Source: Bdellovibrionales bacterium (GTDB taxonomy: Bacteria > Pseudomonadota > Alphaproteobacteria > Micavibrionales > JBBKXB01). Taken from it: a stretch of DNA of 56,175 bases. The position numbers and the translations under genes are program-made. How positions within the stretch are numbered: the first letter of the stretch is position 1; each line of letters opens with the position of its first letter. The notes beneath the pieces are model-generated. The model searched no databases and had not been told where the DNA came from. It saw only the letters and a program-made list of their open reading frames with translations. The stretch covers positions 1-56,175 of the forward strand of contig JBBKXB010000066.1 in assembly GCA_037969255.1 (NCBI GenBank). Reading direction: 5' to 3'. Shown in pieces: positions 1-56,175 of the stretch.

Positions 1-120
1 GAAGTTGGACAACAATTTAGCGTAACGCGTGAGCGTATTCGTCAAATCGAGGCCAAGGCCTTGCGTAAATTGAAACATCCATCGCGTTCACGCATGCTTA
101 AGAGTTTTTTAGATAGTTAA
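1..120 (+). CDS. rpoD: RNA polymerase primary sigma factor RpoD, C-terminal fragment (region 4.2)
   Basis: In frame from base 1. Translates to [39 protein letters not shown], the conserved region 4.2 HTH and tail of sigma-70. Stop TAA at 118-120. Confidence 0.85.
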
Positions 121-133
121 AATATCTTTTTAG

Positions 134-538
134 TTATTTTGGGGTGTATACTTGGCCAGATTCTACTTTAATGGGCTGAGAATCCATGCTTTTTGTACGG
201 GCCATAATATCATTGTACAAAACACCCATTGATAAAGTTATTGCAAACATAGCTGTGTATCGCTTAGGCGCTTCTGCAAAGGTATTTGGTAATCTACCAA
301 GACCTTGTCCGCCTACTAATAAATTTGCTAAAGCGGGTAAAAGTAAACCTAAGTGTACAATGTTTTTAAGCGATGGGTCAGGCAAAGACTGATTAGCCAC
401 TAGAAAACCCATAGTTGGAAGTACCAAAGCAATTGGAAGCGCATTTTTATTAATAAAACCTGCCACATACTCCCAAGATCTTTTCGGAGTTTGAAGAGTA
501 AAATCTGGTGGTACAATAAAACTGTCTGACATAATCAA
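134..538 (-). CDS. hypothetical membrane protein
   Basis: 134-aa ORF with hydrophobic stretches (ALPIALVLPTMGFLVA, LGLLLPALANLLVGG). No family recognised. Confidence 0.4.
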   Translation of the reverse strand: MIMSDSFIVPPDFTLQTPKRSWEYVAGFINKNALPIALVLPTMGFLVANQSLPDPSLKNIVHLGLLLPALANLLVGGQGLGRLPNTFAEAPKRYTAMFAITLSMGVLYNDIMARTKSMDSQPIKVESGQVYTPK

Positions 539-632
539 AAATTAAAATAAAATCTATTGGTTGTCCAGTGCGTATTATAAAAGTGCGTTTAATAGACTTG
601 ATTACCATGAACCTAAGGGACATATTACCACA

Positions 633-1253
633 ATGAAATATTTATTCCTCCTCCTAAGCCTTTTCACATTTGTGAGCTTTAGTGCCAATGCCGCGCCTGC
701 CGATTCACCACAAAATAAACAATGGGTTGCCAAGGCCGAAACCTACTTACAAAACCTTAAAATGGCCAAGGCTGATTTTGACCTTATCGCGCCTGACGAA
801 TCTATGCGTTCAGGTACGTTTTACCTTAAACGCCCTGGTCGCCTTCGTTTTGAATATAGCGGCATTCACAAAGATTTAATTGTTGCTGATGGTACGCTCA
901 TCCATTTTCACGACAGCGCCACCAATCAATCACAATCGGCGCCTGTGCAAAGCACATTGGCCAATTTCTTCCTTCGCTCCAAAATGTCACTCAGCGGTGA
1001 TCTTAAAGTCGCCAAAGTCGAAGATGATAAAGAATATGTGCATATCACCATGGTGCAAAAAGACAGCCCAGACACGGGCAATATCACACTTTCTTTTGAT
1101 AAATCACCGTTCGTTTTAAAGGGCTGGCGCGTGAGCGAGTATAACGGCAATGTGACGCGCATGCGTCTCAAAAACTTGCAGGAAAACCCGAAATTAGCGA
1201 ATGATTTATTCACCTTTAAAGACCCATCTGGACGAGGTCGCGTGAACAAGTAA
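633..1253 (+). CDS. lolA: LolA-like outer-membrane lipoprotein carrier protein
   Basis: ORF 561-1253. Probable start is ATG 633, giving signal peptide MKYLFLLLSLFTFVSFSANA. The mature ~185-aa part (FYLKRPGRLRFEY...) resembles LolA-family proteins. Confidence 0.65.
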   Translation: MKYLFLLLSLFTFVSFSANAAPADSPQNKQWVAKAETYLQNLKMAKADFDLIAPDESMRSGTFYLKRPGRLRFEYSGIHKDLIVADGTLIHFHDSATNQSQSAPVQSTLANFFLRSKMSLSGDLKVAKVEDDKEYVHITMVQKDSPDTGNITLSFDKSPFVLKGWRVSEYNGNVTRMRLKNLQENPKLANDLFTFKDPSGRGRVNK

Positions 1254-1264
1254 TACTGATAAGC

Positions 1265-1867
1265 GTGAATGCACTTGATTCCCTTATTAGCGCGCTACGC
1301 ACCCTTCCGGGGGTCGGCAAACGCGCCGCGCAAAAAATGGCACTCCAACTCCTCCTTAATCGGGACGATGGGTTGCGCGCTCTAAACCGCGCTTTATCTC
1401 AAGCCGATAGTGAGATTGTCACCTGTTCACTTTGCAACAATCTTGATGCGAGCGATCCATGTGGGCTGTGTAGCGATCACCGCCGTACGAGCGATGTGAT
1501 TTGCGTTGTCCCGCACGTGAGCGATGTATGGGCTCTTGAGCGCATTGATATGTTCAAAGGGCGTTATCATATTTTGGGCGGATTACTGTCCGCCATGAGT
1601 AATATTGGCCCCGATGATCTATTTATCGAAAGCCTAAAAGCACGCGTGACCAATCATTCGTCTTTAAAAGAAGTTATTTTCGCCCTGCCCGCCAATGTTG
1701 AGGGGGCATCCACAACCCATCATTTAACAGATATACTCGCGCCATTATGTGCGCATAATGATGTGAAATTCACAAAACTTGCCCACGGTATGCCAATGGG
1801 TGGGCATCTCGAAGCTATGGATGACGGCACATTATCTATGGCCTTATCGGGACGTGGATTGGTTTAA
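1265..1867 (+). CDS. recR: recombination protein RecR
   Basis: 200 aa. N-terminal HhH LPGVGKRAAQKMALQLL, Cys4 zinc finger (CSLC...CGLC), Toprim-like C-terminal part. Confidence 0.93.
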   Translation: MNALDSLISALRTLPGVGKRAAQKMALQLLLNRDDGLRALNRALSQADSEIVTCSLCNNLDASDPCGLCSDHRRTSDVICVVPHVSDVWALERIDMFKGRYHILGGLLSAMSNIGPDDLFIESLKARVTNHSSLKEVIFALPANVEGASTTHHLTDILAPLCAHNDVKFTKLAHGMPMGGHLEAMDDGTLSMALSGRGLV

Positions 1868-2601
1868 CCAATTTTTGGCATACTAGAACCAAATTGCAGT
1901 AAATAAGCAATTCGTTGAGCGTTCCTAGGTTCACTTGGTGCTTTATGAAATAGAACTTTTCTGGGATCAATACCGTGTTTTGATAAGCCTCTACCTTTAA
2001 ATGCAATGATTGAATTTTTTGGAACTACATCCATAACTCCTGTATCACTACAATCAAAATCATGATCAGAGTACCTACCAAAGGTTTTATCTTCTTCATA
2101 TCGTGCAAGCATTTTTTCAGGTAACAGACCTGCATAAAATTTTGTTCCACTACCTACTACAGCGCATAAAAATCTTGTTGAAGCCGACACATCAATATGC
2201 ATTTCATCAATACGACCAGAACGAGTATTCAAAAAGTTCCTTTCAGGATTCAAAATTTCGTTGAACAATAATTGATAATCTTGAAAGGCAACTTCTCGTG
2301 CAATAGTTCGTAATTTAATATAGTACTCTTCAATATAAGGTTTTTGCGAGTCGTACCTTGCATATTCATTATAACTCGAATTCTTGTGATCGTCTTTTTT
2401 ACATGTCTCTTGAATTGCTCGGCGTGCTTCTACTAAATAATTTGGCGCTTCACGAGTCCATATTACGGCCTTAACTTCTGGGTGTGAGGCGTTCTCTAAG
2501 TCTTTTGGATCATCAGAATACCAAATGCGTTCATCACGTGGATGCGGATACGCTACATTTGCGAATGATGGCAATACTGACGAATCTGTAAGTTTATCCA
2601 T
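1864..2601 (-). CDS. hypothetical protein (AT-rich orphan)
   Basis: 245-aa ORF, visibly AT-richer than its neighbours. Its 3' end overlaps the recR stop by 4 nt (convergent). No family recognised. Confidence 0.5.
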   Translation of the reverse strand: MDKLTDSSVLPSFANVAYPHPRDERIWYSDDPKDLENASHPEVKAVIWTREAPNYLVEARRAIQETCKKDDHKNSSYNEYARYDSQKPYIEEYYIKLRTIAREVAFQDYQLLFNEILNPERNFLNTRSGRIDEMHIDVSASTRFLCAVVGSGTKFYAGLLPEKMLARYEEDKTFGRYSDHDFDCSDTGVMDVVPKNSIIAFKGRGLSKHGIDPRKVLFHKAPSEPRNAQRIAYLLQFGSSMPKIG

Positions 2602-2672
2602 AATATTTTGTACAAAAAGTATTTTGATATGTCAACTAAATATAAAGATACCTTACAGCTCAGATAGGATAA

Positions 2673-3485
2673 TTAAACGATATCAAATTTATAGATAACT
2701 TCACCTGTTGGAATATTCACAAGCTCAATTTTTAAATCTGGTTTAGCGCCATCGACCACAAATGTGTCACGGTCTTTTTTCAAGATGTCATGGAAACGTG
2801 AGGCCGCGTCAACTGGCTCTGTAGAGCGCATGGGACGAAATATCAATGAGCCGTATTCCGAAGGTCCAGTGCGTCCTGTGATGTCCGATTGACGGCGCAT
2901 TTTACCTAAATAATTGCCTAATTTTTCAGCGATTTCTTCACATTTATCATCGCCCACTTGGCCTTTAAGACTTGGCATATTGGTCACGGAGATAAACATC
3001 ATAAAGCTTTGTTCGCCATAACGATCGGCGCGATCAAGTGATGTTAAAAACAATTGGTTCATAGCCGATTTTCCTAATATTCCGCCTTTATTAGGATAAT
3101 CATAACTTTCATCTTCTAGACGGTGAACAAGATCAACCATACGGCGGGCATTTTCAACCATTGTCGGCACTTGGTCTTGATCAAGAGGTTTTGGCAACGC
3201 ATCATTCATACCATTGGACAGCGCTTGATCACGCTCTGCATCATGCGCCATGTAAGCCACATACACAAATTGACGTTTCAAAGCACGACGCAGAGATATC
3301 ACAAAGGGACGCGCAGTGGTGAGCGGCGCAGGATCAACGAAAATAGCGTCCACTTTTTCATTGGTCACACGTTCCAACGCTTCGTTTTTTGATGGTTCGT
3401 GCACAATTTCATGGCCAAATTGTTCCAAGCGATCACGTATAATCGCGGCATTGTTACGATCTCGGTCTATAATCATAATACGCAT
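2673..3485 (-). CDS. response regulator: REC domain plus degenerate GGDEF-like domain
   Basis: The N-terminus has receiver hallmarks (D7/D9, D51 in AIFVDPAP, K99-P). The C-terminal ~130 aa align to a GGDEF fold with GPSEY in place of GG(D/E)EF, and RQSD sits at the I-site RxxD position five residues upstream. Confidence 0.7.
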   Translation of the reverse strand: MRIMIIDRDRNNAAIIRDRLEQFGHEIVHEPSKNEALERVTNEKVDAIFVDPAPLTTARPFVISLRRALKRQFVYVAYMAHDAERDQALSNGMNDALPKPLDQDQVPTMVENARRMVDLVHRLEDESYDYPNKGGILGKSAMNQLFLTSLDRADRYGEQSFMMFISVTNMPSLKGQVGDDKCEEIAEKLGNYLGKMRRQSDITGRTGPSEYGSLIFRPMRSTEPVDAASRFHDILKKDRDTFVVDGAKPDLKIELVNIPTGEVIYKFDIV

Positions 3486-3606
3486 AGTTTATCAAATCCC
3501 CTTATGTTCTTACCAAATCAGTTTACCCTTGAGTGCGCGTACAGGCAAGAGAAGTTCTTATATTATGGTCTTGCCATAAGCGCCCATGAGCTCTAGTTTG
3601 ATTGTC

Positions 3607-4218
3607 ATGGAATACACATTACACAAGGGCGATTTGCCAGCCGATATTAAAACCTCTGACATTATGGCGGTGGACACCGAAACCACAGGCCTTAGCCCAC
3701 TTCGTGATCGCTTATGTCTCGTGCAATTGAGTTTTGGTGACGGGCATGCCCACATTGTCCAAGTGAATGAGGATATGGATTGTCCAAATCTTAAAAAATT
3801 ATTAGCCGATCAAGACATTGTGAAATTATTTCATTTTGCCCGTTTTGACGTGATGATGATCATGAAATGGCTGAATATTGTATGTGAACCTGTTTATTGC
3901 ACAAAAATTGCCTCGAAATTGGTGCGCACATATACAGATCGTCATGGTCTTAAAATGCTCGTAAGCGAACTCACTAAAAATGATATTTCAAAAGCCCAAC
4001 AATCGAGCGATTGGGCAGCGAGCGAATTATCAGATGATCAATTAAAATATGCCGCGAGCGATGTGTGGTATCTCCATGAACTTAAAGAAAAATTGGACGT
4101 GATGCTTGAACGCGAAGGACGCACCGCCGCCGCGCAATATAGTTTTGATTATTTACCAACGCGCGCATGGCTTGACCTTACGGGGTTTGAAGACATGGAT
4201 ATTTTTGCACATAGCTAA
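3607..4218 (+). CDS. 3'-5' exonuclease, RNase D family (DEDDy)
   Basis: AVDTETTGL (ExoI), FHFARFD (ExoII) and YAASDVWYL (ExoIII, DEDDy) motifs. An alternative start is ATG 3586. Confidence 0.75.
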   Translation: MEYTLHKGDLPADIKTSDIMAVDTETTGLSPLRDRLCLVQLSFGDGHAHIVQVNEDMDCPNLKKLLADQDIVKLFHFARFDVMMIMKWLNIVCEPVYCTKIASKLVRTYTDRHGLKMLVSELTKNDISKAQQSSDWAASELSDDQLKYAASDVWYLHELKEKLDVMLEREGRTAAAQYSFDYLPTRAWLDLTGFEDMDIFAHS

Positions 4219-4234
4219 AAAAAGAATAAAACGT

Positions 4235-5284
4235 ATGAATAGTTTAAAAAAAATCAGCAATGAAAGTGATCATACAATGTCACAAAATGTGAAACCTGAT
4301 CCACAATGGCTTAACAACGATATGGTGGTCACTAACCGCGTATTTGATCTGGCGATTGAAAGTCTAAACGCGATGCGCAGTTCCATGACGACAAACCTTC
4401 CTAAAGCGGTTGAATTGATGGCGCAAACACGTGCCCGCGGTGGCCGTGTGATCATTACGGGCATGGGAAAATCTGGATACATAGCCCGTAAGATTGCCGC
4501 CACAATGGCTTCAACGGGCGCTCCAGCCATGTTTGTACACCCTGGTGAAGCGTCCCATGGCGACCTTGGTATGATCACGGAACACGATATGGTGATGGCT
4601 CTATCCAAAAGCGGTGAAGCCCCTGAATTATCAGACATTGTTTTATACACGCGCCGTTTTGGAATACCGCTTGTGGCCATGACAGAAAATGCAAACTCGA
4701 CACTTGGCAGTGCCGCCGATGTGGTTCTTGAAACGCCAAAAGTGGCCGAGGCTTGTCCTAATGGTCTCGCCCCCACGACATCCACCACGGCGATGATATC
4801 CCTTGGTGATGCTGTTGCGATGGCTTTATTGGAACGCGCTGGTCTGACATCCAATGATTTTCGTGATGTGCATCCGGGTGGAAAACTTGGCGCACGCCTT
4901 GCCACGGCTGATAAGCTCATGCATAAACGCGATGTGCTCCCGACATGTTCTGCCGATACGCTTATGTCAGAAGCGCTCATTGAAATGTCCGCTAAAAACC
5001 TTGGCTCTGTGATTATTGTTGATGCAAGTGATAAAGTGCTCGGTTTGATCACAGATGGTGATTTAAAACGTCACATGGATGGATCGTTATTAGCCAAAAA
5101 AGCGGGCGACATCATGACCAAAAATCCAAAAAATATCACACCGAAATTGCTGGCCGCCGAAGCGGTTAACATTATGCTCACAGAATTTAAGTCACCCATC
5201 ACCAGCTTAATCGTTGCGAGCGAGGACGGAACACTTAAAGGACTACTACAATTGCAATCTTGTTACGCCGCAGGCGTGGTTTAA
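4235..5284 (+). CDS. kpsF: arabinose-5-phosphate isomerase KpsF/GutQ (SIS + tandem CBS)
   Basis: SIS motif ITGMGKSGYIARKIAATMASTG, then two CBS-like repeats. The ORF-track start 4106 overlaps the upstream gene; ATG 4235 or 4277 is more likely. Confidence 0.85.
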   Translation: MNSLKKISNESDHTMSQNVKPDPQWLNNDMVVTNRVFDLAIESLNAMRSSMTTNLPKAVELMAQTRARGGRVIITGMGKSGYIARKIAATMASTGAPAMFVHPGEASHGDLGMITEHDMVMALSKSGEAPELSDIVLYTRRFGIPLVAMTENANSTLGSAADVVLETPKVAEACPNGLAPTTSTTAMISLGDAVAMALLERAGLTSNDFRDVHPGGKLGARLATADKLMHKRDVLPTCSADTLMSEALIEMSAKNLGSVIIVDASDKVLGLITDGDLKRHMDGSLLAKKAGDIMTKNPKNITPKLLAAEAVNIMLTEFKSPITSLIVASEDGTLKGLLQLQSCYAAGVV

Positions 5285-5292
5285 AAGTGTGA

Positions 5293-5937
5293 TTGATCGT
5301 GGCTGATAAATTAAACTGGCTGCATCCCACTATTCATAGCGCCGAGAGTGCGCGCAAAAATTTATTTCGCCGTGCTTTTAAATATATCCTGCCTATTTTA
5401 GCACTTTTGCTTTTGTCCTTTAGTTTTTTCTGGGCACAAGAGGGGCAAAAAATTGTGGCTGTCACGAATGACAAACAAGATTTATCCCAGATGCAAAACA
5501 CACTTGAAACAGCCGTGTTTACGAGTGTTGATGACAAAGGACGCCCGTTTATCGTTGAAGCGGATGAGGTTATTCAAAAAGACCCCAATTCCATGACCGC
5601 TAAATTAAGTGCCCCCAAAGGCACACTTGAACTGAATGAAACAGATCGATTGAACGTGCGTGCCAATAACGGCAACTACGATCATAGCGCACAAAAACTT
5701 GATCTATCGGGTGATGTGGTGATCAATCAAAATGATGATGTGACCTTTGAGACAAGTGAGTTGAATGTTGATATTCAAAACAACAAAGCATCCAACAATG
5801 TACCTGTTCACGCTGTCACAAAAGACGGTCATATATTGGATGCTGAGGCGGTAGACATGACCACGGATGGCGGGAAAATTATATTCAAAGGCCCTGCCCG
5901 CTTGACAGTGAATAAGAAAAGCGCGGACAATAACTAA
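5293..5937 (+). CDS. lptC: LPS export protein LptC
   Basis: 214 aa with a single N-terminal TM (ILPILALLLLSFSFFW) and a beta-rich periplasmic part. Lies immediately upstream of lptA-lptB. Non-ATG (TTG) start. Confidence 0.65.
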   Translation: MIVADKLNWLHPTIHSAESARKNLFRRAFKYILPILALLLLSFSFFWAQEGQKIVAVTNDKQDLSQMQNTLETAVFTSVDDKGRPFIVEADEVIQKDPNSMTAKLSAPKGTLELNETDRLNVRANNGNYDHSAQKLDLSGDVVINQNDDVTFETSELNVDIQNNKASNNVPVHAVTKDGHILDAEAVDMTTDGGKIIFKGPARLTVNKKSADNN

Positions 5938-6704
5938 TGCGTATTCTCGTCCTTTTATTATTGTTTATTGTAACACCTACCATGGCACAGGATTTGGGTG
6001 ATGACCCTATTGAAATCACGGCACAAAGCGCGCTTGAATGGGACAGAGATAATTCATTGTATAAAGCCACTGGCGGGGCACAAGTTACACAAGGCACGTT
6101 CACCATCAATGCAACGGAAATGGATGCGGCCTATCAGGGCGATCAAAGCAATTTAACGGTCATCACCGCACGCGAAAACGTTGTTATTGTCGATACGGAT
6201 AAGCGCGCAATGGGTGATAAATTAGTGTATGATGTGCAAGCAGAAAAGGCGACTTTAACGGGTGGTAATCTTAACCTCAAAGCCCCTGACCTCACTCTGA
6301 CCGCGCGCGATAGTTTCGTGTATAATCGTAAAAATGGTAATTTTACCGCCACGGGTGATGCGCATGCGGTACAAACCAAAGATAAGCAAGATATTCGCGC
6401 ATCTAACCTCACGGCCATGTTCACAAATAATAATGATCTTAAATCTATGAAAGCCAATGGCAATGTGACGATCACGGCTGGAGAGGATGTCATCAAAGGC
6501 GACAACGCCAATTATGATGCCATTGCACGCACGGCAGATGTCACAGGACAAAACGTCACATTGACGCGTGATAAAAACGTGCTAACTGGTAATCGCGCCA
6601 CGGTTGACCTTAACACCAACATTAGTAAATTATTTGGTGCGGTCGACAAACCCGCCACCGCTACATTCTATCCTGGCTCCACCAAAAAAACGGACACGCC
6701 ATGA
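5937..6704 (+). CDS. lptA: LPS transport periplasmic protein LptA (OstA-like)
   Basis: Signal peptide MRILVLLLLFIVTPTMAQ and an OstA-like repetitive beta-jellyroll sequence. Its ATG overlaps the lptC stop. Position between lptC and lptB. Confidence 0.75.
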   Translation: MRILVLLLLFIVTPTMAQDLGDDPIEITAQSALEWDRDNSLYKATGGAQVTQGTFTINATEMDAAYQGDQSNLTVITARENVVIVDTDKRAMGDKLVYDVQAEKATLTGGNLNLKAPDLTLTARDSFVYNRKNGNFTATGDAHAVQTKDKQDIRASNLTAMFTNNNDLKSMKANGNVTITAGEDVIKGDNANYDAIARTADVTGQNVTLTRDKNVLTGNRATVDLNTNISKLFGAVDKPATATFYPGSTKKTDTP

Positions 6705-7462
6705 CCGACATAAAAAAGAATTTAAAGCTTGTTGAAAAAGGTCTTTATATCGAAGGACTCTTCAAGAACTACAAGAAGAAACAAGTTATATCCGATGTCT
6801 CACTTTACGTGAAACGCGGTGAAGCCGTTGCCCTTTTGGGGCCAAACGGCGCAGGTAAAACAACGTGTTTTTATATGATTTCTGGGCTGATCCAACCCAA
6901 CCAAGGGCGCATTGTTCTTGATGGTACGGATGTGACTGAACTGCCTATGTATCGCCGCGCGCAATTGGGCATTGGTTATCTCCCTCAAGAAAACTCAATC
7001 TTTCGAGGTCTCACCGTTGAGGAAAATATCAAGGCCGTGGTGCAAGGATTAGACCTCACACGTCACGAAGCACAAGACCGCGTGGAATCATTACTTGATG
7101 AATTTAAATTGACGCATCTTCGTAATTCACCAGCGCTTGCCTTGTCAGGCGGTGAACGTCGCCGTGTTGAAATTGCCCGCGCGCTATCCACCGCGCCGTC
7201 CTTTATTTTGCTTGATGAACCACTAGCCGGTGTTGACCCGATTGCGGTGGCCGATATTCGCAACTTGATAAAACATCTCAAAGACCGAGGCATTGGCGTG
7301 CTCATCACAGACCATAATGTACGTGACGCACTTGGGATCGTAGATCGCGCTTATATTCTCGCGAGCGGTGAAATGCTATCCGAAGGCACACCCACCGACA
7401 TTATCTCCAATCCTGATGTCCGCCGTGTTTACTTGGGCGAAGATTTCGCTATTAGAGGTTAA
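6701..7462 (+). CDS. lptB: LPS export ABC transporter ATP-binding protein LptB
   Basis: Walker A GPNGAGKTT, ABC signature LSGGERRRVEIAR, Walker B FILLDEP. 4-nt overlap with lptA. Confidence 0.92.
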   Translation: MTDIKKNLKLVEKGLYIEGLFKNYKKKQVISDVSLYVKRGEAVALLGPNGAGKTTCFYMISGLIQPNQGRIVLDGTDVTELPMYRRAQLGIGYLPQENSIFRGLTVEENIKAVVQGLDLTRHEAQDRVESLLDEFKLTHLRNSPALALSGGERRRVEIARALSTAPSFILLDEPLAGVDPIAVADIRNLIKHLKDRGIGVLITDHNVRDALGIVDRAYILASGEMLSEGTPTDIISNPDVRRVYLGEDFAIRG

Positions 7463-7916
7463 ATGAATATTTCACTTTTGGATTTTTAATTTTTGAAAGC
7501 GTGTTCGCAATATCATTTTTTTCTTTTCTCAGAAGAATGTTAAATAGGTATTTTATATCAAATTTATCAATACAGCCTTTAGGCAATTCAGATCTTTTAC
7601 CTGAGCCAACCATTCGTTTTAAGACACGCCAAAAGGCTATATGGCCTTGTATATCTAAATATATAATCAAGTCTGATTTTTTAAGAGCGTCTAAACTATA
7701 ATCCTCAATCCAACCTTCAATGATCCATTTGTCTTGTTTGGTTATATTTGTCAGCTCATTCGTAATGTATTCTTCTGACTGCTGCGTCCAATCTTTACTC
7801 CAAATAATACTGTCCATATGATAGACAGGGATTCCCGTTTCGTTGCTTACGCTTCTTGCATAAGTTGATTTACCAGAAGCACTGATTCCAATAATGAATA
7901 TCTTATTTTCTTCCAT
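7452..7916 (-). CDS. P-loop NTPase/kinase, topology-modulation (FlaR)/adenylate-kinase-like family
   Basis: 154 aa. Walker A GISASGKST within IFIIGISASGKSTYARSVS, then WIIEGW and DLIIYLD blocks typical of small FlaR-like kinases. Visibly AT-rich. Convergently overlaps the lptB 3' end by 11 nt. Confidence 0.6.
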   Translation of the reverse strand: MEENKIFIIGISASGKSTYARSVSNETGIPVYHMDSIIWSKDWTQQSEEYITNELTNITKQDKWIIEGWIEDYSLDALKKSDLIIYLDIQGHIAFWRVLKRMVGSGKRSELPKGCIDKFDIKYLFNILLRKEKNDIANTLSKIKNPKVKYSFNL

Positions 7917-7979
7917 CTCAATATACTTTCTGTTGATCTATTCTAGCCTTACACACCAAATCACACTATAATTAACACT

Positions 7980-9473
7980 ATGGCGATAGCCCCACAGTTA
8001 AAGATGGATTTGCGCAACGCGCAACAAATGGTGATGAGCCCGCAACTCTCCCAAGCCATCGCTATGCTTCAAATGAACAATCTCGAACTCGCCGATTATG
8101 TTGATGAACAGCTCGGTCAAAACCCATTTCTTGAACGTGATAAAAAAGCGGGCGAAACCAATCGAGATGCCTCCGTAGAGAGCCTATCCGCGCAACCCAA
8201 TGATGTGCGCGATGCCATGAATAAAGCCCCTGAAAAAGTCGAAAAAATTGACCCTGTGGCCACAGATGGCGTGTACCAAGAGGGCGATCACGGATTTTCG
8301 AGTGACTCTATGGCAGGCGTTGGCTCTGGCGGACGCTCTGATTTTTCTAATGACACGCGCGCTTTTGATGAAAATATAACCACCACAAAAACTTTACGTG
8401 ATCATCTTCTTGAACAAGTCGCGCAAAGCTTTGCTGATCCGCGTGATCAAGGCGTGGCTGGATGGCTCGTGGATTATTTAGACGAGCGTGGATATTTGCC
8501 CTATGACGATGATGAATTGATGAATAAAATTGGCGTGAAACGTGGACGCCTCATCACCGTGATGGAAGAAATTCGCGGCTTTGACCCTGCTGGGATTTTT
8601 GCACGCGACTTAAAAGATTGCCTCACGCTCCAATTGGAAGACAGAGGCGAAATGGATGAAGCATGGGCGTTGCTACTGTGCAATTTAGATATGGTGGCAG
8701 AGCACGAGCTTTCAAAACTGGCTAAAATATGCGGGCTTGATACCAACCAATTAAGTGATCGTCTCAAAGCGCTTCGTACATTAAACCCGAAACCCGCAAA
8801 TGCGTTTGATCATATCGTTGTGCAAACGGCGCTTCCCGATGTGATGATGAAACGCATGCCAAAATCTGAGGGCGGCGGTTGGCGCGTGGAACTTAATCAC
8901 GACACACTTCCCAAAGTGCTCATCAATGAGATTTACGTGAATGAAATTAAACAGGCTGGCAAAGCTGACAAAGAAACAAAAACATTTGTATCCGAGCATA
9001 TCAACAATGCCAACTGGTTGATCCGTGCGATGGATCAACGCGCGCAAACTGTGCTCGCGATTGCCAGTGAAGTCATTGAAGCACAGCAAGGTTTTTTCTT
9101 GTATGGCGTAGAATTCCTCAAAACCATGACACTTAAAGATATTGCCGAAGAAGTCGAAGTCCATGAAAGCACCGTGTCGCGTATCGTAAATGGTAAATTT
9201 ATCGCCACACCGCGCGGATTGTTCGAGCTTAAATTCTTTTTCTCAAGCGGCGTATCCAACAGCGATGGGCAAGATGTCGCGTCCGAAGCTGTTAAATCCA
9301 AGATCAAAACTTTAATTGATGCCGAGGACTCCAAGAAAATACTATCCGATGACACACTGACCGCTATGCTTAAAAAAGATGGCATTAATATCGCACGGCG
9401 CACGGTGGCCAAATATCGCGAGGCCATGAATTATCCATCATCTGTGATCCGTCGTCGTCAGAAAAACAGCTAG
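7980..9473 (+). CDS. rpoN: RNA polymerase sigma-54 factor RpoN
   Basis: 497 aa. Region I (LSQAIAMLQMNNLEL), HTH and RpoN box ARRTVAKYREAM near the C-terminus. Confidence 0.95.
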   Translation: MAIAPQLKMDLRNAQQMVMSPQLSQAIAMLQMNNLELADYVDEQLGQNPFLERDKKAGETNRDASVESLSAQPNDVRDAMNKAPEKVEKIDPVATDGVYQEGDHGFSSDSMAGVGSGGRSDFSNDTRAFDENITTTKTLRDHLLEQVAQSFADPRDQGVAGWLVDYLDERGYLPYDDDELMNKIGVKRGRLITVMEEIRGFDPAGIFARDLKDCLTLQLEDRGEMDEAWALLLCNLDMVAEHELSKLAKICGLDTNQLSDRLKALRTLNPKPANAFDHIVVQTALPDVMMKRMPKSEGGGWRVELNHDTLPKVLINEIYVNEIKQAGKADKETKTFVSEHINNANWLIRAMDQRAQTVLAIASEVIEAQQGFFLYGVEFLKTMTLKDIAEEVEVHESTVSRIVNGKFIATPRGLFELKFFFSSGVSNSDGQDVASEAVKSKIKTLIDAEDSKKILSDDTLTAMLKKDGINIARRTVAKYREAMNYPSSVIRRRQKNS

Positions 9474-9703
9474 ATAGTTTGATAATTAGTCTCTCTTGAA
9501 ACTTATATATAAGCTTATGGTTAAACTCTAAGACACTATTCACAATTTGTTAATAATTTTGAGATACACTGGATATTCATGTTAAGCTTATTATATTATA
9601 AGATATCAAAGAAATCGTTTCAGTATTGATGCTTTGAAGAGTAATCTAAGGAGATTATTCCTAAACTCATATTACTAAAACACCAACAAAAGGAGTCCAT
9701 CAT

Positions 9704-10063
9704 ATGACATTATCTGTACACGGCGTTCACTGCGAATTAGGCGAAGCTCTTAAGCTTCATGCAACCGAAAAGCTCAGCACATTGGATGAGAAATATTTTG
9801 GGCGCGGTCTTGATGCCTCGGTGACCCTGTCAAAAACAGAATCCAAGCAATTTAGAGTGAACATCGTTCAACATTCGGCCAATAAAACTTTTCAAGCTGA
9901 TGCGGTATCGCGAGATGCGCACCAAGCGCTTGATAGCGCCTGCACAAAGCTCGCCAAACAAATGCGCCGTATGAAACAACGCATACGTGATGATCATCAC
10001 AATCGTGATAAACGTCGCCTTGATCGCGATCTCAATGAATCATTGATTGTACCCGCCAGTTAA
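9704..10063 (+). CDS. hpf: ribosome hibernation promoting factor (short HPF/RaiA family)
   Basis: 119 aa, S30AE-type N-terminal fold sequence, basic tail. Canonical position downstream of rpoN. SD AAAGGAG upstream of the ATG. Confidence 0.8.
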   Translation: MTLSVHGVHCELGEALKLHATEKLSTLDEKYFGRGLDASVTLSKTESKQFRVNIVQHSANKTFQADAVSRDAHQALDSACTKLAKQMRRMKQRIRDDHHNRDKRRLDRDLNESLIVPAS

Positions 10064-10088
10064 GTAACTTTTTTAAGGATGAAGGTTC

Positions 10089-10118
10089 ATCGCCTCTCGA
10101 GCAATCTCGGGGGGCGAT
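10089..10118 (+). terminator. hairpin in the convergent gap after hpf
   Basis: ATCGCCTCTCGAG-CAAT-CTCGGGGGGCGAT forms a 13-bp stem. Two pairs are G-U only when read on the + strand. It is followed by TTTCTAT, a weak U tract. Confidence 0.5.
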
Positions 10119-10120
10119 TT

Positions 10121-10585
10121 CTATCGTGGACTTAAAGCGCCAAGCACTTGACCTGCCGCTACATTTCTATTACGTCCCTTATGCATTACGGCTGCATCAA
10201 CCTCGGTTGCGCCAGCACCAAACACCCCTGATATTCCAAAGCCAAGTCCACCTTCATTTTGTGACTCATACCCAGCGCTATCATTAAAGCTCATTCCATC
10301 TCGTTGAACTTCTAGTAAATCGAATGCTGATCGCTCTGTTTCCACAGAAGGATCAGCACGTGGAATTCTGTATTTTTTCTTTTCATCAGTCTGTGATTCA
10401 GCAACTTTAACGATTGAATGAATTGAAGATGCTGAGTTTGGTTTTGGTATGTTTGCCAAATCAAACATTCTTTTTTCATCACCTTGTTGCGTGAGCATGA
10501 CAGGTTCTGTTTGATCTTGAGCAGCAGCAGGTATGGCTATTGATGCCGCCATTGCGGCAATAGCTATTGATAATTTTTTCTTCAT
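10121..10585 (-). CDS. hypothetical secreted protein
   Basis: Signal peptide MKKKLSIAIAAMAASIAIPAAAQ when started at ATG 10585 (the ORF track starts at 10603). No family recognised. Confidence 0.5.
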   Translation of the reverse strand: MKKKLSIAIAAMAASIAIPAAAQDQTEPVMLTQQGDEKRMFDLANIPKPNSASSIHSIVKVAESQTDEKKKYRIPRADPSVETERSAFDLLEVQRDGMSFNDSAGYESQNEGGLGFGISGVFGAGATEVDAAVMHKGRNRNVAAGQVLGALSPR

Positions 10586-10708
10586 AAACACACCTCTTTG
10601 CACGAATTATAGCATAAAATTCACAAAAACCCTAATATTATTATGAAAATGTATAAACTGTAAATTTATAGTTTGACGCAAATTTATAATTACCATGTTG
10701 TGATACTC

Positions 10709-11833
10709 ATGAACAGTGAAGAATTAAATCAAAAATACCAGACTTGGGTGAACGATGTTGTAAAATCCGTTAGTCCTAGTAATCCCAATAGTTCCCAAAT
10801 TATTAGAAATGAACTTGAAAAAGGGCAAGAGCTAAGAAACACTGCCAGAGGACACGCATCGCGCAACACTAGAACGATAAACGACAGCGCATTTTTAGCC
10901 AATACCTCTTACATTCTCTTGAAAAGTTGCTACGCAGATACATCTAATGATCTAAAGATCGAAGAAACTCTGGATCATTTAAGAGCCGATTTAGAAAGCA
11001 AATTCTCTGACGAGTATTACTCATCTGGCTTTGGCGCCGTTGTCGCCAATAATCTTGGCCTCTATTATTTTTATCGGGCCAGCGTTGCCGAAAACTCTGG
11101 TGATATTGATAAAATGATAACACTATACCAACACGCTCTAAAATGTTTTACGCAAGCCACTAATCTATGTGGCGACAATGATGAAATTGAATTGAGCGCA
11201 CGCGTTGCTATTTCTGGTGACGTGGGTCAAGACAATCCAAGCCAAATATTCGTTAAACCTTTTCGTCATCACTCAACAGCTTTGATCGAATTGGCTCAAA
11301 GACTTGAAGATCATAGGCCTGATCAGAAAGACCCAACCCAAAGTTTACGTCGCAGTGCTGATTCAATTTTGGAAAATGGTATGGATTACATGGCACGTAA
11401 AGGACAAACCAATACGCCCGCCTATATGAATTTAGCGATAAGTCAAATCGTCACCGCAGCCATGCACCCCGATGTCTCAGCGCTTAAAACCGAAGATTTG
11501 TCACAATATGCAGGTAAATTTATCGTGGATATCAATAAAATGGCTGAATTGCCTAAAGTTAAAAAGACTGAATGGATTATGGTTTTGCTTTGTGCGCGAT
11601 CATTATGTTTGGATGAAACAGATGATAAAGTGATGGCTGATTGTACGCGAAATGAAATAATGGATTGGGGCAAAGAATTAGGAGTATTAAAAGAAGCTGT
11701 TCCTGATTATATTAGAATAAATGGCATCTATAAAAAAGCGATGGGTGATCGATTCCTAGAACTTACTCACTCCATTGAAATGGGTGCGAAACAGGCTAAA
11801 TCTACAACTGCGAATCTTAAACTTAAGCACTAA
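10709..11833 (+). CDS. hypothetical protein (AT-rich orphan, predicted helical)
   Basis: Long ORF 10673-11833; ATG 10709 (MNSEELNQKY) is the more plausible start. No signal peptide or TM and no recognisable family. Confidence 0.5.
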   Translation: MNSEELNQKYQTWVNDVVKSVSPSNPNSSQIIRNELEKGQELRNTARGHASRNTRTINDSAFLANTSYILLKSCYADTSNDLKIEETLDHLRADLESKFSDEYYSSGFGAVVANNLGLYYFYRASVAENSGDIDKMITLYQHALKCFTQATNLCGDNDEIELSARVAISGDVGQDNPSQIFVKPFRHHSTALIELAQRLEDHRPDQKDPTQSLRRSADSILENGMDYMARKGQTNTPAYMNLAISQIVTAAMHPDVSALKTEDLSQYAGKFIVDINKMAELPKVKKTEWIMVLLCARSLCLDETDDKVMADCTRNEIMDWGKELGVLKEAVPDYIRINGIYKKAMGDRFLELTHSIEMGAKQAKSTTANLKLKH

Positions 11834-11928
11834 AATAAATAATATCTGAATTTGTATCAAGCGTGGGATTAAAGTGGTGGCGGGCATACCACAACAGTGA
11901 ACAACGACATAAAAATCTTAAAAATGGC

Positions 11929-12105
11929 TTATTTACGAATAAATTCGCGGTCACAATATCCGCAAGTGACGCTATTTTTGCCCTCAAAACTGTAATACAC
12001 GCGCGGATGTCCGAGCACTGGATTGCCACCATCACACATAACCTGATCCGTAGATTTGGGCACTTTGATAATTTCTGGTGCTTTGGTGGCGGTGTTATTT
12101 TTCAT
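11929..12105 (-). CDS. zinc-finger (zf-CHCC-type) domain protein
   Basis: Not in the ORF track (58 aa). Manual translation gives MKNNTATKAPEIIKVPKSTDQVMCDGGNPVLGHPRVYYSFEGKNSVTCGYCDREFIRK*. The C-x-GG...LGHPRVY...CxYC pattern matches the small Zn-finger proteins conserved in alphaproteobacteria. Confidence 0.75.
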   Translation of the reverse strand: MKNNTATKAPEIIKVPKSTDQVMCDGGNPVLGHPRVYYSFEGKNSVTCGYCDREFIRK

Positions 12106-12150
12106 TGTTTTTCATCATACATTGCTTGATCGTGTCCTAGCAATAGGATA

Positions 12151-12564
12151 ATGATTGAAAATATGAGCACCGCGCCACAATTAAAAGAACCCTCATTCGT
12201 CGACCATCCTAATGTGTCGGGCGGTAATAAGGATGCTTATATTGATGCGGTGCTTGATTTGGACAAAGCATTGCCGAGCTGGCGACAATCCCTTCTGGCT
12301 TATAATTGGCTGACATCCGATGGTCACGCCAAACCCGTTGAAACATTGGGCGCGGCGCAAAAGGAAAAATATGACGAGGCTGTGGCCTTATTATCCGCGC
12401 AACAATCCCTTCCAAAACCTATTATCGGCATTGGTATGATTGATAATGTCGAAGTGGGATCGGGCGCGGCTATCATCGTGCTTATGGCGCATCAAGGCTT
12501 TACGCAAATCCCTGTCCATGTACGCGCCGCTATGTCCAAAAAACTCATGAAGTTTATGGTTTAG
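12151..12564 (+). CDS. hypothetical protein
   Basis: 137-aa ORF with composition like the core genes. No family recognised. Confidence 0.5.
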   Translation: MIENMSTAPQLKEPSFVDHPNVSGGNKDAYIDAVLDLDKALPSWRQSLLAYNWLTSDGHAKPVETLGAAQKEKYDEAVALLSAQQSLPKPIIGIGMIDNVEVGSGAAIIVLMAHQGFTQIPVHVRAAMSKKLMKFMV

Positions 12565-12620
12565 AAAAAATTTGTTTTTTTTGATAGCCAGACTAAAATC
12601 GTTCCTATAATGTTCTCATT

Positions 12621-14870
12621 ATGCAAGCAGATATGATTCCCCCCGCGCACCCTTCCGAAACCTACTTGAATGGTCTTAATACCCCGCAAATGAGCGCGGT
12701 TGAAGCGCTGGATGGCCCTGTGTTGGTGCTTGCTGGCGCGGGGACTGGTAAAACGCGTGTATTGACCACGCGTCTTGCACATTTGATCCGCACAAATAAG
12801 GCATGGCCGTCACAAATTCTGGCCGTGACCTTTACAAACAAAGCCGCCAATGAAATGAAAGAGCGCGTGATGAGCCTTGTGCCCGAGGCTGGTGATCAGG
12901 GCTGGTGGATTGGTACATTCCATTCTTTGGCCGCGCGTCTGTTGCGTCAAAATGCTGAACTGGTTGGCCTCACATCCTCATTCACCATTATCACGCCCGA
13001 TGACGCGCAACGTCTTCTTAAACAAATTGGCGAATCATTGGGTATTGATGTCAAAAAGAATCCTCCAAAACTCATGAGCGCTATTATTGATCGGTGGAAA
13101 GACAAAGCGATCACACCCGATATGCTCAAAGCCGAGGATGTTGGTCAAGCGGTGCAAGGTCGTATGGGGCAAATTTATAAACAATATCAACAACGCCTTC
13201 GTGAACTCAATGCCTGTGATTTTGGCGATCTTATGCTTCATTGCATCACCATTTGGAAAAATCCGAATAATCGCGACATTTTAGAAAACCTACAACGCAA
13301 GTTTCAATACATCTTGGTCGATGAATATCAAGATACCAATGTGGCGCAATATCAGTGGCTACGTTTACTCGCCATCGCGCACAACAATATTTGCTGTGTT
13401 GGAGATGATGATCAATCCATTTATGGGTGGCGCGGGGCAGAAGTCGGCAATATTCTCCGCTTTGAAAAAGACTATGATAACGCGATCACGGTACGCCTTG
13501 AGCAAAATTATAGATCCACGGGACATATATTACGCGCCGCCTCTCACGTGATTGCTAAAAACCAAGGACGGCTTGGTAAAACATTATGGTCTGAGGGCGG
13601 AAATGGCGAACAAATCACCGTGCGCGGTGTGTGGGATGCCCCTAGTGAGGCCAAATATATATCGACCACCATTGAAGAATCACGACTTAAAAATAATCGC
13701 CAATTAAAAGATTTTGCGATTCTCGTCCGCGCTGGGTTTCAAACGCGCGAATTTGAAGAACGTTTTTTACAAGTTGGCCTGCCGTATCGCGTCATAGGCG
13801 GTTTGCGTTTTTATGAGCGTGCAGAGATTCGTGACGCGCTTGCATACCTTCGGATTGTTGCGCAACCGAGCGATGATCTCGCGTTCGAGCGTATCATCAA
13901 CACGCCAAAACGCGGTGTTGGCTCTACATCTGTTCAAAAACTCCATGTCGAGGCACGCGCCAATGGCGTTCCGCTCACATCAATTTTGCGCCCTATGCTT
14001 GATCAAGGTGAGATCAAAGGCAAAGCGCACACATCACTAACCACATTCATGCATAATCTCACGCGCTGGGCGAATATGATTAACTCGACACCACCCGCTG
14101 ATCTCACCGAATTAATTTTGGAAGAATCGGGTTATATCGATATGTGGAAAAACGAAAAAACGCCCGATGCGCCAGGGCGCGTTGAAAATTTGAAAGAACT
14201 CGTATCGGCTGTGTCTCAATTTGACACGCTAGCGGGTTTTTTAGAGCATGTCGCGCTCGTCATGGACGTCCAAGACAATAGCGATGGCAACCAGATCACC
14301 ATCATGACATTGCACGGTGCTAAGGGTCTCGAATTCCCTGTTGTGTTTTGCGCAGGCTGGGAAGAAGGGGTATTCCCCTCGCAACGCTCCGTCGATGAAA
14401 ATGGATTACAAGGTCTTGAGGAAGAGCGCCGTTTGGCCTATGTTGGGATCACACGCGCACGCGAAAAACTCTATATCACACACGCCGCCAATCGTCAGAT
14501 TTACGGTCAATGGACATCTTCTATGCCCTCACGATTTATTAGTGAAATGCCAGATGAAACGGTGGATATGCAACGCGAACATGGTATGAATATGCGCTTT
14601 GGTGATAACACGCAATCATCCTCACCCGTTCGATCTATACCGATTGGCAAACGTACACCGCCCCCTGCGCAACGTACAGGTCGCCCGATCACGACGCCAG
14701 CTGATAGCGCACCAAAGGAAAATGCCAATGGATTTATAATTGGCGGTCAAGTCACACACCCGAAATTTGGTATAGGTACGATCTTTCACATGGATGGCAA
14801 CAAACTCGACATAAAATTCCCAAGTGGTGTAAAACGCATCCTTGATAGTTTCGTCAAATCTGCATCTTAA
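12621..14870 (+). CDS. uvrD: ATP-dependent DNA helicase UvrD/PcrA/Rep family
   Basis: 749 aa. Motif I AGAGTGKT, motif II VDEYQDTN, motif III GDDDQSIYGWRGA, motif VI VGITRAREKL. Confidence 0.9.
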   Translation: MQADMIPPAHPSETYLNGLNTPQMSAVEALDGPVLVLAGAGTGKTRVLTTRLAHLIRTNKAWPSQILAVTFTNKAANEMKERVMSLVPEAGDQGWWIGTFHSLAARLLRQNAELVGLTSSFTIITPDDAQRLLKQIGESLGIDVKKNPPKLMSAIIDRWKDKAITPDMLKAEDVGQAVQGRMGQIYKQYQQRLRELNACDFGDLMLHCITIWKNPNNRDILENLQRKFQYILVDEYQDTNVAQYQWLRLLAIAHNNICCVGDDDQSIYGWRGAEVGNILRFEKDYDNAITVRLEQNYRSTGHILRAASHVIAKNQGRLGKTLWSEGGNGEQITVRGVWDAPSEAKYISTTIEESRLKNNRQLKDFAILVRAGFQTREFEERFLQVGLPYRVIGGLRFYERAEIRDALAYLRIVAQPSDDLAFERIINTPKRGVGSTSVQKLHVEARANGVPLTSILRPMLDQGEIKGKAHTSLTTFMHNLTRWANMINSTPPADLTELILEESGYIDMWKNEKTPDAPGRVENLKELVSAVSQFDTLAGFLEHVALVMDVQDNSDGNQITIMTLHGAKGLEFPVVFCAGWEEGVFPSQRSVDENGLQGLEEERRLAYVGITRAREKLYITHAANRQIYGQWTSSMPSRFISEMPDETVDMQREHGMNMRFGDNTQSSSPVRSIPIGKRTPPPAQRTGRPITTPADSAPKENANGFIIGGQVTHPKFGIGTIFHMDGNKLDIKFPSGVKRILDSFVKSAS

Positions 14871-14910
14871 TACCTTGCCGAGGCGTAGCCATCGCGCTAG
14901 CATTACTTCC

Positions 14911-15879
14911 ATGAATTTTAAAATTATTATGATGGCCCTTACCTTTATTTGTGGTGCATCTGCGCCTGTGTTCGCACAAGAAGGCGAACCTGAAGCGTCC
15001 GCGCCAGTGTCTGTACCTCAAGATCGTATTGTCGCGCGCGTCAATAGCGACATCGTGACATCAGGCGATATCTGGCAACGTTATTATACTGTGCAACGCT
15101 CAGCTGGATTGCCCGATAACACTGATATCCGCGCCGATGTGTTCCCGCAAATACTTAATGGACTTATAGATGAAAGCCTACAACTCCAAGAAGCCACCCG
15201 CCTTGGTATAGATATTAATGATGAAATTATGGAGGCCGCATTATTGGATATGGCCAAAAATAATGATGTCGCCAGCGTCCAAGAATTTGAAGCAATGATG
15301 CAAAAACAAGGTGTGTCCATCAAAAATGTTGAGCGCCAAGTAAAGCCACAAATCGCTTGGGGCGGTGTCGTGCAACGTGTGTTGCGCCCTGACATTAGCG
15401 TGCCCGATGAAGAAATTGCACAATTGCGTGATACGCTCAATGAAACAAAAGGCGTCACGGAATACCAAATTGCTGAAATCGTGCTGGACGCCAGTGACGA
15501 AGTTAAACGCAAAAATGCCTTGGATTTGGCCAAAAACCTATCCAAAGAAATGGCTAGAGGCGCGCCATTTAGACAAGTGGCCGCTAAATTTTCACAAAGC
15601 CCGTCTAAACAACAAGGTGGACTTTTGGGCTGGGTTACCAAAACTGAACTGCCCAATAGCTTACACGAAACGCTAGAAAAATTACCCAAAGGACGCTTAT
15701 CGCCGCCCGTTATAGCCGATAACAAAGTGTTCTTAATTCTCAAGCTCAATGAGCGTATTGGGCAAGGTGCACCTGATGATGAAGTCATACAAGACCGACT
15801 TTTGAATCGTAAACTTGAAAAAGCCGCCATCGCGTACTTGCAAGATCTGCGCGATCAGGCTTTGATTGTATTTCCTTGA
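14911..15879 (+). CDS. surA: SurA-like periplasmic chaperone / parvulin-type PPIase
   Basis: Start ATG 14911 gives signal peptide MNFKIIMMALTFICGASAPVFAQ. SurA N-domain-like sequence plus one parvulin-like domain. Lies upstream of rsmA, as is usual. Confidence 0.7.
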   Translation: MNFKIIMMALTFICGASAPVFAQEGEPEASAPVSVPQDRIVARVNSDIVTSGDIWQRYYTVQRSAGLPDNTDIRADVFPQILNGLIDESLQLQEATRLGIDINDEIMEAALLDMAKNNDVASVQEFEAMMQKQGVSIKNVERQVKPQIAWGGVVQRVLRPDISVPDEEIAQLRDTLNETKGVTEYQIAEIVLDASDEVKRKNALDLAKNLSKEMARGAPFRQVAAKFSQSPSKQQGGLLGWVTKTELPNSLHETLEKLPKGRLSPPVIADNKVFLILKLNERIGQGAPDDEVIQDRLLNRKLEKAAIAYLQDLRDQALIVFP

Positions 15880-16685
15880 TTGATGATCTCCCATCCCTAA
15901 GTGCGGTGATCGAACAAGCAGGGTTGAAAGCCAATAAAAAATTCGGGCAAAACTTCCTACTTGATCTTAACATCACAAAAAAAATTGTACGCGCATCTGG
16001 ACTAGACAAAGATGTACGTGTTTACGAAGTCGGCCCTGGACCAGGTGGCTTAACACGCGCACTTTTGCTTAATGGTAATGACGTACATGCTATCGAAATG
16101 GACACACGTACAAAGCCCATTCTTGAGCAATTACAACAGGCTAGAAATTATAAATTCACGTACGAATTTGGGGATGCCTTGGAATATGAGTGGGCACAGC
16201 TTGATAACGCCGCGATCATTGCCAATTTACCCTATAATGTGGCCACACCCCTGATTATAAAATGGTTAAAACTATCATTTGAAAATCCGCAGTCAATTAA
16301 CCGCATGGCCCTCATGGTACAAAAAGAAGTGGCGGATCGAATATGTGCCACACCTGATCAAAAAACGTACGGACGATTAAGTGTTATCTGTCAATGGCTT
16401 ATGAGTGTTAGCTCAATCATTACTTTACCTCCGCAAGCGTTTACACCTGCGCCCAAAGTTCATTCATCTGTGGTGTTATTCGTGCCACGTACAGATAGGC
16501 CGAAAACTGATTTTAAATCCATGGAACAAGTCGTTGCAAGCGCCTTTAATCAACGCCGGAAGATGATTCGTACGTCTTTAAAATCGTACGCTTTCGATTG
16601 GGATGATTTGAATATAGATGCGACCAAGCGCGCAGAAAACCTATCAATTGACGAATACGTACGCTTAGCCAATTCTATAAGTTAA
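15876..16685 (+). CDS. rsmA: 16S rRNA (adenine1518/1519-N6)-dimethyltransferase RsmA/KsgA
   Basis: FGQNFLLD, the SAM motif VYEVGPGPGGLT and NLPYNV motifs. TTG start overlaps the surA stop. Confidence 0.9.
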   Translation: MIDDLPSLSAVIEQAGLKANKKFGQNFLLDLNITKKIVRASGLDKDVRVYEVGPGPGGLTRALLLNGNDVHAIEMDTRTKPILEQLQQARNYKFTYEFGDALEYEWAQLDNAAIIANLPYNVATPLIIKWLKLSFENPQSINRMALMVQKEVADRICATPDQKTYGRLSVICQWLMSVSSIITLPPQAFTPAPKVHSSVVLFVPRTDRPKTDFKSMEQVVASAFNQRRKMIRTSLKSYAFDWDDLNIDATKRAENLSIDEYVRLANSIS

Positions 16686-17827
16686 GCTTTTCGATCTTGC
16701 AATAATTCAATATAAACTGCAAGCGTATCGGCACACATTTTTTCCAAAGAAAACTTACTCTCGACCCACGTACGCGTTTCCATGGCGAGTATGTTCTTCT
16801 CGTCTTGCGAGGCTTTGAGCGCAGCGTCCATTCCACGCGCTAAATCATCAACATCCCCAGGGGCTACAAGCCAACCTGTTTTGCCATCAATAACCGTCTC
16901 ACGTGCCCCGCCATGATTGGTCGCCACCACCGCACGGCCCATAGCTTGCGCCTCCACTGGTACGCGCCCAAATCCTTCTGGTTCAATCGATGGGATAACC
17001 ACCACCGTTGATAAATTATAGGCAGACGGCATATCTTTGCATTGCTCTACAATACGCACTTGCCCTTCTAAACCCAATTCTTGGATTAAGTCTTCTAGTT
17101 CTTTAACGTACGCTTTGCGTCCTTGGGAATCCCCTGCGATCACAGCCACCAAATCGTCTTTGAGAATGTGTTTAAAGGCTTTTAGGAATTCGATTTGGCC
17201 TTTCCAGCGCGTGAGACGCGCAGGGCAAAATATGACACGTACACCATCAGGTAAACGCCAAGCTTTTGAGAGCAACATCATGCGCTCTGCTGTCACCAAA
17301 TTTGGATCAAATTTATTAAAATCAATGCCACGATGAATGACGCGTAGTTTGCTATCGGGCAGATCATAGCGACTTTGGGCATAATGCGCGACATAATCGG
17401 ATATCGCGATCACGCGTTCTCCTTTGACCATGACACTGTTATAAAATCTTTTAAATTTATTACTTGCTGGGTAGGGTGCATGCATTGTCGTCATAAATCT
17501 AGTATTCGTGCCTTTGCATGCTCTATAGGCAATCCAAGCGGGCACACGAGAGCGCGCATGCACAATGTCGACATTATTAGCTATGATGAATTTTTTGAGT
17601 TTTTTGCTCATCGCCATCATGGTGAAAAAGTTTTTTTTATGAACTGGCCATTCTTCGTGACGCGCATTGATGCGTGTTAAATCGTGGACACGTACACCGC
17701 CGTTAGACACAACGATTGATTCGGCGCCAGCGCGTACGATCTCACCCGCCATATCAATGCACCCTTGCTCAGCGCCACCAGCACCAAGGTTCGGAATAAT
17801 CTGCAAAATCACGGGTTTTCGTGCCAT
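16682..17827 (-). CDS. glycosyltransferase family 4
   Basis: 381 aa, GT-B fold signature with E-x7-E (EPEGFGRVPVEAQAMG). Convergent 4-nt overlap with rsmA. Confidence 0.8.
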   Translation of the reverse strand: MARKPVILQIIPNLGAGGAEQGCIDMAGEIVRAGAESIVVSNGGVRVHDLTRINARHEEWPVHKKNFFTMMAMSKKLKKFIIANNVDIVHARSRVPAWIAYRACKGTNTRFMTTMHAPYPASNKFKRFYNSVMVKGERVIAISDYVAHYAQSRYDLPDSKLRVIHRGIDFNKFDPNLVTAERMMLLSKAWRLPDGVRVIFCPARLTRWKGQIEFLKAFKHILKDDLVAVIAGDSQGRKAYVKELEDLIQELGLEGQVRIVEQCKDMPSAYNLSTVVVIPSIEPEGFGRVPVEAQAMGRAVVATNHGGARETVIDGKTGWLVAPGDVDDLARGMDAALKASQDEKNILAMETRTWVESKFSLEKMCADTLAVYIELLQDRKA

Positions 17828-17850
17828 AGGGGTTATGATACATAAGAACT

Positions 17851-18564
17851 ATGAACTTACAATACACTTTGCCAGAACCAAGCTATGATGGGAATATCGC
17901 CTATCGCAAGCTTAACGGGGATGATCGTGCGGGTATCTTTTTCTTGCACGGATATATGTCTGACATGGATGGTACAAAATCTGTCCATCTGGCGCAGTGG
18001 GCAAGTGAACGAGGGCAATCCATGCTTCGCTTTGATATGCGTGGCAATGGCTTATCAAAGGGTAATTTCGATGATTTCACACTCCAAGATTGGTTAGAGG
18101 ATGCATGTCATATGTTTGAACATCACACCTCGGGCCCGCAAATCGTTGTGGGATCATCCATGGGCGGATGGTTAGCCTTTCATATAGCGATGAGATTCCC
18201 GACACGTGTTAAAGCCATTGTCGGCATTGCCGCCGCGCCCGATTTTGTGTGCAAAATACCCATTAACGGAACAAAAACAGATACAGGGTATGTGCTTGAT
18301 AGTGGTTTACCATTCACCAATAAACTGCTAGAGGCAGGCGAGTCTCTTTGTATACTGAACGGTACAATTGATATTGATTGCCCCGTGACGTTATTACAAG
18401 GAAAACTTGACGATAGCGTACCGTGGGAAACGGCTGAACTTATTAAAGCGCGCTTAAAACCCGACCAATGCCAGATAAAATATATAGATGATGCCGATCA
18501 TAGATTCTCACGAGCACAGGATCTCGAGATATTAAAAAAGGCGATAAAAACCGCCTCTCTTTGA
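17851..18564 (+). CDS. alpha/beta hydrolase
   Basis: 237 aa. Nucleophile elbow GSSMGG, C-terminal D...H (DDADHRF). Confidence 0.7.
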   Translation: MNLQYTLPEPSYDGNIAYRKLNGDDRAGIFFLHGYMSDMDGTKSVHLAQWASERGQSMLRFDMRGNGLSKGNFDDFTLQDWLEDACHMFEHHTSGPQIVVGSSMGGWLAFHIAMRFPTRVKAIVGIAAAPDFVCKIPINGTKTDTGYVLDSGLPFTNKLLEAGESLCILNGTIDIDCPVTLLQGKLDDSVPWETAELIKARLKPDQCQIKYIDDADHRFSRAQDLEILKKAIKTASL

Positions 18565-18584
18565 AAACTTAATATCCGTAAGTG

Positions 18585-19292
18585 TTAACGGCGTTCGCCG
18601 AGGAACATCATCAGGAATTGGAAGAGGTTTATAACGTTAATATAAAGTGATAACGCGCCCATAACAGCGGCCTTTGAATTGGCATCCTCGCCATAACTCG
18701 CGGCATACATCGCCTTTTGATTTTGCGTGTCATAAGCAATCAAAAGCGTATAAACGATCACGCCAATCCCTGAGATGATGAAACTCATCATTGTGGATTG
18801 TAAGAAAATATTGACCACCATCGCAATGATCAAGCCTATAACGCCCATCATCAAGAAACTGCCCATTTTAGTAAGGTCAGCCTTGGTTGTGTAGCCGTAC
18901 ATGCTCATCGCGGCGAACATAGAGGCCGTGATAAAGAACACTTTGGCAATCGATTCGCCCGTGTAGATCAAAAAGATGCTTGCGAATGAAATCCCCAAAA
19001 CGGCCGAGAAGGCATAAAACATACCCGCCAGATAGGCTGGTGATTTGGTCATGATCGCTTTGCGGTTAAACCCGATGAATAAGAAAATAAGCGGAGCAAA
19101 CATAAAGATATAAGCTTGCGGGCCACCAAAAATCATAGATACAAGCGCGGGCGTGTTGGCCACGAGCCATGAAATAAGGCCTGTGATAGATAGCCCAACA
19201 GCCATATGACGATAAATCGTCATGAAATGGTTGCGCAAACCTGCGTCAACTTCAGTGGTTTTGGACCAATTTTGTTCTTTTAGCTCTGACAT
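18585..19292 (-). CDS. Bax inhibitor-1/YccA family membrane protein
   Basis: 235 aa, seven hydrophobic segments, typical N-terminal FMTIYRHMAVGL and C-terminal LYINVINLF blocks. Confidence 0.85.
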   Translation of the reverse strand: MSELKEQNWSKTTEVDAGLRNHFMTIYRHMAVGLSITGLISWLVANTPALVSMIFGGPQAYIFMFAPLIFLFIGFNRKAIMTKSPAYLAGMFYAFSAVLGISFASIFLIYTGESIAKVFFITASMFAAMSMYGYTTKADLTKMGSFLMMGVIGLIIAMVVNIFLQSTMMSFIISGIGVIVYTLLIAYDTQNQKAMYAASYGEDANSKAAVMGALSLYINVINLFQFLMMFLGERR

Positions 19293-19493
19293 TTTGAAAA
19301 ATATCCTCCAGTTGTTACTAATTATATGCGTGAGTATAACGTATATAATCCCAAATTCAATGATAAAGCGTGACTTTAAGATCGACTTGCCATTTGTTTA
19401 CATGATACACTCGCCTTTATGTTTTTGATACGAGGCCAGCGTCATATCGGTTCAATCAAAACTTTAAATGAGATTTATATACAAAGGATTTTA

Positions 19494-20507
19494 ATGTCAC
19501 GCACGTCATGTCTTGCTCTTATTCCCGCGCTTCTATTGGGATTATTCTTCTACAGCCCTGATTCGTACGCTCAAGGTGGGCCCGTTAACAATAACCCTGT
19601 GGTTGAGCAAGGTGAGTCTGAGGTTACTGCCCCGCCAAGCGAGGCCACACCACTTGATAATAGTGTCGAACAGGCCGAGGCTGTACGCGCTGTCCAAGAA
19701 GCCGTAGCGATTGCAAAACAAAACGTAAAAGCCAACATTGTGGCTGTCGCGCCCGCATTACCGCCCACCATCCAAGCGCTCGTAAACAGTGGCGCACGCG
19801 TTGAATATCTTGGTCGTCATCAAGAATTTGATGGCTGGATCATTCTTAATAATGGCGCACCGTCATACGTTTATATGAGCCCTGATGGCAAATCTATTTT
19901 CCGCGGATTCCTTTTTGATGATCAAGGCAACGCCGTTACGTTGACCCAAGTGGCCGAGGCGCAAATCCGTAACCCTGAGTTTTTTGGTATCGACCCTGAC
20001 ACGATTGAGTCTGCTGTTGAAAAAGATGTGGCGCGCGGCGCTGGTAAAACGCTTTATGATGCATTGTCCGTGAGCAATTACTTTACCATGGGTGATCCAA
20101 GTGACACCGCGCGGGTTTTATATATATTCGTTGATCCTGATTGTCCGCATTGTAAGCGATTCATTCGTGACGCATATCCGAAATATCTTGAGAACAATCA
20201 AATTCAACTGCGTGTAATCCCAATAGGTATTTTAACCGATGAGTCGGCGGCGCGAGCTGCTACGCTTTTGGAAAGCCAAGACCCTGCGACACTCATGCGC
20301 GATCATGCGTTTGATACGGCTAAAATTGAAGCCGATAATACGCTTTCTCTTGAGGCGCAAAGTTTAAATGTAAATCTCTTTACACTATGGCAATTTGGTG
20401 GCACACCGATACTTGTGTTCAAAGATAAGCAAGGCGAAATTCAAATGGTTCGGGGCACACCTAATGATTTGGACGCCACTATAAATCTGATTGGTAATGG
20501 ATCATAA
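19494..20507 (+). CDS. DsbC/DsbG-like thiol:disulfide isomerase (IncI TrbB-like)
   Basis: Start ATG 19494 (SD AAGGA) gives a signal peptide ending SYAQ. C-terminal thioredoxin fold with VDPDCPHCKRF. First gene of the 20-kb co-directional T4SS/pilus block. Confidence 0.7.
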   Translation: MSRTSCLALIPALLLGLFFYSPDSYAQGGPVNNNPVVEQGESEVTAPPSEATPLDNSVEQAEAVRAVQEAVAIAKQNVKANIVAVAPALPPTIQALVNSGARVEYLGRHQEFDGWIILNNGAPSYVYMSPDGKSIFRGFLFDDQGNAVTLTQVAEAQIRNPEFFGIDPDTIESAVEKDVARGAGKTLYDALSVSNYFTMGDPSDTARVLYIFVDPDCPHCKRFIRDAYPKYLENNQIQLRVIPIGILTDESAARAATLLESQDPATLMRDHAFDTAKIEADNTLSLEAQSLNVNLFTLWQFGGTPILVFKDKQGEIQMVRGTPNDLDATINLIGNGS

Positions 20508-20516
20508 GATAATCAT

Positions 20517-21455
20517 ATGAGTGAAGTTTTAAAACGAGCTAAATTAATGGCGCGCATTGCGCCCTCCTTGCTCTCCGCGATCTTGCATAATCATAATGAC
20601 ATTGATGATGCGCAAATCCTCGGTCAGCATTTTTCCAAAGACATTAATCATATGCTCCCACTCGCGCAAATTTTGGTCGACGCGCTCAAGCCTGAAACCG
20701 AGGAAGAGCACAACGATATCAATGCGCTTGTGGCACCCGTGGCCGCGCAGTTATTGGCGCGTAATTACGGATTGTTTAGCTCTGATGAACCGGGCGATAT
20801 TGTACGATTGCTAAAACCTTCTATTAATGTCCTTGTGTCTTATTGCGACAAAATGGCGAGCGATCCTATTTTCAATGACATGCGCAACCCTGTGTCGCGC
20901 GGCCTTATTGCCTTTGCACCAGTGACCGCCTGTTTGACGCGCTATGCATTTGGCAAAAGCCCTGCCTCTCGCCTCACCAGTATTTTAGACGCATTTTCTC
21001 GCAAACAGGACGAGTTGCGCGGGTTATTACCTGACGAATTAAAACAGGATCCACATATGCGTTTTGGTATCCAAGATGCGGCGGCACAATTATTTGTAGC
21101 CCATTTTGAAAACACGCTCCAAGAAATGGACGATGATGACAACGCCAATGATGTGTTCAAAGTCCTTTTGCAAAACTGGCAGGAAAGCTTGTCTTTGTTT
21201 AATGTATTGGTAGCACACGCGGCATTTGGTGATGATGCGGGCGACAAAATGATGAAACCTAGAAAAGGTAAAAAATCTAACGCCAAACCAGAATCAGCCA
21301 AACCGGATTCAAAAGTTCGCGCCCTAAAAACTAAAGCTAAAGACGACGATGATGATGACGAAGAAGAACAAGGTGGTGGATCTGGCGGCGGTAAATCTCC
21401 AAAAGTTTCCAATCCGAATCCCATGTCATTTTTCGCCAATAAAAAAGGTATGTAA
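20517..21455 (+). CDS. hypothetical protein with acidic/Gly-rich C-terminal tail
   Basis: 312 aa, no signal peptide or TM. The tail is KTKAKDDDDDDEEEQGGGSGGGKSPKVSNPNPMSFFANKKGM. No family recognised. Confidence 0.5.
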   Translation: MSEVLKRAKLMARIAPSLLSAILHNHNDIDDAQILGQHFSKDINHMLPLAQILVDALKPETEEEHNDINALVAPVAAQLLARNYGLFSSDEPGDIVRLLKPSINVLVSYCDKMASDPIFNDMRNPVSRGLIAFAPVTACLTRYAFGKSPASRLTSILDAFSRKQDELRGLLPDELKQDPHMRFGIQDAAAQLFVAHFENTLQEMDDDDNANDVFKVLLQNWQESLSLFNVLVAHAAFGDDAGDKMMKPRKGKKSNAKPESAKPDSKVRALKTKAKDDDDDDEEEQGGGSGGGKSPKVSNPNPMSFFANKKGM

Positions 21456-21459
21456 TTAA

Positions 21460-21906
21460 ATGGCACTTACACAAACACTGGCATCATGTCTCATGCTTGC
21501 GGCTCATAATTACCAAGTACCCGCAGCGGTGCTTGTTGGAATTTATCGTGTTGAGGGTGGTAAAGTAGGACAACAGGTTGGCAATAAAAATGGCTCTTAT
21601 GATCTTGGGCCTATGCAGATTAATACGATTTGGATGAAAGAATTGGCGGGGCACTGGAACGTGCCAGAAAGCACAGCGCAACGCCTTGTCCGTGATGATG
21701 CTTGTACCAATATGGGTGTGGCGGCTTGGATTTTGCGTCAGCATCTCCAAGAAACAAAATCACTTTCACAGGCCATTGCACATTACCATTCACGCACACC
21801 ATTTAGAGGGCAATCATACCGTCAAAAAGTGCTCACAGCGATGAAACGTGATGGATTATTGACAGACACAAATCAAGCGTCGCGCACAAAAGTGGCTGAA
21901 CGATAA
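21460..21906 (+). CDS. lytic transglycosylase (SLT domain; VirB1/TrbN/R64 PilT-like)
   Basis: 148 aa. The catalytic-Glu block IYRVEGGKVG and YDLGPMQIN are typical of T4SS-associated transglycosylases. Confidence 0.8.
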   Translation: MALTQTLASCLMLAAHNYQVPAAVLVGIYRVEGGKVGQQVGNKNGSYDLGPMQINTIWMKELAGHWNVPESTAQRLVRDDACTNMGVAAWILRQHLQETKSLSQAIAHYHSRTPFRGQSYRQKVLTAMKRDGLLTDTNQASRTKVAER

Positions 21907-21987
21907 ACAAATAGGACTAAAAGGTAGATTTTTTATCCAATCTGTTTTAAAGATGGAAAGATCAAACAAGGATTAAAAATTTTGGGT

Positions 21988-22515
21988 ATGTTTAATAATA
22001 ATTTAAAGAATTTTGCTGTCATCGCCGTTACGGTTTTGGCCATTTCAGCCTGTCAGCCTCATTTAAAACGTGAGGATCCGCAAGTTGTGGTCTCGCCTGA
22101 TCGTACAGATTTAATGTTAGCGGATGCCGCCACGCGCGCGACAAAAGCGCTCGAATCGCTAGCATCCCTAGAACAAGCCAAGAACCCAAATGCGGGTGAT
22201 ATTGCGCTTCCCAATGCGCCCGTTGAGCTTCGCCGTTCAATAACGCTCAATTGGAATGGTCCTGTTGAACCCGTGGCACGTCTTTTGGCAGATCGTGCAG
22301 GTTATAAATTCCAAGCCATTGGTTCGCCGCCACCCGTTGGACTTTTGGTTCAAGTTGATGCTCGCGCCGAGCAAGTTGTATCTGTGCTGCGCTCCATCGG
22401 TCTTCAAATGGGCAATCGCGCGATTTTAAAAGTGAACCCCAATACGCGCGTCATCGAAATTCAATATGCACCAGCCAGCGCTGTGAATGTGACCAGCGAT
22501 AACGGGGTGCAATAA
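21988..22515 (+). CDS. dotD: T4BSS outer-membrane lipoprotein DotD (TraH-like)
   Basis: Lipobox LAISAC. The C-terminal N0/secretin-like domain sequence (LNWNGPVEPVARLLADRAGYKFQAIG...) resembles DotD. Position upstream of dotC-dotB. Confidence 0.7.
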   Translation: MFNNNLKNFAVIAVTVLAISACQPHLKREDPQVVVSPDRTDLMLADAATRATKALESLASLEQAKNPNAGDIALPNAPVELRRSITLNWNGPVEPVARLLADRAGYKFQAIGSPPPVGLLVQVDARAEQVVSVLRSIGLQMGNRAILKVNPNTRVIEIQYAPASAVNVTSDNGVQ

Positions 22516-22516
22516 T

Positions 22517-23407
22517 ATGCGGTTGATACGGCTTACCTTATCAATATGTGTTCTCACTGTTTTATCAGTGCCTGTTTTTGCCGCCACTGAAAATACGCCC
22601 CGCTATGAATTGGGTGATCTCAATGAGCGTCAATCGCTTTATGCCAACAGACCTATTTTACTAAAAGACCTCCAAGAAATTCAAGCGCCAAAGGGCGCGT
22701 TATTATCCAAACAAGATCCAGAAAAACTTGAGCCTCGTGCTCGCGAGCTACGCGAAAATGCCATCCGTGAAGCGGCGTTTTCCTATGGCGCAAGGGGCGC
22801 TCTTGGTGCGCGCACATGGGAAATTCGTCAGACATTATTGCAAAAAGAAAAATACCTTGATAAGGTTTATAACTTCCGCGAGCTTTTGATTCCAACGGGA
22901 TCAGGATTATTGATCGAACCACCCATTATTGGCGAGTCTCTTGAAAATTTAAAAGTTGAAAGCGATGGCCAACAAGCCGCTGTGGCCGATCGCATCTATA
23001 ATATTGGACGCGACGCAAAGATCGTCACCGCCCCGCGTAACTGGCGTGTGTACCTTGAGCGCGAATGGGGCAATTTAGAGCTTCCCCCAGCAGAACTTAT
23101 TCCTGCCAGTAATAAAGAGCGTTTGTTATGGCGTGGCTGGATCAAAGAAGGTTATGAGCAAGGTATTGGACAAGCGGACGCTGTTTTCCGCGCCGATCTT
23201 GACCGCCTCACAGCGGATTATAAAGGCATGATTCGTTATCGTGAATTATTGGCCAAAGGCATTGTGTCCGAACCCTACGCGCTTCAAATTGATCGCGGTG
23301 TTACGGGCGGGGGCAAAGAGCTTCGTATCGGCGATCGTCAACTCACCATTTCAGGGCCATCTGAGTTAAAACCAGATGCATCGCAATGGAATCCCGTAAA
23401 CCAGTAA
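22517..23407 (+). CDS. dotC: T4BSS core protein DotC (TraI-like)
   Basis: 296 aa with a signal peptide. The size and the position between dotD and dotB match DotC/TraI. Sequence recognition alone is weak. Confidence 0.6.
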   Translation: MRLIRLTLSICVLTVLSVPVFAATENTPRYELGDLNERQSLYANRPILLKDLQEIQAPKGALLSKQDPEKLEPRARELRENAIREAAFSYGARGALGARTWEIRQTLLQKEKYLDKVYNFRELLIPTGSGLLIEPPIIGESLENLKVESDGQQAAVADRIYNIGRDAKIVTAPRNWRVYLEREWGNLELPPAELIPASNKERLLWRGWIKEGYEQGIGQADAVFRADLDRLTADYKGMIRYRELLAKGIVSEPYALQIDRGVTGGGKELRIGDRQLTISGPSELKPDASQWNPVNQ

Positions 23408-24540
23408 GCCTGCTCAAAGCAGGCGATCAACTCGGGGGCACATGGCCTGATGAACCGAACCGCTTTGCCGTTGAACAAATTGATCCGTTTTTAACGTGGT
23501 GCGTGACACGCGGCGCGAGTGACATTTCCATTCAATCTGACCGTCCCGTTTACAACGACATTCATGGGCGTTTATATCCCGCCACTGTACGAAGCTTGGA
23601 TAGCGCCGACATGGCGATTTTCCTCCATCAAATATATGGCCCTGATGCGCTCGCCCGCCTTGCGAGTGGAATAGATTTAGACCTTTCTTACGAAATTCGC
23701 CCTGATCGTTACACGCGCCTGAGGTTTCGTGTGAACATCACACCCATTCAATCCAAAGGACGTGACGCCGCGCAAATCACTATGCGTTCTTTGCCGTCTT
23801 CCCCGCCCGCCATTCATGAACTTGGTATCGAGGATGAAATCATTGAAAACTGGGCACCGCGCCAAGGCATGGTGCTGGTCACAGGCCCAACAGGTTCTGG
23901 TAAATCGACATTATTGGCCTCTGGTATTCGTATGCTTTTGGAGCGCCGTCAGGGGTGCGGTAAAGTGCTCACTTACGAGGCACCGATTGAATTTACTTAC
24001 GATGAAATTAAATCACCACATTCTCTCGTGAGCCAAACCGAAATTCCCCGTCACTTGCCGACTTTTGCTCATGGCGTTCGTAATGCCTTGCGCCGTAAAC
24101 CCAATATTATTCTTGTCGGTGAGGCACGCGATAGAGAGACAATTAATGCCGCCATCGAGGCAGCACAGACGGGACATGCTGTCTATGCCACAACGCATAC
24201 AATGGGCGTGTCCGCCACCATTCGCCGTCTTGTTTCGGCTTTTGATAGTGAAGAGCGCTCGGAACGCGCCTATGCGCTAATGGAATCGCTTCGTATGATT
24301 GTCACTCAAGCGCTTGTCCCGCGTGTGGGTGGTGGGCGTATTGGTGTACGCGAATGGATGCTGTTTGATGATGTGGTGCGCGAAAAGCTTTTGGAAATGG
24401 ATTTCCAAGACTGGTCAACCGAAATACAGCGCATGATCCCCAATTACGGACAAACCATCAATGAAAGCGCTGGCAAAGTGTTTGAAGCTGGCCTTATTGA
24501 TCGCCGTGCTTACCTCACTCTCACAGGAGGAGGTAGTTAA
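23386..24540 (+). CDS. dotB: T4BSS ATPase DotB (TraJ/PilT-like hexameric ATPase)
   Basis: 384 aa. Walker A GPTGSGKST, Walker B/Asp box ILVGEARD, His box VYATTHT. 22-nt overlap with dotC. Confidence 0.85.
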   Translation: MESRKPVSLLKAGDQLGGTWPDEPNRFAVEQIDPFLTWCVTRGASDISIQSDRPVYNDIHGRLYPATVRSLDSADMAIFLHQIYGPDALARLASGIDLDLSYEIRPDRYTRLRFRVNITPIQSKGRDAAQITMRSLPSSPPAIHELGIEDEIIENWAPRQGMVLVTGPTGSGKSTLLASGIRMLLERRQGCGKVLTYEAPIEFTYDEIKSPHSLVSQTEIPRHLPTFAHGVRNALRRKPNIILVGEARDRETINAAIEAAQTGHAVYATTHTMGVSATIRRLVSAFDSEERSERAYALMESLRMIVTQALVPRVGGGRIGVREWMLFDDVVREKLLEMDFQDWSTEIQRMIPNYGQTINESAGKVFEAGLIDRRAYLTLTGGGS

Positions 24541-24542
24541 TT

Positions 24543-25226
24543 ATGACTGAGATTAAAAAGGTCTATAATCAAGATTGGACACCCAAATACATCCATTATG
24601 TAGCGGTTGTTTTGATGATGAGCATGCTTGCAAACCAATTCACGGCACTTAAATTTATTGATGTGTTTGGTTTTTCAATGATCGCATCATACCTAACCTA
24701 CCCAATATCCTTAGTTGTGTGTGATGTATTATCAGAAGTTTACGGCTTCAGACGGACGCGAAAATTACTGTATGTTTGCATGGCTTTATACGCACTTAAC
24801 GTTGCGCTCGTACAAATGGTCATTCATTTGCCGCCCGCGGCGGACTATCAAAATAATGAAATGTTTTCATCTTTATTTGGGCAATTACCACGCATTGTTT
24901 TTGCGGGTATCTTGGGTTACGCAACAGGTGAATTGCTTAATTCATACGTAATGTCACGCGTTAAGCACTGGACAGATGGTAAACATTTCTTTTTCCGCGC
25001 TTTGTTTTCTACAGGCATCTCGCAAATCTTAAATTGCATCATATTTTTTGGTATTGGTTTTTGGGGCATCATGCCAGTCTCAGCCATCCTAGAAAATGTT
25101 GCAATCGGTGTCTTTATTATTTTAGGATATGAGGCTCTAGTGCTTCCATTAACCATGCAAATTTGCAAATGGCTTAAAGCTAAAGAAGGCGTTGACCATT
25201 TCGATTTACCTAAAAAATCTGCATGA
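24543..25226 (+). CDS. yhhQ: queuosine-precursor transporter (YhhQ/VUT family)
   Basis: 227 aa polytopic protein. YPISLVVCDVLSEVYG and FFFRALFSTGISQILNCIIF blocks resemble YhhQ. SD GGAGGAGG lies inside the dotB 3' end, with a 2-nt gap. Confidence 0.72.
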   Translation: MTEIKKVYNQDWTPKYIHYVAVVLMMSMLANQFTALKFIDVFGFSMIASYLTYPISLVVCDVLSEVYGFRRTRKLLYVCMALYALNVALVQMVIHLPPAADYQNNEMFSSLFGQLPRIVFAGILGYATGELLNSYVMSRVKHWTDGKHFFFRALFSTGISQILNCIIFFGIGFWGIMPVSAILENVAIGVFIILGYEALVLPLTMQICKWLKAKEGVDHFDLPKKSA

Positions 25227-25295
25227 TTAATAATGAATGAATATCTCTTATATTTTAACACTCGAAAAATCACAGTTTTGTGATAAACTAATTAG

Positions 25296-25592
25296 ATGTC
25301 CTTAGAAGTTGTCACCTCCGAAGAATTTCACTGGCGCAATTCCATGCGCCCCGTGCGCTTTTTCGCGTTTGATGCCAAAGTCGTGGTTTTTTTAGGGCTA
25401 TTTATGGTGCATGCACGTCTTTGGACGTTTGTACTGTTTGTGCTCATGATGTTTTTGTTTTGGTTTTTGGAACGCCGTGGATTGTTGTTTAACGCCGCGC
25501 TCCGTGCCTTTAGAACTTGGTTATACGGGGCGCATCGACCTGGTTGGTTATGGTTTAGAAAACGTAAAATGATCGATTATGGCGGTTATTAA
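25296..25592 (+). CDS. icmT: T4BSS inner-membrane protein IcmT (TraK-like)
   Basis: 98 aa. WRNSMRPVRFFAFDAKVVVFL...HARLWTFVLFV matches the IcmT/TraK signature as I recall it. Confidence 0.75.
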   Translation: MSLEVVTSEEFHWRNSMRPVRFFAFDAKVVVFLGLFMVHARLWTFVLFVLMMFLFWFLERRGLLFNAALRAFRTWLYGAHRPGWLWFRKRKMIDYGGY

Positions 25593-25720
25593 TCTATAAA
25601 CCTGTTTTTATCCTTCTTTAGTGGCTTGTGATCCTGCATTTATTTCGGTAAACTTTGGTCACGAATAACAACAATGCCTTGATAACAAGGCTTATTTTGA
25701 TGAATTTATGGATGGGTCAC

Positions 25721-26752
25721 ATGTCTAAGAAGTTACTTTTCACTCTATTGCCAGTCTTGATGCTCAGTGGCACGGCGCACGCTGCCTTTGAGTGGGTGCC
25801 AACAACGCAACCTGCAACCAGCAACGCGCCTTCGATGCCATTGAACACAAATGACTTTGTGCCATTGCCTGATAAACAACCTGTGATATCAGAGTCATTA
25901 CCTGTTCCTGCTGCGCCCACGCCAATGGCAACCACAATGCCAGAACAAATGGCGATGTCGGCTGTGCCAGCAACTGCGCCTTCAATCGCTTGGAATCCAA
26001 AGCCAGAAATGGCCGCGCCTGTTGCGATGCCCCCAAAAGCACCGATGGTGATGAATGATAATCCGCAAGGTTTTGTTGAAGGGTTTGGCCGTGATATTCC
26101 CTTATCCATCGCCACCGCACAAATCGTTCCTACAGATTACGCTGTTCAATATGGCATTGGCGCAAGCCCTGATGTTCTTGTGAACTGGCAAGGGGGGCGT
26201 GATTGGAAAGCCGCCCTTACTGAGGCTGTAGCCGCGCAAAACATGACCGCCAACATTTCAGGTCAAACCGTTATTATTGAATCAAATTTACCCGTTTATG
26301 TCGCGCCATCACCTATGTTGCCACAACCAGTCCCTACCGTTGAGGCGGCGGCTGTTGCCATTCAAACAGAAACTATGCCTCCCATGGAACAACGTAGTGA
26401 TAATCAATATGCCGCGATGGATAATATGATGTTTTCACCGCTCGCACCTGTCGCCAATGACGCCAATTCTAATTTAAACAAGTCTGTTATGTGGGTCGCC
26501 CCGCGCGCCTCGACACTGCGCCAAGTGCTTACAGATTGGGCACGTGAGGCTGGTGTGCAATTACAATGGTCGGCGCAATATGATTACCCTTTAATGTCTG
26601 ATGTTCAAATCTCAGGCACATTTGAAGACGCCGTTGAAAATATTTTGGCTGGACTCGTTGATGCTCAGCCCCGCCCTGTGGCGCGCCTTCACCCTAATGA
26701 ACCAAGCGGTCCCGCTATTCTTGTCGTTGAAACCCGTTACATAATGGAGTAA
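25721..26752 (+). CDS. pilL: type IVb pilus protein PilL-like (TcpQ-type C-terminal domain)
   Basis: Start ATG 25721 gives signal peptide MSKKLLFTLLPVLMLSGTAHA. Pro/Ala/Met-rich linker. The C-terminal block WVAPRASTLRQVLTDWAREAGVQLQW...ISGTFEDAVENIL is typical of TcpQ/PilL. First gene of the pil order. Confidence 0.55.
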   Translation: MSKKLLFTLLPVLMLSGTAHAAFEWVPTTQPATSNAPSMPLNTNDFVPLPDKQPVISESLPVPAAPTPMATTMPEQMAMSAVPATAPSIAWNPKPEMAAPVAMPPKAPMVMNDNPQGFVEGFGRDIPLSIATAQIVPTDYAVQYGIGASPDVLVNWQGGRDWKAALTEAVAAQNMTANISGQTVIIESNLPVYVAPSPMLPQPVPTVEAAAVAIQTETMPPMEQRSDNQYAAMDNMMFSPLAPVANDANSNLNKSVMWVAPRASTLRQVLTDWAREAGVQLQWSAQYDYPLMSDVQISGTFEDAVENILAGLVDAQPRPVARLHPNEPSGPAILVVETRYIME

Positions 26753-26759
26753 TAAATTC

Positions 26760-28346
26760 ATGTTCGTGCGTTCTTATCTAGCCCAGTTTTTTGGAATTAT
26801 TCTTTTATCCGTAACCTTGTCCGCATGTGGCGATAGTGTTGCTATTAATGACACATTGGAAAAAACGGATCGCCAAGTGTCCGATGCCATGAGCAAGTTT
26901 GAGAAAAAAGAAGATTCGCGACGCTCACCTTTAACGGTTTCGGATCGTCCTTGGTATGGCCAAAGCGCTATCAATATTGAATCAGGCTCTCCGCTCCCAG
27001 ATCAACTCACCGCTGGTGACAGCTTAACGCTTACATTTGATGAACCGCTTACATTGCGTCAAACAGCCAATCTTATCCAATCAGTTTCTGGACTGCGCAT
27101 CATGATTAATGCGGCTGGTGGAGGCGCTGGTAATGCACCGAGCACTGAAGGCATTAACCGAGGATTTTTACCTGTAAACGGACGCCAAGTGCGTGGTGGT
27201 AAAATGATTTGGCAAGGTGCGTTAAACGATTTACTTGACCAAGTGGCTGATAATTTTGATGCAAGCTGGTCTTTTGATGGCGGCGCCATCACGATTAACG
27301 AAGAAGTCACAAAGACATTTATGTTGCATTCATTGGCCACTGTTGTATCTGAGACCAGCTCTGTTGAAGGCGGATCAACGGGATCAAGTGGTGGATCAAC
27401 GCTTCCTTCTGTAGAAACACAAGGCACAACCGAGCTTAACGTATGGGAAGAAGTGCGCGGAGTTGTCGATAGTATTGTCGATGGTCGTGGCCGTGCCACA
27501 TTCTCACCATCCACGGGCACAATCACAGTGTCTGGATCACCGAACGCCATTCAAAAAGTTGAAGATTATTTGAGATTCCAAAATGGATTGCGCTTGCGCC
27601 GTATTGCTGTATCTGTACGCGTGCTTGAACTCACAATTGGCCAGGACGTCAACACAACCGTATCAACCACGCAAATTCTTGAGCGCATCATTAACAATGC
27701 CGACATTCAATTGGCCTCTGGCACGGGTGGTTTATCAGGCACATTAGCAACTTCAGGCACATTTACTGATGGTGACATCCAAGCGGCCATTGAGGCCAGT
27801 AAAGATGTTGAGCGCGTCTCTGTTGTCCATAGTGGCGCTGTTGTAACGCTTTCTGATCAACCCGCGCCTTTACAAGTGGGTCGTCAAATTAGCTATCTTG
27901 CGCGTCGTTCCTCGACCAGTGGAACAGACACAACGGGCGGTACAGAAACGCTTGAGCCGGGCACTGTTGATGTTGGCTTGATCATGAATGTGTTACCGCG
28001 CGTTATTGAAGATGACCGTGTGATTTTACGTGTAAATGTGGCACTAACGGACACTGAAACACCGTTCCCGACATTCCCATTAGAGCCTTCATCTGATCAA
28101 ATTCAATTGCCAGAAGTTGACAGCACAGGCTTCCAACAAAACACCGTTCTTCGTAGTGGTGAGACTTTGGTGCTTGCAGGATTTGAGCGAAATGAAAGCT
28201 CGATTAATGATCTTGGTACGCCTGGTTTAAGCTTCTTGCTTGGTGGATCGCGTCAACGCACACAAAGACGTGAAGTAACGGTGATGCTCATCACGGCCAA
28301 TATCATGCCCGAAGATCCATTCACTGTATACGCCAACAACAAGTAA
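26760..28346 (+). CDS. pilN: type IVb pilus secretin lipoprotein PilN (R64 PilN family)
   Basis: Lipobox LSACG. C-terminal secretin domain (VVTLSDQPAPLQVGRQISYL..., GLIMNVLPRVI..., TVLRSGETLVLAGFE). Confidence 0.8.
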   Translation: MFVRSYLAQFFGIILLSVTLSACGDSVAINDTLEKTDRQVSDAMSKFEKKEDSRRSPLTVSDRPWYGQSAINIESGSPLPDQLTAGDSLTLTFDEPLTLRQTANLIQSVSGLRIMINAAGGGAGNAPSTEGINRGFLPVNGRQVRGGKMIWQGALNDLLDQVADNFDASWSFDGGAITINEEVTKTFMLHSLATVVSETSSVEGGSTGSSGGSTLPSVETQGTTELNVWEEVRGVVDSIVDGRGRATFSPSTGTITVSGSPNAIQKVEDYLRFQNGLRLRRIAVSVRVLELTIGQDVNTTVSTTQILERIINNADIQLASGTGGLSGTLATSGTFTDGDIQAAIEASKDVERVSVVHSGAVVTLSDQPAPLQVGRQISYLARRSSTSGTDTTGGTETLEPGTVDVGLIMNVLPRVIEDDRVILRVNVALTDTETPFPTFPLEPSSDQIQLPEVDSTGFQQNTVLRSGETLVLAGFERNESSINDLGTPGLSFLLGGSRQRTQRREVTVMLITANIMPEDPFTVYANNK

Positions 28347-28363
28347 AGGGTAACCCGCATACC

Positions 28364-29725
28364 ATGGCTGATCTGCGCGCCCGCCGTAAACAGGACCAAC
28401 GAAGCAATACTGAAGAGTTGCTTCGTATGGACATGGATGGTGTGCTTAACATTGGCGATAAAAAATATGCTGTTAATTTACTATGGCTTACATTTGATGA
28501 GGCCGCCACAACGGGCGAAACCATCAAAGCGCAAAAGAAAATCCGTCATGATCTCATCAAACCTGATTTTCTTGGTGAACGCTCAAACCTCATTTCACAA
28601 CAAGCTTATGGTCATTTAAAAAAAGGTCATAAAATTGGTATGCCTGTGGCCGCCGCTATTCTCACCGATATTTTGGTGGGCGAATGGCACGGGTGTTTTA
28701 AGGCTGAAAATGGTTGGTGGTATGTAGCGGTTCATGGGGATGCGATTGCCCCAGATGGTGATTTGTTCTTTGATAACGAGGAAAAAGCCTACAAACATTT
28801 TACAGACGCGAATGAACGCCAAGCATGGCCACGTGCCTATGCACCAAGCGAATGGTCAGTGGATGGGGCGAGCGAAGAACTTGATCTTCACGCTTTATTT
28901 AGCAACGCCCTCCCGTCAACATTTTTAAAACCTGTTACGCTCACCGCCCTTTTTGGTAATTTGCGCAATGCCATCACATTTTTTGTGGCTGTCGGCTTTT
29001 TAGCGTTGGTGATGTTAGCGTTTGGAACAACCAGTCTTGGCTCTTATTTCTCTCCGCCCAATCAAGTGAAACGAGCAATTACACTTGATATAACAGATCC
29101 TATTATTGTTCCGCCACGTTATTATGATAGCGCTGTGATTAATAATCGTTTGCTTGAAATTGAAGATTTTGCGGCGCCCGTTCTTATAGATACATGTTTG
29201 AATGTGTTTGAAGATTTATTTGTGGCGCTTCCTGGTTGGCAGATGGATAATTTGTCGTGCCGTGATGGCAATGTGATCGCGACATGGACGCGCACCAAAG
29301 CCCGTATCGCTGATTTGAATAAACTGCGCCCTCGTTTTTCACCTGATGTCGTTATGACGTATGATGGACAAAATAAATTGATGGTGCGGAAACCGCTTGA
29401 TCTCTCAAAATTAGAGAAAATTAATATGCAGGTCAAAAGCAAAGAATATTTATACGCGCTGATCACGGGTCGCCTTGAAACGAAGGGTGATTTATCCATC
29501 GCACAAATTCAAGCGCCCGCACCGCCACAACAAATTGATCCCAATACGGGCGAAATACTTCCCGCACCACCTGCCGATCAGTTCCTGTCGGTGGAGTTCC
29601 AAAGCCCTATCTCGGCGTACGAATGGTTTGAGGATTTTGACATACAGGGCATGCGCCCATTAGAATTAATATGGTCTGTAAGAGATTCGCAGTGGCGTCT
29701 CTCTGGGCTAATACAATATCAATAA
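28364..29725 (+). CDS. pilO: type IVb pilus biogenesis protein PilO-like
   Basis: 453 aa with a single central TM (ITFFVAVGFLALVMLAF). Position and size match R64/PAPI-1 PilO. The assignment is mainly positional. Confidence 0.5.
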   Translation: MADLRARRKQDQRSNTEELLRMDMDGVLNIGDKKYAVNLLWLTFDEAATTGETIKAQKKIRHDLIKPDFLGERSNLISQQAYGHLKKGHKIGMPVAAAILTDILVGEWHGCFKAENGWWYVAVHGDAIAPDGDLFFDNEEKAYKHFTDANERQAWPRAYAPSEWSVDGASEELDLHALFSNALPSTFLKPVTLTALFGNLRNAITFFVAVGFLALVMLAFGTTSLGSYFSPPNQVKRAITLDITDPIIVPPRYYDSAVINNRLLEIEDFAAPVLIDTCLNVFEDLFVALPGWQMDNLSCRDGNVIATWTRTKARIADLNKLRPRFSPDVVMTYDGQNKLMVRKPLDLSKLEKINMQVKSKEYLYALITGRLETKGDLSIAQIQAPAPPQQIDPNTGEILPAPPADQFLSVEFQSPISAYEWFEDFDIQGMRPLELIWSVRDSQWRLSGLIQYQ

Positions 29726-29738
29726 GGTAAGAGGTCTT

Positions 29739-30329
29739 ATGATGAACACTATGACGAATGTAGTTACCACAGGGTTTTTAAAGGGATTGTTCTCAATCTT
29801 ATTGGTGACTTCTGTGCTCAATCCAGCGCTCGCGCAAGACAATGATGATTGGACGTTATGCCCTGAACCTGGTGCTGCGCTCCAAGATGTGCCCGCTGGC
29901 CCTGCTGAAATTCAAGCTGACATTGACCGTTTTACGTTGTGTCTTGATCGCGCAGAACTTCTTCTCAAGCTTGAGGAAGTCAGTAATCGTAATGATGAGC
30001 TCTTGATGGGTGCTTCAGGTATGGGTGGCATGGTGTTGCCTGTGAACCCTACACCGCTTACACAAGCACAAACCGAGGAATTAATGGCCTCCAATGATCC
30101 AAATATGATGGGCGCGTTACCGCCGATAAAAATGGCTGATTACACTATCCTTGGTATAAGTGGTGCGGGGGGTGCACTTGATGCACGCCTCAATACGCCC
30201 GATGGTGATATTCAAATGGTGCGCATTGATGATCATTTAGAAGACGGCTCCGTGGTGAGCTCAATATCCGCGTCTCAAGTTTTCGTACGCAAAGATGGTA
30301 AAACAAGACTTCTACAGTGGGATAATTAA
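29739..30329 (+). CDS. pilP: type IVb pilus biogenesis protein PilP-like
   Basis: 196 aa with a signal peptide. The C-terminal small beta domain (YTILGISGAGGALDARLNTPDGDIQMVRIDDHLEDGSVV) is PilP/GspC-HR-like. Position between pilO and pilQ. Confidence 0.5.
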   Translation: MMNTMTNVVTTGFLKGLFSILLVTSVLNPALAQDNDDWTLCPEPGAALQDVPAGPAEIQADIDRFTLCLDRAELLLKLEEVSNRNDELLMGASGMGGMVLPVNPTPLTQAQTEELMASNDPNMMGALPPIKMADYTILGISGAGGALDARLNTPDGDIQMVRIDDHLEDGSVVSSISASQVFVRKDGKTRLLQWDN

Positions 30330-30335
30330 TTAAGT

Positions 30336-31895
30336 ATGGCCCTTATGATGAAATCCAGTGATCTAAAAACCGCGATTGCCGCTTGGAATAAGCGTCATCC
30401 TCTTACGGCCGAAGGTGGCCCTTTGGATCGTGGTGACAGCTTCCGCCAAATTGCGGCGTTGTTCCCTGATGGACGATTATTAGTCTCTAAATCTCATGCT
30501 GGTAACCCTCAAGTATTGTCTTTGGCCGCCGAAGCGCGTCTTTTGGATATGCCAGACCCAGAAATTCGTCTGGTGGATATCAACCGCATTCAAATCGCCT
30601 ATGAAAATGCCAACAGCGAGTTAACAGTTCGCAACCGTGGTGATGATGTGCGTATGCGCCGTGAAGTGATCAACCTTGTTGATCAAATGGGTATAAAACG
30701 TGCGTCTGATATTCACATCATTGTGTACGAGCAAACCTGTTCGGTGCGCGCGCGTATTGATGGGATGATGCAATTGGTGGCTGAATGGCCACCTGAATAT
30801 GGGCATCGTTTTTGCGCCGCCGCTTTTACCATGGCAGATGCTGCTGATGTGAACTATCAGCCCTATGAATATCAAGGCGCGCGTGTATCCAATCGTAAAG
30901 ATTTACAATTACCCGAAGGCATCATGTCCCTTCGTCTCCAATTTAACCCGACCGTATTTAATGGTCGCGCGCTTATTATTCGTCTTTTGTATAGCTCTGA
31001 TGAAAAAGATGCGGGTGACATTCGCGGTCTTGGTTTCACGGCTGAACAGCTCGAGGATTTTGAATATCTACGCGCCAAACCATTTGGTATTAACATTGTC
31101 GCAGGGCCTACGGGTCACGGTAAATCGACAACTTTGCAACGCAATATCATCGCGATTTTAAAAGAAAATAATTACAACATCGCCGTTTATACGGTGGAAG
31201 ATCCGCCCGAATATACCATTCCTGGCGCGGTACAAATGCCCGTTGTGAATGCCAATACCGCCGAACAACGTTCAGCGCAATTTACCAAAGCCATCGCAGC
31301 AGCGCTCCGTTCAAACCCCGATCGTATTATGATTGGTGAGGTGCGTGATGCGGCTTCTGCGCAACTCGCATTCGAGGCGGCGATGACAGGTCACCAAGTG
31401 TGGACAACACTCCATGCCAATGATGCCATCACGATTCCTTTCCGTCTTCGAGATTTGGATGTGGAACATTATAAAATCGGTGACCCCACACTTTTAACAG
31501 GGCTTGTATCCCAACGCCTGATACGAATTTTGTGTACTGATTGCTGTCGCACAGTGTCCGAAAATGAAATTCCACCCACTATGCTAGCGCGTATGGAAGT
31601 CGTGAATATCCCCATTGAACGCGTACGCCAACGCAACGCTGATGGTTGCGAAACATGTGGTAAAGGTAATGGGTATCAAGGTCGTACCGTGGTTGCCGAA
31701 ATCATTCTCCCTGATGAAGGGTTTATGGATCTTGTGAAACAAGACAAGAAAAACGAGGCTGAAAAATATTGGCTCACGCATCTTGGTGGACGTTCCATGA
31801 GCGAACAAACTGTTGAAATGGTTCTTGATGGACGCGTTGATCCGTTTGATGCCGAACGCACGGTAGGACCGTTTGCTCTGCCTGATCGTGGGTGA
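30336..31895 (+). CDS. pilQ: type IVb pilus assembly ATPase PilQ (GspE/PulE family)
   Basis: 519 aa. Walker A GPTGHGKST, IMIGEVRD, His box VWTTLHAND, tetracysteine CTDCC...CETCG. Confidence 0.85.
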   Translation: MALMMKSSDLKTAIAAWNKRHPLTAEGGPLDRGDSFRQIAALFPDGRLLVSKSHAGNPQVLSLAAEARLLDMPDPEIRLVDINRIQIAYENANSELTVRNRGDDVRMRREVINLVDQMGIKRASDIHIIVYEQTCSVRARIDGMMQLVAEWPPEYGHRFCAAAFTMADAADVNYQPYEYQGARVSNRKDLQLPEGIMSLRLQFNPTVFNGRALIIRLLYSSDEKDAGDIRGLGFTAEQLEDFEYLRAKPFGINIVAGPTGHGKSTTLQRNIIAILKENNYNIAVYTVEDPPEYTIPGAVQMPVVNANTAEQRSAQFTKAIAAALRSNPDRIMIGEVRDAASAQLAFEAAMTGHQVWTTLHANDAITIPFRLRDLDVEHYKIGDPTLLTGLVSQRLIRILCTDCCRTVSENEIPPTMLARMEVVNIPIERVRQRNADGCETCGKGNGYQGRTVVAEIILPDEGFMDLVKQDKKNEAEKYWLTHLGGRSMSEQTVEMVLDGRVDPFDAERTVGPFALPDRG

Positions 31896-31901
31896 TCGTA
31901 C

Positions 31902-32960
31902 ATGAGCAGCTTTCTCACATCACTAGCAATTAAAACACAATTTGGCAGTGATGCACGCGAACGTTTTTATACAAAAATTGCGCAGTTGCTTGATAATGGC
32001 GTTAATTTAGACACATCTCTTATACAGCTTCAAAAAGTTGCCAGTCGCCGTAAAAATTCAACGCTCATTCGTTTTTATGGATCACTTCGTAATGTGCTCG
32101 CCAATGGTGGGAATATTGGCCAAGCCTTATCGCCCTATTTACCCTCATCAGAAGCCATTATGATTGAAACGGGCGCTAACACAGGTAAATTGACAACCGC
32201 GCTCAACAATACCGTGCAAATGATGGTGCAACAAAAGAAATTGAAAAAGGCGATTGTTGGCTCTATGGCCTACCCAATTATGCTTTTTATCATGCTTATT
32301 TTGGCGCTTTATTTGGTGTCCACTCAGATCATTCCCATTTTTTCCGAGGTTCTCCCCCTTGATCAATGGGAAGGCCTATCTTTGACCGTTGCGAATGTGT
32401 CTTTGTTTATTCGCGCCTATGGACTGAAACTTCTTATCTTATTTGCTGTTATCATTGCGCTTATTATGTGGTCTCTGCCCAATTGGACTGGACGGTCTAG
32501 ATTAATCGTTGAAAAGATATTCCCGTGGAACATTTACCGTCTGTGGCAAGGCTCTGCATTTTTGCTCGCTGTGTCATCATTAATGTCAGCAGGTGTAAAG
32601 TTGGATGAGGTGTCGCTTCGCAAACTTGGTCAAAAAACGAGCCCTTATTTAAAACAACGCATCACCGCCATTCAACGTCAAATGGTTGCGGGTATGAATT
32701 TGGGAGAGGCCATGAATCGCACGGGTTATAAATTTCCCGATGAAGAAATTATTGATGACATTCTTGTGTATGCCACGCTCAAAGGCTTTGACGAGAGTAT
32801 TTATCGAATCACCAATCGATGGATAGACGATCTGGTACAAAACATCACCAGCCTCATGAAGGGCGTGAACACCCTGATGCTTTTTGCAGTGTCGGCTGTG
32901 ATTGGCTCTTTGATTATTTCGTTCTATGATATCTTCCAGATGATCAATGCTCAAAATTAA
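31902..32960 (+). CDS. pilR: type IVb pilus platform protein PilR (GspF/PilC family)
   Basis: 352 aa with the GspF-like two-repeat architecture and three TM segments. Confidence 0.75.
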   Translation: MSSFLTSLAIKTQFGSDARERFYTKIAQLLDNGVNLDTSLIQLQKVASRRKNSTLIRFYGSLRNVLANGGNIGQALSPYLPSSEAIMIETGANTGKLTTALNNTVQMMVQQKKLKKAIVGSMAYPIMLFIMLILALYLVSTQIIPIFSEVLPLDQWEGLSLTVANVSLFIRAYGLKLLILFAVIIALIMWSLPNWTGRSRLIVEKIFPWNIYRLWQGSAFLLAVSSLMSAGVKLDEVSLRKLGQKTSPYLKQRITAIQRQMVAGMNLGEAMNRTGYKFPDEEIIDDILVYATLKGFDESIYRITNRWIDDLVQNITSLMKGVNTLMLFAVSAVIGSLIISFYDIFQMINAQN

Positions 32961-33531
32961 ACAGGCTGCACACAAACATTATGGCTTCACATTGCTCGAG
33001 CTATTACTCGTAGTAGGTATTGCCGCCATTTTAATTGTGGCTGGTATCACAACCTATAACCTTGTAACACGCGGTAATCAGGTCAATGAAACCATAAGAT
33101 TGGTCAATATTTTAGCGGATCAAACAAGACGATTATACGGTTCACAAAATAATTACGGTGCCTCGGGAGCAAATATAGAAACGGCTTTGTTTAATGTCGG
33201 CGCTATCCCCGCTAAATATAAAGATGTGGCCAATGCGCAAATTATTTCCCCTTACAGCGCCATCGCCAATGCGGTCAAAGTTGAAGCTTTGGAATTACCC
33301 GCAGTAAGTTTGGGTGGTTTTGTTATATATTTAGCCGTACCTCCTGCTCTTGTTCCTGAAATTGCCGCAGCATTTGATCCCAACAAAAACACCAATGTGC
33401 ATGTTATACGTTATTGTGGATTCGGCGCTATATTTGCAGGCGACACCTTTGATCTTTCCGCTATATCATCAACATGTGGTAACAGTACAACGGTTCCCTC
33501 TGATGAAAACTTTGGAATACTTTTTAAATAA
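32947..33531 (+). CDS. pilS: type IV prepilin, paralogue 1 (PilS-like)
   Basis: Class III signal MLKIKQAAHKHYG|FTLLELLLVVGIAA (Gly-1, Phe+1, Glu+5). C-terminal Cys pair (C-x19-C). Overlaps pilR by 14 nt with no obvious SD. Confidence 0.75.
   Translation: MLKIKQAAHKHYGFTLLELLLVVGIAAILIVAGITTYNLVTRGNQVNETIRLVNILADQTRRLYGSQNNYGASGANIETALFNVGAIPAKYKDVANAQIISPYSAIANAVKVEALELPAVSLGGFVIYLAVPPALVPEIAAAFDPNKNTNVHVIRYCGFGAIFAGDTFDLSAISSTCGNSTTVPSDENFGILFK
32983..33090 (+). repeat. conserved 5' pilin segment, copy 1 of 2 (direct repeat)
   Basis: 108 nt with about 10 mismatches against 33655-33762. All differences are synonymous, so 36 identical residues are encoded (GFTLLE...GNQVNE). Confidence 0.9.
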
Positions 33532-33636
33532 AATAAGCCGTATTTATGAATGATAGTTCGCATTAATTATTGAGTCTTTTTCTCATTGTAAAACCGTGCT
33601 AGCATGATTCCCACAGAGATTTAGGAGGTCTTTCTC

Positions 33637-34182
33637 ATGATAAAAAACAATAAAGGTTTTACATTGCTCGAGCTATTACTCGTGGTAGGTATTGCCGCCA
33701 TTTTAATTGTTGCTGGTATCACAACTTATAACCTTGTGACACGCGGTAACCAAGTGAACGAAGCTGTTCGTCTTGTGAACACATTGGCCGACCAAACACG
33801 TCGCCTTTATTCATCACAAAGCACGTATGGTACATCTGCAACGAATATTGAAGCCGCGCTTTATAACGCTGGTTCAGTACCGTCACGTTATATCAGCGCA
33901 ACCGCTGGTGTGATCACATCACCGTTTTCATCCGCCGCAACTGCCGTTGCTGTAACGGGTGATGCAACCGCTGGTCAATTCAATGTGTCTATGGCTATGC
34001 CACCAAACTTGGTGCCTGAAGTTGTGAGCACATTTAACCCTGCGCAATCATCCGACATTGTTAGTGTGACTTATTGTGGTAGCACAACAACCGCGAATGT
34101 TGATCCAGCAACCGTTGCTACGACTTGTGGTAGCGCGACAACGATCCCAACATCTGCAAACTTTAACGTAAAGTTCCGTTAA
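33637..34182 (+). CDS. pilS: type IV prepilin, paralogue 2 (PilS-like; probable major pilin)
   Basis: MIKNNKG|FTLLELLLVVGIAA. Strong SD AGGAGG at 33623-33628. C-terminal Cys pair (C-x16-C). Followed by a strong intrinsic terminator. Confidence 0.85.
   Translation: MIKNNKGFTLLELLLVVGIAAILIVAGITTYNLVTRGNQVNEAVRLVNTLADQTRRLYSSQSTYGTSATNIEAALYNAGSVPSRYISATAGVITSPFSSAATAVAVTGDATAGQFNVSMAMPPNLVPEVVSTFNPAQSSDIVSVTYCGSTTTANVDPATVATTCGSATTIPTSANFNVKFR
33655..33762 (+). repeat. conserved 5' pilin segment, copy 2 of 2
   Basis: See 32983-33090. Confidence 0.9.
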
Positions 34183-34207
34183 ACTTTAATTCTTATATCA
34201 ATAAAAA

Positions 34208-34238
34208 GCCCTTTGGTTCATCCCGAGGGGCTTTTTTT
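34208..34238 (+). terminator. rho-independent terminator after pilS paralogue 2
   Basis: GCCCTTTGG-(6-nt loop)-CCGAGGGC forms a stem of about 9 bp including 2 G-U pairs, followed by T7 (34232-34238). Confidence 0.75.
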
Positions 34239-34287
34239 ATGGCGCCAAAGTCACTTAAAACGTCTTATAATCTTTACGTTTTATTGA

Positions 34288-34303
34288 TATTTTATGGTAT
34301 AAT
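34288..34303 (+). promoter_or_regulatory. extended -10 promoter candidate (TATTTTATGGTATAAT) for the pilV-like operon
   Basis: TGnTATAAT at 34295-34303, 46 nt upstream of ATG 34349 and downstream of the pilS terminator. Shares a 15-nt identity with 49247-49261. Confidence 0.6.
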
Positions 34304-34348
34304 GGTGAAGCATAAAATATAATTAAAATGGGTGAGATTTAAAACATA

Positions 34349-35908
34349 ATGCGCATGAAACGATACAAAGCCAATCAAGAGCAAGGTGCCAGTATATTTC
34401 TGGGGCTTTTTGCTGTGCTTATTATCGCAGGCTATATCCTCGTGAACGTCAATGTCGACAAAGATCGTATCATTCAAGAGCGTGTGACCCAGACAGCATG
34501 GCTGATCAAACAAGTTTCTGAGGCCGCACGCTTATATGTTCGCGATCAAAATGTGGCTGGCGCCGCCGTTTATCAAAAAACCGCATTATGCACCACGCCG
34601 CGCGCAATCACTGTCAATGAGCTTGTGCTTGCGGGGTATATTGGTGCCAGCATTGGTGAAAAAAATACAGCGCTCACTAGTTTTATTACACCTCTTGATC
34701 AAACCATTCAAATCATCGCCGCCAATTCCAATATTGATTCGAGCGATTGTAGCCCCACCGCTCTGGGTAATGTCGCGGCCACGGCCTACATCATATTACA
34801 ACCTCCCACACAAGGCATTGATAACATCGTGCTCGCGGCTTTGGCAGAAGCGTTAACGGTTGAGGATATGCCCGTTGGCAACCCAATCTTTGATAATTTT
34901 GGCAATAATGTTTCTGATAATTGTGGCGCGAGTCCCGCCACCATTCAATGGGACACGGGCTGTCTTAACAACACGCAATTTTCTTTTTTAACGGGCGGTG
35001 TGCCCTTTACGAATTCATACATGGGTGTGCCGACATGGCTGACATTCCGCGGGGATAACCGCGCTGTGTTCCGTTATGAACAGGCTGAAAATCCAGCCGC
35101 CACACAAATGCAAACCAATTTGCTCATGGCAACCATTGATCAAAATAATGACATAGACACGTGTGCACAGCGCCAATACACAACGACCGATGAATCTCTT
35201 ATTGCCGCACAACCAACCGCCACAAAACAAATCAACAGTGGTGTGTGTAGTGACACTGGTAACAGACAAAACATTAACAATGTCGGCAATTTGACGACCA
35301 ATCGCGTGCTTAACAACGGGTTCACCTCGACAGGCAACACAGCGATAGTGGGCAATGTACGCGCGTTTAATGGCGCCAATGCCATTCAAATGAATGATAT
35401 AAATTTCACGGGCGGGACATCAACCATTACGGTTGCACCGCGCGATCCATTAAGTCCCAACGCACCGCGTGTTGTGATGAACGATGTGACGGCTGATCTT
35501 GTCCAAGCCGATACAGGGAGTGCGACCAACAGTTTTGCCAGCGGGGAAACATCCGTCATTAACGCCTTTAGCGTGAATGGTGGCGGGATCATCATAGACA
35601 ACACAAGTGGCGCTGGACGCGGAGTTCTGGCCAATACTATGGGCGGGACAGCCAATAATGTCACCGTGTCCAATAATGCAACATTTGGAGGCAATACATC
35701 CATCGCCAGCCAAACATCGCTATCTGGTAGCAGTAACATCCCACTGGCCGCGGCGCGGATCAACGCCAATGACGTAACTCTTAATGGTGATATCACAGTG
35801 GGAAATACTTTAACGGTTTCGGGCACTGTGAATACCGCCATAACATCGGTGGGTCAGTGTGTGGGTGATTGTCCAGATCGTTCACCAGATATAGAGCCAC
35901 CATTATGA
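34349..35908 (+). CDS. large pilin-like protein 1 (PilV-position; non-canonical N-terminus, N/T/G/S-rich repeat tail)
   Basis: 519 aa. N-terminal hydrophobic helix QEQGASIFLGLFAVLIIAGYILV (no Glu+5). The C-terminal ~220 aa is low-charge N/T/G/S/A/V repeat sequence ending QCVGDCPDRSPDIEPPL. Confidence 0.55.
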   Translation: MRMKRYKANQEQGASIFLGLFAVLIIAGYILVNVNVDKDRIIQERVTQTAWLIKQVSEAARLYVRDQNVAGAAVYQKTALCTTPRAITVNELVLAGYIGASIGEKNTALTSFITPLDQTIQIIAANSNIDSSDCSPTALGNVAATAYIILQPPTQGIDNIVLAALAEALTVEDMPVGNPIFDNFGNNVSDNCGASPATIQWDTGCLNNTQFSFLTGGVPFTNSYMGVPTWLTFRGDNRAVFRYEQAENPAATQMQTNLLMATIDQNNDIDTCAQRQYTTTDESLIAAQPTATKQINSGVCSDTGNRQNINNVGNLTTNRVLNNGFTSTGNTAIVGNVRAFNGANAIQMNDINFTGGTSTITVAPRDPLSPNAPRVVMNDVTADLVQADTGSATNSFASGETSVINAFSVNGGGIIIDNTSGAGRGVLANTMGGTANNVTVSNNATFGGNTSIASQTSLSGSSNIPLAAARINANDVTLNGDITVGNTLTVSGTVNTAITSVGQCVGDCPDRSPDIEPPL

Positions 35909-37272
35909 TGAAACAACATCCAAAAAATACCAAACTTCAACGCGCCTTTAGTTTATTAGAGGTTCTTTTGGCTGTGGGCATCATGGCGACCATCTTGGCA
36001 ATTGGGACTGTGATCACCACGGATCTTGCGCGTCAAATTGTGAATGAAAAAGCCGCTGGGCAAATGCTCACCCTTCAACGCGCGGGTGAAGAATACGCGA
36101 CCTCTAATTTCAACAAACTTTTAAATTCGGCGGTGGCTGGTAATATTGCCTCGCCGACCTCAAGCCGTGTTGTTAACATCAGCACATTAATATCGGATGG
36201 ATTCTTGCCCAATGGTTTCGAGGCCGAAAACCTCCTCAATCTTGATATGGCGCTCTATTTGAGAAACGCGACCAATATCTCGGGTGTCGCGCCCATAGCC
36301 ACAATTGAAGTGATCACTGTGACATCAGGAACACCCGCCACACCGCGCGGTCAAACGTTTAAATGGATTTTGGACACCGCGCTTTTTGGCGGTGGTAAAT
36401 TAGGTGTTTTAAGTAATATTGGCGCTGGATTTAACAATGTGAGCTTCACCAGCACCAATGGCTCTTGGAATGTTCCCATTGGTAATATTTCGTCTTATAG
36501 CCCCTCTTTGCCCACAGCTTCCAATGATCCTTCTGGCTATATTGCCGCTTATGGGCGCGTGACGAGTGAAGACGTGTTTGATTCGAACGTGCTGTATCGT
36601 ATTCCAATCGCTGGAAATCCAAATCTCAATCGTATGCAAACAGGTCTCAACATGAACAATAATGGGTTGACCGATGTTGGTACGCTAACCGCCGAACAAA
36701 TGAACACGGGCAATGTGAATTTAAACAGCACAGGGCGTTATGCGCTCTCATCCACGGGCACCATGAATTTTGGAGCGGGCACAACATCCATGTCTGGTGA
36801 TATGGTTGTGTACGGTGTTGATCCAGCGGCGGGTAATTCTTTGACCGCAAATTCTGTGAATTTAGGCACAGGTAGCCTTAACGCAGGCTCAATTGCCACC
36901 GATACGCTCAACGCAGGCGCGGACGGTCTTGTGGCCAATAACCTTAACACCGTTTCGGCGACATCTCAGGATTTGATCGCCAATGGCACGTTAAATTTAA
37001 ACAGCGTGAACACAGTATCAACGTCAAACATGCAACTTGGTGGATCATCAGGATCAACAACATTAACGGCTGATAATCTAACCGCGGGCAATCTTGTTGC
37101 GGGTGAAGCCAACGTCACAGGCGGCATGACTGTCACCAATGATGGTATCAGCACGGTCAACAATATGTCGGTTGGTGGGGGCGCCACAGTGCGCTCTCTT
37201 GGCACGAACAAAGCCACATTCACTGATTTGTGTTACACCACGGGCGCAAAGGATGACATTAATGGCTGTTAA
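35905..37272 (+). CDS. pilV: PilV-like minor pilin/adhesin 2
   Basis: ATGA overlap with the upstream stop. Class III-like signal MMKQHPKNTKLQRA|FSLLEVLLAVGIMA (Glu+5). N/T/G/S-rich tail ending LCYTTGAKDDINGC. Confidence 0.65.
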   Translation: MMKQHPKNTKLQRAFSLLEVLLAVGIMATILAIGTVITTDLARQIVNEKAAGQMLTLQRAGEEYATSNFNKLLNSAVAGNIASPTSSRVVNISTLISDGFLPNGFEAENLLNLDMALYLRNATNISGVAPIATIEVITVTSGTPATPRGQTFKWILDTALFGGGKLGVLSNIGAGFNNVSFTSTNGSWNVPIGNISSYSPSLPTASNDPSGYIAAYGRVTSEDVFDSNVLYRIPIAGNPNLNRMQTGLNMNNNGLTDVGTLTAEQMNTGNVNLNSTGRYALSSTGTMNFGAGTTSMSGDMVVYGVDPAAGNSLTANSVNLGTGSLNAGSIATDTLNAGADGLVANNLNTVSATSQDLIANGTLNLNSVNTVSTSNMQLGGSSGSTTLTADNLTAGNLVAGEANVTGGMTVTNDGISTVNNMSVGGGATVRSLGTNKATFTDLCYTTGAKDDINGC

Positions 37273-38620
37273 GAGACTCAAACGCAAACAATACGGCGTA
37301 CAACAACGTGGATTTTCACTGTTTGAAATGTTGCTCACGGTTGGTGTCGCCGCGACATTTTTCATTTTCTTATTTAATATTGGTCAAACCATTGCGCGTG
37401 ATCAAGCCATTCGCGCTTCCGCTTCTTACGTACAATCTATTGATGAAGCCGTGAATGTAATGCTTTCTGATCCAGCGCGTTTCGATGTTCTTTACAACAA
37501 TGTGGTGGCTTCTGGCGGTGTTGCACAAGTCAGTATTGATGCGCTCAAAGGCAATCCAAGTGGCGTGCTAAACGGCTTACCCAATAACCCGATTTTGAAC
37601 AGTGCCTTCCCTGCCATAGGGCCTTTTAGACAAACATATAGTGTTATTTTTAGAACCCCGCCCGTGGTGGGCACAGCGCGCGTGATTGAAAGCTACGTGG
37701 CCAGTCAAACGCTTCTGGAAGACACACTTGTGACACGCATTGCTGGCGCGATTGGTGGAACAGGCGGTGCACTGCGCGATCAATCAACAGTCGCTGGTGT
37801 GAACAATATTCGCGGTGCCTATGGTGGCTGGGTTGCCTCAACAAATAATATTTTAATCAGTAGTTGGTACACAACCATCGCTGGGCAATCCGCGCCAACT
37901 TTGCAAAATGGTGGGTATATTGTGTCTTATAATTATTATGACGTATCACGCATCGCCAAAGATTACCTCTATCGTAACAATACAGGAGTTCCCGCGCATA
38001 ACACTATGTACACCGATCTTTCCATGGGCAGTTATAATGTGCTGGGCGCGGATACTGTGTCAGGCACTGGCGCGTTGACCTCTAGCGAACTTATAGTCGA
38101 GGGCACAACCACATTTGCCAATGCCCCTTCTATCGCGGGATCATTACAATCTGATGGTCCATTAGCACTCGGGTCAATAGGCGCGGCAGGGGGCGCTGGT
38201 ATTCAAATGAGCGCCGCAGGTTCGGACGTTGTTGTGAATAACAACACAAACGCCACGCGCGCTGTTTTTAATAATGCATTCACCACCGATAGCCATACGG
38301 CCAACGCTCTGACAACGCAAGATACGACGATTAATTCTGGTAATTTTAATGCCTCTAACACCAACGGTATCAACGCTTCGGCAGCCAGTGGCGGGTTAAT
38401 TGTGTCGGGCAACGTCAATGTGACCAACCAAGTGCAATCAAGCGCCATCACAACCAATAATTTGACCGCCAATAACGGTCTTGTCGCCACCATTGGCGCC
38501 TCTATATCGGGAGATGTCGCACAAAACTCTGGCACAACTGTGTCCAATGAATATGGGAGTCAAAGTTTGACGCGGTCAACGACTTCGGACTTTCCATGTG
38601 GCATCGGGTGTGGCGAATAA
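37262..38620 (+). CDS. pilV: PilV-like minor pilin/adhesin 3
   Basis: ATG 37262 overlaps the upstream gene by 11 nt. Signal MAVKRLKRKQYGVQQRG|FSLFEMLLTVGVAA. N/T/G/S-rich tail ending PCGIGCGE. Confidence 0.65.
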   Translation: MAVKRLKRKQYGVQQRGFSLFEMLLTVGVAATFFIFLFNIGQTIARDQAIRASASYVQSIDEAVNVMLSDPARFDVLYNNVVASGGVAQVSIDALKGNPSGVLNGLPNNPILNSAFPAIGPFRQTYSVIFRTPPVVGTARVIESYVASQTLLEDTLVTRIAGAIGGTGGALRDQSTVAGVNNIRGAYGGWVASTNNILISSWYTTIAGQSAPTLQNGGYIVSYNYYDVSRIAKDYLYRNNTGVPAHNTMYTDLSMGSYNVLGADTVSGTGALTSSELIVEGTTTFANAPSIAGSLQSDGPLALGSIGAAGGAGIQMSAAGSDVVVNNNTNATRAVFNNAFTTDSHTANALTTQDTTINSGNFNASNTNGINASAASGGLIVSGNVNVTNQVQSSAITTNNLTANNGLVATIGASISGDVAQNSGTTVSNEYGSQSLTRSTTSDFPCGIGCGE

Positions 38621-38679
38621 AAAACGCTTTAATTACTGAGTTGTGCGATCTTAAAAACTCTTTTACACTTATACCCATC

Positions 38680-39549
38680 ATGAAACACGCGCTTCAACTA
38701 TCCTCTTTATTTTTGATCACTTTGGTGTTTGCCACCCAAGCTGATTTTGCACATGCACAAGCAAACTTGCCTGAATTCACAGTTATTGACCTTGGTGAAC
38801 TTAATCTTGATACACGTCAAACGGGTGAAAAAAGCTACAAAGAGAAAATTGAACAAGTTGATAATGATCAAATGCGTATGCATCTCTTGTTGCAAAATGA
38901 GATCACAATGCTTGGCGCTTTGCAAAGCTGGCAAACACAAGTGAGCGAATTAGAATCCACTTATGCGCGCGCGGGTCTACCGTTTACGCAGCCCGAACCA
39001 CCCCGCACAATTTGCGAACAAATTCCGAGCAATTCAATTTGCAATGAAGCCTATCCTGATCTCGCACCTAAACCTAAAAAAACGGATGCGAAAAAAATCA
39101 GCAACGCACTGGCTGTATCAGGTGTGATCACCCCACAACAAAGCGCTGTGCCAGCGCCCGTCATGGCACGCGCCACCAATTATGAATGGGCATCCATTTC
39201 TTGCGTGATTGACAATTGTCGAGCGGTGCTTTTGGACAAAGCTCAAAATCTACGCTTTAGCGTTTTTAGCGGTGAAACCATAGACGATGGCATCATGATT
39301 ACAAAAATTACACCCTTTGGTGTTACTGTGAGTGAAAAGGGAAAAACGATTAAATTGCGCTCATCTGCACCTAGCATAGATACGGACACCGCATCCGTTG
39401 CTCCTGTGACAACAAAAGATCAACTTGTGAATAAATTATCTGATTTGCCCGCCAACGCATTGGACAATGTTGAACCTGTTAAACCTATCGTTATTGATGA
39501 TGGATCAAACGCCCCAAGCGCACCGCTTGGCAACACTGGCTTATTTTAA
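38680..39549 (+). CDS. secreted protein in the pilM position (PilP/GspC-HR-like C-terminal domain)
   Basis: Start ATG 38680 gives signal peptide MKHALQLSSLFLITLVFATQADFAHA. The C-terminal FSVFSGETIDDGIMITKITPFGVTVSEKGKTIKL resembles small pilotin/PilP-type beta domains. Last gene of the pil block, as pilM is in PAPI-1-type clusters. Confidence 0.4.
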   Translation: MKHALQLSSLFLITLVFATQADFAHAQANLPEFTVIDLGELNLDTRQTGEKSYKEKIEQVDNDQMRMHLLLQNEITMLGALQSWQTQVSELESTYARAGLPFTQPEPPRTICEQIPSNSICNEAYPDLAPKPKKTDAKKISNALAVSGVITPQQSAVPAPVMARATNYEWASISCVIDNCRAVLLDKAQNLRFSVFSGETIDDGIMITKITPFGVTVSEKGKTIKLRSSAPSIDTDTASVAPVTTKDQLVNKLSDLPANALDNVEPVKPIVIDDGSNAPSAPLGNTGLF

Positions 39550-39551
39550 AT

Positions 39552-40559
39552 TTAAAGAAAATCTAAGAGACTCAAAGACGCCGCCGCAGCCGTAGCGGCA
39601 AAACTTGCCTCAAGCTGAATTTGAATGTTTTGCAAGCGCACCGCTGTTTCCGTGATGTCGACATTTTCAACATTATCAACCAAAGTTTGCAAAGTTGAAG
39701 TATCAAAAACATGTTGCTTTCTCACTTCGGCAATCGTGGCTTCGCTCGCTTTGAGTGTCACCAAAGTGGCGTCTATGCCTTCTGAACTATTATATAATTT
39801 GGTCGAAAGCGTTTTGATCACTGTTTGTAAATCATCTTTTGAGGGCACATCCCCACCACTTGGAATGGTTATAGCCGCCATAATTTCGGACACGACAAGC
39901 ATGGATTTAATGGATGCATTATTGGCTTTAACGGTGTAATCAACTTTGAAATTTTCATCAGCCGTCACAGCCACGTTGCCAGCCGATATAACTTCGGCGC
40001 TAAATCCGACATCGGCATCCGTATATGTTTCAAATTTGGCCATAAATTGCGCCGTTGTCAGCGTGCCATCAAGCCAATCACTCACATCATCAGCGACCTG
40101 TACGCTAAAATTATCGCGGCCTTCATATGGTTTTGCTGTGAAATCTGAGCCTGCAAATACGTAACGTCCGTCAATTTGTTCATTTAAATTTCCGCTCGCC
40201 ACTTCAAGTAATTTAGAGGCATAACTTTTAAGTGAGGCTATATCCGTAGGACCATTAATATCTTGGAGATGAAACCCTTTTTGAAACCCTTGGACTTGAT
40301 TTTGAATAAGGCTAAGAGAATTGTCCGCCGCACGAATGCGGGTTGTCGCACGATCAATGTTGTTAATATATTGGCCACTTTCTTGGATGCCATTGCGGAA
40401 ACGAAGCGAGGATAAAGCATCGTCGCCCAATCCTTCAAAACGCGTTGTTTTTTTGCCAGAAGATAACGCCCGTTGCAAATCACTAAATTGTGCATTGAGT
40501 TTATCAAAACGATTAAGGCTCGTTGTAAGTTGGGCGAGCGCTGAAACACCTGTTGTCAT
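39552..40559 (-). CDS. flgL: flagellar hook-associated protein 3 FlgL
   Basis: 335 aa with flagellin-like N-terminal and C-terminal helices (…AVRLQNIQIQLEASFAATA…). Lies directly downstream of flgK. SD AAGGAGA. Confidence 0.75.
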   Translation of the reverse strand: MTTGVSALAQLTTSLNRFDKLNAQFSDLQRALSSGKKTTRFEGLGDDALSSLRFRNGIQESGQYINNIDRATTRIRAADNSLSLIQNQVQGFQKGFHLQDINGPTDIASLKSYASKLLEVASGNLNEQIDGRYVFAGSDFTAKPYEGRDNFSVQVADDVSDWLDGTLTTAQFMAKFETYTDADVGFSAEVISAGNVAVTADENFKVDYTVKANNASIKSMLVVSEIMAAITIPSGGDVPSKDDLQTVIKTLSTKLYNSSEGIDATLVTLKASEATIAEVRKQHVFDTSTLQTLVDNVENVDITETAVRLQNIQIQLEASFAATAAAASLSLLDFL

Positions 40560-40602
40560 TTAATTGGTCTCCTTTAAATTCTTATTTTAAATTCTTATCT
40601 CA

Positions 40603-42714
40603 TTATATCGCAGCAAATAATTCATCGAGCATTTCAATGCTGGATGTAATCACTTGTGCATTGGCGCTATAGACGCGTTGGAACGCGACCAAATTAGCAA
40701 TTTCATTATCTATATTCACGCCTGATTCGTTGCCCAATTGTTCCTCAATGGTTTGCCTAAAGGCTTCCTCAGAGTTGAAACTGCTACGAATATTTGCCGT
40801 TTCGCCTGATTGACTGGCAATAAGACGTTGGCCATAGGATACCAAGCTGGTGGCACTAAGAACTTGTCCAGAAATATCAGCTCCTGGTCCTAAATTGGTT
40901 GTACGGAACGCATTGTGTGGGTTTTGAATAATTTTCACGCCTATGGATGCAAGAGGTTTACCAAGACCATCAGCCAAATTAATATCAGCGCCATAGGTTG
41001 TGTTAATATTTAAAAATCCATTGACATCTAAAGTGGCTTCAACACCCGCCACAGCGTTTAATTTCGCCAATAATTGCGTGCTTGTATCTGTTGCTGTGAT
41101 CGCAATATTGACCGCCGCATTATCATTGATCTGAATAGAAAAGCTTGGGTCTTTTGCCGTTGTCGTGCCAGCTGTGATGCCCAAATCCTCTAGGCCAGCT
41201 GCGCCAATATTATTGTCTGTGATGATGATGTCTTCACTGCTTTCAAGCACAAGACGCCCCGTCGCAGACAAACTGGCTAACCCTGCAAAACTTGCATTAA
41301 TCGTATTAACCAAATCAGCCGCTGTATCGCCAGCGCCAATTGTGATGTTCACAGGTGCACCGCCACCCAATTGAAGAGTGAATGTGTCATTGCTGCCTGG
41401 TGTAATTCCATCAGCGGCATCCAATGTTAATAATGCTTGGATATTAGCGCTGCCAATAAATTTCGCACTTTCATCAAGTGATAATGTCGTGAATAGATTA
41501 GCCGCACCAGTGACATCTAAATCGACACTGCCCAGTCCCGTTTCAGAGCGCGTGTCGCCGAACGTAAATCTGTTAATGCGATCAATAATAGTGGTTGATC
41601 CGTTTGAAATGGTTTCGCCTTGGGTGCCCAAACGCAATAGACTTGGATCAGAAATAATTGCTTTGTTCACTTGCATGATACGAGAATAGCCAGCGTAACC
41701 TGTGGCGCTAGGCGAATCCGTGTTCGCAGGCACAAGACCGCCATTATCTGTAAACAGGCGTACACCTTGTTCGTCAAAACGTTGCGATACTTTTTGCGCA
41801 ATTTCATCCAATTCAGCTTGATAACGCGGAATAAGATCATCGCGTAAATCCACAAGACCGCCTAAACGTCCACCCAAAGCGCGCTCTGTAATATCAATAT
41901 TCATCGTGGCATTATTGGTTTGTGTGTTGGTGATGAAAATACCCGCGACACTTGTTGGGTAAGTATTTGTTGCGCTTAATGGCGCAGGGTTGAACACCAA
42001 TTTACGCGCTTGCGTATCAGCCAATAAGTCACCCTCTTGGGTTTGCACCACCGTGCGACCATCCGTTGTGGTGAAGTACGAAATATCGAGCTGTTCAGAA
42101 AGTTTAAGCAATATCAAATCGCGCTGATCATCGAGAGAGGCTGTTGATTGACCCACATTAAGGCGCGTAACAATATCATTATTCACGGCAACAAAGTCTG
42201 TCAAAAGACTGTTGATTGTGTTGACGCTGTCTTGCATCTCGGTTTGCGCTTCATTGCGAAGCGATGTGTATAAAGCGCTGGTGTCGTTGATACGCGACGC
42301 GAATATGCGCGCTGTATTTACCGTTTGGCTCAATAATTGAGCTGAATTTGGTTCATCTGACAATGCGAGGAAATTATTATTCAAACCTTGCAAAAGACTT
42401 GGTAGAGAATTTTCAAGCGCTGGATCACCGTGGAAAATTTGGATTTGATCAAGGAATTTGAGTTGTGCTTTTGTGTTACTCGCCAGCGATGTTTGCGTGA
42501 ATAGATCAAGCTGGAGCGCTTGGTCGACACTGCGTTGAATTTCGTTAACGCGTACACCAGATGTCGCACCCGCCACCACAACGTTCGTTTGTGACAGAGT
42601 TTTGCGCGTATAGCCTTCGGTTGTGGCGTTGGCAATGTTGGATGAGAGCAAGCCAACTTGTGCTTGCGCTGTGCGTAGGCCCGATAGGGCGATGTTTAAT
42701 GAATTACCAGTCAT
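40603..42714 (-). CDS. flgK: flagellar hook-associated protein 1 FlgK
   Basis: 703 aa. N-terminus LNIALSGLRTAQAQVGLLSSNIANATTEGYTRK and C-terminus EIANLVAFQRVYSANAQVI are the FlgK rod/hook-family signatures. Confidence 0.87.
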   Translation of the reverse strand: MTGNSLNIALSGLRTAQAQVGLLSSNIANATTEGYTRKTLSQTNVVVAGATSGVRVNEIQRSVDQALQLDLFTQTSLASNTKAQLKFLDQIQIFHGDPALENSLPSLLQGLNNNFLALSDEPNSAQLLSQTVNTARIFASRINDTSALYTSLRNEAQTEMQDSVNTINSLLTDFVAVNNDIVTRLNVGQSTASLDDQRDLILLKLSEQLDISYFTTTDGRTVVQTQEGDLLADTQARKLVFNPAPLSATNTYPTSVAGIFITNTQTNNATMNIDITERALGGRLGGLVDLRDDLIPRYQAELDEIAQKVSQRFDEQGVRLFTDNGGLVPANTDSPSATGYAGYSRIMQVNKAIISDPSLLRLGTQGETISNGSTTIIDRINRFTFGDTRSETGLGSVDLDVTGAANLFTTLSLDESAKFIGSANIQALLTLDAADGITPGSNDTFTLQLGGGAPVNITIGAGDTAADLVNTINASFAGLASLSATGRLVLESSEDIIITDNNIGAAGLEDLGITAGTTTAKDPSFSIQINDNAAVNIAITATDTSTQLLAKLNAVAGVEATLDVNGFLNINTTYGADINLADGLGKPLASIGVKIIQNPHNAFRTTNLGPGADISGQVLSATSLVSYGQRLIASQSGETANIRSSFNSEEAFRQTIEEQLGNESGVNIDNEIANLVAFQRVYSANAQVITSSIEMLDELFAAI

Positions 42715-42725
42715 GCATCAGATAT

Positions 42726-42741
42726 TGCAAAACACGTGCCA
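42726..42741 (-). promoter_or_regulatory. sigma-54 (-24/-12) promoter of flgK
   Basis: The minus strand reads CTGGCACGTGTTTTGCAA, which fits YTGGCACG-N4-TTGCW. GG is at 42740/42739 and GC at 42728/42727. The GC lies 13 nt upstream of the flgK ATG (42714). Confidence 0.8.
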
Positions 42742-42753
42742 GAATCAATTTAA

Positions 42754-42773
42754 GAGCCGGTCATAACCGACTC
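42754..42773 (-). terminator. hairpin between the 548-aa gene stop and the flgK promoter
   Basis: GAGCCGGT-CATA-ACCGACTC on the + strand. The 8-bp stem has a C-A mismatch on + that becomes G-U on the - transcript. A/T tracts lie on both sides, and the U tract is better on the + strand. Confidence 0.4.
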
Positions 42774-42795
42774 TTTTATTTAAATTTTTTAAAAA

Positions 42796-44442
42796 TTAAT
42801 TGGACGCGCCAGATCGAACACGTGCTTCGAGCGCATCACGGCGATCTTCAAGGTCATTGGACAGCATCGCCGCCAATAACATTTCGATACGCTCAAGTGC
42901 ATAAAGCGTGTCTTTTTGAAGACCAGACAGTTCACCCAACATAACCGTTTGTGTCGCCATATGAGCAGCATTATCCTCAGCTACACTCTGATCGAGATAA
43001 TTGGTTGAACGATAAGCCTCAACCTCAACATCACGGCGAACACGCGCTGATGGATGAATGGGTTTGTCTATGTCAACGCCATATACTTTTTCCCAGTTCG
43101 CCGCAAAAGCCTCTTCTGCTTTTTTAGCTTTTTCCTTATCTTCACCAAAAGATTGTGGTGTACGGCTCGCGATTTGCGAATTAAACACAGACGCTAATAA
43201 ATTAGATGAGCTAAGCAAACGGCGCGTCTTAGCAAATAATTCACGCGCGGCTAGGTCACCTTCACCATTGTCATTTCCTTGGACTCGTTTCAAGAAATTA
43301 AGAGAAAATGGTGAAAATGGCGCTGGCAACATATAATCACGAATGAGATAGGCAGACGCCAAATCCAAAGGTTTCACAGCTTTATCAGCATACATTTTTT
43401 CCCAGCGCTCATCTTCTTTTTCCGAGCAATATCGCATCGCTGCAGAACTCAGGATAAACTTTCCGTCGGCCGTTTCGTTTGTACAAGGATAGGTTGAAAA
43501 AATAGGCTTATCACTCATCAATTGATCAGTACGCATATCCATACCCGCTTTTGGATTGCCAGCTATACCTTTAATGTCTAATTTTTCACCGGCCCCCAAC
43601 CATGCTTGATCTGTGATATAACGTGCACCACCTGTGTCGTCTTTACCAAGCACCGCTTGGGCGATGTCATTATACCAAGACAATGGTCCCGCCGCGCCTG
43701 GTGCACCCAAGTCCGCGTTGCTTTTTGCCGCGATCTCTTCAGCGGCTTCATTTTCAATTTCTGTCTCGTGTTTGGACGCCGTATCTTTCAGCGGTTTTTC
43801 CTTAGCATCATCACCGCCACCTGAACCACCTGTACCTGCCGTGACAATTGGCCCAGTACCTCGCCCCCGTACAGGCTCACGTATAGCCCCCGCATTATCA
43901 GATATTTCTCCACGCCCTTGGGCAATACACCAACCTGAAAGATCACTTTGATATTTACCACGAACCGCAACTTCGGTGTTTGCTTCTTGAAGCGCGCGCG
44001 CCGCCGCATACTCGGCCTCTGCTAAAGCCGCCGCGCCGCCCAATTCAGCCATTGTGCCCGCTGCATTATTATTGATTATATCAGCCGCTAATTTTTCATC
44101 GCGTTCGGCTTCCCGCTTTTCAATGCCAAGCGCACTACGAATGGACTTATCAAATCCTTGAATGGTGGCGGTGATTTGGTTTTTAATTTCAACGACCGTT
44201 TTTATCGCTTGTACAACTTGCAACGATTCAAACTTTTGAATGGCCGCTACAATCGCAGCGTCACCTATGAGTACTGGCTTTACGTTATTTTTTGCCGATT
44301 GCTCTTGTTGTTCGACAACTTGTTTATTTGTGTCATCCAACGCGCTAAAGCCTGCGGCCTGCGCAGTAGATATAATCGACGTACTGGCCAATAAAGCCAC
44401 AATCGCAAAACTCGATATAAATTTAGTCATAAATCTCATCAC
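42796..44442 (-). CDS. hypothetical secreted protein (coiled-coil/Ala-rich N-half, Gly-rich linker)
   Basis: 548 aa. Signal peptide MMRFMTKFISSFAIVALLASTSIISTAQA and linker TGGSGGGDD. A relationship to IcmX/TraW is possible, but I cannot verify it from memory. Confidence 0.45.
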   Translation of the reverse strand: MMRFMTKFISSFAIVALLASTSIISTAQAAGFSALDDTNKQVVEQQEQSAKNNVKPVLIGDAAIVAAIQKFESLQVVQAIKTVVEIKNQITATIQGFDKSIRSALGIEKREAERDEKLAADIINNNAAGTMAELGGAAALAEAEYAAARALQEANTEVAVRGKYQSDLSGWCIAQGRGEISDNAGAIREPVRGRGTGPIVTAGTGGSGGGDDAKEKPLKDTASKHETEIENEAAEEIAAKSNADLGAPGAAGPLSWYNDIAQAVLGKDDTGGARYITDQAWLGAGEKLDIKGIAGNPKAGMDMRTDQLMSDKPIFSTYPCTNETADGKFILSSAAMRYCSEKEDERWEKMYADKAVKPLDLASAYLIRDYMLPAPFSPFSLNFLKRVQGNDNGEGDLAARELFAKTRRLLSSSNLLASVFNSQIASRTPQSFGEDKEKAKKAEEAFAANWEKVYGVDIDKPIHPSARVRRDVEVEAYRSTNYLDQSVAEDNAAHMATQTVMLGELSGLQKDTLYALERIEMLLAAMLSNDLEDRRDALEARVRSGASN

Positions 44443-44525
44443 CCTTTATTGTCAGTCTGTATCATCAATATTTAACAACACTTTTGTCTTTGTTTTTTTT
44501 AATTTTTTAAAAGACTTATCCCATT

Positions 44526-44541
44526 ATCATACCATAAAATT
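44526..44541 (-). promoter_or_regulatory. extended -10 promoter candidate (AATTTTATGGTATGAT) for the 548-aa gene
   Basis: The minus strand reads AATTTTATGGTATGAT (TGnTATGAT), 84 nt upstream of ATG 44442. Shares the 12-nt core ATTTTATGGTAT with 34289-34300 and 49248-49259. Confidence 0.55.
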
Positions 44542-44580
44542 CGTAAAATCACTCTAAAAAACTTTCATAAAATCGTAAAA
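44533..44580. repeat. imperfect direct repeat CATAAAAT(T)CGTAAAA x2 in the divergent promoter region
   Basis: Copies at 44533-44548 and 44566-44580 start 33 nt apart and differ by a single T indel. Each contains a GTAAA pentamer. Confidence 0.7.
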
Positions 44581-44594
44581 AAAGGCAAAATGAC

Positions 44595-44603
44595 TGTTAT
44601 AAC
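44595..44603 (+). promoter_or_regulatory. extended -10 promoter candidate (TGTTATAAC) for the icmL operon
   Basis: TGnTATAAC ends 26 nt upstream of ATG 44630. No good -35 element. Confidence 0.4.
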
Positions 44604-44629
44604 TTGAAAAAATAGGTAAGCTATTGGTC

Positions 44630-45403
44630 ATGAGTGACGATGAATTCAAAGATGTATTGGGTGATGATTTCGGCAATGCGCCCGAAACAATGGCTGAAAA
44701 AGCCCCAAAAACTAAGTCTAAAAAGCTAAAACCCACGCCTGAAAATGGTGATAAAAAAACCTTAGCTCAAGACAAAACGATGCTTGGACGTCTCGAATCA
44801 GTTGTCGTTCGTAACAATTATTACCGTGATGGGTATCGTATGTTGCTCAATGTGGCAGTAATTGAAAGTTTTGTGATTATCGCGCTCGTATCTGCGCTTG
44901 TGCTTGTGCTTGTGGGTGTACGTCCTCAAACGTATTTCTTTGCCACCACCGAAGACGGTCGACTTATTCCTATTGTGGCGCTTGATCAACCCAACTTAAG
45001 CGCGCCCGCCATTGTGTCTTGGACAGCCCAAGCCACCAGTGAAACCATGACATTTGGGTTCCATGATTATCGTCGTCGCCTCCAAGAAGCCTCTCGTCAC
45101 TTTACACGACGCGGTTGGGAAAGCTTTACCCGCGCCCTACAAACGTCTGGCATTATTGATGCCATCACCACAAATCGCCAAGTGATCACCGCCACACCGC
45201 GCGGTGCGCCAACGCTTATATCTGAAGGTATAGTCAATGGCCGCTATGAATGGCAAATTGAAGTGCCAATGTTAATTTCCTACGAATATGGTTCTGGGTC
45301 TAAACAATCACAACTAACACTTCGTTTATTGGTCGTGCGCGTTCCGCAACTTGAAAATGCAAATGGCGTTGGTATTGAACAGTGGATTGCCTATAACGGG
45401 TAA
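44630..45403 (+). CDS. icmL: T4BSS inner-membrane protein IcmL/DotI (TraM-like)
   Basis: About 257 aa, single TM (IESFVIIALVSALVLVLVGV), then the conserved periplasmic IcmL-like domain (YFFATTEDGRLIPIVALDQPNLS...TFGFHDYRRRL...). An alternative TTG start is at 44624. Confidence 0.75.
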   Translation: MSDDEFKDVLGDDFGNAPETMAEKAPKTKSKKLKPTPENGDKKTLAQDKTMLGRLESVVVRNNYYRDGYRMLLNVAVIESFVIIALVSALVLVLVGVRPQTYFFATTEDGRLIPIVALDQPNLSAPAIVSWTAQATSETMTFGFHDYRRRLQEASRHFTRRGWESFTRALQTSGIIDAITTNRQVITATPRGAPTLISEGIVNGRYEWQIEVPMLISYEYGSGSKQSQLTLRLLVVRVPQLENANGVGIEQWIAYNG

Positions 45404-45486
45404 TGCGGTTATGATGCCATCAATAAAAGGTCATTTTTCTCTTAATTATAATTGGTATATATAAAGTGCGTGTGTTACATAAAAAT

Positions 45487-46569
45487 ATGAATAATTTGAG
45501 TTACAAAACGAAGATTTTTTCGCTGGTTTTAACCAGTGCGCTGTGCATGGCCTCTACTGCAATCGCGCAATCAGACCCGCTTTCTGGCAATAGACTCAAT
45601 GGTCAAGACCCAGCGCCCAATAGTGTGGCCGCCGTACCAAACAGTAATAGTAACGCTGTGCCGCCCCCTGCGCCAGGTGGCGGTGTCTTAAATGATGGTG
45701 AAATTCCTGCGATTTCTGTTGAGTTATTAGCCTTAACACCCGAAGAACAACAAGAACTTGCCCTACAAAATGCCCGTGAGAAGATATTTGACAACACACT
45801 CACGCAAACATTACCGCTTGAGCCAGAAGAAATTAGAGAAGTTATTGACCGCTTTGAACAAACCACCAAGGCTGTTGAGCAACCTTTTGGTAACATCACA
45901 CCAAAAGCGGAAGTGCGCGTCTCCACAATTAATTTAGAACCCAGCGCCACACCTGAAATTATTCACCTCGCACCAGGTCATGTGTCTTCAATCACGATAT
46001 TAGATGCCACGGGGCAACCATGGCCTGTGGCTGATGTGAGCTGGGGCGGTGATTTTGAAGTTCAAACCCCACAAAATGGTGGGCATATTATTCGTGTTTC
46101 TCCGCTTGGCGGGTATAAAGTGGGCAATATGTCGCTTTCTCTTGTTGATTTACCAACACCAGTGACCTTCACATTACAAACACAACCCGACCGCGTTGAT
46201 TACCGCTTTGATGCACGTATGCCCATTCCAGGGCCAAATGCGCTTATTCCTGTGATTGAAACTCCCTTACAAACCCAAGCGGGTGATGGCTCGTTAATAT
46301 CCATTCTTGATGGCGTATCACCGCTCGGCACAACATCCTTAACTGTTTCAGGTGTTGATGGCCGTACATCCGCTTATAAAAACGGTGATCGCGTGTTCGT
46401 ACGCACGCCATTAACGTTATTATCGCCCGCGTGGAGTGAGCAAGTCGCCTCGGCCGACGGGATGACCGTTTACGTGATCCCAGACGCGCCTGTATTATTA
46501 TTGTCTGATAAAGGACGCATGGTACGTGCTTCTTTGTCTGATATTCCGAATGAAGCCATTTTAGAGTAG
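45487..46569 (+). CDS. icmK: T4BSS outer-membrane core protein IcmK/DotH (TraN-like)
   Basis: Start ATG 45487 gives a signal peptide ending AIAQ. About 360 aa, beta-rich C-terminal domain. Position between icmL and icmE. Confidence 0.7.
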   Translation: MNNLSYKTKIFSLVLTSALCMASTAIAQSDPLSGNRLNGQDPAPNSVAAVPNSNSNAVPPPAPGGGVLNDGEIPAISVELLALTPEEQQELALQNAREKIFDNTLTQTLPLEPEEIREVIDRFEQTTKAVEQPFGNITPKAEVRVSTINLEPSATPEIIHLAPGHVSSITILDATGQPWPVADVSWGGDFEVQTPQNGGHIIRVSPLGGYKVGNMSLSLVDLPTPVTFTLQTQPDRVDYRFDARMPIPGPNALIPVIETPLQTQAGDGSLISILDGVSPLGTTSLTVSGVDGRTSAYKNGDRVFVRTPLTLLSPAWSEQVASADGMTVYVIPDAPVLLLSDKGRMVRASLSDIPNEAILE

Positions 46570-46579
46570 AAAAGAAGAT

Positions 46580-47914
46580 ATGAGTAACGAAGACGATATT
46601 TTTGACGATGATTTCAGCGATTTCGGCGATACCGACGGCGAATTCAATGATGGTGACGCTGGTGATGGCGCCAAAAAATCTTTATTAGATGTCTGGAACA
46701 GCAACCCACTCGTTAAAATTGGGATTATCGCTGTGGTTCTTGTTGTCGGTTTGGGCAGTGTTTATGCATTCGTATTGAGTGGTGATAAAGACCCTGAACG
46801 ATCACGCCTTGGTAGCGCGGTGAACGATTCTGAGGCGCCGGGTCAAGTTGTCTCAGAAAACTTTGCTGATGCTTTGGATGAACGTAACCAACAAAATCTT
46901 GAAGCCGCTTTGGGCAATCGTAATGTATCCTCGATCCCTGTGCCCGTGAATCGCGGTGATAATGATTTGCAATTTGATGGCACTCAAAATATTCAAACCG
47001 AAGACCCGCTGGCGATTTGGCAGCGTGAAAATCGTGAACCTGACACCGTCCTTGCACAGCCAGAGCCATTGGGCGAACAAATTATTCCAGAGCCATTGAT
47101 TTTACCGCCACCACCACAACAAGTGGCGCTCCCTGAAGAAAGTATCCAAGGTCTCAACCAAGCCATTGGCAATCAAATCCAAAGCATTTTGGCCAATCGA
47201 CAGGTGAAACCAGGTCAATATCTTGCCCTTAATACTGAAACCGCTGATGGTGGTATCATAGGTCGTTCCCGCGCTGGCGCTGAACAAGCTGGTCTTTTAG
47301 AAGGCGGCAACAACAATGATAACCAGCGTGTTGAGGAAATCGTTGTTCCAGCTGGTACAATTCTCTATGGGCAGATTTTAAATGAAGCCAACAGCGACAC
47401 ACCAGGGCCTATTTTGGCACAAGTGCTCTCAGGCCCCGTGGCTGGCTCTCGCTTCATTGGCGAATTTGAACAACGCGAAGAAAAACTGATCATCAGCTTT
47501 AACACCGCCGTGGTTAAAGGCATAGGACGTCCGATGAGCGGGATTGCCATTGATCCGGCGACCACAAGCCCAGGCCTTGCCACTGATATTGATCGCCGTT
47601 ATTTCCGCCGTATTCTTTTGCCAGCCGCGGCTGAGTTTGTTCAAGGATTAGGTTCTGCTTATTCCGAGCAACAAAGCCAAGTCTTTACCAGCGGCGATGT
47701 GATTGTCACCAACACGGACAAATTAAACACCAAAGAACAATTTGCACGCGGTGTTGAACGTGGCGCTGAACGTGCAGCCAATATATTAGAAGAAGACGGT
47801 GATCGCCTCCGTGCGCTGATACGCGTAGAAGCGGGCACACCCATCGGTATCATCTTAACAGAACCAATTTTAAAGGCGGATGACGATATAGCCATCTCGT
47901 CCGAAATTAGATAA
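46580..47914 (+). CDS. icmE: T4BSS core protein IcmE/DotG (TraO; VirB10/TrbI-like C-terminus)
   Basis: 444 aa. Acidic N-terminus, one TM, Pro-rich linker (LILPPPPQQVALPEE). VirB10-like domain (VPAGTILYGQILNEANSDTPGPILAQV...IAIDP...). Confidence 0.75.
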   Translation: MSNEDDIFDDDFSDFGDTDGEFNDGDAGDGAKKSLLDVWNSNPLVKIGIIAVVLVVGLGSVYAFVLSGDKDPERSRLGSAVNDSEAPGQVVSENFADALDERNQQNLEAALGNRNVSSIPVPVNRGDNDLQFDGTQNIQTEDPLAIWQRENREPDTVLAQPEPLGEQIIPEPLILPPPPQQVALPEESIQGLNQAIGNQIQSILANRQVKPGQYLALNTETADGGIIGRSRAGAEQAGLLEGGNNNDNQRVEEIVVPAGTILYGQILNEANSDTPGPILAQVLSGPVAGSRFIGEFEQREEKLIISFNTAVVKGIGRPMSGIAIDPATTSPGLATDIDRRYFRRILLPAAAEFVQGLGSAYSEQQSQVFTSGDVIVTNTDKLNTKEQFARGVERGAERAANILEEDGDRLRALIRVEAGTPIGIILTEPILKADDDIAISSEIR

Positions 47915-47929
47915 AAAGGGAGCTATAAA

Positions 47930-49162
47930 ATGGCTGACAATATGAATGATGACATAGACAACCAAGTTGATGATCTAGATTTTTCTGATCTTGATTTGGG
48001 TGATGAGTCCTTTGAAAGTGGTGATTTTGATGATGGTGACACGAATAGTGAAGTCACATCTGAGAAAAAAGATTACACCTCATATATTGTATATGGGTTA
48101 ACAGGGCTTGTGGTCTTGGGTATTGCCGCATGGCAACTGGATTTATTTGGCAGTAGCACACCGGAACCATTCCGCGCTGATGACGTGCCTATGAATGATC
48201 AAATGAACAATCAATCTGCTGACCTTTTGCCTGGATCCAATGATCCTTTTAATGTGCTTGGCACTCCTGATCAACTTCCTACACAACAAACAGCGCAAGA
48301 CGATTCTAACAATCCATTGATCTTTGATGCTATGCAACCTGCTGATAGTATGTCGTCCGATACGTTATCTGATGAGGACGCTATGGCTATGGCGAATGAA
48401 CAAAGCGCAGATTTCATCCCTGCACAGAACAACCCCACGCCTACTTTAGAGGGCGACACGCTGCCAATGCCACAACAGCCCGATGTTCTTCTTACTGATA
48501 CAGCCACGCCTACCCCTGCAGAGGCTATGGTTGACGCCCCTGATACTAACAATGAAACGGCTTTTGTTGCCGAACCAACCATTGAAACTGAAAAACCTCT
48601 TCCTACAGCAACGCCTTCAAAAACCGCTAGTATAGGAAACAGTGATGTGAATGCGATCATGACAACACTTGATGCCATCACAAAACGTCTCGATACAATT
48701 GAAACGCGCCTTGAAAACACTGATAACACACCAGCACCAAGCAAAGATATTAATGACTTGCAAAAAGCGATGGTGGCTTTGGAATCTAAACTTAAGACTG
48801 TTGAGAAAAAGGCCGAAGATAAACCTAAAGTGACCAACGCGCCTGCTCAAACGACAGTTTCTAAAAAAGCATCCGTTAAAAAAGCGTCCGTTAAAAAGAA
48901 AAGCACATCTAAGTGGGATCAACCCTACGATGGCGGCGCAATTTTGGATAAAACAACATCTGTTGCCAGCGCTACGACGACTTCAAGTGGTCTATACTCA
49001 TTGCGTGCAGCCCAACCTGGTAAAGGTTATATTGACGATGGGTCAGGCGCGATATTAGAGGTGCGTGTTGGTACAATCATACCAAATATGGGGCAAGTGA
49101 CCTCCATTTCAGACAATAATGGTCAATGGATGGTGATGACCACGCAAGGCGCTATAAAATAG
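47930..49162 (+). CDS. icmG: T4BSS protein in the IcmG/DotF (TraP) position
   Basis: 410 aa. Acidic N-terminus, one TM (IVYGLTGLVVLGIAAW), long P/T/A/D-rich linker, small C-terminal beta domain. The assignment is mainly positional. Confidence 0.45.
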   Translation: MADNMNDDIDNQVDDLDFSDLDLGDESFESGDFDDGDTNSEVTSEKKDYTSYIVYGLTGLVVLGIAAWQLDLFGSSTPEPFRADDVPMNDQMNNQSADLLPGSNDPFNVLGTPDQLPTQQTAQDDSNNPLIFDAMQPADSMSSDTLSDEDAMAMANEQSADFIPAQNNPTPTLEGDTLPMPQQPDVLLTDTATPTPAEAMVDAPDTNNETAFVAEPTIETEKPLPTATPSKTASIGNSDVNAIMTTLDAITKRLDTIETRLENTDNTPAPSKDINDLQKAMVALESKLKTVEKKAEDKPKVTNAPAQTTVSKKASVKKASVKKKSTSKWDQPYDGGAILDKTTSVASATTTSSGLYSLRAAQPGKGYIDDGSGAILEVRVGTIIPNMGQVTSISDNNGQWMVMTTQGAIK

Positions 49163-49246
49163 GATATATTTCTTATACCAAGCCATAAAAACCACTGTTT
49201 TTCATAATTATTACGCCAATGGGTGTTTTTTAGTACAAATTACATG

Positions 49247-49262
49247 TATTTTATGGTATAAC
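49247..49262 (+). promoter_or_regulatory. extended -10 promoter candidate (TATTTTATGGTATAAC) for the icmC-like to icmB genes
   Basis: TGnTATAAC at 49254-49262, 18 nt upstream of ATG 49281. 15-nt identity with 34288-34302. Confidence 0.55.
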
Positions 49263-49280
49263 TGATGCTTAGGGTGTGAA

Positions 49281-50897
49281 ATGAAAAAAATAAAAAATAA
49301 AATTTTTGTAACATGTGGCGCTATATGCGTTTTGGCTGCGATAGGTTTCGGCCTCGCTACGCCTGTGCACGCTCAAAGCGCAAGTTCTTATAAAACAGAA
49401 GTGTCTGTACAGCCCGTCAATAAGGCTGGTGTGTCTCCTGATTCTGATCCACAACAAGATGCCGTTGATGCGCGCCGCGAAGCCCAACAAGATGCCGTTA
49501 CAACACGTCAAGGCCTTATAGCCGTTGACCGCGCTGTGCGCAGTGACCAGATTCAAACTGATCAAGAAAACGCGTATGATGATTATGTTGACCGCGCCTT
49601 TGAACGTGATGTGGTTAAAATCTTAAATAATTCACTTAATCGCGCCGTTGTTGATGCGATCCAAAATGAAGATCGCCGTTACAGCATTGAACAACGAAAT
49701 CAAGCGTATGACGAACAATATGATCGTAATTATGAGCGCGATCAAAAAGCCAACAAAGATAATAGAGACCGCGTGCAAGATCTATTGCAACTCCAAGATA
49801 CTCGTGAGGCCACACGCCTTATTAAGCGTGACCAAGCGGTTGAAACCTTTAAGAAAAAGCAGGCTGCGGATATTAAAAAAGCTCAAGATGCTCGTAATGC
49901 AAATTCTCGCACAGGTGAACGCCAAGCGAAAATTGACAAACGTAATGCAAATGGCACAGCGACGATGGCGAGCTATGATTCAAGCGAAGCCCAAACTCTT
50001 GGCGATATGATTGTGAATTTTGGCGGTAATATGACGCGCCTTCCATCACTATTTTATATCTTCTCTTATGTATCAGGTGCGTTTTTGATGGCGATGGGGC
50101 TTCTTAAAGCCAACAAAGCCACCATGAATCCACAACAAAATCCTGTGAGCAATGCGATCAAGTACATGTTTGCGGGTGTGGCCATGACCGTTCTACCTGC
50201 AACAGTAACAATATTGAAAAACAGCCTTGGTCTTGAACGCTCTACATGGGGTATCGATTATTCGAAAGGTCTCAATGGCGGTGCTCAACAAGCTGGAGAA
50301 GGCGCTGAAGCGGTCGAAAAAGCCGCTGAAACCGCTGCGGGAGGCCTCGATCAATTCTTTGTGACATTGATGCGCGATATTGGCGAGCCGATGTTCCTCG
50401 TGATCAATTTATTTGGTCTTGTGGCTGGTGTATTCTTAATCGCCAATGCCTTACAACGCCTCACCAAAGGCGCGCAAGAAGGCGCGAAAGGTCCCGCTGG
50501 GATTGGTACCATTATGAATTTTGTGGTGGGCGCGGCTCTTATTTCGCTCGTGCCATCAATGAAAGTATTCACTGTTAGCCTCTTTGGTAACTCAAATGTC
50601 GTCACGTTCCCTGACATGTCAACAATTGCTAATCAAATCGGCACAACGGAAGCCTCTATGGCACAGGTCACAGCCGTGATTACATCCTTACTAGGCTTTC
50701 TCGCCATTGTTGGCGCAATCAGTTTCGTCCGCGGACTCTTTATGCTTAAAGATGTGTCCGACGGCGCCCAGAATGCTTCCTTTATGGGAAGTATATCCCA
50801 CCTCGTAGCGGGTGTGTTATGTGTGAACTTTGGAGCATTTTTAAACGTGTTCCAAAACACTTTAAACCTTAACGAATATGGGATACTATTTAAATAA
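49281..50897 (+). CDS. polytopic membrane protein in the icmC/dotE (traQ) position with a long charged N-terminal domain
   Basis: 538 aa. Signal/anchor sequence, about 200 aa of D/E/R/K/Q-rich predicted helix (residues ~35-240), then about six TM segments. The assignment to IcmC is positional only. Confidence 0.35.
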   Translation: MKKIKNKIFVTCGAICVLAAIGFGLATPVHAQSASSYKTEVSVQPVNKAGVSPDSDPQQDAVDARREAQQDAVTTRQGLIAVDRAVRSDQIQTDQENAYDDYVDRAFERDVVKILNNSLNRAVVDAIQNEDRRYSIEQRNQAYDEQYDRNYERDQKANKDNRDRVQDLLQLQDTREATRLIKRDQAVETFKKKQAADIKKAQDARNANSRTGERQAKIDKRNANGTATMASYDSSEAQTLGDMIVNFGGNMTRLPSLFYIFSYVSGAFLMAMGLLKANKATMNPQQNPVSNAIKYMFAGVAMTVLPATVTILKNSLGLERSTWGIDYSKGLNGGAQQAGEGAEAVEKAAETAAGGLDQFFVTLMRDIGEPMFLVINLFGLVAGVFLIANALQRLTKGAQEGAKGPAGIGTIMNFVVGAALISLVPSMKVFTVSLFGNSNVVTFPDMSTIANQIGTTEASMAQVTAVITSLLGFLAIVGAISFVRGLFMLKDVSDGAQNASFMGSISHLVAGVLCVNFGAFLNVFQNTLNLNEYGILFK

Positions 50898-50921
50898 AGC
50901 TAAGGAGGAGGAATAAATCTT

Positions 50922-51317
50922 ATGCTTAAAAAACTAAATCTACTAGGTGCGCGTCTTTCGGCGGTAGTCATGAGCACAACTATACTTATGACAGCTGGTC
51001 AAGCGCTTGCTCAATCTGACGTTAATGACGTTATTGTCCAATCAGGTAGCAACTTGAAAAACGTTGGTGACCTTGTGAATATTGCCGCTTATGGTGGTGG
51101 TGCTGTTCTTACAGCCACAGGTTTGCTGAACTTGAAAAAACATGCGAGCAACCCATCACAAAATTCTTTGCGTGATGCTGTTGGTCCTGCTGTTGTTGGT
51201 GTTGCCCTATTGGCCTTCCCGTCAGCCGCTGGTATTTTGACAGATTCAACATTTGGCGAAACAAGCACAAATCCAGGTTACACAAACAACGCGTTTGACG
51301 CTAACTTCGGAGGCTAA
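50922..51317 (+). CDS. icmD: T4BSS small membrane protein IcmD/DotP (TraR-like)
   Basis: 131 aa with a signal peptide plus two Gly/Ala-rich TM helices. Size and position match IcmD. Confidence 0.5.
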   Translation: MLKKLNLLGARLSAVVMSTTILMTAGQALAQSDVNDVIVQSGSNLKNVGDLVNIAAYGGGAVLTATGLLNLKKHASNPSQNSLRDAVGPAVVGVALLAFPSAAGILTDSTFGETSTNPGYTNNAFDANFGG

Positions 51318-51325
51318 TATTAGCC

Positions 51326-52015
51326 ATGACACTCAGCGTATTATCGAGCGAAGATCGCGAGACATTAGCTGAACTGTCACAATTCGATGGTTTCATCGGA
51401 TTTAAACAATCGGTACAAGAGCGCGATGAACACTCATGCGCGCTCTGTTCTTTTCAGGCGAAAAAATATCAAGAAATTGCGCTTAAGCCTGATGTTCCTA
51501 TTAGCAAAGCGATTAATATGGACAGCGATGACTGGCAAACCATTTGCCAATTTTGTTTACAAACCAGAGATATCACCATTGCTTCTGATATGGAATCGGG
51601 CGTTATGCTATGGCTTCCTGAAATATCACAAAATGATTTAAATAACTTAGCACGGGCTATCTATGTGGCGCGTGTATCCCAAGGCCCTATGGCTGATGCC
51701 GCGCGTAAAATCATGGAAAGCCTTATGCAACGCCGTGAAGTGGCCAAAGCACGCCTTGGCACAGATGATGTGACCATGCTTAAAAATGTGCTCAATGATT
51801 TCCTTGAGGAACGCCATATCAAGGCCATTCCTGATAAACTTGATGGTGTGCGGCTATTCCCACTGGATCGCCGTATGATGAAAGAAGGCGGCGTTGATTT
51901 CAATCAATTCCCACAAATTCTAGCCTATTGGCGCTCTAAAGAAGGTCCATTTGGTGGCAAGCTTCCTGGCACATGGATTGAGAACTACATTAAGTACGCG
52001 GACAAAGCGGCTTAA
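51326..52015 (+). CDS. icmJ: T4BSS cytoplasmic Zn-binding protein IcmJ/DotN (TraT-like)
   Basis: 229 aa, soluble, with two CxxC pairs (CALCSF, CQFCLQ). Position just upstream of icmB. Confidence 0.6.
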   Translation: MTLSVLSSEDRETLAELSQFDGFIGFKQSVQERDEHSCALCSFQAKKYQEIALKPDVPISKAINMDSDDWQTICQFCLQTRDITIASDMESGVMLWLPEISQNDLNNLARAIYVARVSQGPMADAARKIMESLMQRREVAKARLGTDDVTMLKNVLNDFLEERHIKAIPDKLDGVRLFPLDRRMMKEGGVDFNQFPQILAYWRSKEGPFGGKLPGTWIENYIKYADKAA

Positions 52016-52083
52016 TCAAAAAGAGGCTGGATAGCCTTTAATCCCCTGTTGCCCTTATAATCATGCACGTATAGAATTGCACA

Positions 52084-55000
52084 ATGGGTTTTTTCTCATC
52101 CTTTATGACACCGTTTGTAAAATCGGCGCGTTACCCGCTTGAAAGCTTTATCAGGCTTGAAACGGCGGACGATTCAACAACGCTTGTTGCCGAAGACGGT
52201 TCACTTGTCACACTGATTCGCGTGGACGGTTCACGTATCCTTATTGGTGACGAAGAATACAGATATATTATTGAGGCCGCGACCACCAAAATTGGGTCAC
52301 GCTTCGATCAACCTGGTTATGCGATGCAGTTTTTCTTCTCTCGCGACCCAGCGCGTGCCAAAGAACAAATTGATGATTTGGTGCAACCAAGCCGTGCCTC
52401 CGTTGAGGCTATGGATCTCGATCTTGATGATTTGATGCGCGAACGCACGCGCCATCTCTCGCATTATATCCTCAAAGAAGACTATTATGTCGTCTTGTGG
52501 ACGCGTCCATCAGTTCTAAATAAAAACGACATTGATCGTGCGGGTAAACAAGCTAAAAACCGCAAGTGGGTGGTCGCGCCTGATGCGCAATATCCTTTTG
52601 CCGCACTTGATCAATTGCGAACCCGTCATTCCTCATTCGTGAGTGGTATTTTAACCATGTTTGAAGATTTATCAATCAAGGCCGAAGAATTAGAAGTCCA
52701 TGATGCGCTCACATCCATTCGCAATGTGCTCCATCCTGATCTTGCAAACGATAAGTGGCGCGCTTGCGTGCCAGGTGATCCTATTCCACCCCGTGCACAA
52801 AAAACAGCGGGTGATCTCTCCGATATTTTATGGCCACCATTACGCCAGCAATTAACCGCCGCACATGCCGAAATTAAAAACGATCATATGGTGCGCATTG
52901 GGCGCAAACTCTGGTCGGGCTGTGATATGACGCTTGGGCCTATGGACCCATCACCATTTCCCGTGCTCATGAACCGCCTTTTTGAAGCGGGTGTACCGTT
53001 TCGTATATCGTTCCTTATTGAAGGCGGCGGGGTGCAAGGTTCCACGCTTAAAAGCTCTGTGGCCTCAGTACTGGCTGCCACAAACGCGCAAAACCGTTCG
53101 ATTAAAAATTCACTGACACAACTCCAAGCCTATGCCCGTGGGCAACCTGTTGTGCGCATGCGTATGTCGCTCGCCACATGGGCAAACGAAGGTGAAGAAG
53201 ACTTATTAGAAGATCGCCTTTCTACACTTATCCAATCCACCGAGGCATGGGGTTATACCCAAGTTTCCACCTTAATTGGTGACCCGCTTGATTGTGTGAT
53301 GAGTTCGGCGCTTGGGATTGCGTGTGCATCGACTGCGCCGCCAGCCGTGGCGCCTTTGGCCGAAGTGTTCAAACTTATTCCATGGCAACGCCCAAGCTCG
53401 CCCTTTGAGACAGGCTCTGTCATGCTCAGAACGCCTGATGGGAAGGTCTGGCCTTATGCCACAGGCTCTAGCTTAACCACCACGTGGTTCGATCTTATTT
53501 TCGCGCAACCGGGTGCAGGTAAATCTGTGTTGATGAACACGCTCAATCTTGGGACAATCTTGGGCCCTGGACAATCCAAATTGCCCTATGTGGCGGTGAT
53601 TGATATTGGCCCTTCAAGTGCAGGTCTTATTTCTATGATCAAAGAGGCACTTCCTGCCAATCGTAAACATGAGGCGGCGCATTATCGCTGGCAAATGAGC
53701 CCTCAATACGCGGTGAACCCATTTGATACGCAACTTGGGTGCCGTGAACCCTTAATGGATGAACGCGCTTATTTGATTGAGTTGATGATCCTTTTAACAA
53801 CACCCCCAGGGCAAGATCGCCCTTATGACGGGATGCAGCAACTCGCTGGTTTGGTGGTTGATGAAATGTTCCGCTGGCGTGCGGATGGGAATGCCAATGC
53901 CGAACCGCGCCCCTATTTACCGCGCCTTGACAGCGATATTGATGAAGCCTTATCAAAACATAATATTCATTTGCCCACCGATCCATACTGGTGGGATGTG
54001 GTTGATAAATTCTTTGATCTTGAGGAATATCATCTTGCCAATCTGGCACAACGTCACGCGGTGCCCGTGCTTGGTGATGCCATCACAGCCGCCCGTCGTC
54101 CTCAAATTCGCTCACTTCTAGAGGACACACAAATTGGCAATAGCTCAGAAAATGTTATCAATGCGTTTGAACGTATGATCACTTCGGCCATTCGTGAATA
54201 TCCAATTTTATCCGCCGTCACAAGATTTGATATCGCTGGCGCGCGCGTGTGTGCGCTTGATTTGATGGATGTATCACCACAAGGGGACGAATCCGCAGAT
54301 CGTCAAACCGCGATTATGTACATGTTGGCGCGTCACTGTTTGATCCGTAGCTGGTGGGTGAATACGGACAGTCTACGCCAAATCCCTGAAAAATATCAGA
54401 TGTATCACGAACTTCGTATGCGCGATATTTCTGAAACCCCCAAACGTCTTTGCTATGATGAATTTCATCGCACATCCAAATCTAAATCTGTGCGTAATCA
54501 GATTATTCGTGACGTACGAGAAGGTCGTAAACGCGGCGTACAAATTGTTTTATCCTCACAATTATTGGATGATTTTGACAAAGACATGGTCGATTTGGCC
54601 ACAGGTGTTTGGATTTTGGGTACGGCCATCTCTGATAATGCGGTGGACGCCGCCCAAGACCGCTTTGGCCTTTCCAACACAGGGCGCAACATCATTCGTT
54701 ATCGCCTCACGGGACCCCGTTCTGGTGGTGCGCCGTGTCTATTCGTGCTCGGTTCTAATGAGGGTCGCTACGAACAACATCTTATCAACACGCTGGGCCC
54801 CATTGAATTATGGGCGCTCTCTACATCCACCGAAGATGTCGCCATTCGTGATCGCCTTTATGCCAGATTGGGCGCACGCCGCGCCCGTCAAATGCTCGCT
54901 GCCAGTTTCCCTGGTGGATCAGCACGACCAGAGATTAAACGCCGCGTGATGTCGCGCTCTGAAAAAGGTGAAATTCACGCCGCCGCCACATCCGAAGTGA

Positions 55001-55137
55001 TCAAAGAAATTGTCGAGGAAATCGTGGCCGCATCCGAACGTCAAGCCCATGCCGCCGCGAATATTGGTGCGCCTCCTGAACCCGTTCCAGCCCCCATTAA
55101 AAAACCAAGCTTCAAAAAAGAAGCCGATGAAGAGTGA
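52084..55137 (+). CDS. icmB: T4BSS ATPase IcmB/DotO (TraU; VirB4-like)
   Basis: 1017 aa. Walker A QPGAGKSV, Walker B-like LCYDEFHR. Size and position match IcmB. Confidence 0.85.
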   Translation: MGFFSSFMTPFVKSARYPLESFIRLETADDSTTLVAEDGSLVTLIRVDGSRILIGDEEYRYIIEAATTKIGSRFDQPGYAMQFFFSRDPARAKEQIDDLVQPSRASVEAMDLDLDDLMRERTRHLSHYILKEDYYVVLWTRPSVLNKNDIDRAGKQAKNRKWVVAPDAQYPFAALDQLRTRHSSFVSGILTMFEDLSIKAEELEVHDALTSIRNVLHPDLANDKWRACVPGDPIPPRAQKTAGDLSDILWPPLRQQLTAAHAEIKNDHMVRIGRKLWSGCDMTLGPMDPSPFPVLMNRLFEAGVPFRISFLIEGGGVQGSTLKSSVASVLAATNAQNRSIKNSLTQLQAYARGQPVVRMRMSLATWANEGEEDLLEDRLSTLIQSTEAWGYTQVSTLIGDPLDCVMSSALGIACASTAPPAVAPLAEVFKLIPWQRPSSPFETGSVMLRTPDGKVWPYATGSSLTTTWFDLIFAQPGAGKSVLMNTLNLGTILGPGQSKLPYVAVIDIGPSSAGLISMIKEALPANRKHEAAHYRWQMSPQYAVNPFDTQLGCREPLMDERAYLIELMILLTTPPGQDRPYDGMQQLAGLVVDEMFRWRADGNANAEPRPYLPRLDSDIDEALSKHNIHLPTDPYWWDVVDKFFDLEEYHLANLAQRHAVPVLGDAITAARRPQIRSLLEDTQIGNSSENVINAFERMITSAIREYPILSAVTRFDIAGARVCALDLMDVSPQGDESADRQTAIMYMLARHCLIRSWWVNTDSLRQIPEKYQMYHELRMRDISETPKRLCYDEFHRTSKSKSVRNQIIRDVREGRKRGVQIVLSSQLLDDFDKDMVDLATGVWILGTAISDNAVDAAQDRFGLSNTGRNIIRYRLTGPRSGGAPCLFVLGSNEGRYEQHLINTLGPIELWALSTSTEDVAIRDRLYARLGARRARQMLAASFPGGSARPEIKRRVMSRSEKGEIHAAATSEVIKEIVEEIVAASERQAHAAANIGAPPEPVPAPIKKPSFKKEADEE

Positions 55138-55149
55138 TGGTGCTTAACC

Positions 55150-55638
55150 ATGGTGGATGATAATCAAAATGCGGTTAAACCATCTCCATTTTTCACATGG
55201 CTCAATAAGAATGGCTGGGTGATTTGGGTCGTATTTTTATTGATCGCTGTCGGGATTGGGTATGCGATTTATAACGCTCAAAAGCCCAAACAAGGCGGCA
55301 CTTTATATGGTGTATGCAAAACGCTCATGGATTTTGAATATCAATACCCATTCACGTTTGATATTTTGAGTGTGAGCGAAGGTCGCCGCGATGTGCGTAT
55401 TTTTATGGCTGAAACCAACAGTTTTGGTCAAGAACGCATCATCCAAGTCGATTGTGATTTTTCTATGAACAATAATAAACTATTGCTCGCGCGTCTCACG
55501 CTTGATCGCAAAGCCGTGCCCGATGAAAAAATTGAGTATTATAATCGCATCGTACCAACGCTCGCATCCATGAGTGACACGCTGAACCGTGACCTCCCCA
55601 AACCATTACCAAAATCATTACAAGAATTAAAACGTTAA
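55150..55638 (+). CDS. hypothetical single-pass membrane protein (traV position)
   Basis: 162 aa with one TM (WVIWVVFLLIAVGIGYAIY). Follows icmB after a 12-nt gap. No family recognised. Confidence 0.45.
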   Translation: MVDDNQNAVKPSPFFTWLNKNGWVIWVVFLLIAVGIGYAIYNAQKPKQGGTLYGVCKTLMDFEYQYPFTFDILSVSEGRRDVRIFMAETNSFGQERIIQVDCDFSMNNNKLLLARLTLDRKAVPDEKIEYYNRIVPTLASMSDTLNRDLPKPLPKSLQELKR

Positions 55639-55696
55639 TTTTTTTATTGACATATCGTGTATATTCTCATATCGTTTGCATGATAGGAGTAAATAT

Positions 55697-56032
55697 ATGA
55701 CAAAAGAAAATACTAAAACATCGCTTTTAACGGCACTTGAATTTGGAAAAACTGGTTTAATGTGCTTAACGGCTTTAGCTATAGGGTCTATGGTAACGCT
55801 TACAGGACTTGATTTATCAATGTCCACTTTTGACTTTACTAAAGAAGTTTACCAAAATCAGGGACTGGCTCAGGCTGCTCTTCCTGCACTCGTTTCCTCA
55901 ATATTTTCGGTTTCAACTTATGTAGTAGGCAAGGGTACAGCCGCTGTCGTTAGATCGAATTACAAGAAATTGAAAAACATTGTTGAAGGTGACTCATATC
56001 AAACAAGACTACCGTCACCGTCACTTGGCTAA
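55697..56032 (+). CDS. hypothetical small membrane protein (AT-rich)
   Basis: SD AGGAG lies 7 nt upstream of ATG 55697 (the ORF track starts at 55676). Two hydrophobic segments. Visibly AT-richer than the icm genes. Confidence 0.45.
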   Translation: MTKENTKTSLLTALEFGKTGLMCLTALAIGSMVTLTGLDLSMSTFDFTKEVYQNQGLAQAALPALVSSIFSVSTYVVGKGTAAVVRSNYKKLKNIVEGDSYQTRLPSPSLG

Positions 56033-56175
56033 TATCCCATTGCGCGTTTCATGAAGAACTCTTTTATGGGCTTTATGCGCGCCACTGATTTCAATCCAAA
56101 ACGACGCGCTAATTTTATGGGCGCGAGCTTTGACCCAAACAATTTATTCATTTGATCAGTAAACACCATCATGCC
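56029..56175 (-). CDS. 3' end of an unidentified ORF running off the window
   Basis: The minus strand is open from the window edge to TAG (56029-56031), reading ...MMVFTDQMNKLFGSKLAPIKLARRFGLKSVARIKPIKEFFMKRAMGY*. Unrecognised. Confidence 0.3.
   Translation of the reverse strand, partial: GMMVFTDQMNKLFGSKLAPIKLARRFGLKSVARIKPIKEFFMKRAMGY

Follow-up and report, generated by a model that had tools for sequence, protein, structure and literature searches.

The window, a stretch of 56,175 bp that makes up a whole MAG contig, carries a cluster of Dot/Icm-type secretion (T4BSS) and type IVb pilus genes between 19.4 and 55.6 kb. Because the window is the complete contig, a gene not seen in the window is not on the contig; the last T4BSS gene lies 0.5 kb from the contig end, and the right flank thus falls outside. 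The left flank consists of core genes, identified by profile searches as those for LolA, RecR, KdsD, LptC/A/B, RpoN, Hpf, UvrD, SurA and RsmA, together with genes for a GT4 glycosyltransferase, a hydrolase and BI-1. Their order matches the gene table of Micavibrio aeruginosavorus ARL-13, and it is on this similarity and on the depositors' labels of syntenic relatives that the taxonomic placement of the window is based. GC content is even across the window, at about 0.45. Operons were defined here by gene spacing alone; promoter and terminator scans gave results at chance level, and a weak hairpin with a T-run is present in the gap between icmT and pilL.

The first T4BSS run is on the + strand, and its dot operon opens with the gene for a DsbG/DsbC-like periplasmic thiol-disulfide isomerase (19419..20507; NF008657 130 bits, cut-off 124; Thioredoxin_2 31 bits), the true start of which is likely at 19494, just before the signal peptide. 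Its functional counterpart in IncI plasmids is TrbB, and a weak BLASTP match to ColIb TrbB is found around the CXXC motif. The gene is kept at the same position in the related loci L005, L006, L008 and L011-L013. It is followed by a conserved 312-aa protein lacking a signal peptide (20517..21455, +), which found no match in Pfam and NCBIfam searches and gave an unusable single-sequence AF2 model (pLDDT 41.7); homologues occupy the same slot between the Dsb and SLT genes in 8 relatives. The SLT gene encodes a TrbN/PilT-like lytic transglycosylase (21460..21906, +; PF01464 26 bits; TrbN model 95 bits), 60-74% identical to its counterparts in relatives, that would open the peptidoglycan for assembly of the machine. 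Next come the DotD/TraH outer-membrane lipoprotein (21982..22515, +; PF16816 108 bits; NF033882 99 bits; lipobox ISAC), the DotC/TraI core-complex lipoprotein (22517..23407, +; PF16932 242 bits; L. pneumophila DotC from the PDB 133 bits; 30% identity to ColIb TraI, E 1e-31) and the DotB/TraJ hexameric ATPase (23386..24540, +; TIGR02524 392 bits; PDB 6geb 367 bits). The run ends with IcmT/TraK, a small inner-membrane protein with two TM segments (25296..25592, +; NF038220 73.5 bits, cut-off 40). Between dotB and icmT lies a Vut_1/YhhQ-family transporter gene (24543..25226, +; PF02592 129 bits). Because it is missing from this slot in all relatives, one of which (L011) has a PNPOx-like ORF there, it is a window-specific passenger in a variable slot, outside the machine.

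The pilus module follows icmT directly, also on the + strand. Its first gene encodes a TcpQ-domain protein resembling PilL, either a lipoprotein or periplasmic (25655..26752; PF10671 50 bits; weak match to ColIb PilL), likely starting at about 25721; a TcpQ-domain protein follows IcmT even in relatives without the rest of the pil genes (L005, L006, L008 and L009). Then come the type IVb secretin PilN (26760..28346; TIGR02520 194 bits; 26% identity to ColIb PilN, E 1e-31), the assembly proteins PilO and PilP (28364..30329; PF06864 58 bits and, weakly, TIGR03021 26 bits, respectively), the assembly ATPase PilQ (30336..31895; T2SSE 234 bits; 32% identity to ColIb PilQ, E 7e-65) and the GspF-family platform protein PilR (31902..32960; T2SSF 76 bits; 29% identity to ColIb PilR, E 1e-42). 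Two tandem PilS-type major pilins (32947..34182), with N_methyl matches and weak Bundlin and PilS matches, have the prepilin motif G|FTLLE and share a 217-nt direct repeat at 75% identity. Three large pilin-like proteins (34349..38620) come after them: one of 519 aa, a PilV-like protein of 467 aa (Shufflon_N 34.5 bits, cut-off 27.5, and N_methyl; 24% identity to ColIb PilV over 428 aa) and a second PilV paralogue of ~450 aa, the two paralogues aligning over 468 aa. Within the module these proteins evolve fastest, with 26-40% identity to relatives versus 67-79% for PilQ, and they are candidate tip adhesins. The last gene of the string encodes a 317-aa protein with a signal peptide (38596..39549) that matched nothing in family searches and has a homologue after PilV in L023. 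We found no prepilin peptidase in the window; nor did tblastn and a repeat search reveal a shufflon or Rci there.

On the opposite strand, an inverted block (39552..44442, -) encodes FlgL, FlgK and a 548-aa protein with a Sec signal. FlgK is well matched (FlgK_D1 105 bits), and FlgL has weak flagellin N- and C-terminal domain matches. The 548-aa protein has a homologue of 25% identity in L001 and gave an unusable AF2 model. The flgL-flgK adjacency recurs in L001, L005-L008, L023 and L024; both are flagellar housekeeping genes, and the block beside icmL is ancestral in the clade.

The second T4BSS run, again on the + strand, begins with IcmL/DotI, IcmK/DotH, IcmE/DotG and an IcmG/DotF-position protein (44624..49162). 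IcmL is recognised by PF11393 (196 bits), NF038072 (185.7 bits, cut-off 175) and DotI from the PDB (97 bits), IcmK by PF12293 (252 bits) and PDB DotH (137 bits), and IcmE by a TrbI domain (36 bits) and a DotG model (116 bits), while the IcmG/DotF match is weak (E 3.5e-4). Further along (49281..52015) lies an IcmC/DotE/TraQ-like polytopic protein of 538 aa that has an extra N-terminal periplasmic domain and a C-terminal third matching TraQ_IncI1 (35 bits). It is followed by a 131-aa protein at the IcmD/DotP position, weakly IncI TraR-like (hhalign E 7.7e-4, probability 25%), and by IcmJ/DotN (IcmJ_DotN 65 bits; PDB DotN E 1e-11), which in Legionella is a subunit of the coupling complex. The run closes at 52084..55638 with the VirB4-family ATPase IcmB/DotO, named by >100 homologues and matching TraU by BLASTP at 4e-95, and a 162-aa membrane protein, which is also found after IcmB in L001, L002, L023 and L025 and has no similarity to IncI TraV. 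Profile searches on every call thus bore out the preliminary description of the two T4BSS runs, and they likewise upheld the inverted block and the ordinary core genes of the left flank. The pilus module that it placed between icmT and icmL stands for PilL, N, O, P, Q, R, S and V; PilM was not found in the window.

The components and mobility genes previously listed as absent from the window (DotL, DotM, DotA, a relaxase, an integrase and a tRNA) are indeed absent. A tRNA scan of the window found none, and tblastn of the window with IncI TrbC/DotL, TrbA/DotM, TraY/DotA, NikB, Rci, TraW and TraX gave no match. When ~0.4 Mb of related loci were included, we still saw no DotL/IcmO, DotM/IcmP or other coupling protein and no tRNA, integrase or relaxase; the relaxase or integrase beside the region that would point to a recent ICE was therefore not found. 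Rci is missing from every related locus, and IcmS/W/Q/R and IcmF/DotU were not seen. Other components of the machine are probably encoded elsewhere in the chromosome: in relatives DotA is encoded in a third operon, with PilN, IcmB and DotA homologues on the same Mb-scale contigs, and the portion of the ARL-13 gene table consulted annotates "icmO" as GMV_383. No toxin/immunity pair is present in the locus. Eukaryotic-like domain proteins were not seen in the loci, a sub-threshold MIT match being the sole hint of such a domain.

The T4BSS genes of the window have the order traH-I-J-K ... traM-N-O-P-Q-R-T-U of the IncI1 plasmids ColIb-P9 and R64, as had been proposed. The sequences point elsewhere. 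The window DotB scores 392 bits with the DotB model versus 257 bits with the TraJ model and shares 48% identity with L. pneumophila DotB versus 33% with TraJ; IcmL scores 97 bits with DotI versus 36 bits with R64 TraM. In the neighbour-joining DotB tree, a phylogeny suggested along with the preliminary description, the DotB proteins of the window's clade group with the L. pneumophila and Y. pseudotuberculosis ones at 79% bootstrap, and ColIb TraJ branches separately. By sequence similarity, then, the machine is nearer to Legionella Dot/Icm than it is to IncI1 Tra, and "IncI-like" holds for the gene order but not for the sequence affinity. The layout described as a core string split open by a nested pilus is likewise correct, but its novelty was overstated, since in IncI1 plasmids pil directly adjoins the traE-K block and the unrelated genes nuc and sog sit at the traK|traL-M junction, where the window has its insert. 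The overall layout rearranges known systems; it is real and conserved across a whole clade.

The string BI-1|dsb-x-SLT-dotDCB-icmT-pilLNOPQRS-x-pilV recurs in L011, where IcmB is 83% identical to that of the window, in L012 on a 2.2 Mb contig and in L013 on a 920 kb contig. The BI-1|dot-pil junction thus persists on chromosomal contigs of 0.9-2.2 Mb with IcmB only ~70% identical. The complete dot-pil-flgLK-icm layout is found in L023 (865 kb contig; IcmB identity about 62-63%), and in the closest relative the core genes rpmH, rnpA, yidD and yidC come directly after the cluster. Other relatives have the blocks distributed among housekeeping genes, at loci up to ~300 kb apart, with the order icd-ykuD-icmLKEG-dotA-mlaCA-lptFG in two genomes. 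At the icmT|icmL junction, relatives have flgLK alone, four paralogues without assignment, or a break that puts the two sides at separate loci of the chromosome, and pil is lost at the dot site in L005, L006 and L008. The conserved unit is therefore dotDCB-icmT followed by pil rather than the entire 36-kb string. Synteny with the housekeeping flanks is kept in relatives whose IcmB identity is as low as 62-71%. At 60% identity all relatives fall into one 50% cluster, the next relative being at 48%. Purifying selection shows in all three gene sets, T4BSS, pil and the core flanks, which have diverged together: pN is 0.11-0.44 versus a saturated pS of 0.76-0.88, and synonymous saturation is equal in the three. 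Conservation is higher in DotB, IcmB and PilQ than in their neighbours BI-1 and GT4.

The cluster represents a T4BSS that is fixed in the chromosome of a Micavibrio-like alphaproteobacterial clade and inherited vertically, in keeping with the chromosomal setting first proposed. Its dsb-SLT-dotD-dotC-dotB-icmT operon continues directly into an IncI/R64-type thin-pilus gene set; past the ancestral flgL-flgK block, a few kb further downstream, comes the icmL-to-icmB operon. The even GC and, in the window and the ~0.4 Mb of related loci, the missing tRNA, integrase, relaxase and coupling protein indicate an old domesticated system rather than a recent ICE, and conserved synteny and equal synonymous saturation strongly back this part of the earlier interpretation. 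The earlier observation is thus confirmed and its interpretation partly supported. A TXSScan survey (PMC9418006) recorded pT4SSi, the type without a relaxase, in seven genomes of Micavibrionales, so the presence of a T4BSS in Micavibrionales is not new; the pilus linkage and the chromosomal anatomy appear to be the only undescribed aspects.

With a probability of roughly 0.6, we favour a fixed, vertically inherited Dot/Icm-family system that, with its thin pilus, delivers proteins on contact and is not self-transmissible. Contact-dependent delivery of proteins would be its most likely function, and adhesion that of the thin pilus. The pilus, tipped by the fast-evolving PilV-type proteins, would attach to the target cell. 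An envelope-spanning DotC/D/H/G/F core, driven by the ATPases DotO and DotB and supplied by a predicted DotL-DotM-DotN coupling complex encoded elsewhere, would then deliver proteins into the attached cell; self-transmissible conjugation would no longer be a function of the system.

Delivery into protist or other eukaryotic host cells, in a Legionella-like lifestyle, is a tentative possibility. It agrees with the affinity to Legionella Dot/Icm, with the small, streamlined genomes (about 2 Mb) and with the finding of relaxase-less pT4SSi otherwise in eukaryote-associated bacteria (PMC9418006, PMC8896642, PMC11338181). However, the IcmS/W/Q/R chaperones and, the MIT match aside, eukaryotic-like domains were not seen in the loci. 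In addition, we know of no role for an IncI-type thin pilus in eukaryote infection and of no documented host association of the Micavibrio-like clade.

Somewhat more doubtful is an epibiotic predation or parasitism device, in which the thin pilus binds the surface of bacterial prey or hosts and effectors are injected. IncI PilV adhesins bind bacterial LPS, and the PilV-like proteins evolve fastest here; the organism has flagella and is motile (flgKL, rpoN), and the clade is labelled Micavibrio/Micavibrionales, with a core gene order mirroring that of the predator ARL-13. Against this, no Dot/Icm-type system targeting bacteria is known to us, and the locus has no toxin/immunity pair. Moreover, ARL-13, the only cultured relative, is reported to lack a type IV secretion system (PMC3189940), and the consulted portion of its gene table has no PilN-, PilQ- or PilR-like annotation. 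As ARL-13 preys without a recognised T4SS, predation of the Micavibrio type evidently does not in itself depend on the system.

A resident apparatus that mobilises relaxase-carrying islands or chromosomal DNA in trans is unlikely. In IncI plasmids the thin pilus and PilV-type proteins stabilise mating pairs in liquid, and to our knowledge such pili have so far been known as conjugation aids only, which suits a role in DNA transfer equally well; the gene order is IncI-like too. M. aeruginosavorus has nine integrase-bearing islands with mobA/mobL relaxases and no recognised transfer machinery (PMC3189940); GMV_1250 is an example of these relaxases. Yet none of the loci has a relaxase or T4CP linked to it, the sequences fall with DotB and DotI of effector-type systems rather than with IncI Tra, and neither a shufflon nor Rci is present. 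Deep vertical conservation in ~2 Mb genomes is also more typical of a core lifestyle function.

A recently integrated conventional IncI-like ICE, with relaxase, oriT, coupling protein and integrase just off the contig, is very improbable. The IncI-like order, the IncI-type thin pilus and the contig end so close to the last T4BSS gene would suit it, but it is largely refuted by the left junction with BI-1, kept in relatives down to ~70% IcmB identity, the core genes right after the cluster in the closest relative, the even GC, the lack of a tRNA or integrase in the window and the dispersal of the blocks among housekeeping genes in relatives; in addition, the best plasmid match of IcmB is only 44% identical, and megablast with the window gave no match. 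Just as improbable is a decaying remnant of an ancient element, for although several canonical components are off the contig, relatives have their blocks dispersed and some of them have lost pil at the dot site, pN is far below pS, the ORFs are intact in every locus examined, and DotA is retained on the same chromosomes.

Genes were called from six-frame open reading frames (ORFs) together with profile searches of the window against Pfam and NCBIfam, and nearly every item of the gene list that the preliminary description had read from raw sequence was borne out. The first block (19.4-25.6 kb, + strand) opens with the gene for a DsbG/DsbC-like isomerase (130 bits, exceeding the curated cut-off) and goes on to encode a conserved 312-aa protein, an SLT transglycosylase, DotD, DotC and DotB, a Vut_1/YhhQ transporter and, at its end, IcmT/TraK. 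The pilus block (25.7-39.5 kb) contains PilL (TcpQ domain), the PilN secretin, PilO, PilP, the PilQ ATPase, the PilR platform protein, two tandem PilS-type pilins followed by a 519-aa pilin-like protein, a PilV-like protein carrying the Shufflon_N constant region, another PilV paralogue of full length and, at its end, a secreted 317-aa protein. An inverted segment (39.6-44.4 kb, - strand) carries flgL, flgK and the gene for a 548-aa signal-peptide protein. The last block (44.6-55.6 kb) encodes IcmL, IcmK, IcmE, an IcmG-position protein, a 538-aa protein with a TraQ/DotE-like membrane domain, a 131-aa TraR/DotP-like protein (a weak match), IcmJ/DotN, IcmB/DotO and a conserved 162-aa membrane protein. 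The window spans an NCBI MAG contig from end to end (56,175 bp). No Rfam family or tRNA was found in it, and promoter and terminator scans gave results at chance level. Comparisons by hhalign of the 162-aa family with TraV and of the 312-aa family with TraF were negative. Single-sequence AlphaFold2 models of the 548-aa and 312-aa proteins (pLDDT 38.5 and 41.7) were discarded.

The VirB4-family ATPase, of the TraU/DotO type, is IcmB (1017 aa; E 4e-95 with ColIb TraU); a PDB sequence search with it gave no match. The outer-membrane core complex is represented by DotC/TraI, DotD/TraH, DotH/TraN and DotG/TraO (242, 108, 252 and 36 bits in Pfam), with further support from the PDB matches of DotC (133 bits) and DotH (137 bits) and from the score of IcmE with the DotG model (116 bits, versus 75 bits with the TraO model). 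DotI/TraM, IcmT/TraK and DotB/TraJ scored above or close to curated cut-offs, so that the inner-membrane set and the ATPase are also represented. The DotE/TraQ (35 bits) and DotP/TraR (hhalign E 7.7e-4) calls are weak and rest in part on position. The contig and the related loci fall within the TXSScan class pT4SSi, that is, relaxase-less chromosomal T4BSS.

By sequence, the nearest known system is the Legionella-type machine. DotB scored 392 bits with the DotB equivalog model versus 257 bits with the TraJ model, matched the PDB entries of L. pneumophila DotB (367 bits) and of Y. pseudotuberculosis DotB, which is not an IncI protein (225 bits), and is 48% identical to L. pneumophila DotB versus 33% to ColIb TraJ. 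IcmL passed the IcmL/DotI equivalog cut-off, with 97 bits for DotI versus 36 bits for R64 TraM, and the closest solved-structure matches of the window proteins were L. pneumophila DotB, DotI, DotH, DotC and DotN. In a neighbour-joining tree of DotB (363 columns, 1000 bootstraps) the clade was recovered at 100% and the group (clade, (Legionella, Yersinia)) at 79%, with ColIb TraJ and the Kiloniella system outside; as a small few-taxon distance tree, it is indicative only of such a grouping. Like the Dot/Icm systems of Legionella and Coxiella, the one described here is chromosomal and relaxase-less, with its genes spread over several operons. Unlike them, it has an alphaproteobacterial host, an IncI-like gene order and a linked type IVb pilus; to our knowledge, no such pilus is linked to the Dot/Icm loci of Legionellales. 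IcmS/W/Q/R (LvgA), IcmF/DotU, IcmX, IcmV and DotK were not seen on the contig in searches covering all main window ORFs, flanks included (Pfam), and the ORFs of the T4BSS and pilus region (NCBIfam). The best plasmid-borne IcmB/TraU matches, from alphaproteobacterial MPF-I megaplasmids (Bosea pBSY19_1, Methylorubrum extorquens AM1, Rhizobium), come from the host's own bacterial class but are just 37-44% identical to the window's IcmB; unlike the window system, they are plasmid-borne, with a T4CP (a TraM-recognition-domain protein) and a prepilin peptidase nearby.

The annotated order in ColIb-P9/R64 is pilI...pilV-rci-traE-F-G-H-I-J-K-[nuc, sog]-traL-M-N-O-P-Q-R-S-T-U-V-W-X-Y-excA...trbA-B-C-nikB-A. 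Comparison with it, supported by BLASTP pairs, upheld the proposal that the T4BSS genes of the window follow the IncI order, the shared core set being traH-I-J-K and traM-N-O-P-Q-R-T-U. Also common to both are a DsbC-like accessory protein (TrbB in IncI1), a lytic transglycosylase, a PilL-N-O-P-Q-R-S-V module adjoining the traH-K-type block (traE-K in IncI1) and unrelated genes at the traK|traL-M junction (nuc and sog in IncI1, flgL-flgK in the window). Identity to the IncI1 proteins is only 24-33%. The pilus module lies downstream of icmT, whereas that of IncI1 lies upstream of traE; the window pilins have a short G|F leader, unlike those of IncI1; and the window system is chromosomal, vertically inherited and split into separate loci in relatives, unlike the IncI1 plasmids. 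NikB, NikA/oriT, TrbA, TrbC, TraW/X, ExcA, the shufflon with Rci, and PilU belong to IncI1 and were not found in the window.

The preliminary description had regarded the architecture as unlike that of IncI plasmids and the pilus as nested within the core gene string. The first view stands for the placement of pil downstream of icmT and for the flgL-flgK junction, but IncI1 too links pil genes and interrupts traK|traL-M. As for the second, pil does lie between icmT and icmL in the window, but the content of this junction varies among the DNA loci fetched around relatives' homologues (designated L). It consists of pil and flgLK in the window, in the closest relative (L011/L001) and in L023, of a TcpQ protein and flgLK without other pil genes in L005, L006 and L008, of flgLK alone in L007 and of four paralogous unknown genes in L025, while in L012/L027 the blocks are wholly apart. 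Because of this variation, the clade-wide stable feature is judged to be the fusion of dotDCB-icmT to pil, not a pilus inside a continuous core string.

Between flgK (or icmT) and icmL, several relatives carry tandem arrays of two to four paralogues encoding Sec-signal proteins of 350-630 aa with Cys-rich N-termini (L005:17035-20656, L006:17799-20738, L007:15881-20015, L008:17073-20557, L025:4683-9773 and L023:7236-9586). Two subfamilies are homologous to each other (hhalign 99.4%). The family has no Pfam or NCBIfam match, its motif match to IncI TraW/IcmX was insignificant (E 0.015), and it shows no detectable kinship to the 548-aa protein of the window, for which hhalign was negative against both this family and TraW.

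The core of an R64/IncI-type thin pilus is present, comprising a PilN-family secretin, PilQ, PilR, PilO/PilP and PilL, with BLASTP matches to ColIb PilN, PilQ, PilR and PilL; the PilP match is weak, and PilS is recognised by N_methyl and by weak PilS/Bundlin matches. PilV scored 34.5 bits with Shufflon_N (cut-off 27.5), and its alignment with ColIb PilV spans 428 aa. In place of a shufflon stand two or three separate, fast-diverging PilV-like genes; multi-copy inverted repeats were not found in 32.9-39.6 kb, nor was Rci found in the window. PilM, which had been listed as part of the module, was not found in the window by profile or BLAST searches, and neither the PilU prepilin peptidase nor an A24 peptidase domain had a match there. 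The pilins bear a canonical G|F...E motif, a signal that a housekeeping PilD-type prepilin peptidase could process. The pilL-N-O-P-Q-R-S-T-V-M cluster of the PAPI-1/ICEclc family, to which the preliminary description likened the gene order of the pilus module, is an R64-related thin-pilus module of like kind serving T4SS cell contact; unlike the window module, it accompanies an MPF-G conjugation system on a mobile ICE.

The two tandem major-pilin genes (32947-34182) are near-identical in their N-terminal halves (217 nt, 75%) and divergent in their C-terminal halves; most relatives have one such gene. The icmT-pilL spacer (25593-25720) contains a hairpin with a 6-bp stem followed by a T-run (25676-25701), located 5' of the probable true pilL start, a Met at about 25721 that precedes a signal peptide; this hairpin could act as a weak terminator or attenuator separating the secretion-system genes from the pilus genes. 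The TcpQ protein adjacent to icmT may be a T4BSS component in the TraL position instead of PilL. In L009, a Kiloniella sp. MAG (NZ_CBDBHW010000001.1), a 420 kb contig carries an unbroken T4BSS string of IncI-like order, in which DotD-C-B-IcmT are followed by two TcpQ-domain genes, then one unknown and one Dsb-like gene, and finally IcmL-K-E-TraQ...IcmB. Its proteins are only 31-44% identical to those of the window; judging from this locus, TcpQ-domain genes can be part of the T4BSS string itself.

Family knowledge suggests how the parts might work together. The DsbG-like and SLT proteins would aid periplasmic assembly, DotC/D/H/G/F would form the core spanning the envelope, DotI, IcmT and the DotE/DotP-like proteins would make up the inner-membrane part, and DotO and DotB would supply the energy. 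The presence of DotN implies that a DotL-DotM coupling complex would be encoded elsewhere. The pilus has PilN as its secretin, PilQ as ATPase, PilR as platform and PilS as filament. In IncI plasmids the thin pilus steadies cell pairs in liquid via PilV tip adhesins. We favour, with a probability of about 0.6, attachment mediated by the pilus followed by T4BSS delivery of proteins to the contacted cell. That cell may be a protist or, slightly less probably, a bacterium, neither being likely on its own. The machine proteins are nearer to those of Legionella than to those of the IncI plasmids, yet the system has kept both the gene order and the thin pilus of IncI.

The bacterial target can be put in a more specific form, which we consider unlikely: that the uncultured Micavibrio-like clade aims its Dot/Icm-type machine at bacteria, not eukaryotes, with interchangeable PilV-type tips recognising the prey envelope and the T4BSS injecting effectors during epibiotic attachment. 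If true, this would be the first Dot/Icm-family system directed at bacterial cells and a living intermediate between IncI-type conjugation, with its thin-pilus contact between bacteria, and Legionella-type effector delivery. Should these organisms be predators like the cultured Micavibrio, the machine would be a new contact-dependent weapon between bacteria. The cultured predator M. aeruginosavorus ARL-13 may keep a mere remnant, which weakens the claim that Micavibrio-type predation needs the machine. The text of the ARL-13 paper states that evidence for a type IV secretion system is lacking, and no PilN/Q/R-type annotation was seen in the part of its gene table that the analysis covered (PMC3189940). 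The table does contain an "icmO" (GMV_383, 2583 bp), seven genes from dnaA (GMV_376-385; PMC3189940 Supplementary file 4) and recorded as expressed in the attack and attachment phases (PMC3189940); this entry is an indication, and the sole positive sign, of a DotL-type coupling protein. Another entry, GMV_1708, is a 2994-bp hypothetical gene of IcmB-like length in a flagellar region (PMC3189940).

DotN, a partner subunit of the coupling complex, is present in the window, and tblastn with ColIb TrbC and TrbA and the Bosea T4CP detected neither DotL/TrbC nor DotM/TrbA in the window or the related loci. DotA/TraY had no tblastn match on the window contig; it does occur in the clade (272 bits with TIGR04346 in the dotA locus L014), its homologues sharing Mb-scale contigs with IcmB and PilN. 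Beside dotA in L028 (12784-15099, - strand) lies the gene for a 771-aa protein that is signal-less, rich in Ala, Asp and Glu and internally repeated, and a homologue (28% over 229 aa) adjoins dotA in a second genome (L014:11194-11871, - strand); this protein is a possible candidate for a substrate or accessory factor.

That a DNA-transfer role has been retained, acting in trans, is unlikely but a serious alternative. No MOB-P relaxase (NikB) with NikA/oriT was matched in the window or related loci, and the same loci yielded no tblastn match to the ColIb-P9 relaxase, coupling protein, TrbA, TraW/X, Rci or PilU or to the Bosea plasmid coupling protein. The relaxase, which the preliminary description had not seen in the window, was not matched in the related loci either (NikB tblastn), and in the closest relative core genes follow on the right of the cluster. 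Nor did the window contain an integrase match, and megablast of its icm half against plasmids gave no match.

A recently acquired ICE is very unlikely, because synteny, housekeeping flanks, the absence of mobility genes, saturated pS with low pN, and the sharing of contigs all argue for a resident system. The string BI-1(-)|dsb-x-SLT-dotD-dotC-dotB-icmT-pilL-N-O-P-Q-R-S-x-pilV-x is kept in L011/L001, where IcmB is 83% identical to that of the window, and in L012 (2.2 Mb) and L013 (920 kb), where IcmB is ~70% and PilN 41-47% identical. The full layout pilV-x-...-flgL(-)-flgK(-)-...-icmL...icmB-small ORF recurs in L023 (an 865 kb JGI contig; IcmB 63%). In the 2.2 Mb genome the genes form three operons, all embedded among housekeeping genes: icmC-D-J-B-small ORF at 63-86 kb, dot-pil at 113-135 kb and icmLKEG-dotA at 382-405 kb, the flanks of the last (icd, ykuD ... 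mlaC, mlaA, lptFG, pepA, holC) being identical in a second genome. The left border of the cluster is BI-1; on the right, in the closest relative, rpmH-rnpA-yidD-yidC follow directly, and in another relative dnaA adjoins flgL. Chromosomal context is kept across relatives at 62-86% identity.

Synonymous divergence between the window and its closest relative is saturated and alike in T4BSS, pil and flanking core genes (pS 0.76-0.88), for which reason pN and pS are given instead of dN/dS ratios. Values of pN were 0.11 for DotB, 0.13 for IcmB and 0.15 for PilQ, versus 0.19-0.22 for core BI-1 and GT4; the parts are conserved under purifying selection. The dot, icm and pil genes give one and the same rank order of divergence across genomes, and PilN, IcmB and DotA homologues are found together on the same large contigs. 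More than 1200 homologues of IcmB were matched, and many bear that name; the best 120 of these are 66-95% identical, many on contigs of 0.2-2.4 Mb. Clustering at 50% left a single representative of the whole group, at 60% identity, and the relative after it is at 48%. A contig scan with DotC alone, using narrow exact peptide patterns, gave at least six loci. These comparisons show the T4BSS and pilus to be an old, co-inherited and selectively maintained chromosomal system. The earlier suggestion of a "domesticated" T4BSS agrees with core-gene flanks conserved in relatives, a flat GC content (~0.45 throughout the window) and the lack of linked mobility genes.

The host is taken to be a Micavibrio-like organism because of its ARL-13-like gene neighbourhoods, the deposit labels of its relatives and a Micavibrionales MAG in one source study. 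The left 19 kb of the window encode LolA, RecR, a PleD-like regulator, an RNase D-like exonuclease, KdsD-LptC-LptA-LptB, RpoN-Hpf, UvrD-SurA-RsmA, a GT4 transferase, a hydrolase and BI-1. Entries of the published ARL-13 gene table show the same neighbourhoods: GMV_71 uvrD, 73 PPIase, 74 rsmA and 78/79 glycosyltransferases; GMV_156 lptB, 158 rpoN, 159 hpf, 161 response regulator, 163 exonuclease, 164 kpsF, 167 ostA, 175 recR and 177 lolA (PMC3189940). Syntenic relatives were deposited as "uncultured Micavibrio sp.", "Rhodospirillales bacterium" and "Alphaproteobacteria bacterium", and one source study reports a Micavibrionales MAG that is circular and 2 Mbp long.

The two building blocks are already known, as are their linkage on IncI plasmids and the occurrence of T4BSS in Micavibrionales. 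Reviews regard effector-type T4BSS as a hallmark of the Legionellales and of gammaproteobacteria related to them (PMC8896642, PMC11338181). A marine survey by Needham et al. (2022) counted pT4SSi, a type-I T4SS without a relaxase, in seven genomes of marine Micavibrionales (PMC9418006, Supplementary Data 11); this record, one sentence and a supplementary table (PMC9418006), probably concerns the same system as that of the window. In the literature we found no description of the gene order, pilus linkage, chromosomal synteny or history, or function of a Micavibrionales T4BSS. In the present case the machine is an old chromosomal trait, belonging to the core of a whole alphaproteobacterial clade with streamlined genomes of ~2 Mb. 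This offers a handle on the conversion of a conjugation system into a protein injector and on the contribution of the thin pilus. The BI-1-adjoining dotDCB-icmT-pil string and the icmLKEG-dotA operon, both conserved, are convenient markers by which such organisms can be detected and classified in metagenomes.

The protein in the IcmC/DotE/TraQ position (49281-50897) is three times the length of IncI TraQ; besides a signal peptide, it has an additional N-terminal domain (~250 aa) that precedes the TraQ-like membrane domain. Between hpf and uvrD, a 386-aa protein (10673-11833) has a single, sub-threshold match, to the eukaryotic MIT domain (E 0.006, 17 bits), with small ORFs nearby at 10121-10603 (- strand), 11863-12129 and 12151-12564. 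The dotB-icmT slot within the dot operon takes in passenger genes: the Vut_1/YhhQ transporter gene (24543-25226; queuosine-precursor type) is unique to the window contig, a PNPOx-like ORF fills the slot in the closest relative (L011:8033-8503), and others have small unrelated ORFs or nothing. T4BSS blocks recurrently lie beside origin-proximal genes, with dnaA abutting flgL-flgK-icmL in L024 (4863-6287), rpmH-rnpA-yidD-yidC following icmB (L001:18047-20606) and yidC lying between icmG and SLT (L004:5572-7443).

Follow-up and report, generated by a model that had tools for sequence, protein, structure and literature searches.

Near-identical short sequences precede three genes or operons within a 56,175-nucleotide stretch of alphaproteobacterial DNA (hereafter, the window), which raises the question of why they recur. 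The original prediction held that they represent a locus-specific promoter class, or a promoter overlapped by a regulator site, that co-ordinates pilus and T4BSS operons. We conclude that the sites are most likely independent promoters that do without a −35 element and whose extended −10 sequences would be recognized by RpoD, the housekeeping sigma factor.

Three Related Intergenic Sites

The 12-mer core ATTTTATGGTAT is present three times in the 1.41 Mb assembly, always in intergenic DNA and facing a gene, and all copies fall within one 15 kb stretch of the window. The longer sequence TATTTTATGGTATAA occurs exactly, as first reported, at 34288-34302(+) and 49247-49261(+), and the minus strand at 44541-44526 reads AATTTTATGGTATGAT. 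We refer to these as sites 1, 2, and 3, respectively (Table 1). Site 1 heads a four-gene pilV-like operon (34349-39549), and site 2 heads the icmC-like, icmD-position, icmJ, and icmB genes (49281-55137). Site 3 heads a gene (42796-44430) for a 544- or 548-aa secreted protein of unknown function that is not a recognized T4BSS component. The reported distances of 46 and 19 nt from sites 1 and 2 to their ATG codons (34349 and 49281) are correct, whereas that for site 3 changes from 84 to 96 nt because alignment of orthologues places the start at ATG 44430 (544 aa). The weaker relatives listed previously, TGTTATAAC (44595-44603), TGGTATATA (45453-45461), and TTATGGTTAAAC (9515-9526), are real, and a closer fourth relative, AATTTTATGCTATAA, had been overlooked.

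Table 1. Predicted promoter elements and neighboring features in the window. The icmT element, the terminator, and the sigma-54-type promoter were read from the sequence, and the stem-loop is from minimum free energy (MFE) folds.
Feature	Position	Strand	Details
Site 1 promoter	34288..34303	+	W-run ATTTT; TATG 34293-34296; G 34297; hexamer TATAAT 34298-34303
Site 2 promoter	49247..49262	+	TATG 49252-49255; G 49256; hexamer TATAAC 49257-49262
Site 3 promoter	44526..44541	−	TATG 44536-44533; G 44532; hexamer TATGAT 44531-44526
Related fourth promoter, AATTTTATGCTATAA(T)	10607..10621	−	Heads unrelated 154-aa secreted-protein gene (10121-10585)
T-tract GTTTTTTAG, site 2	49225..49233	+	20 nt upstream of TATGG; preceded by weak hairpin 49213-49226
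T-tract GTTTTTTAG, site 3	44554..44562	−	19 nt upstream of TATGG; in divergent region shared with icmL
TRTG-type extended −10, TTTTGTGATAAACT	25276..25289	+	Ahead of icmT (IcmT/TraK family assignment)
Extended −10 of icmL, TGTTATAAC	44595..44603	+	Without TRTG and without W-run
Intrinsic terminator, hairpin and T-tail	34205..34239	+	After second pilin gene
5′-proximal stem-loop of site 3 leader	44486..44515	−	GUCUUU...AAAGAC
Sigma-54-type promoter, TGGCAC-N5-TTGCA	42726..42741	−	Immediately before flgK

Promoter Architecture

All three sites look like real promoters, as had been proposed. They are intergenic, they face genes, and each carries an extended −10 element, the TGn and hexamer reading TGG-TATAAT at site 1, TGG-TATAAC at site 2, and TGG-TATGAT at site 3. 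At each site, the spacer base and hexamer are preceded by TATG, which conforms to a TRTG “−16 region.” Sigma-70 promoters that combine an extended −10 (TGn) with this region are known from Bacillus subtilis and other Gram-positive bacteria, and extended −10 promoters also occur in Escherichia coli. The sites examined herein share with them a TG located one base from a TATAAT-like hexamer and preceded by T and a purine (TATG or TGTG), an A/T-rich spacer that adjoins the TG, and the lack of a usable −35 box. The earlier description of the −35 regions as poor was accurate. The three sites lack ATTGACAT, the −35 element that marks the dominant promoter class of this genome (48 intergenic copies), and none has a hexamer matching TTGACA at four or more of six positions with 16-18 nt spacing; a scan requiring a −35 element misses them. 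Differences from these promoters also exist: promoters of this style are not the textbook form in alphaproteobacteria, to which the host belongs; T at −17 and G at −13 are invariant at site 3; T is never found at −7 of site 2; and a T-tract occupies a fixed place near −40 at sites 2 and 3.

The anatomy seen in the sequence comprises a short A/T run at approximately −22 to −18, a TRTG “−16 element” whose TG forms the extended −10, a G at −13, and a hexamer of the form TAT[A/G]A[T/C]. The T-tract, at approximately −42 to −37, accompanies just sites 2 and 3, where it may act like an UP element. UP elements are A/T tracts at −38 to −59 that are contacted by the C-terminal domain of the RNA polymerase alpha subunit, and the resemblance lies in the position of the T5-8 tract and its fixed distance in all 16 site 2 and site 3 instances. 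However, the tracts are pure T rather than an AAAAAARNR proximal subsite, and the UP role is putative. The site 2 tract might just as well be the T-tail of a weak terminator that follows icmG.

Chance and Genome-Wide Distribution

It was originally argued that finding one 15-mer twice within 56 kb is unlikely by chance. This does not hold, since chance alone would give approximately 9 repeated 15-mers across the window, and 40 are seen. Likewise, about 50 different 12-mers are expected at least three times, and about 48 15-mers twice or more, in the intergenic DNA of the genome. These numbers could be taken to indicate a chance resemblance of A/T-rich intergenic DNA. However, within the 3.1 kb of intergenic DNA in the window, the probability is ~0.008 that any 12-mer is common to at least three regions and ~0.03 that any 15-mer is found in two, and every site faces a gene. 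Moreover, two of the sites are invariant across seven to nine divergent genomes, which refutes chance for sites 2 and 3 and makes it a most improbable account overall. The sequence statistics alone are modest, and the comparative evidence is stronger.

The −16 element is a general feature of this genome. The degenerate form TTTWRTGNTATRA has eight matches genome-wide, all intergenic and gene-facing, and all eight matches to T[AG]TGnTATAAT are likewise intergenic. Among perfect TGnTATAAT sites, G is the most common base at −13 (8 of 20). About half of the TTTWRTGNTATRA sites (four to five) precede unrelated genes, including those for an aminotransferase, a Usg-family protein, a 96-aa ORF, and the 154-aa secreted protein. 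The exact 12-mer is confined to the window, but the degenerate form is also found elsewhere, which goes part of the way toward the outcome that was to refute the original proposal. That the three sites have a 12-15-mer in common reflects how near each of them lies to one degenerate consensus, TTTT-RTG-n-TATRA. This consensus is also used at unrelated genes, and the shared sequence requires no locus-specific factor. Another TRTG-type element precedes icmT, whose ATG (25296) is only 6 nt past the hexamer, and thus this mRNA may be leaderless.

Other aspects of the distribution are less generic. Four of the eight degenerate sites reside in the window, which holds 3% of the intergenic DNA of the genome. 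Upstream of their TG, generic extended −10 sites in this genome are nearly devoid of information. Consequently, a generic site would match ATTTTA-TG-G with a probability of only ~0.001. In addition, hardly any site in the genome other than sites 2 and 3 shows the bipartite layout of T-tract and TRTG.

Conservation Among Relatives

We compared metagenomic relatives with the same gene order, which form a family of uncultured alphaproteobacteria (proteins 22-69% identical, GC 46-62%), examining site 3 in nine genomes and site 2 in seven. Phylogenetic footprints of both sites persist even in relatives with protein identities of only 22-45%. All 16 orthologous instances retain TG and the T-tract 17-20 nt upstream (T5-8 in 7/7 at site 2; T4-6 at 19-20 nt in 9/9 at site 3). 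All that is common to the relatives is T[A/G]TG-G-TAT[A/G]A and this tract; the ATTTT flank is merely A/T-rich (AAAA, AATT, TTTT). From these sequences, we read the conserved parts as generic RNA polymerase contact elements.

Each of the three 12-mers differs by one substitution in the sister species, and all of these changes fall within the degeneracy of the other sites and relatives. For example, the site 1 position reads CATTTTATGTTATAAT, and site 2 has TGTG in place of TATG. Across the relatives, TATG changes to TGTG, which respects the R of TRTG, and the G at −13 is replaced by A or T. An extended −10 tolerates such changes, and they remain within TRTG-n-TATAAT, as in the known promoters of this type. 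The weaker icmL element is kept as TGTTATAAG in the sister species.

At site 2, T[A/G]TG[G/A]TATAA is kept upstream of the icmC-like gene in 7/7 genomes. A at −11 is retained throughout, and position −7 is C, A, or G, which is unusual for a sigma-70 hexamer and points to a promoter that is weak by design or to a different register. The latter is conceivable because TATGGT offers both A at −11 and T at −7. At site 3, all nine genomes carry TTTATGGTATGAT without change, even though identity of the encoded protein between the window and the GC-rich relatives is only 22-31%. The hexamer TATGAT, which like TATAAT of site 1 has both A at −11 and T at −7, is found in all nine, and every base of TATGG is unchanged over these very long distances. 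In relative L087, the intergenic region before the 5xx-aa gene measures 72 nt and is filled by the site 3 element, which leaves no room for another promoter.

Downstream features are also conserved. A hairpin is found at the same place in MFE folds of all six site 3 leaders tested, with stems that vary in a compensatory manner (GUCCU/AGGAU, GUCCUUU/AAAGGAU, GUCUUU/AAAGAC), and a conserved SD and start codon also lie just downstream. This arrangement fits a transcription start shortly after each hexamer. At site 2, the leader would be approximately 13 nt, given that the SD AGGGTG lies at 49271-49276.

A Possible Dedicated Factor or Silencer

The invariant TATGG of site 3 exceeds what E. coli-type extended −10 rules require. 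Together with the 0.001 match probability, the clustering of four of eight sites, and the near-unique bipartite pattern, this leaves room for an additional shared factor. Such a protein might be an activator that binds near −40, in the T-tract/GGATGGAAA region, or a reader of TATGG. It would place the icmC-D-J-B operon and the 548-aa gene, plus the pilV operon in this lineage, under common control. Consistent with this proposal are the constancy of TATGG, including the rarely constrained positions −17 and −13, at two sites in up to nine genomes; the fixed T-tract distance; the restriction of the exact 12-mer to a single 15 kb stretch; the conservation of the nonconsensus hexamers TATAAC and TATGAT themselves; and GATGGAAA, which adjoins the site 3 T-tract in seven GC-rich relatives. 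However, the motif lacks the dyad or direct-repeat symmetry typical of regulator sites, the regions upstream of sites 2 and 3 have only the T-tract in common, the ATTTT flank is not conserved, and no DNA-binding protein was recognized among the genes of the locus. The occurrence of the degenerate motif at unrelated genes and its loss from site 1 in more distant relatives likewise argue against a dedicated factor, and we consider both this factor and the co-regulation that it would bring about unlikely.

The claim of a locus-specific class or regulator site is unsupported, because the degenerate motif heads unrelated genes and its conserved part is generic. Co-ordination of pilus and T4BSS operons fares no better: site 3 belongs to a gene of unknown function rather than to a T4BSS operon, and the pilV motif is retained in the sister species only, the more distant relatives keeping a promoter at that position without TRTG-G. 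Nor does the motif precede dotD, pilL, icmL, or icmK, where other T4BSS and pilus operons of the window start.

A quite improbable, purely inferential alternative is that a nucleoid-associated silencer, for example one of the MucR/Ros type, targets the A/T-rich islands that these promoters form in the GC-rich relatives. The common feature would then be silencing and counter-silencing of the secretion locus instead of a sequence-specific motif. In some alphaproteobacteria, T4SS genes are under the control of MucR-type proteins, and the host belongs to this class and encodes a CtrA equivalog that scores above the curated cut-off. Furthermore, the islands (T-tract, W-run, and TATGGTATAA) are kept in genomes of 57-62% GC. 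In contrast, base-by-base invariance over 13 nt is unlike composition-driven binding, and a silencer would be compatible with extended −10 promoters read by RpoD.

Other Sigma Factors and Known Boxes

Several established elements were considered, namely sigma-54 promoters (with TGGTAT as the −24 element), CtrA sites (TTAA-N7-TTAA or TTAACCAT), ECF sigma promoters, and tandem boxes of the PmrA/CpxR type. There are grounds for doing so: rpoN is located in the window (8004-9473), site 2 reads TGGTAT-N5-ATGCT, the genome carries the CtrA equivalog and four ECF-type sigma genes, and the opposite strand of the motif contains ACCAT. Nonetheless, GG-N10-GC is present only at site 2 of the window, the GC at −12 is missing from sites 1 and 3, and orthologues of site 2 have CC or GG instead. 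TTAA-N7-TTAA occurs at none of the sites (two copies elsewhere in the window, versus 1.8 expected), and the opposite-strand sequence TATACCAT agrees with TTAACCAT at six of eight positions, short of a CtrA site. No ECF elements of the GGAAC/CGTT type were found at the three sites, and the spacing of putative tandem TTTTAY half-sites varies (9 or 11 nt), with no conservation among relatives. Judged by these sequence comparisons, such elements are largely refuted, and we regard them as a highly improbable explanation.

PmrA- and CpxR-controlled icm/dot promoters are known from Legionella pneumophila and Coxiella burnetii. As in those systems, T4BSS operon promoters carry an upstream element next to, or in place of, the −35 box, and an internal promoter appears to lie within the icmG-C-D-J-B region. 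Unlike them, the sites carry no tandem TTAA-type or GTAAA-type repeats, the organism is outside the Legionellales, and the conserved part is the −10 side rather than a response-regulator box. Neither a TTAA-type PmrA box nor a conserved GTAAA CpxR repeat was seen in the aligned sites.

Predicted Roles of the Three Promoters

Overall, the three sites appear to be real, conserved, ordinary promoters, and any co-regulation of them is hypothetical. Their positions suggest what each would contribute. An intrinsic terminator after the second pilin gene, with an equivalent G+C hairpin and T-run in all relatives, is predicted to separate pilin transcription from the pilV operon, and site 1 would restart transcription past this point for the pilV-like minor-pilin/adhesin genes. 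Site 2 lies after icmG and would start, or boost, the transcription of icmC-like, D, J, and B. Downstream of the 548-aa gene, a hairpin is read at ~42752-42775, and flgK has its own sigma-54-type promoter; site 3 would drive a probably monocistronic mRNA, bearing the conserved 5′ hairpin, for the secreted 544-aa protein.

Recurrence of a Promoter-Like Motif

The 15-mer TATTTTATGGTATAA occurs in exact copies at 34288-34302(+) and 49247-49261(+) of the window, and AATTTTATGGTATGAT is present on the minus strand at 44541-44526. These three copies, which lie within what we call sites 1, 2, and 3, respectively, are real, and the coordinates and sequences reported in the original prediction are exact. 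A fourth near-copy, AATTTTATGCTATAA, is present at 10607-10621(-), and when up to two mismatches to TATTTTATGGTATAA are allowed, four occurrences are seen in the window versus 0.2 expected. The 12-mer ATTTTATGGTAT has three copies in the whole assembly (1.41 Mb, 105 contigs, 43.5% GC), every one of which is inside the window (contig C66).

The argument that an identical 15-mer is unlikely to recur by chance within 56 kb must be corrected, because about 9 repeated 15-mers are expected anywhere in the window, where 40 are seen. Across the 103 kb of intergenic DNA in the genome, chance alone should bring ~50 different 12-mers to three or more copies. For the 3.1 kb of intergenic DNA in the window, the probability of a 12-mer common to three different regions is ~0.008, and that of a 15-mer common to two different regions is ~0.03. 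The statistics for motif recurrence are suggestive rather than overwhelming.

Features of the window and the three candidate promoter sites
Feature	Position	Strand
rpoN	8004-9473	
hpf	from 9704	
uvrD	12621-14870	
dotD, dotC, dotB	21982-24540	
icmT	from 25296	
Type IVb pilus operon (TcpQ-like, secretin, PilO, ATPase, PilR)	25700-32960	
Two pilin genes	from 32947 and from 33637	
Terminator	34205-34239	
Site 1	34288-34303	+
Four pilV-like genes	34349-39549	
flgL	39552-40559	-
flgK	40603-42714	-
Secreted protein, no recognised function	42796-44430	-
Site 3	44541-44526	-
icmL, icmK, icmE, icmG	44630-49162	
Site 2	49247-49262	+
icmC/TraQ-like 538-aa gene, icmD-position gene, icmJ, icmB	49281-55137	

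The Organism and Its Syntenic Relatives

Gene content places the source organism in the Alphaproteobacteria. A CtrA equivalog (367.8 bits versus an NCBIfam cut-off of 350; contig C40:22948-23640) and a Usg-family protein are encoded, and the best named relatives of its UvrD are from alphaproteobacterial MAGs. The sigma factor repertoire comprises RpoD, an RpoH-like protein, four ECF-like proteins, and RpoN. This genome carries a Dot/Icm-like T4BSS fused with an IncI-like type IVb pilus cluster and a flgK-flgL pair, a gene order that is found in at least eight other metagenomic lineages with GC contents of 46 to 62% (loci L013, L017, L085-L090, and L117-L119). Nothing on a T4BSS was found in a Holosporales review.

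Relatives recovered by protein searches and contig look-ups include the sister species (loci L013, L083, and L116; 69% and 66% protein identity) and seven more distant relatives whose proteins are 22-45% identical and whose GC contents are 52-62% (L017/L018, L085+L088, L086+L089, L087+L090, L117, L118, and L119). Gene order is identical in the sister species and all seven distant relatives. A search of the species genome collection with the IcmC-like protein found no close relative. At the order level, an IcmC-like gene is present in 40 of 40 relatives with identities of 38% or less, and no such promoter was seen among them. Scanning genome contigs for the motif pattern gave 25 matches from unrelated taxa versus ~17 expected by our estimate, which is on the order of chance, and the sister species was the sole addition from metagenome contigs. 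Judged by title, the papers retrieved in a literature search for the motif were all unrelated, dealing with animals, insects, and symbionts.

Conservation of the Three Sites

At site 3, TTTATGGTATGAT is invariant in all nine genomes, and in each a T4-6 tract ends 19-20 nt 5′ of TATGG. Given that the window and GC-rich relatives share only 22-31% identity in the protein encoded downstream, the invariance of this 13-nt block implies that it is under strong purifying selection. In L087, the entire intergenic region is 72 nt long and is filled by the site 3 element. The element is followed by a 5′ leader hairpin and then by the Shine-Dalgarno (SD) sequence GGGTGAGG.

Comparison of the leaders from the window, L013, L017, L085, L086, and L087 revealed that the 5′-proximal stem-loop, located at 44486-44515(-), is kept via compensatory changes (GUCCU/AGGAU, GUCCUUU/AAAGGAU, and GUCUUU/AAAGAC), and that the SD sequence after it is invariant. 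The structure may contribute to mRNA stability or to translational control. For the start codon, alignment of orthologues and the spacing of the SD sequence point to the ATG at 44430 (544 aa) rather than the GTG at 44442 (548 aa). The 548-aa protein has no match in Pfam, NCBIfam, or PDB sequences, and its AlphaFold2 model has a pLDDT of 44, too low to support a fold search. In one relative (L117:233-5077), flgK-flgL is inverted compared to the other genomes, and the 5xx-aa orthologue still points away from icmL and retains an intact promoter. The conserved unit is thus the 5xx-aa gene, its promoter, and icmL, rather than the 5xx-aa gene and flgK.

At site 2, four genomes share TATGGTATAAC; the sister species has TGTGGTATAAA, L090 has TATGATATAAA, and L117 has TATGGTATAAG. 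Among these orthologues, a T5-8 tract ends 17-20 nt 5′ of the motif, and the SD sequence AGGGTGTGA starts 8-10 nt after the hexamer. In ~100 kb of DNA from the relatives, T[AG]TGGTAT[AG]A is confined to orthologous sites 2 and 3, and the looser T[AG]TGnTAT[AG]A is likewise confined to these sites in three relatives added later. The flank 5′ of TATGG in the relatives (AAAA, AATT, or TTTT) is A/T-rich and not conserved in sequence.

At the place of site 1, all relatives have a -10-like element after the pilin terminator. The TRTG form is kept by the sister species alone (CATTTTATGTTATAAT), and the remaining relatives carry TCTGATATAAT, GGGGTATCAT, or CGTGTATAAT. In GC-rich relatives, the pilin terminator has its T-tail ~40 nt 5′ of the pilV promoter -10 (L085:4115-4224, L086:6641-6751, L087:9872-10001, L118, and L119). 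Because this position matches that of the T-tract at sites 2 and 3, the T-run may double as an upstream promoter element.

Within the 12-mer, the sister species has one change per site: G to T at -13 (relative to the inferred transcription start) at site 1, TATG to TGTG at site 2, and the first A to T at site 3. Each of these substitutions falls where the other sites and relatives also vary.

An Extended -10 Promoter Style

The conserved part of the motif consists of T-purine-T-G, one base (G, rarely A or T), TAT[A/G]A, and one further base that is T at sites 1 and 3 and C, A, or G at site 2. This arrangement corresponds to an extended -10 promoter that carries the TRTG “-16 region” motif. We conclude that the three sites are very probably functional promoters, that they belong by sequence to this already known kind with a -16 element, and, from comparison among relatives, that two of the three are ancient.

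The dominant promoter style in this genome is different. An extended -35 element, (A/T)ATTGACATA, is the commonest recurrent intergenic word, and ATTGACAT has 80 copies, 48 of them intergenic, usually with a weak -10 element 16-18 nt further on (for example, window 55646-55653 and, on other contigs, C7:7907, C39:9779, and C99:6266). The three sites lack ATTGACAT and are missed by a scan requiring a -35 element, which suggests that they represent a second, -35-independent style. Thus, the genome would use two promoter styles, one with a ATTGACAT-type -35 box and one with a TRTG extended -10 element and no -35.

The TRTG element is in general use in this genome. Both T[AG]TGnTATAAT and TTTWRTGNTATRA have eight copies genome-wide, all of them intergenic, and those of TTTWRTGNTATRA all face a gene. 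G is the commonest -13 base, occurring in 8 of 20 perfect TGnTATAAT intergenic sites. Half of the TTTWRTGNTATRA copies are in the window, and the other four include sites before genes for a class-III aminotransferase and a Usg-family protein and before a 96-aa ORF. This genome-wide distribution indicates that the TRTG style is not restricted to the T4BSS/pilus locus.

Strong extended -10 promoters with an ATG only 6-8 nt after the hexamer precede icmT, the 96-aa ORF, the class-III aminotransferase gene, and a GNAT acetyltransferase gene (window 25284-25298, C22:2400-2419, C39:5886-5908, and C21:8326-8345), and their transcripts may be leaderless. Separately, a perfect palindrome, CTTATGGTATAAGATACCATAAG, is located at C39:11455-11485, close to the contig end, with the word TTATGGTATAA on both strands; its function could be that of a terminator or an operator.

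Is an Additional Factor Involved?

The original prediction proposed a locus-specific promoter class. The exact 12-mer is indeed found only in the window, but its degenerate form also heads unrelated genes. Support for a locus-specific regulatory class is therefore weak.

Several other readings were considered and rejected. A tandem OmpR/PhoB/PmrA-like box is contradicted by the upstream TTTTAY half-sites, whose spacing is inconsistent (9 or 11 nt) and which lack conservation; the local direct repeat is less well preserved in the sister species, and GC-rich relatives lack it. The -12 GC of a sigma-54 promoter is missing or unconserved at the sites, and none of the three has a CtrA box. At gathering thresholds, Rfam yielded no known RNA family in the window.

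A generic extended -10 consensus also does not fully account for the ATTTT flank. In a leave-one-out matrix built from 47 other extended -10 sites, there are fewer than 3 bits 5′ of TG, and the three sites are not top-ranked. The generic sites of the genome carry almost no information in this region, and the chance of such a site carrying ATTTTA-TG-G is ~0.001. Sites 2 and 3 are almost the only ones with the layout of a T-tract and TRTG. The -7 base at site 2 is never T, which could reflect a tuned weak promoter or a real hexamer of TATGGT (A at -11, T at -7). However, the TGTGGT of the sister species counts against TATGGT.

The flank, the clustering in the window, the T-tract layout, and the -7 base at site 2 leave room for an additional shared factor, although we consider it unlikely that one acts at these sites. 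More specifically, an undescribed factor might recognise TATGG-TAT[A/G]A together with the T-tract at its fixed distance and so define a small ancient regulon; it could be a dedicated activator or one of the four ECF-type sigma factors of the genome, with atypical specificity. We regard this as quite improbable. If true, the regulon would consist of the icmC-D-J-B operon and the conserved secreted 5xx-aa protein in a family with a Dot/Icm-like T4BSS.

Transcription Units and Implications

The gene downstream of site 3 is not a recognised T4BSS gene. A hairpin 3′ of the 548-aa gene precedes a near-consensus sigma-54 element of flgK (42726-42775(-)). This element, TGGCAC-N5-TTGCA (TGGCACGTGTTTTGCA), is located at 42741-42726(-), only 13 nt before the flgK ATG. 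Given this element and hairpin, flgK-flgL is likely to be a separate RpoN-type unit, and site 3 probably drives one gene only.

These results do not reveal a new regulatory mechanism. They provide a usable map of the transcription units in a locus for Dot/Icm-like secretion and a type IVb pilus in an uncultured alphaproteobacterial family, including a probable internal promoter ahead of the icmC-like gene and a probable separate promoter for the pilV-like genes 3′ of the pilin terminator. Furthermore, the very strongly conserved promoter and 5′ hairpin mark the secreted protein as functionally important.

What the first reader, a model, noticed from the sequence alone, without database searches (positions are those of the whole stretch)
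34349..38620. Three tandem, translationally coupled giant PilV-like genes with different N/T/G/S-rich repeat tails and no shufflon
Seen in the sequence: three consecutive ORFs of 519, 455 and 452 aa are joined by an ATGA overlap (35905-35908) and an 11-nt overlap (37262-37272). ORF2 and ORF3 have class III signal-like N-termini (..QRA|FSLLEVLL, ..QRG|FSLFEMLL, Glu+5). ORF1 has only a hydrophobic helix after QEQG|A and lacks Glu+5. The C-terminal ~200 residues of each are almost free of charged or aromatic residues. They consist of short recurring units rich in N, T, G, S, A and V (for example LNAGADGLVANNLNTVSATSQDLIANGTLNLNSVNTVS). This produces long stop-free antisense ORFs (35386-35841, 36966-37223, 38203-38547). 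Each protein ends with a Cys pair in its last ~20 residues (QCVGDC, LCYTTGAKDDINGC, PCGIGC). Established knowledge: in R64 the single pilV gets alternative C-termini through Rci/shufflon inversion, and these determine recipient specificity. Inference: three hard-wired pilV paralogues could serve as fixed alternative tip adhesins in place of a shufflon. The repeat tails look like beta-solenoid/beta-helix sequence, which to my knowledge has not been described for PilV.
Basis: partly seen in the sequence, partly recalled or inferred. Interest (0 to 1): 0.75.

Follow-up and report, generated by a model that had tools for sequence, protein, structure and literature searches.

The report
Three-gene PilV minor-pilin tip module
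Three adjacent genes encode ancient, non-equivalent copies of the PilV tip protein of a conjugation-type thin pilus (one lacks the glutamate that lets pilins stack), an arrangement kept in every related genome found, which suggests they build one mixed pilus tip rather than acting as interchangeable adhesins.

Summary
ORFs of 519, 455 and 452 aa (34349-35908, 35905-37272, 37262-38620) overlap by 4 and 11 nt. They have N/T/G/S/A/V-rich C-terminal halves and terminal Cys pairs. The window holds no sfx-like repeats and no recombinase.

The genes lie downstream of two pilS genes in an R64-type type IVb pilus operon (pilL-N-O-P-Q-R-S). That operon is embedded in a chromosomal Dot/Icm type IVB secretion cluster.

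All three N-terminal ~250-aa domains are homologous (hhalign 98.6-100%). ORF2 is the counterpart of plasmid PilV: it matches Pfam Shufflon_N above the cut-off and is 26-28% identical to annotated PilV.

The same ORF1-ORF2-ORF3-ORF4 order occurs in 12 lineages, and a 13th, truncated contig is compatible with it. ORF1 never has Glu5 (12 of 12). The three N-domains are only ~16-25% identical to each other.

I therefore favour a heteromeric tip or initiation complex capped by ORF1 over "hard-wired alternative adhesins". This is an inference.

The beta-solenoid reading of the tails is only weakly supported (AlphaFold pLDDT 45-73, no significant fold hits). A canonical PilV read here already carries a shorter G/N/T-rich stretch after the same junction motif.

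Verdict: a new variant of a known kind, of moderate interest.

The parts
25655..32960 (+). Type IVb (R64-type) pilus machinery. Genes in order: pilL/TcpQ-like (25655-26752), pilN secretin (26760-28346), pilO (28364-29725), pilP (29739-30329), pilQ ATPase (30336-31895), pilR platform (31902-32960).
   Evidence: Pfam TcpQ, Secretin, PAP_PilO, T2SSE and T2SSF. NCBIfam pilP_fam at E 1.7e-5, below its cut-off.
32947..33531 (+). pilS1, a major-pilin paralogue (194 aa).
   Evidence: N_methyl, with weak Bundlin. Direct repeat with pilS2, 75% over 217 nt.
33637..34182 (+). pilS2, major pilin (181 aa).
   Evidence: N_methyl and weak PilS. Orthologous pilS precedes the trio in every locus that extends upstream of it.
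34203..34243 (+). Intrinsic terminator-like hairpin plus U-run after pilS2. Probably attenuates transcription into the minor-pilin genes.
   Evidence: RNA fold -20 kcal/mol, z -3.8, followed by U7. Function is inferred.
34295..34303 (+). TGGTATAAT, an extended -10-like element 46 nt upstream of the ORF1 start.
   Evidence: Read from the sequence. A consensus match only.
34349..35908 (+). ORF1, 519 aa: a divergent PilV paralogue. Prepilin-like leader ..EQG|ASIFL with a hydrophobic residue at +5 and no Glu5. N-domain to about aa 260, with junction motif VFRYEQAENPAATQMQTNLLM at aa 240-260. A beta-rich tail follows, ending in C-x-G-D-C-P-D-R. Proposed apex or first subunit.
   Evidence: hhalign against the ORF2 family gives 98.9%, E 2e-17 over 245 columns. 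No Glu5 in the 11 family proteins or in TARA locus L014. AF2 predicts an N-terminal helix at 12-69 plus an alpha/beta domain at pLDDT 75-90, and a tail at pLDDT 45-58. No Pfam hit in 0 of 11 members.
35905..37272 (+). ORF2, 455 aa: the canonical-type PilV homologue. Leader ..QRA|FSLLEV, with Glu5. Junction motif LYRIPIAGNPNLNRMQTGLNM at aa 230-250. Tail of about 205 aa ending in LCYTTGAKDDINGC.
   Evidence: Pfam Shufflon_N 34.3 bits against cut-off 27.5. tblastn to plasmid PilV gives 26-28% identity over aa 10-272. The two plasmid PilV proteins tested score best with the ORF2 HMM. AF2 pLDDT 65.4, with a pilin-like helix and sheet followed by an all-beta tail.
37262..38620 (+). ORF3, 452 aa: a second PilV paralogue. 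Leader ..QRG|FSLFEM, with Glu5. Junction motif LYRNNTGVPAHNTMYTDLSM at aa 236-255. Tail of about 197 aa ending in PCGIGCGE.
   Evidence: hhalign against the ORF2 family gives 99.6-100%. The ORF3-type forms a distinct clade of 60 representative clusters, typically ending ..FG.C..GC.
38680..39549 (+). ORF4, 289 aa: a secreted accessory protein that always follows the trio. It has a signal peptide, a conserved Cys pair, a low-complexity linker, a small beta domain and a C-terminal TGLF.
   Evidence: Present after the trio in 12 of 12 loci that extend that far. TGLF ends 10 of 12 orthologues. Weak PilP/GspC-HR-like similarity. Role unknown.
19419..20507 (+). DsbG-like thiol:disulfide interchange protein at the head of the T4BSS/pilus cluster. 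A possible helper for the conserved Cys pairs.
   Evidence: NCBIfam PRK11657 DsbG, E 8e-38, above its cut-off. The link to the trio is inferred.

Best explanation
The three genes encode three ancient, non-equivalent paralogues of the PilV minor pilin of an R64-type type IVb pilus. They are made together and assemble into one heteromeric tip (initiation) complex.

Proposed mechanism:
- A prepilin peptidase encoded elsewhere removes the short leaders.
- ORF1 is the largest of the three and has a hydrophobic residue instead of Glu5. It can sit only at the apex, because it has no preceding subunit whose N-terminal amine it must neutralise.
- ORF2 (the orthologue-like copy of plasmid PilV) and ORF3 both keep Glu5. 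They dock beneath or beside ORF1 through their alpha1 helices and diverged pilin domains.
- PilS then polymerises under this complex.
- The three ~200-260-aa beta-rich, N/T/G/S-rich tails project distally. Each is closed by a disulfide loop. [quoted passage not shown]

What is shown and what is inferred:
- Shown: homology, operon context, conserved trio, loss of Glu5 in ORF1, tight gene spacing.
- Inferred: processing, co-assembly, apex position of ORF1, tail fold and adhesive role.
For: 1. Context. The genes lie in a pilL-N-O-P-Q-R-S operon inside a DotD/C/B ... DotI/H/G/IcmJ cluster.

2. Homology.
- All three N-domains are homologous over about 245 columns, including the leader helix and the junction motif. 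ORF2-ORF3: 100%, E 6e-41. ORF1-ORF2: 98.9%, E 2e-17. ORF1-ORF3: 98.6%, E 1e-15.
- ORF2 matches Shufflon_N above the cut-off and annotated PilV on plasmids.

3. Fixed module.
- The order ORF1-ORF2-ORF3-ORF4 is seen in the window, L001-L010 and the TARA scaffolds L014/L015.
- The truncated JGI contig L013 shows an ORF1-type C-terminal end, then an ORF2-type gene, then an ORF3-type gene.
- Among 145 further cluster representatives, 63 are ORF2-type and 60 are ORF3-type.

4. Non-equivalence.
- The paralogue N-domains are only 16-25% identical to each other. Orthologues of each paralogue share 38-43% mean pairwise identity in the N-domain.
- ORF1 lacks Glu5 in the 11 proteins and in L014. ORF2 and ORF3 keep it.
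- A large minor pilin with a hydrophobic residue at position 5 is the proposed signature of the first subunit of a filament (PMC5207764).

5. Co-expression.
- Overlaps or gaps of 47 nt or less separate the three genes in 12 of 12 loci.
- A terminator lies after pilS2.

6. Precedent.
- Type IVb tips are trimers of one minor pilin in TCP and CFA/III (PMC6048534, PMC9565799).
- Other type IV filaments use a heterotrimeric PilI/J/K complex (PMC13533445).

7. Predicted structure. AF2 gives a pilin-like alpha1 helix plus a beta-sheet for ORF1 and ORF2.
Against: - There is no direct evidence of interaction. No multimer prediction could be run.
- Tail-length correlations between the paralogues are only suggestive: Pearson 0.64-0.74, n = 11, not corrected for phylogeny.
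- The ORF1 family is recognised by no Pfam model, including N_methyl. Its +1 residue varies (A, F, V, Y), so cleavage is unproven.
- ORF1 is encoded first. GspK-type caps are usually encoded last (PMC5207764).
- The window's ORF2 has Ala at -1.
- No prepilin peptidase gene is present in the window.
- The known R64-type systems compared here (IncI plasmids, pXCV183, PAPI-1) encode a single PilV.
Confidence: 0.5

Rival explanations
1. The three proteins are hard-wired alternative tip adhesins. Each pilus carries one kind, perhaps as a homotrimer. The cell thereby gets three binding specificities without a shufflon.
For: - The three tails differ and are not detectably homologous to one another.
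- The tails evolve somewhat faster than the N-domains: mean pairwise identity 0.28-0.30 against 0.38-0.43.
- In R64 and TP114, the PilV C-termini determine recipient specificity (PMC9045228, PMC10654706).
- No shufflon is present.
Against: - Alternatives should keep a common docking domain, as in the shufflon, where only the 3' end of pilV is swapped (PMC10654706). Here the N-domains share 16-25% identity, and ORF1 has lost Glu5 in all 12 lineages where it can be read.
- Copy number and order never vary across the loci retrieved. ORF2-type and ORF3-type representatives occur at about 1:1. This is unlike families of adhesin alternatives that expand and contract.
- The tails are conserved enough to align across orthologues. 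They are not hypervariable.
Confidence: 0.2
2. Only ORF2 and ORF3 are pilins. ORF1 is a derived, uncleaved bitopic inner-membrane or periplasmic protein. It would act as an assembly, anchoring or chaperone factor whose N-terminal helix is simply a membrane anchor.
For: - The ORF1 family matches no Pfam model, including N_methyl.
- It lacks Glu5, and Phe at +1 is not conserved.
- Its N-domain carries extra conserved Cys residues and a WDTGC motif that ORF2 and ORF3 lack.
Against: - Gly is kept at -1 in 10 of 11 family members; the eleventh (P0011) is probably N-terminally truncated.
- The N-domain is homologous to the ORF2 and ORF3 pilin domains over its full length, including the junction motif.
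- It carries the same kind of tail and terminal disulfide loop.
- The precedent is GspK/PilK-type caps, which also lack Glu5 and are the largest subunit (PMC5207764, PMC13533445).
Confidence: 0.15
3. The three proteins are ordinary membrane-anchored or secreted beta-helix adhesins unrelated to the pilus. Alternatively, a classical shufflon exists with its recombinase and sites outside the contig.
For: - The tails resemble beta-solenoid adhesins in composition. The top Foldseek hits, although not significant, are beta-solenoids.
- Only 56 kb of the genome is visible.
Against: - ORF2 matches Shufflon_N and plasmid PilV. Eight of the nine ORF2/ORF3-family proteins scanned match N_methyl.
- The position directly after pilS is invariant in the loci that extend upstream.
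- There are no repeated inverted sites in or after any of the three genes. No spare promoterless C-terminal cassettes are seen: the next genes are ORF4 and then flgL.
Confidence: 0.03

Closest known systems
PilV of IncI1/IncI2 plasmids (R64, TP114) with the Rci shufflon
   Same: - Same operon type (pilL...pilS-pilV), next to an I-type (Dot/Icm-like) T4SS.
- ORF2 shares the Shufflon_N domain and 26-28% identity with plasmid PilV.
- Same junction motif, LYR..G.P.LN.M...DM, followed in the Lelliottia plasmid PilV by a G/N/T/A/S-rich stretch.
- Similar overall size of about 410-500 aa.
   Different: - One gene there, with swappable 3' cassettes and the rci recombinase (PMC9045228, PMC10654706).
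- Here there are three full-length diverged paralogues, no cassettes and no recombinase.
- The tails here are two to three times longer. They end in a small Cys loop instead of the Cys/aromatic-rich C-terminal region seen in the plasmid PilV proteins read here.
- The locus here is chromosomal.
Shufflon-less single PilV: PAPI-1 PilV2 (Pseudomonas aeruginosa) and pXCV183 PilV (Xanthomonas)
   Same: - R64-type pilus without a shufflon.
- pXCV183 is typed MPF_I and encodes a single 495-aa PilV.
- PAPI-1 PilV2 recognises recipient LPS (PMC5297154).
   Different: - A single pilV followed by pilM in pXCV183.
- Here there are three paralogues, one without Glu5, followed by an unrelated ORF4. ORF4 shows no similarity to pXCV183 PilM.
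CofB and TcpB, the minor pilins of the CFA/III and TCP type IVb pili
   Same: - Large type IVb minor pilins with a pilin domain plus an extended beta-rich C-terminal region.
- They form a trimer at the pilus tip and initiate assembly (PMC6048534, PMC9565799, PMC5207764).
   Different: - A homotrimer of one gene product that keeps Glu5.
- No sequence similarity was detected here (PDB profile searches).
- In this system the three positions would be filled by three different paralogues.
GspI/J/K and PilI/J/K (+PilC/PilY1) tip initiation complexes of T2SS and type IVa pili; BfpI/J/K of the bundle-forming pilus
   Same: - A heterotrimeric minor-pilin complex in which exactly one subunit, the largest, lacks Glu5 and caps the filament (PMC5207764, PMC13533445).
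- Encoded in a syntenic operon.
- A non-pilin partner can dock through its last ~10 residues. Compare the invariant C-terminus of ORF4; this is an analogy only.
   Different: - No homology to GspI, GspJ or GspK was detected: no such Pfam or NCBIfam hits reached their cut-offs.
- All three subunits here are large PilV paralogues with long tails.
- The Glu5-less gene is first in the operon, not last.

Membership tests
PilV / Shufflon_N (PF04917) minor pilin of the R64-type type IVb pilus | Match to the Shufflon_N constant-region model above Pfam's gathering score. | tested here: met
   - ORF2: 34.3 bits against cut-off 27.5, E 2.4e-8. All four ORF2-type orthologues scanned match.
- ORF3 and ORF1 do not match the Pfam model directly. 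They are linked to ORF2 by profile-profile comparison at 100% and 98.9%.
PilV / Shufflon_N (PF04917) minor pilin of the R64-type type IVb pilus | Class III (prepilin) signal: short basic leader, Gly at -1, hydrophobic helix, acidic residue at +5. | tested here: inconclusive
   - ORF3: fully met (QQRG|FSLFE).
- ORF2: Glu5 is present, but the window has Ala at -1 where orthologues have Gly.
- ORF1: Gly at -1 but a hydrophobic residue at +5 in 12 of 12 lineages, so the acidic +5 criterion is not met.
- Cleavage itself cannot be tested here.
PilV / Shufflon_N (PF04917) minor pilin of the R64-type type IVb pilus | Encoded downstream of pilS in a pilL-pilV-type operon adjacent to an I-type T4SS. | tested here: met
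   The same position is seen in the related loci that extend upstream.
Shufflon system (PilV + sfx cassettes + Rci) | Multiple inverted sfx recombination sites flanking alternative 3' cassettes, plus an Rci tyrosine recombinase. | tested here: not met
   - No repeated inverted sites.
- The sfx-core pattern occurs no more often than chance: 6 hits against 15 expected.
- No recombinase domain in any ORF scanned in the window.
- The genes after ORF3 are ORF4 and flgL.
GspK/PilK-type capping minor pilin | Largest minor pilin of its cluster, with a hydrophobic residue instead of Glu5. | tested here: met
   ORF1 family: no Glu5 in the 11 proteins or in L014. ORF1 is always the longest of the trio, at 519-658 aa.
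GspK/PilK-type capping minor pilin | Sequence or fold homology to GspK (T2SSK family, alpha-domain insertion) with small GspI/GspJ partners. | tested here: not met
   - No Pfam or NCBIfam GspK hit. The only GspI/GspJ matches are weak N-terminal ones to the pilS proteins.
- The partners are large PilV paralogues.
- ORF1 works like a GspK-type cap at most by analogy.
CofB/TcpB-type type IVb minor pilin (homotrimeric tip) | A single minor-pilin gene per operon; detectable similarity to the CofB/TcpB structures. | tested here: not met
   - Three genes, not one.
- PDB profile searches and Foldseek give no CofB or TcpB hit.
- Trimer formation cannot be tested with these tools.
Beta-solenoid / beta-helix tail | Confidently predicted or homologous beta-helical fold with a regular coil repeat. 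| tested here: inconclusive
   - AF2 predicts all-beta tails of short strands, but at pLDDT 45-58 (ORF1) and 57-73 (ORF2).
- The best Foldseek hits are beta-solenoids but not significant: E at least 0.3, TM below 0.25.
- No Pfam or PDB hit for the ORF2 tail profile.
- Only weak periodicity at 6, 12 and 18 residues, and no internal repeats.

The most novel reading that the evidence does not exclude
R64-type thin pili of a widespread group of uncultured bacteria, including marine ones, that carry a chromosomal Dot/Icm system are tipped by an obligate heterotrimer of three PilV paralogues. The Glu5-less ORF1 is the cap. The three long disulfide-closed tails co-fold into one composite beta-helical spike that mediates target-cell contact for type IVB secretion. 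ORF4 docks through its invariant C-terminal TGLF peptide. This would be a type IVb counterpart of the PilIJK-PilY1 licensing complex that arose independently by triplication of the adhesin itself.
Probability: 0.3. Interest if true: 0.75.

Novelty: new variant of a known kind. Interest (0 to 1): 0.55.

Why it matters
How type IVb pili build and arm their tips is an open question. TCP and CFA/III use a homotrimer of one minor pilin. Most other type IV filaments use a PilI/J/K heterotrimer. For conjugative R64-type pili, the papers read here describe the position of PilV only as presumed and call for structural work (PMC9045228, PMC10654706).

A conserved triplet of differentiated PilV paralogues, one of them a Glu5-less 'first subunit' candidate, offers a natural experiment. 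It links the homotrimer and heterotrimer solutions, and it is directly testable by multimer modelling, pull-downs and cryo-EM.

The finding also shows that a thin pilus remains physically linked to a chromosomal Dot/Icm system in many uncultured lineages. This bears on how effector-translocating type IVB systems contact their targets, and on their descent from IncI-like conjugation systems.

Tried and rejected
1. Scans of GTDB species representatives (genome contigs) found no relative. I tried ORF2 alone and motifs from the ORF1 family. The organism therefore could not be named. The motifs were narrow, so absence from GTDB is not proven.
2. PDB sequence searches with full-length family profiles hit only pilin N-terminal helices or noise. 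A weak LpxA match (E 0.16) was not pursued.
3. The ORF2 tail-only profile gave nothing against the PDB or Pfam.
4. Foldseek of both models against the PDB and BFVD gave nothing significant.
5. I tested whether the three tails are homologous to each other. Only about 45-residue matches appeared, at 55-78% probability, so I treat the tails as distinct.
6. I looked for true repeats in the tails. There are none at the DNA level or the profile level, so 'repeat tails' is downgraded to compositional bias.
7. Searches for a shufflon and sfx sites were negative.
8. ORF4 is not PilM: there is no similarity to pXCV183 PilM. A PilP/GspC-HR-like domain is only hinted at.
9. Tail-length covariation was meant as a test of co-folding. 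The correlations are positive but not robust.
10. Literature searches for a described multi-PilV operon, or a Dot/Icm-linked thin pilus in Legionellales, found none. The PilV mentions that turned up were type IVa.
11. A hetero-oligomer structure prediction was not possible with the single-chain tool and its input restrictions.

Full report
**1. The observation**

I read the ATGA overlap and the 11-nt overlap directly.

The N-termini are as described:
- ORF2 is ..LQRA|FSLLEV.
- ORF3 is ..QQRG|FSLFEM.
- ORF1 is ..QEQG|ASIFLGLFA, with Leu rather than Glu at +5.

One detail deserves a flag. The window's ORF2 has Ala (GCC) at -1, where its orthologues have Gly.

The C-terminal halves are 64-72% N+T+G+S+A+V, 7-11% charged and 2-4% aromatic. 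The antisense ORFs exist and follow trivially from that codon composition. The terminal Cys pairs are present and conserved in the orthologues.

Two descriptive points need correcting:
- The tails contain no detectable repeats at the DNA level or the profile level. There is only a weak hydrophobic periodicity near 6, 12 and 18 residues.
- The proteins are not giant for PilV. The two plasmid PilV proteins translated here are 413 and 495 aa.

**2. Context**

The contig is chromosomal. It carries lolA, recR, lptC/A/B, rpoN, hpf, uvrD, surA and rsmA.

From about 19.4 kb it carries a Dot/Icm-type T4BSS:
- a DsbG-like gene, an SLT-domain lytic transglycosylase, DotD, DotC (T4SS_TraI) and a DotB-like ATPase;
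- further downstream DotI, DotH, a DotG/TrbI-like gene, weak DotF-like and TraQ-like matches, IcmJ/DotN, and a 1017-aa ORF with only a faint VirB4-family match.

A complete R64-type type IVb pilus operon is inserted in this cluster. It consists of pilL (TcpQ), pilN (secretin), pilO, pilP, pilQ (ATPase), pilR (platform) and two pilS genes.

After pilS2 there is a strong terminator-like hairpin (-20 kcal/mol, z -3.8, followed by U7). A TGGTATAAT element follows at 34295-34303, and then the trio. This is the layout expected for low-abundance minor pilins.

Directly after the trio comes ORF4 (38680-39549). Then come flgL- and flgK-like genes on the other strand.

**3. What the three proteins are**

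ORF2 matches Pfam Shufflon_N above the gathering score (34.3 against 27.5 bits). By tblastn it hits 1974 plasmids at 26-28% identity over residues 10-272, and every listed match lies on or beside an annotated pilV gene.

Using 11 orthologues per family, profile-profile comparison shows that all three N-terminal domains are homologous over about 245 columns:
- ORF2-ORF3: 100%, E 6e-41.
- ORF1-ORF2: 98.9%, E 2e-17.
- ORF1-ORF3: 98.6%, E 1e-15.

A junction motif, (L/F)(Y/F)R-x5-6-P-x-LN-x-M-x3-L-x-M, closes the N-domain in all three families. It also closes the two plasmid PilV proteins read here: [23 protein letters not shown] in Lelliottia and ALHRQAIPGRPELNRMSTSIDM in pXCV183.

Those two plasmid PilV proteins score best against the ORF2 family HMM, at 82 and 70 bits. 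Only pXCV183 PilV also matched the others, at 30 bits for ORF3 and 18 for ORF1. ORF2 is therefore the ancestral-type copy, and ORF3 and ORF1 are derived paralogues.

AlphaFold2 with shallow alignments gives a long N-terminal helix plus an alpha/beta domain at pLDDT 75-90 for ORF1 and ORF2. This is consistent with a pilin fold. The tails are modelled as all-beta at low to moderate confidence.

**4. The tails**

The ORF2 tail profile has no Pfam or PDB relatives. The three tails are not detectably homologous to each other.

Foldseek finds nothing significant. The best, non-significant, hits are beta-solenoids: tapirin C-domain, GlmU/NeuO/LpxD left-handed helices, TPS domains and ice-binding proteins. 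'Beta-solenoid-like' is thus a reasonable guess and not a result.

The feature is not foreign to PilV. The Lelliottia plasmid PilV has about 90 residues of G/N/T/A/S-rich sequence right after the same junction (GNVNAANGIFTSNVSGANGIFTSNVTAG...) before a Cys/aromatic-rich C-terminal region. The ORF2 HMM aligns about 90 positions past the junction of both plasmid PilV proteins.

The trio proteins therefore look like PilV in which this stalk-like stretch is expanded to 200-260 residues. The globular end is replaced by a short disulfide loop.

**5. Conservation**

The key result concerns conservation. Homologues are rare in the word-indexed search. Even so, every contig I could retrieve shows the same module.

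The evidence for the fixed module is:
- The window, ten further lineages (L001-L010, down to 26% identity) and the TARA Oceans scaffolds L014/L015 (209 and 462 kb) all carry pilS, then ORF1-type, ORF2-type, ORF3-type and ORF4.
- The 3.6-kb JGI contig L013 shows an ORF1-type C-terminal end, an ORF2-type gene and an ORF3-type gene in the same order.
- Gaps between the three genes are overlaps or at most 47 nt in all 12 complete loci.

An exhaustive profile search of 1.84 billion cluster representatives found 2077 relatives, 143 of them at E <= 1e-30. Among the 145 best new ones, 63 are ORF2-type, 60 are ORF3-type and 22 are ambiguous. The duplication is therefore old, and the paralogues co-occur at roughly 1:1.

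ORF1-type proteins have a prepilin-like G|(F/A/V/Y)(S/T)L leader. They never have Glu at +5, in the 11 proteins or in L014. ORF2 and ORF3 types keep Glu5.

Within each family, N-domains average 38-43% pairwise identity and tails 28-30%. The tails evolve faster but are not hypervariable.

**6. Mechanism**

The shufflon keeps one constant N-terminal region and swaps only the 3' end of pilV (PMC10654706). A set of hard-wired alternatives should look similar, with a common docking domain and different tails.

The opposite is seen here:
- The docking domains have diverged to 16-25% identity.
- One paralogue has lost the residue needed to insert beneath another subunit.
- The number and order of genes are frozen.

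In type IV filaments, Glu5 of the incoming subunit neutralises the N-terminal amine of the preceding one. The first subunit does not need it. A large minor pilin with a hydrophobic residue at position 5 has been proposed as the signature of the first subunit of a filament (PMC5207764).

Tip complexes are trimeric in the systems described in the papers read here. TCP and CFA/III use a homotrimer of one minor pilin (PMC6048534, PMC9565799). T2SS and type IVa pili use a PilI/J/K heterotrimer, sometimes completed by the C-terminal strand of PilC/PilY1 (PMC13533445).

I therefore propose that ORF1, ORF2 and ORF3 form one heteromeric tip (initiation) complex, with ORF1 at the apex and the three tails forming the distal contact structure (confidence about 0.5).

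The rivals are:
- mutually exclusive alternative adhesins (0.2);
- ORF1 as a non-pilin membrane-anchored factor (0.15);
- unrelated adhesins or an off-contig shufflon (0.03).

Nothing here demonstrates physical interaction. Tail-length correlations (Pearson r 0.64-0.74, n = 11) are suggestive only.

**7. Comparison and novelty**

A shufflon-less single PilV is known from PAPI-1 (PMC5297154) and pXCV183. Within the limits of the held library, I found no description of an R64-type pilus with three differentiated PilV paralogues, or of a Glu5-less PilV-family member.

NCBIfam matches these proteins only through the generic prepilin N-terminal motif or at scores far below cut-off. The ORF1 family matches no Pfam model.

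I class the finding as a new variant of a known kind. It is a PilV-family tip module of a known pilus type with a new subunit architecture.

The organism could not be named, because both motif scans of GTDB representatives were empty. The marine TARA scaffolds and the Dot/Icm context suggest uncultured bacteria carrying a Dot/Icm system, some of them marine.

**8. Verdict**

PilV family membership, three tandem tightly spaced genes and the absence of a shufflon are all correct. 'Alternative adhesins' is the less likely reading. 'Beta-solenoid' is unproven. 'New to PilV' is overstated.

Interest is 0.55. The finding is not a new kind of system. It is a clean, widespread and testable case that bears on how type IVb pilus tips are built.

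Noticed in passing
window 38680-39549 (+): ORF4 follows the trio in 12 of 12 loci that extend that far. It has a Sec signal peptide, a conserved PPRxICEQVPxNxxC Cys pair, a P/T/S-rich linker and a small beta domain that weakly resembles the PilP/GspC HR domain. An invariant C-terminal TGLF ends 10 of 12 orthologues. It is not similar to pXCV183 PilM. The conserved end recalls the C-terminal docking peptide of PilC/PilY1, but this is an analogy only.
   Followed up: partly
window 39552-44442 (-): flgL-like (335 aa), flgK-like (703 aa) and a 548-aa ORF with no Pfam hit sit between the pilus module and dotI/dotH/dotG. flgK/flgL lie next to or near the module in 10 of the loci examined. It is unexplained why hook-associated protein genes are locked into a T4BSS/pilus cluster.
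   Followed up: no
window 32947-33531 and 33637-34182 (+): There are two tandem pilS major-pilin paralogues, 75% nucleotide identity over 217 nt at the 5' end and divergent at the 3' ends. L002 also has two, while most related loci have one.
   Followed up: no
window 34203-34243 and 34295-34303 (+): A strong terminator-like hairpin plus U7 lies right after pilS2. A TGGTATAAT extended -10-like element lies 46 nt before ORF1. The minor-pilin genes may be expressed by read-through, from their own promoter, or both.
   Followed up: partly
window 35944-35946 (codon for residue -1 of ORF2): ORF2 has Ala (GCC) at the -1 position of the prepilin cleavage site, where its orthologues have Gly. This is one base away from GGC. 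It could reduce processing, or it could be an assembly error.
   Followed up: no
window 19419-20507 (+): A DsbG-like thiol:disulfide interchange protein is encoded at the head of the T4BSS/pilus cluster. It is a plausible helper for the conserved Cys pairs of ORF1-ORF4.
   Followed up: no
window 24543-25226 (+): A Vut_1 family (putative vitamin/queuosine-precursor uptake) transporter gene lies between the dotB-like ATPase gene and pilL.
   Followed up: no
whole window; L001-L010: No A24 prepilin peptidase or retraction ATPase gene was found in the window or called in the related loci fetched. IncI-type operons carry the peptidase just before pilV, as in the Lelliottia plasmid. The peptidase must be encoded elsewhere.
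   Followed up: partly
L014 8001-10735 (TARA scaffold): In this distant lineage the middle gene carries the ORF3-type C-terminal end (..FTCNNGC) and scores equally on the ORF2 and ORF3 HMMs. The third gene ends in ..CATSTNGNCN, and ORF4 lacks TGLF. The assignment of the paralogues may differ in deep branches.
   Followed up: no
Genome-contig collection: Two motif-based scans of 185,579 GTDB species representatives found no member of this family. By contrast, about 140 representative clusters at 50% identity exist in metagenome-derived protein sets. Either the lineage is poorly represented among the reference genomes, or the motifs were too narrow.
   Followed up: partly

Follow-up and report, generated by a model that had tools for sequence, protein, structure and literature searches.

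A putative sigma-54 promoter abutting the flgK start codon and a predicted leaderless flgK-flgL message in an alphaproteobacterial T4BSS/thin-pilus locus

Introduction

Both sigma-54 promoters and leaderless mRNAs are familiar, and late flagellar genes of other bacteria are subject to UTR-based controls. The closest described systems to the locus reported here are the Caulobacter crescentus sigma-54/FlbD class III promoters (flgK = flaN, flbG, fljK), which likewise combine an alphaproteobacterial flgK-flgL pair with a -24/-12 promoter. Leaderless mRNAs in which a sigma-70-type -10 box abuts the open reading frame are described in Caulobacter, in Deinococcus-Thermus (PMC12340547) and in S. meliloti, where 171 lmTSS are given (PMC3616915). 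Within the available text of the literature searched, no leaderless TSS is assigned to a sigma-54 promoter, and the combination of the two appears undescribed there. Here we analyze a 56,175-nt contig from an alphaproteobacterial assembly (JBBKXB010000066.1 of GCA_037969255.1), which we refer to as the window, where a perfect match to the sigma-54 consensus lies directly against the start codon of flgK. The best reading of this arrangement, and probably the correct one, is that a functional sigma-54 promoter gives rise to a leaderless flgKL mRNA.

Results

The two genes, the promoter core and the spacer that joins the core to the flgK start codon are listed below.

40603..42714, minus strand: flgK (703 aa), hook-associated protein 1, with Pfam FlgK_D1, Flg_bb_rod and Flg_bbr_C and NCBIfam TIGR02492
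39552..40559, minus strand: flgL-like gene (335 aa), second in the unit, preceded by an AGGAG SD of its own at 40569-40573
42726..42741, minus strand: sigma-54 promoter core TGGCACG-TGTT-TTGCA, with GG at 42740/42739 and GC at 42728/42727, a unique perfect match
42715..42725, minus strand: 11-nt spacer ATATCTGATGC, pyrimidine/AT-rich, without an SD and including an in-frame TGA at 42720-42718

The minus strand across the promoter and the flgK start reads CTGGCACGTGTTTTGCAATATCTGATGCATGACTGG, with TGGCAC at 42741-42736 and TTGCA at 42730-42726. The extended consensus TGGCACG-N4-TTGCW is matched at 16 of 16 positions (42741-42726), and the GG and GC elements are separated by exactly 10 nt. The distance from the -12 C (C42727) to the A of the flgK ATG (A42714) is 13 nt, and the gap between TTGCA and the ATG is 11 nt (42725-42715). 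This spacer falls inside the promoter footprint, leaving no room for an SD before ATG 42714, and none of GGAG, GAGG or AGGA occurs between the promoter and the ATG. In a scan of the 56-kb window the core was the sole sigma-54 site with 0-1 mismatch, where the chance expectation for a perfect site is 0.03 per window (3 of 100 dinucleotide shuffles). A scan of 42300-43300 for sigma-70-like promoters found none. The initial annotation had given the positions of TGGCAC, TTGCA and GC and the 13-nt distance, all of which are correct on re-reading, and it had also claimed that the promoter-ATG interval lacks an SD and that the window holds no other good sigma-54 site, both of which are borne out by these searches.

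A separate Logan assembly of the source sample is identical to the window over 42550-42950, with zero differences, and sequencing-run matches to the locus came only from DNA runs of one sediment metagenome sample. An assembly artefact was rejected as an explanation, the same promoter-ATG junction having been obtained from two samples by two assemblers.

The promoter was then compared among related loci. A genome-contig search for related genomes with a single protein gave no matches, and alignment-based searches of genome and metagenome contigs returned only distant FlgK proteins (35% identity or less), which were used for a survey of promoter-to-start distances. The homologues that carry a taxon name fit an alphaproteobacterial source, as had been guessed at first. 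In 142.6 kb from 11 related loci there are exactly 11 matches to the strict motif TGGCAY-N5-TTGCW, one per locus and always just 5′ of flgK on the flgK coding strand, with FlgK identity among the loci as low as 41%. The promoter usually lies behind the upstream gene's terminator hairpin, and the conserved part consists of TGGCAY, five free bases and TTGCA. From this comparison, the promoter at 42741-42726 looks real. The sister of the window, a locus designated L081, is 80% identical and shares the following element.

42724..42746, minus strand: 23-nt block GATTCTGGCACGTGTTTTGCAAT, 100% identical to L081

The flgK genes of the window and L081 have 72.8% nucleotide identity with a pS of 0.71 and a dS of about 2.3, and the two are saturated at synonymous sites. 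The L081 spacer, ATTATACCTGC, has the same 11-nt length and shares 5 of 11 bases, so that the 13-nt distance from the -12 C to the ATG is kept in the window's only close relative despite a diverged spacer. A purine is present at C(-12)+13, after a pyrimidine-rich tract, in 8 of the 11 clade promoters. Synonymous conservation in the first 60 flgK codons was not clearly raised. A chance sigma-54 match was considered and rejected on conservation.

Start sites of sigma-54 promoters shift by 1-2 nt. In Caulobacter RpoN promoters mapped by 5′-RACE, the GG element most often has its first G at -26 (PMC4287350, S15, a table that gives no UTR lengths), and because 42740 - 26 = 42714, we predict the following start.

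42714..42714, minus strand: predicted +1, the A of the flgK ATG, with a plausible range of 42716-42714

Results from C. jejuni dRNA-seq, where 8-13 nt separate the end of the sigma-54 motif from the TSS, are compatible with a +1 at 42714. The TSS had been proposed at the outset to lie at the flgK ATG or within 1-2 nt of it, and the comparative data strengthen this placement, which is still a prediction. A start 1 nt 3′ of the A would abolish the flgK AUG. In both the MFE and centroid folds of the predicted flgK mRNA, no base of the first ~24 nt is paired. We lean towards the view that the sigma-54 holoenzyme makes a truly leaderless mRNA here, whose 5′-terminal AUG lies at a fixed 13 nt from the -12 C.

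The remaining genes of the window provide context for this prediction. About one third have an SD and about two thirds are without one, so the missing flgK SD alone is weak evidence, because most window genes share this property. A -10 box lies 6-9 nt before the ATG of rpoN, uvrD and two other genes, and -10 boxes are only slightly enriched at the leaderless distance (6 versus 3.9 per bin, 48 genes). Judging from these gene starts, initiation without a leader or an SD may be routine in the source organism.

Upstream of the promoter lie a gene and a hairpin.

42796..44442, minus strand: 548-aa gene with stop TAA at 42796-42798; family searches matched nothing
42752..42775, minus strand: 10-bp hairpin AAGAGUCGGU-UAUG-ACCGGCUCUU then UUAAAUUGAUU, -14.5 kcal/mol, z = -4.06

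The hairpin is a probable terminator of the upstream gene, possibly a leaky one. Its tail is U-poor and a consensus terminator scan of 42300-43300 called none, and for this reason read-through transcripts may also carry flgK. An unlikely alternative takes this further and proposes that the sigma-54 promoter is real but that FlgK is produced mainly from transcripts of the 548-aa gene that run past a weak hairpin, with the AUG used as an internal, SD-independent start and the promoter's own transcripts yielding little protein. The U-poor tail fits such a scheme, as does the large share of window genes without an SD, which means that SD-free internal initiation must be common. However, the hairpin is significant (z = -4.1, rounded) and has been retained in L081 via compensatory changes, and four relatives (L083, L084, L170 and L171) carry strong, canonical terminators at this position, with the same promoter after them. 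In addition, a promoter block that is identical at saturated divergence, together with a spacer that is fixed in length and free in sequence, would be hard to explain if the output of the promoter were not translated. We continue to prefer a leaderless message made from the sigma-54 promoter.

The start codon of flgK is defined from both sides. The in-frame TGA lies two codons 5′ of the ATG, making an upstream start impossible, and a downstream alternative start was rejected since codons 2-20 are under purifying selection. Over the first 20 codons, the window and L081 show 9 synonymous differences and no non-synonymous ones; because of this selection and the upstream TGA, translation must start at ATG 42714. 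In an alignment with 10 orthologues the ATG falls exactly on their Met, and the Pfam Flg_bb_rod match starts at FlgK residue 6. Two further claims of the initial annotation, that the frame offers no nearby alternative start and that the encoded N-terminus is the conserved one of FlgK, are upheld by these results. FlgK scores 244 bits against TIGR02492 (cutoff 171) and has N- and C-terminal rod-type helices and a D1 domain by Pfam. The flgL-like gene begins 44 nt past the flgK stop, and its product has a flagellin/FlgL-like N-terminus with scores below NCBIfam cutoffs.

Nine relatives, among them L087 with 22 nt, have a predicted leader of 20-47 nt, and in all nine the ATG is preceded at 6-11 nt by an SD (AGGA, AGGAG or AGGAGG). 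No AGGA-type SD is present in the window and L081, whose predicted leader is 0 nt. In a FlgK tree these two form a sister pair with support of 100/100, and because their sister clade and outgroup are both leadered, the tree makes this one derived loss of about 21 nt in the window and L081 lineage. The two leaderless loci therefore represent a single evolutionary event. If the predicted starts are correct, the window lineage shows a switch of flgK from leadered to leaderless expression with the same promoter retained. In the distance survey, 45 of the 152 flgK loci had a decent sigma-54 site, and the next shortest distance from the -12 C to the start was 33 nt.

It could be argued that losing the leader crippled flgK, that flgKL is being silenced or lost, and that the abutment of promoter and ATG is a deletion accident. 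A deletion of ~21 nt that removes the SD is indeed the simplest mutational origin of the present arrangement. Yet both open reading frames are intact in two synonymously saturated genomes, the first 20 codons carry the purely synonymous changes described above, and flgK and flgL have dN/dS values against L081 of 0.066 and 0.11, respectively. Both genes are under strong purifying selection, and these ratios indicate that loss of the leader did not end their function, which makes decay of the unit very improbable.

The window also encodes the sigma factor itself.

7980..9473, plus strand: rpoN (sigma-54), complete, with AID, CBD and DBD domains, in an lptA-lptB-rpoN context

RpoN scores 545 bits against NCBIfam NF004596 (cutoff 499), in agreement with its first assignment at these coordinates as sigma-54. 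Neither the window nor the loci of its relatives contained a bEBP gene, and no in-frame GAFTGA or GESGTGK motif was found in the window and nine closer loci; the one GAFSGA match, from L086, sits in a reading frame broken by stops. A search for 7-mers and inverted repeats common to the regions 5′ of the 11 promoters gave just terminators and codon-driven words, with no enhancer motif among them, and ftr-like repeats (CGGCA...GCCG type) were absent from -260 to +60 in the 11 clade loci. The initial annotation had suggested that bEBP sites might be found in the 3′ end of the 548-aa gene, and here a search for shared motifs and synonymous conservation showed none. High nucleotide identity at this 3′ end is explained by a conserved C-terminus, with synonymous conservation not clearly raised (14 of 21 versus 50%). 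While the failure to find an activator or enhancer motif at these loci would suit a block that is some other element, such as a different regulator's site or an RNA structure resembling -24/-12 by chance, we give this explanation hardly any credence, as exactly the sigma-54-defining positions are conserved over the 11 loci with N5 and the flanks varying, the block always has the strand and position expected of a flgK promoter, the window encodes a complete rpoN, and an Rfam search of 42500-43000 matched no family.

The neighbours of flgKL in the window are T4BSS and PilV genes only, and the unit of promoter, flgK and flgL is a constant component of a Dot/Icm-type T4BSS and PilV thin-pilus locus in 11 of 11 genomes. 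The locus had originally been framed as flagellar. This framing is less certain than first assumed because the flgKL pair is fixed in the T4BSS/thin-pilus locus in all relatives. From its gene neighbourhood, the flgKL unit may serve the T4BSS/pilus apparatus and not a flagellum.

Discussion

We propose that the 16-mer at 42741-42726 acts as an RpoN promoter dedicated to the two-gene flgK-flgL unit and placed after the hairpin that would end the upstream gene. An enhancer-binding ATPase, a candidate role at present, would open the promoter, and transcription would start at the A of the flgK ATG (42714), or 1-2 nt earlier at most. The resulting flgK message would carry neither leader nor SD, and the ribosome would bind the 5′-terminal AUG to initiate, while flgL would be translated conventionally via its own AGGAG. 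Ancestrally, as still in the nine relatives, the same promoter had a predicted SD-bearing leader of 20-47 nt, and a loss of ~21 nt in the window and L081 lineage moved the ATG to the predicted +1, with the geometry retained since. The sequences themselves show the motif with its spacing, uniqueness and conservation, the polarity of the leader loss, purifying selection on flgK and flgL, and an rpoN gene; promoter use, the exact 5′ end, leaderless translation and the activator are what we infer in this model.

If the model is true, an enhancer-gated promoter can yield a message without a 5′ UTR, and the control of flgK would be purely transcriptional, with no room for UTR-based control. The rigid -24/-12 geometry would also make such leaderless genes predictable from sequence by a 13-nt rule. 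Unlike single-genome cases, this one would come with an evolutionary control, as one orthologous promoter is found with a predicted leader in nine genomes and without it in two, and the clade would offer a natural before/after pair for a switch from SD-led to leaderless expression under enhancer control.

The locus resembles and departs from known systems at several levels. In the surveyed Caulobacterales flgK loci the sigma-54 site is ~143-175 nt from the start, compared with 13 nt in the window, and CGGCA...GCCG (ftr-like) repeats lie between the site and the start, whereas in the window no such repeats were found and no FlbD is in view. The window flgKL pair also lies in a T4BSS/pilus locus and not in a flagellar cluster. 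Among its own relatives, L082-L089, L170 and L171 share with the window the terminator-promoter-flgK-flgL layout, the TGGCAY-N5-TTGCA promoter, the FlgK N-terminus and the T4BSS neighbourhood, but they keep a predicted SD-bearing leader of 20-47 nt, compared with 0 nt in the window and L081. Like the sigma-70-type leaderless mRNAs, the predicted flgK message has the A of the AUG as its 5′ end, lacks an SD and has an unstructured 5′ end, and in the predicted arrangement, as in those operons, a leaderless first gene is followed by one that uses an SD. The difference lies in the promoter, which in place of the -10/-35 elements of those mRNAs would be an enhancer-dependent sigma-54 promoter with a fixed -24/-12 geometry.

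A perfect sigma-54 site abuts flgK

The features considered here are the following.

7980-9473, plus strand: rpoN, a complete sigma-54 gene in an lptA-lptB-rpoN context
39552-40559, minus strand: FlgL-like ORF, the next after flgK, with its own AGGAG Shine-Dalgarno (SD) sequence
40603-42714, minus strand: flgK, with Pfam domains Flg_bb_rod, FlgK_D1, Flagellin_IN and Flg_bbr_C
42730-42726, minus strand: TTGCA, sigma-54 -12 element, read from the sequence
42741-42736, minus strand: TGGCAC, sigma-54 -24 element, read from the sequence
42775-42752, minus strand: 10-bp hairpin (-14.5 kcal/mol, z = -4.1), counterpart of the relatives' terminator
42796-44442, minus strand: upstream 548-aa gene, with no Pfam or NCBIfam match

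On the minus strand, 42742-42709 is CTGGCACGTGTTTTGCAATATCTGATGCATGACTGG, which contains a perfect TGGCACG-N4-TTGCW, with the A of the flgK ATG (42714) 13 nt downstream of the -12 C (42727). The initial annotation had placed both elements and their distance to the ATG exactly there, had put rpoN at 7980-9473, and had seen no other good sigma-54 site; this 16-mer is the sole site in the 56-kb window with at most one mismatch to the consensus, where dinucleotide shuffles predict 0.03 perfect sites per window. An in-frame TGA at 42720-42718 closes the upstream frame, so no start lies upstream of the ATG; the annotation had likewise seen no nearby in-frame alternative. Logan's separate assembly of the source sample is identical across 42550-42950 (0 differences). 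A promoter scan found no sigma-70-like promoter in 42300-43300, and no Rfam family matched 42500-43000.

To place the site in context, we compared the contigs of ten FlgK homologues (80% to 41% identity), which with the window make 11 loci. TGGCAY-N5-TTGCA lies on the coding strand upstream of flgK in all ten, and this strict motif occurs 11 times in the 142.6 kb of the 11 loci, once in each and nowhere else. In several relatives, the sigma-54 promoter comes immediately after the canonical intrinsic terminator that ends the upstream gene. The window's hairpin is preserved in the close sister locus L081 via compensatory changes; its tail is U-poor, and it went uncalled in a consensus terminator scan. 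On this sequence evidence, the sigma-54 promoter upstream of flgK is very probably real.

Window FlgK scores 244 bits against NCBIfam TIGR02492 (cutoff 171), and its named homologues are alphaproteobacterial. The FlgL-like protein falls under every NCBIfam cutoff (flagell_flgL, 61.5 vs 127.2 bits; PRK08913, flagellin, 85.5 vs 217) and its sequence marks it as a divergent flagellin/HAP3-superfamily protein. The gene pair (39552-48000 region) sits between icmL/icmK/dotG of a Dot/Icm-type secretion system (T4BSS) and PilV/Shufflon_N thin-pilus genes, an order found in 11/11 loci, even where FlgK identity falls to 41%; judged from gene order, flgK-flgL among T4BSS and thin-pilus genes is a deeply conserved module. 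The C-terminus of the upstream 548-aa protein, LERIEMLLAAMLxNDLEDRRDALEARV, is kept among closer relatives, its last 22 residues being 95% identical to L081.

A predicted leader was lost once

Predicted flgK leader lengths in the compared loci, counting +1 as base 13 downstream of the -12 C
Window: 0 nt
L081: 0 nt
L088: 20 nt
L086: 21 nt
L089: 21 nt
L087: 22 nt
L082: 23 nt
L171: 34 nt
L083: 35 nt
L170: 37 nt
L084: 47 nt

All nine non-zero leaders carry AGGA, AGGAG or AGGAGG 6-11 nt upstream of the flgK ATG; such an SD is absent from both zero-leader loci, and, as first noted, nothing SD-like lies between promoter and ATG in the window. FlgK N-termini align residue by residue (MTGNSLNIALSGL vs MSVGALNIALSGL), which bears out the annotated match to the conserved N-terminus and indicates that all use an equivalent start codon. 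Among 152 flgK loci surveyed more widely, 45 have a decent sigma-54 site, and the distance from the -12 C to the start is below 33 nt only in the window and L081. In a FlgK maximum-likelihood tree these two pair with support 100/100 and are sister to seven leadered loci, with leadered L170 and L171 as outgroup. This nesting points to a single loss of the leader, on the branch leading to the window and L081.

Two start calls deserve comment. In L081 (1852-1881) the reading frame continues open upstream of the ATG as far as a GTG within the promoter (TGG CAC GTG ...), whereas in the window it is shut by the TGA, which favours the ATG common to both as the genuine start. In L083 (3001-3066) the database FlgK call (P0006, 724 aa) begins about 21 codons too early and crosses the terminator hairpin and the promoter; the start aligned with orthologues is an ATG 48 nt past the -12 C.

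Between the window and L081, flgK has diverged to 72.8% nucleotide identity (pS 0.71, dS ~2.3), yet the 23-nt block GATTCTGGCACGTGTTTTGCAAT (42746-42724) is identical, and the 11-nt spacer from TTGCA to ATG is equal in length with 5/11 bases alike, which argues for constraint on the promoter as well as on its spacing from the ATG. The dN/dS of flgK is 0.066 and that of flgL 0.11, and flgK codons 1-20 hold 9 synonymous and 0 non-synonymous changes, suggesting that flgKL is still in use after SD loss and that translation must start at ATG 42714. Synonymous-site conservation showed no clear rise near the promoter.

Transcription is predicted to start at the ATG

In Caulobacter 5'-RACE of RpoN-motif promoters, most good matches to GGCNC-N4-CTTGC carry their first G at -26 (range -25 to -28; PMC4287350, S15). 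The window's first G is 42740, so this spacing puts +1 at 42714, the A of the ATG. In C. jejuni dRNA-seq, sigma-54 motifs end 8-13 nt upstream of the start site (PMC3847290); the window's predicted gap of 10 nt falls within this range. Eight of the 11 clade promoters have a purine at position 13 past the -12 C, with a pyrimidine-rich tract just before, and the first ~24 nt of the flgK RNA are predicted to be unpaired. This sequence occurs only in DNA runs, which come from a sediment metagenome. We propose that the sigma-54 promoter would start the flgKL transcript on, or 1-2 nt before, the ATG, leaving no leader and no SD. The comparative evidence supports this reading, already put forward in the initial annotation, and the product is probably a leaderless or 1-2-nt-leader mRNA.

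Alphaproteobacterial leaderless mRNAs are documented, e.g. 171 in S. meliloti, all with AUG first (PMC3616915). An SD precedes only about one in three of the window's 48 crude gene calls, and -10-like hexamers lie 6-9 nt upstream of the ATG of rpoN, uvrD, a glycosyltransferase and a 1017-aa ORF, a weak enrichment at leaderless distance (6 vs 3.9 per bin). At rpoN (7955-7982, plus strand) TATAAT ends 7 nt upstream of the ATG without an SD, and from its sequence rpoN looks like a sigma-70-type leaderless gene. Layouts are similar at uvrD (TATAAT + 9 nt), the glycosyltransferase (TATCAT + 7) and the 1017-aa ORF (TAGAAT + 6); the further regions of this kind are 12600-12623 (plus), 17827-17850 (minus) and 52060-52086 (plus).

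Activator search and enhancer candidates

Neither the window nor the loci of nine closer relatives encode an enhancer-binding activator of sigma-54 (bEBP), and the search for FlbD/FleQ-type sites that the initial annotation suggested yielded none, no enhancer-like motif being shared upstream of the clade promoters. The sole enhancer-like dyad seen, GATCTT(G/C)AAGATC, precedes TGGCA by ~104-113 nt in L081 (~1738) and L087 (~2847) and, with one mismatch, recurs at ~42850-42862 (minus) in the window; it overlaps conserved codons for NDL(E/Q)DR in the upstream gene and is inseparable from coding constraint. The A/T-only tract TAATTTTTAAAAAATTTAAATAA (42776-42798, minus), which separates the stop codon of the upstream gene from the hairpin at roughly -60 to -85 relative to the predicted start, is only partly conserved in L081 and could be an intrinsic bend or IHF-type site. 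Such elements aid enhancer looping at sigma-54 promoters.

Relation to known systems

In the literature searched, including the part covered of one supplementary table, we found no leaderless start site assigned to a sigma-54 promoter. As at Caulobacter flgK/flaN, the promoter is of the sigma-54-dependent late flagellar kind, here apparently joined to a leaderless translation start; ftr-like repeats are present in the surveyed Caulobacterales flgK loci but absent from the window unit. Leaderless starts have so far been described for sigma-70-type promoters, whereas the window's would be sigma-54, so the arrangement would be a new combination of known kinds, of particular value because orthologous leadered and leaderless forms stand side by side in one clade.
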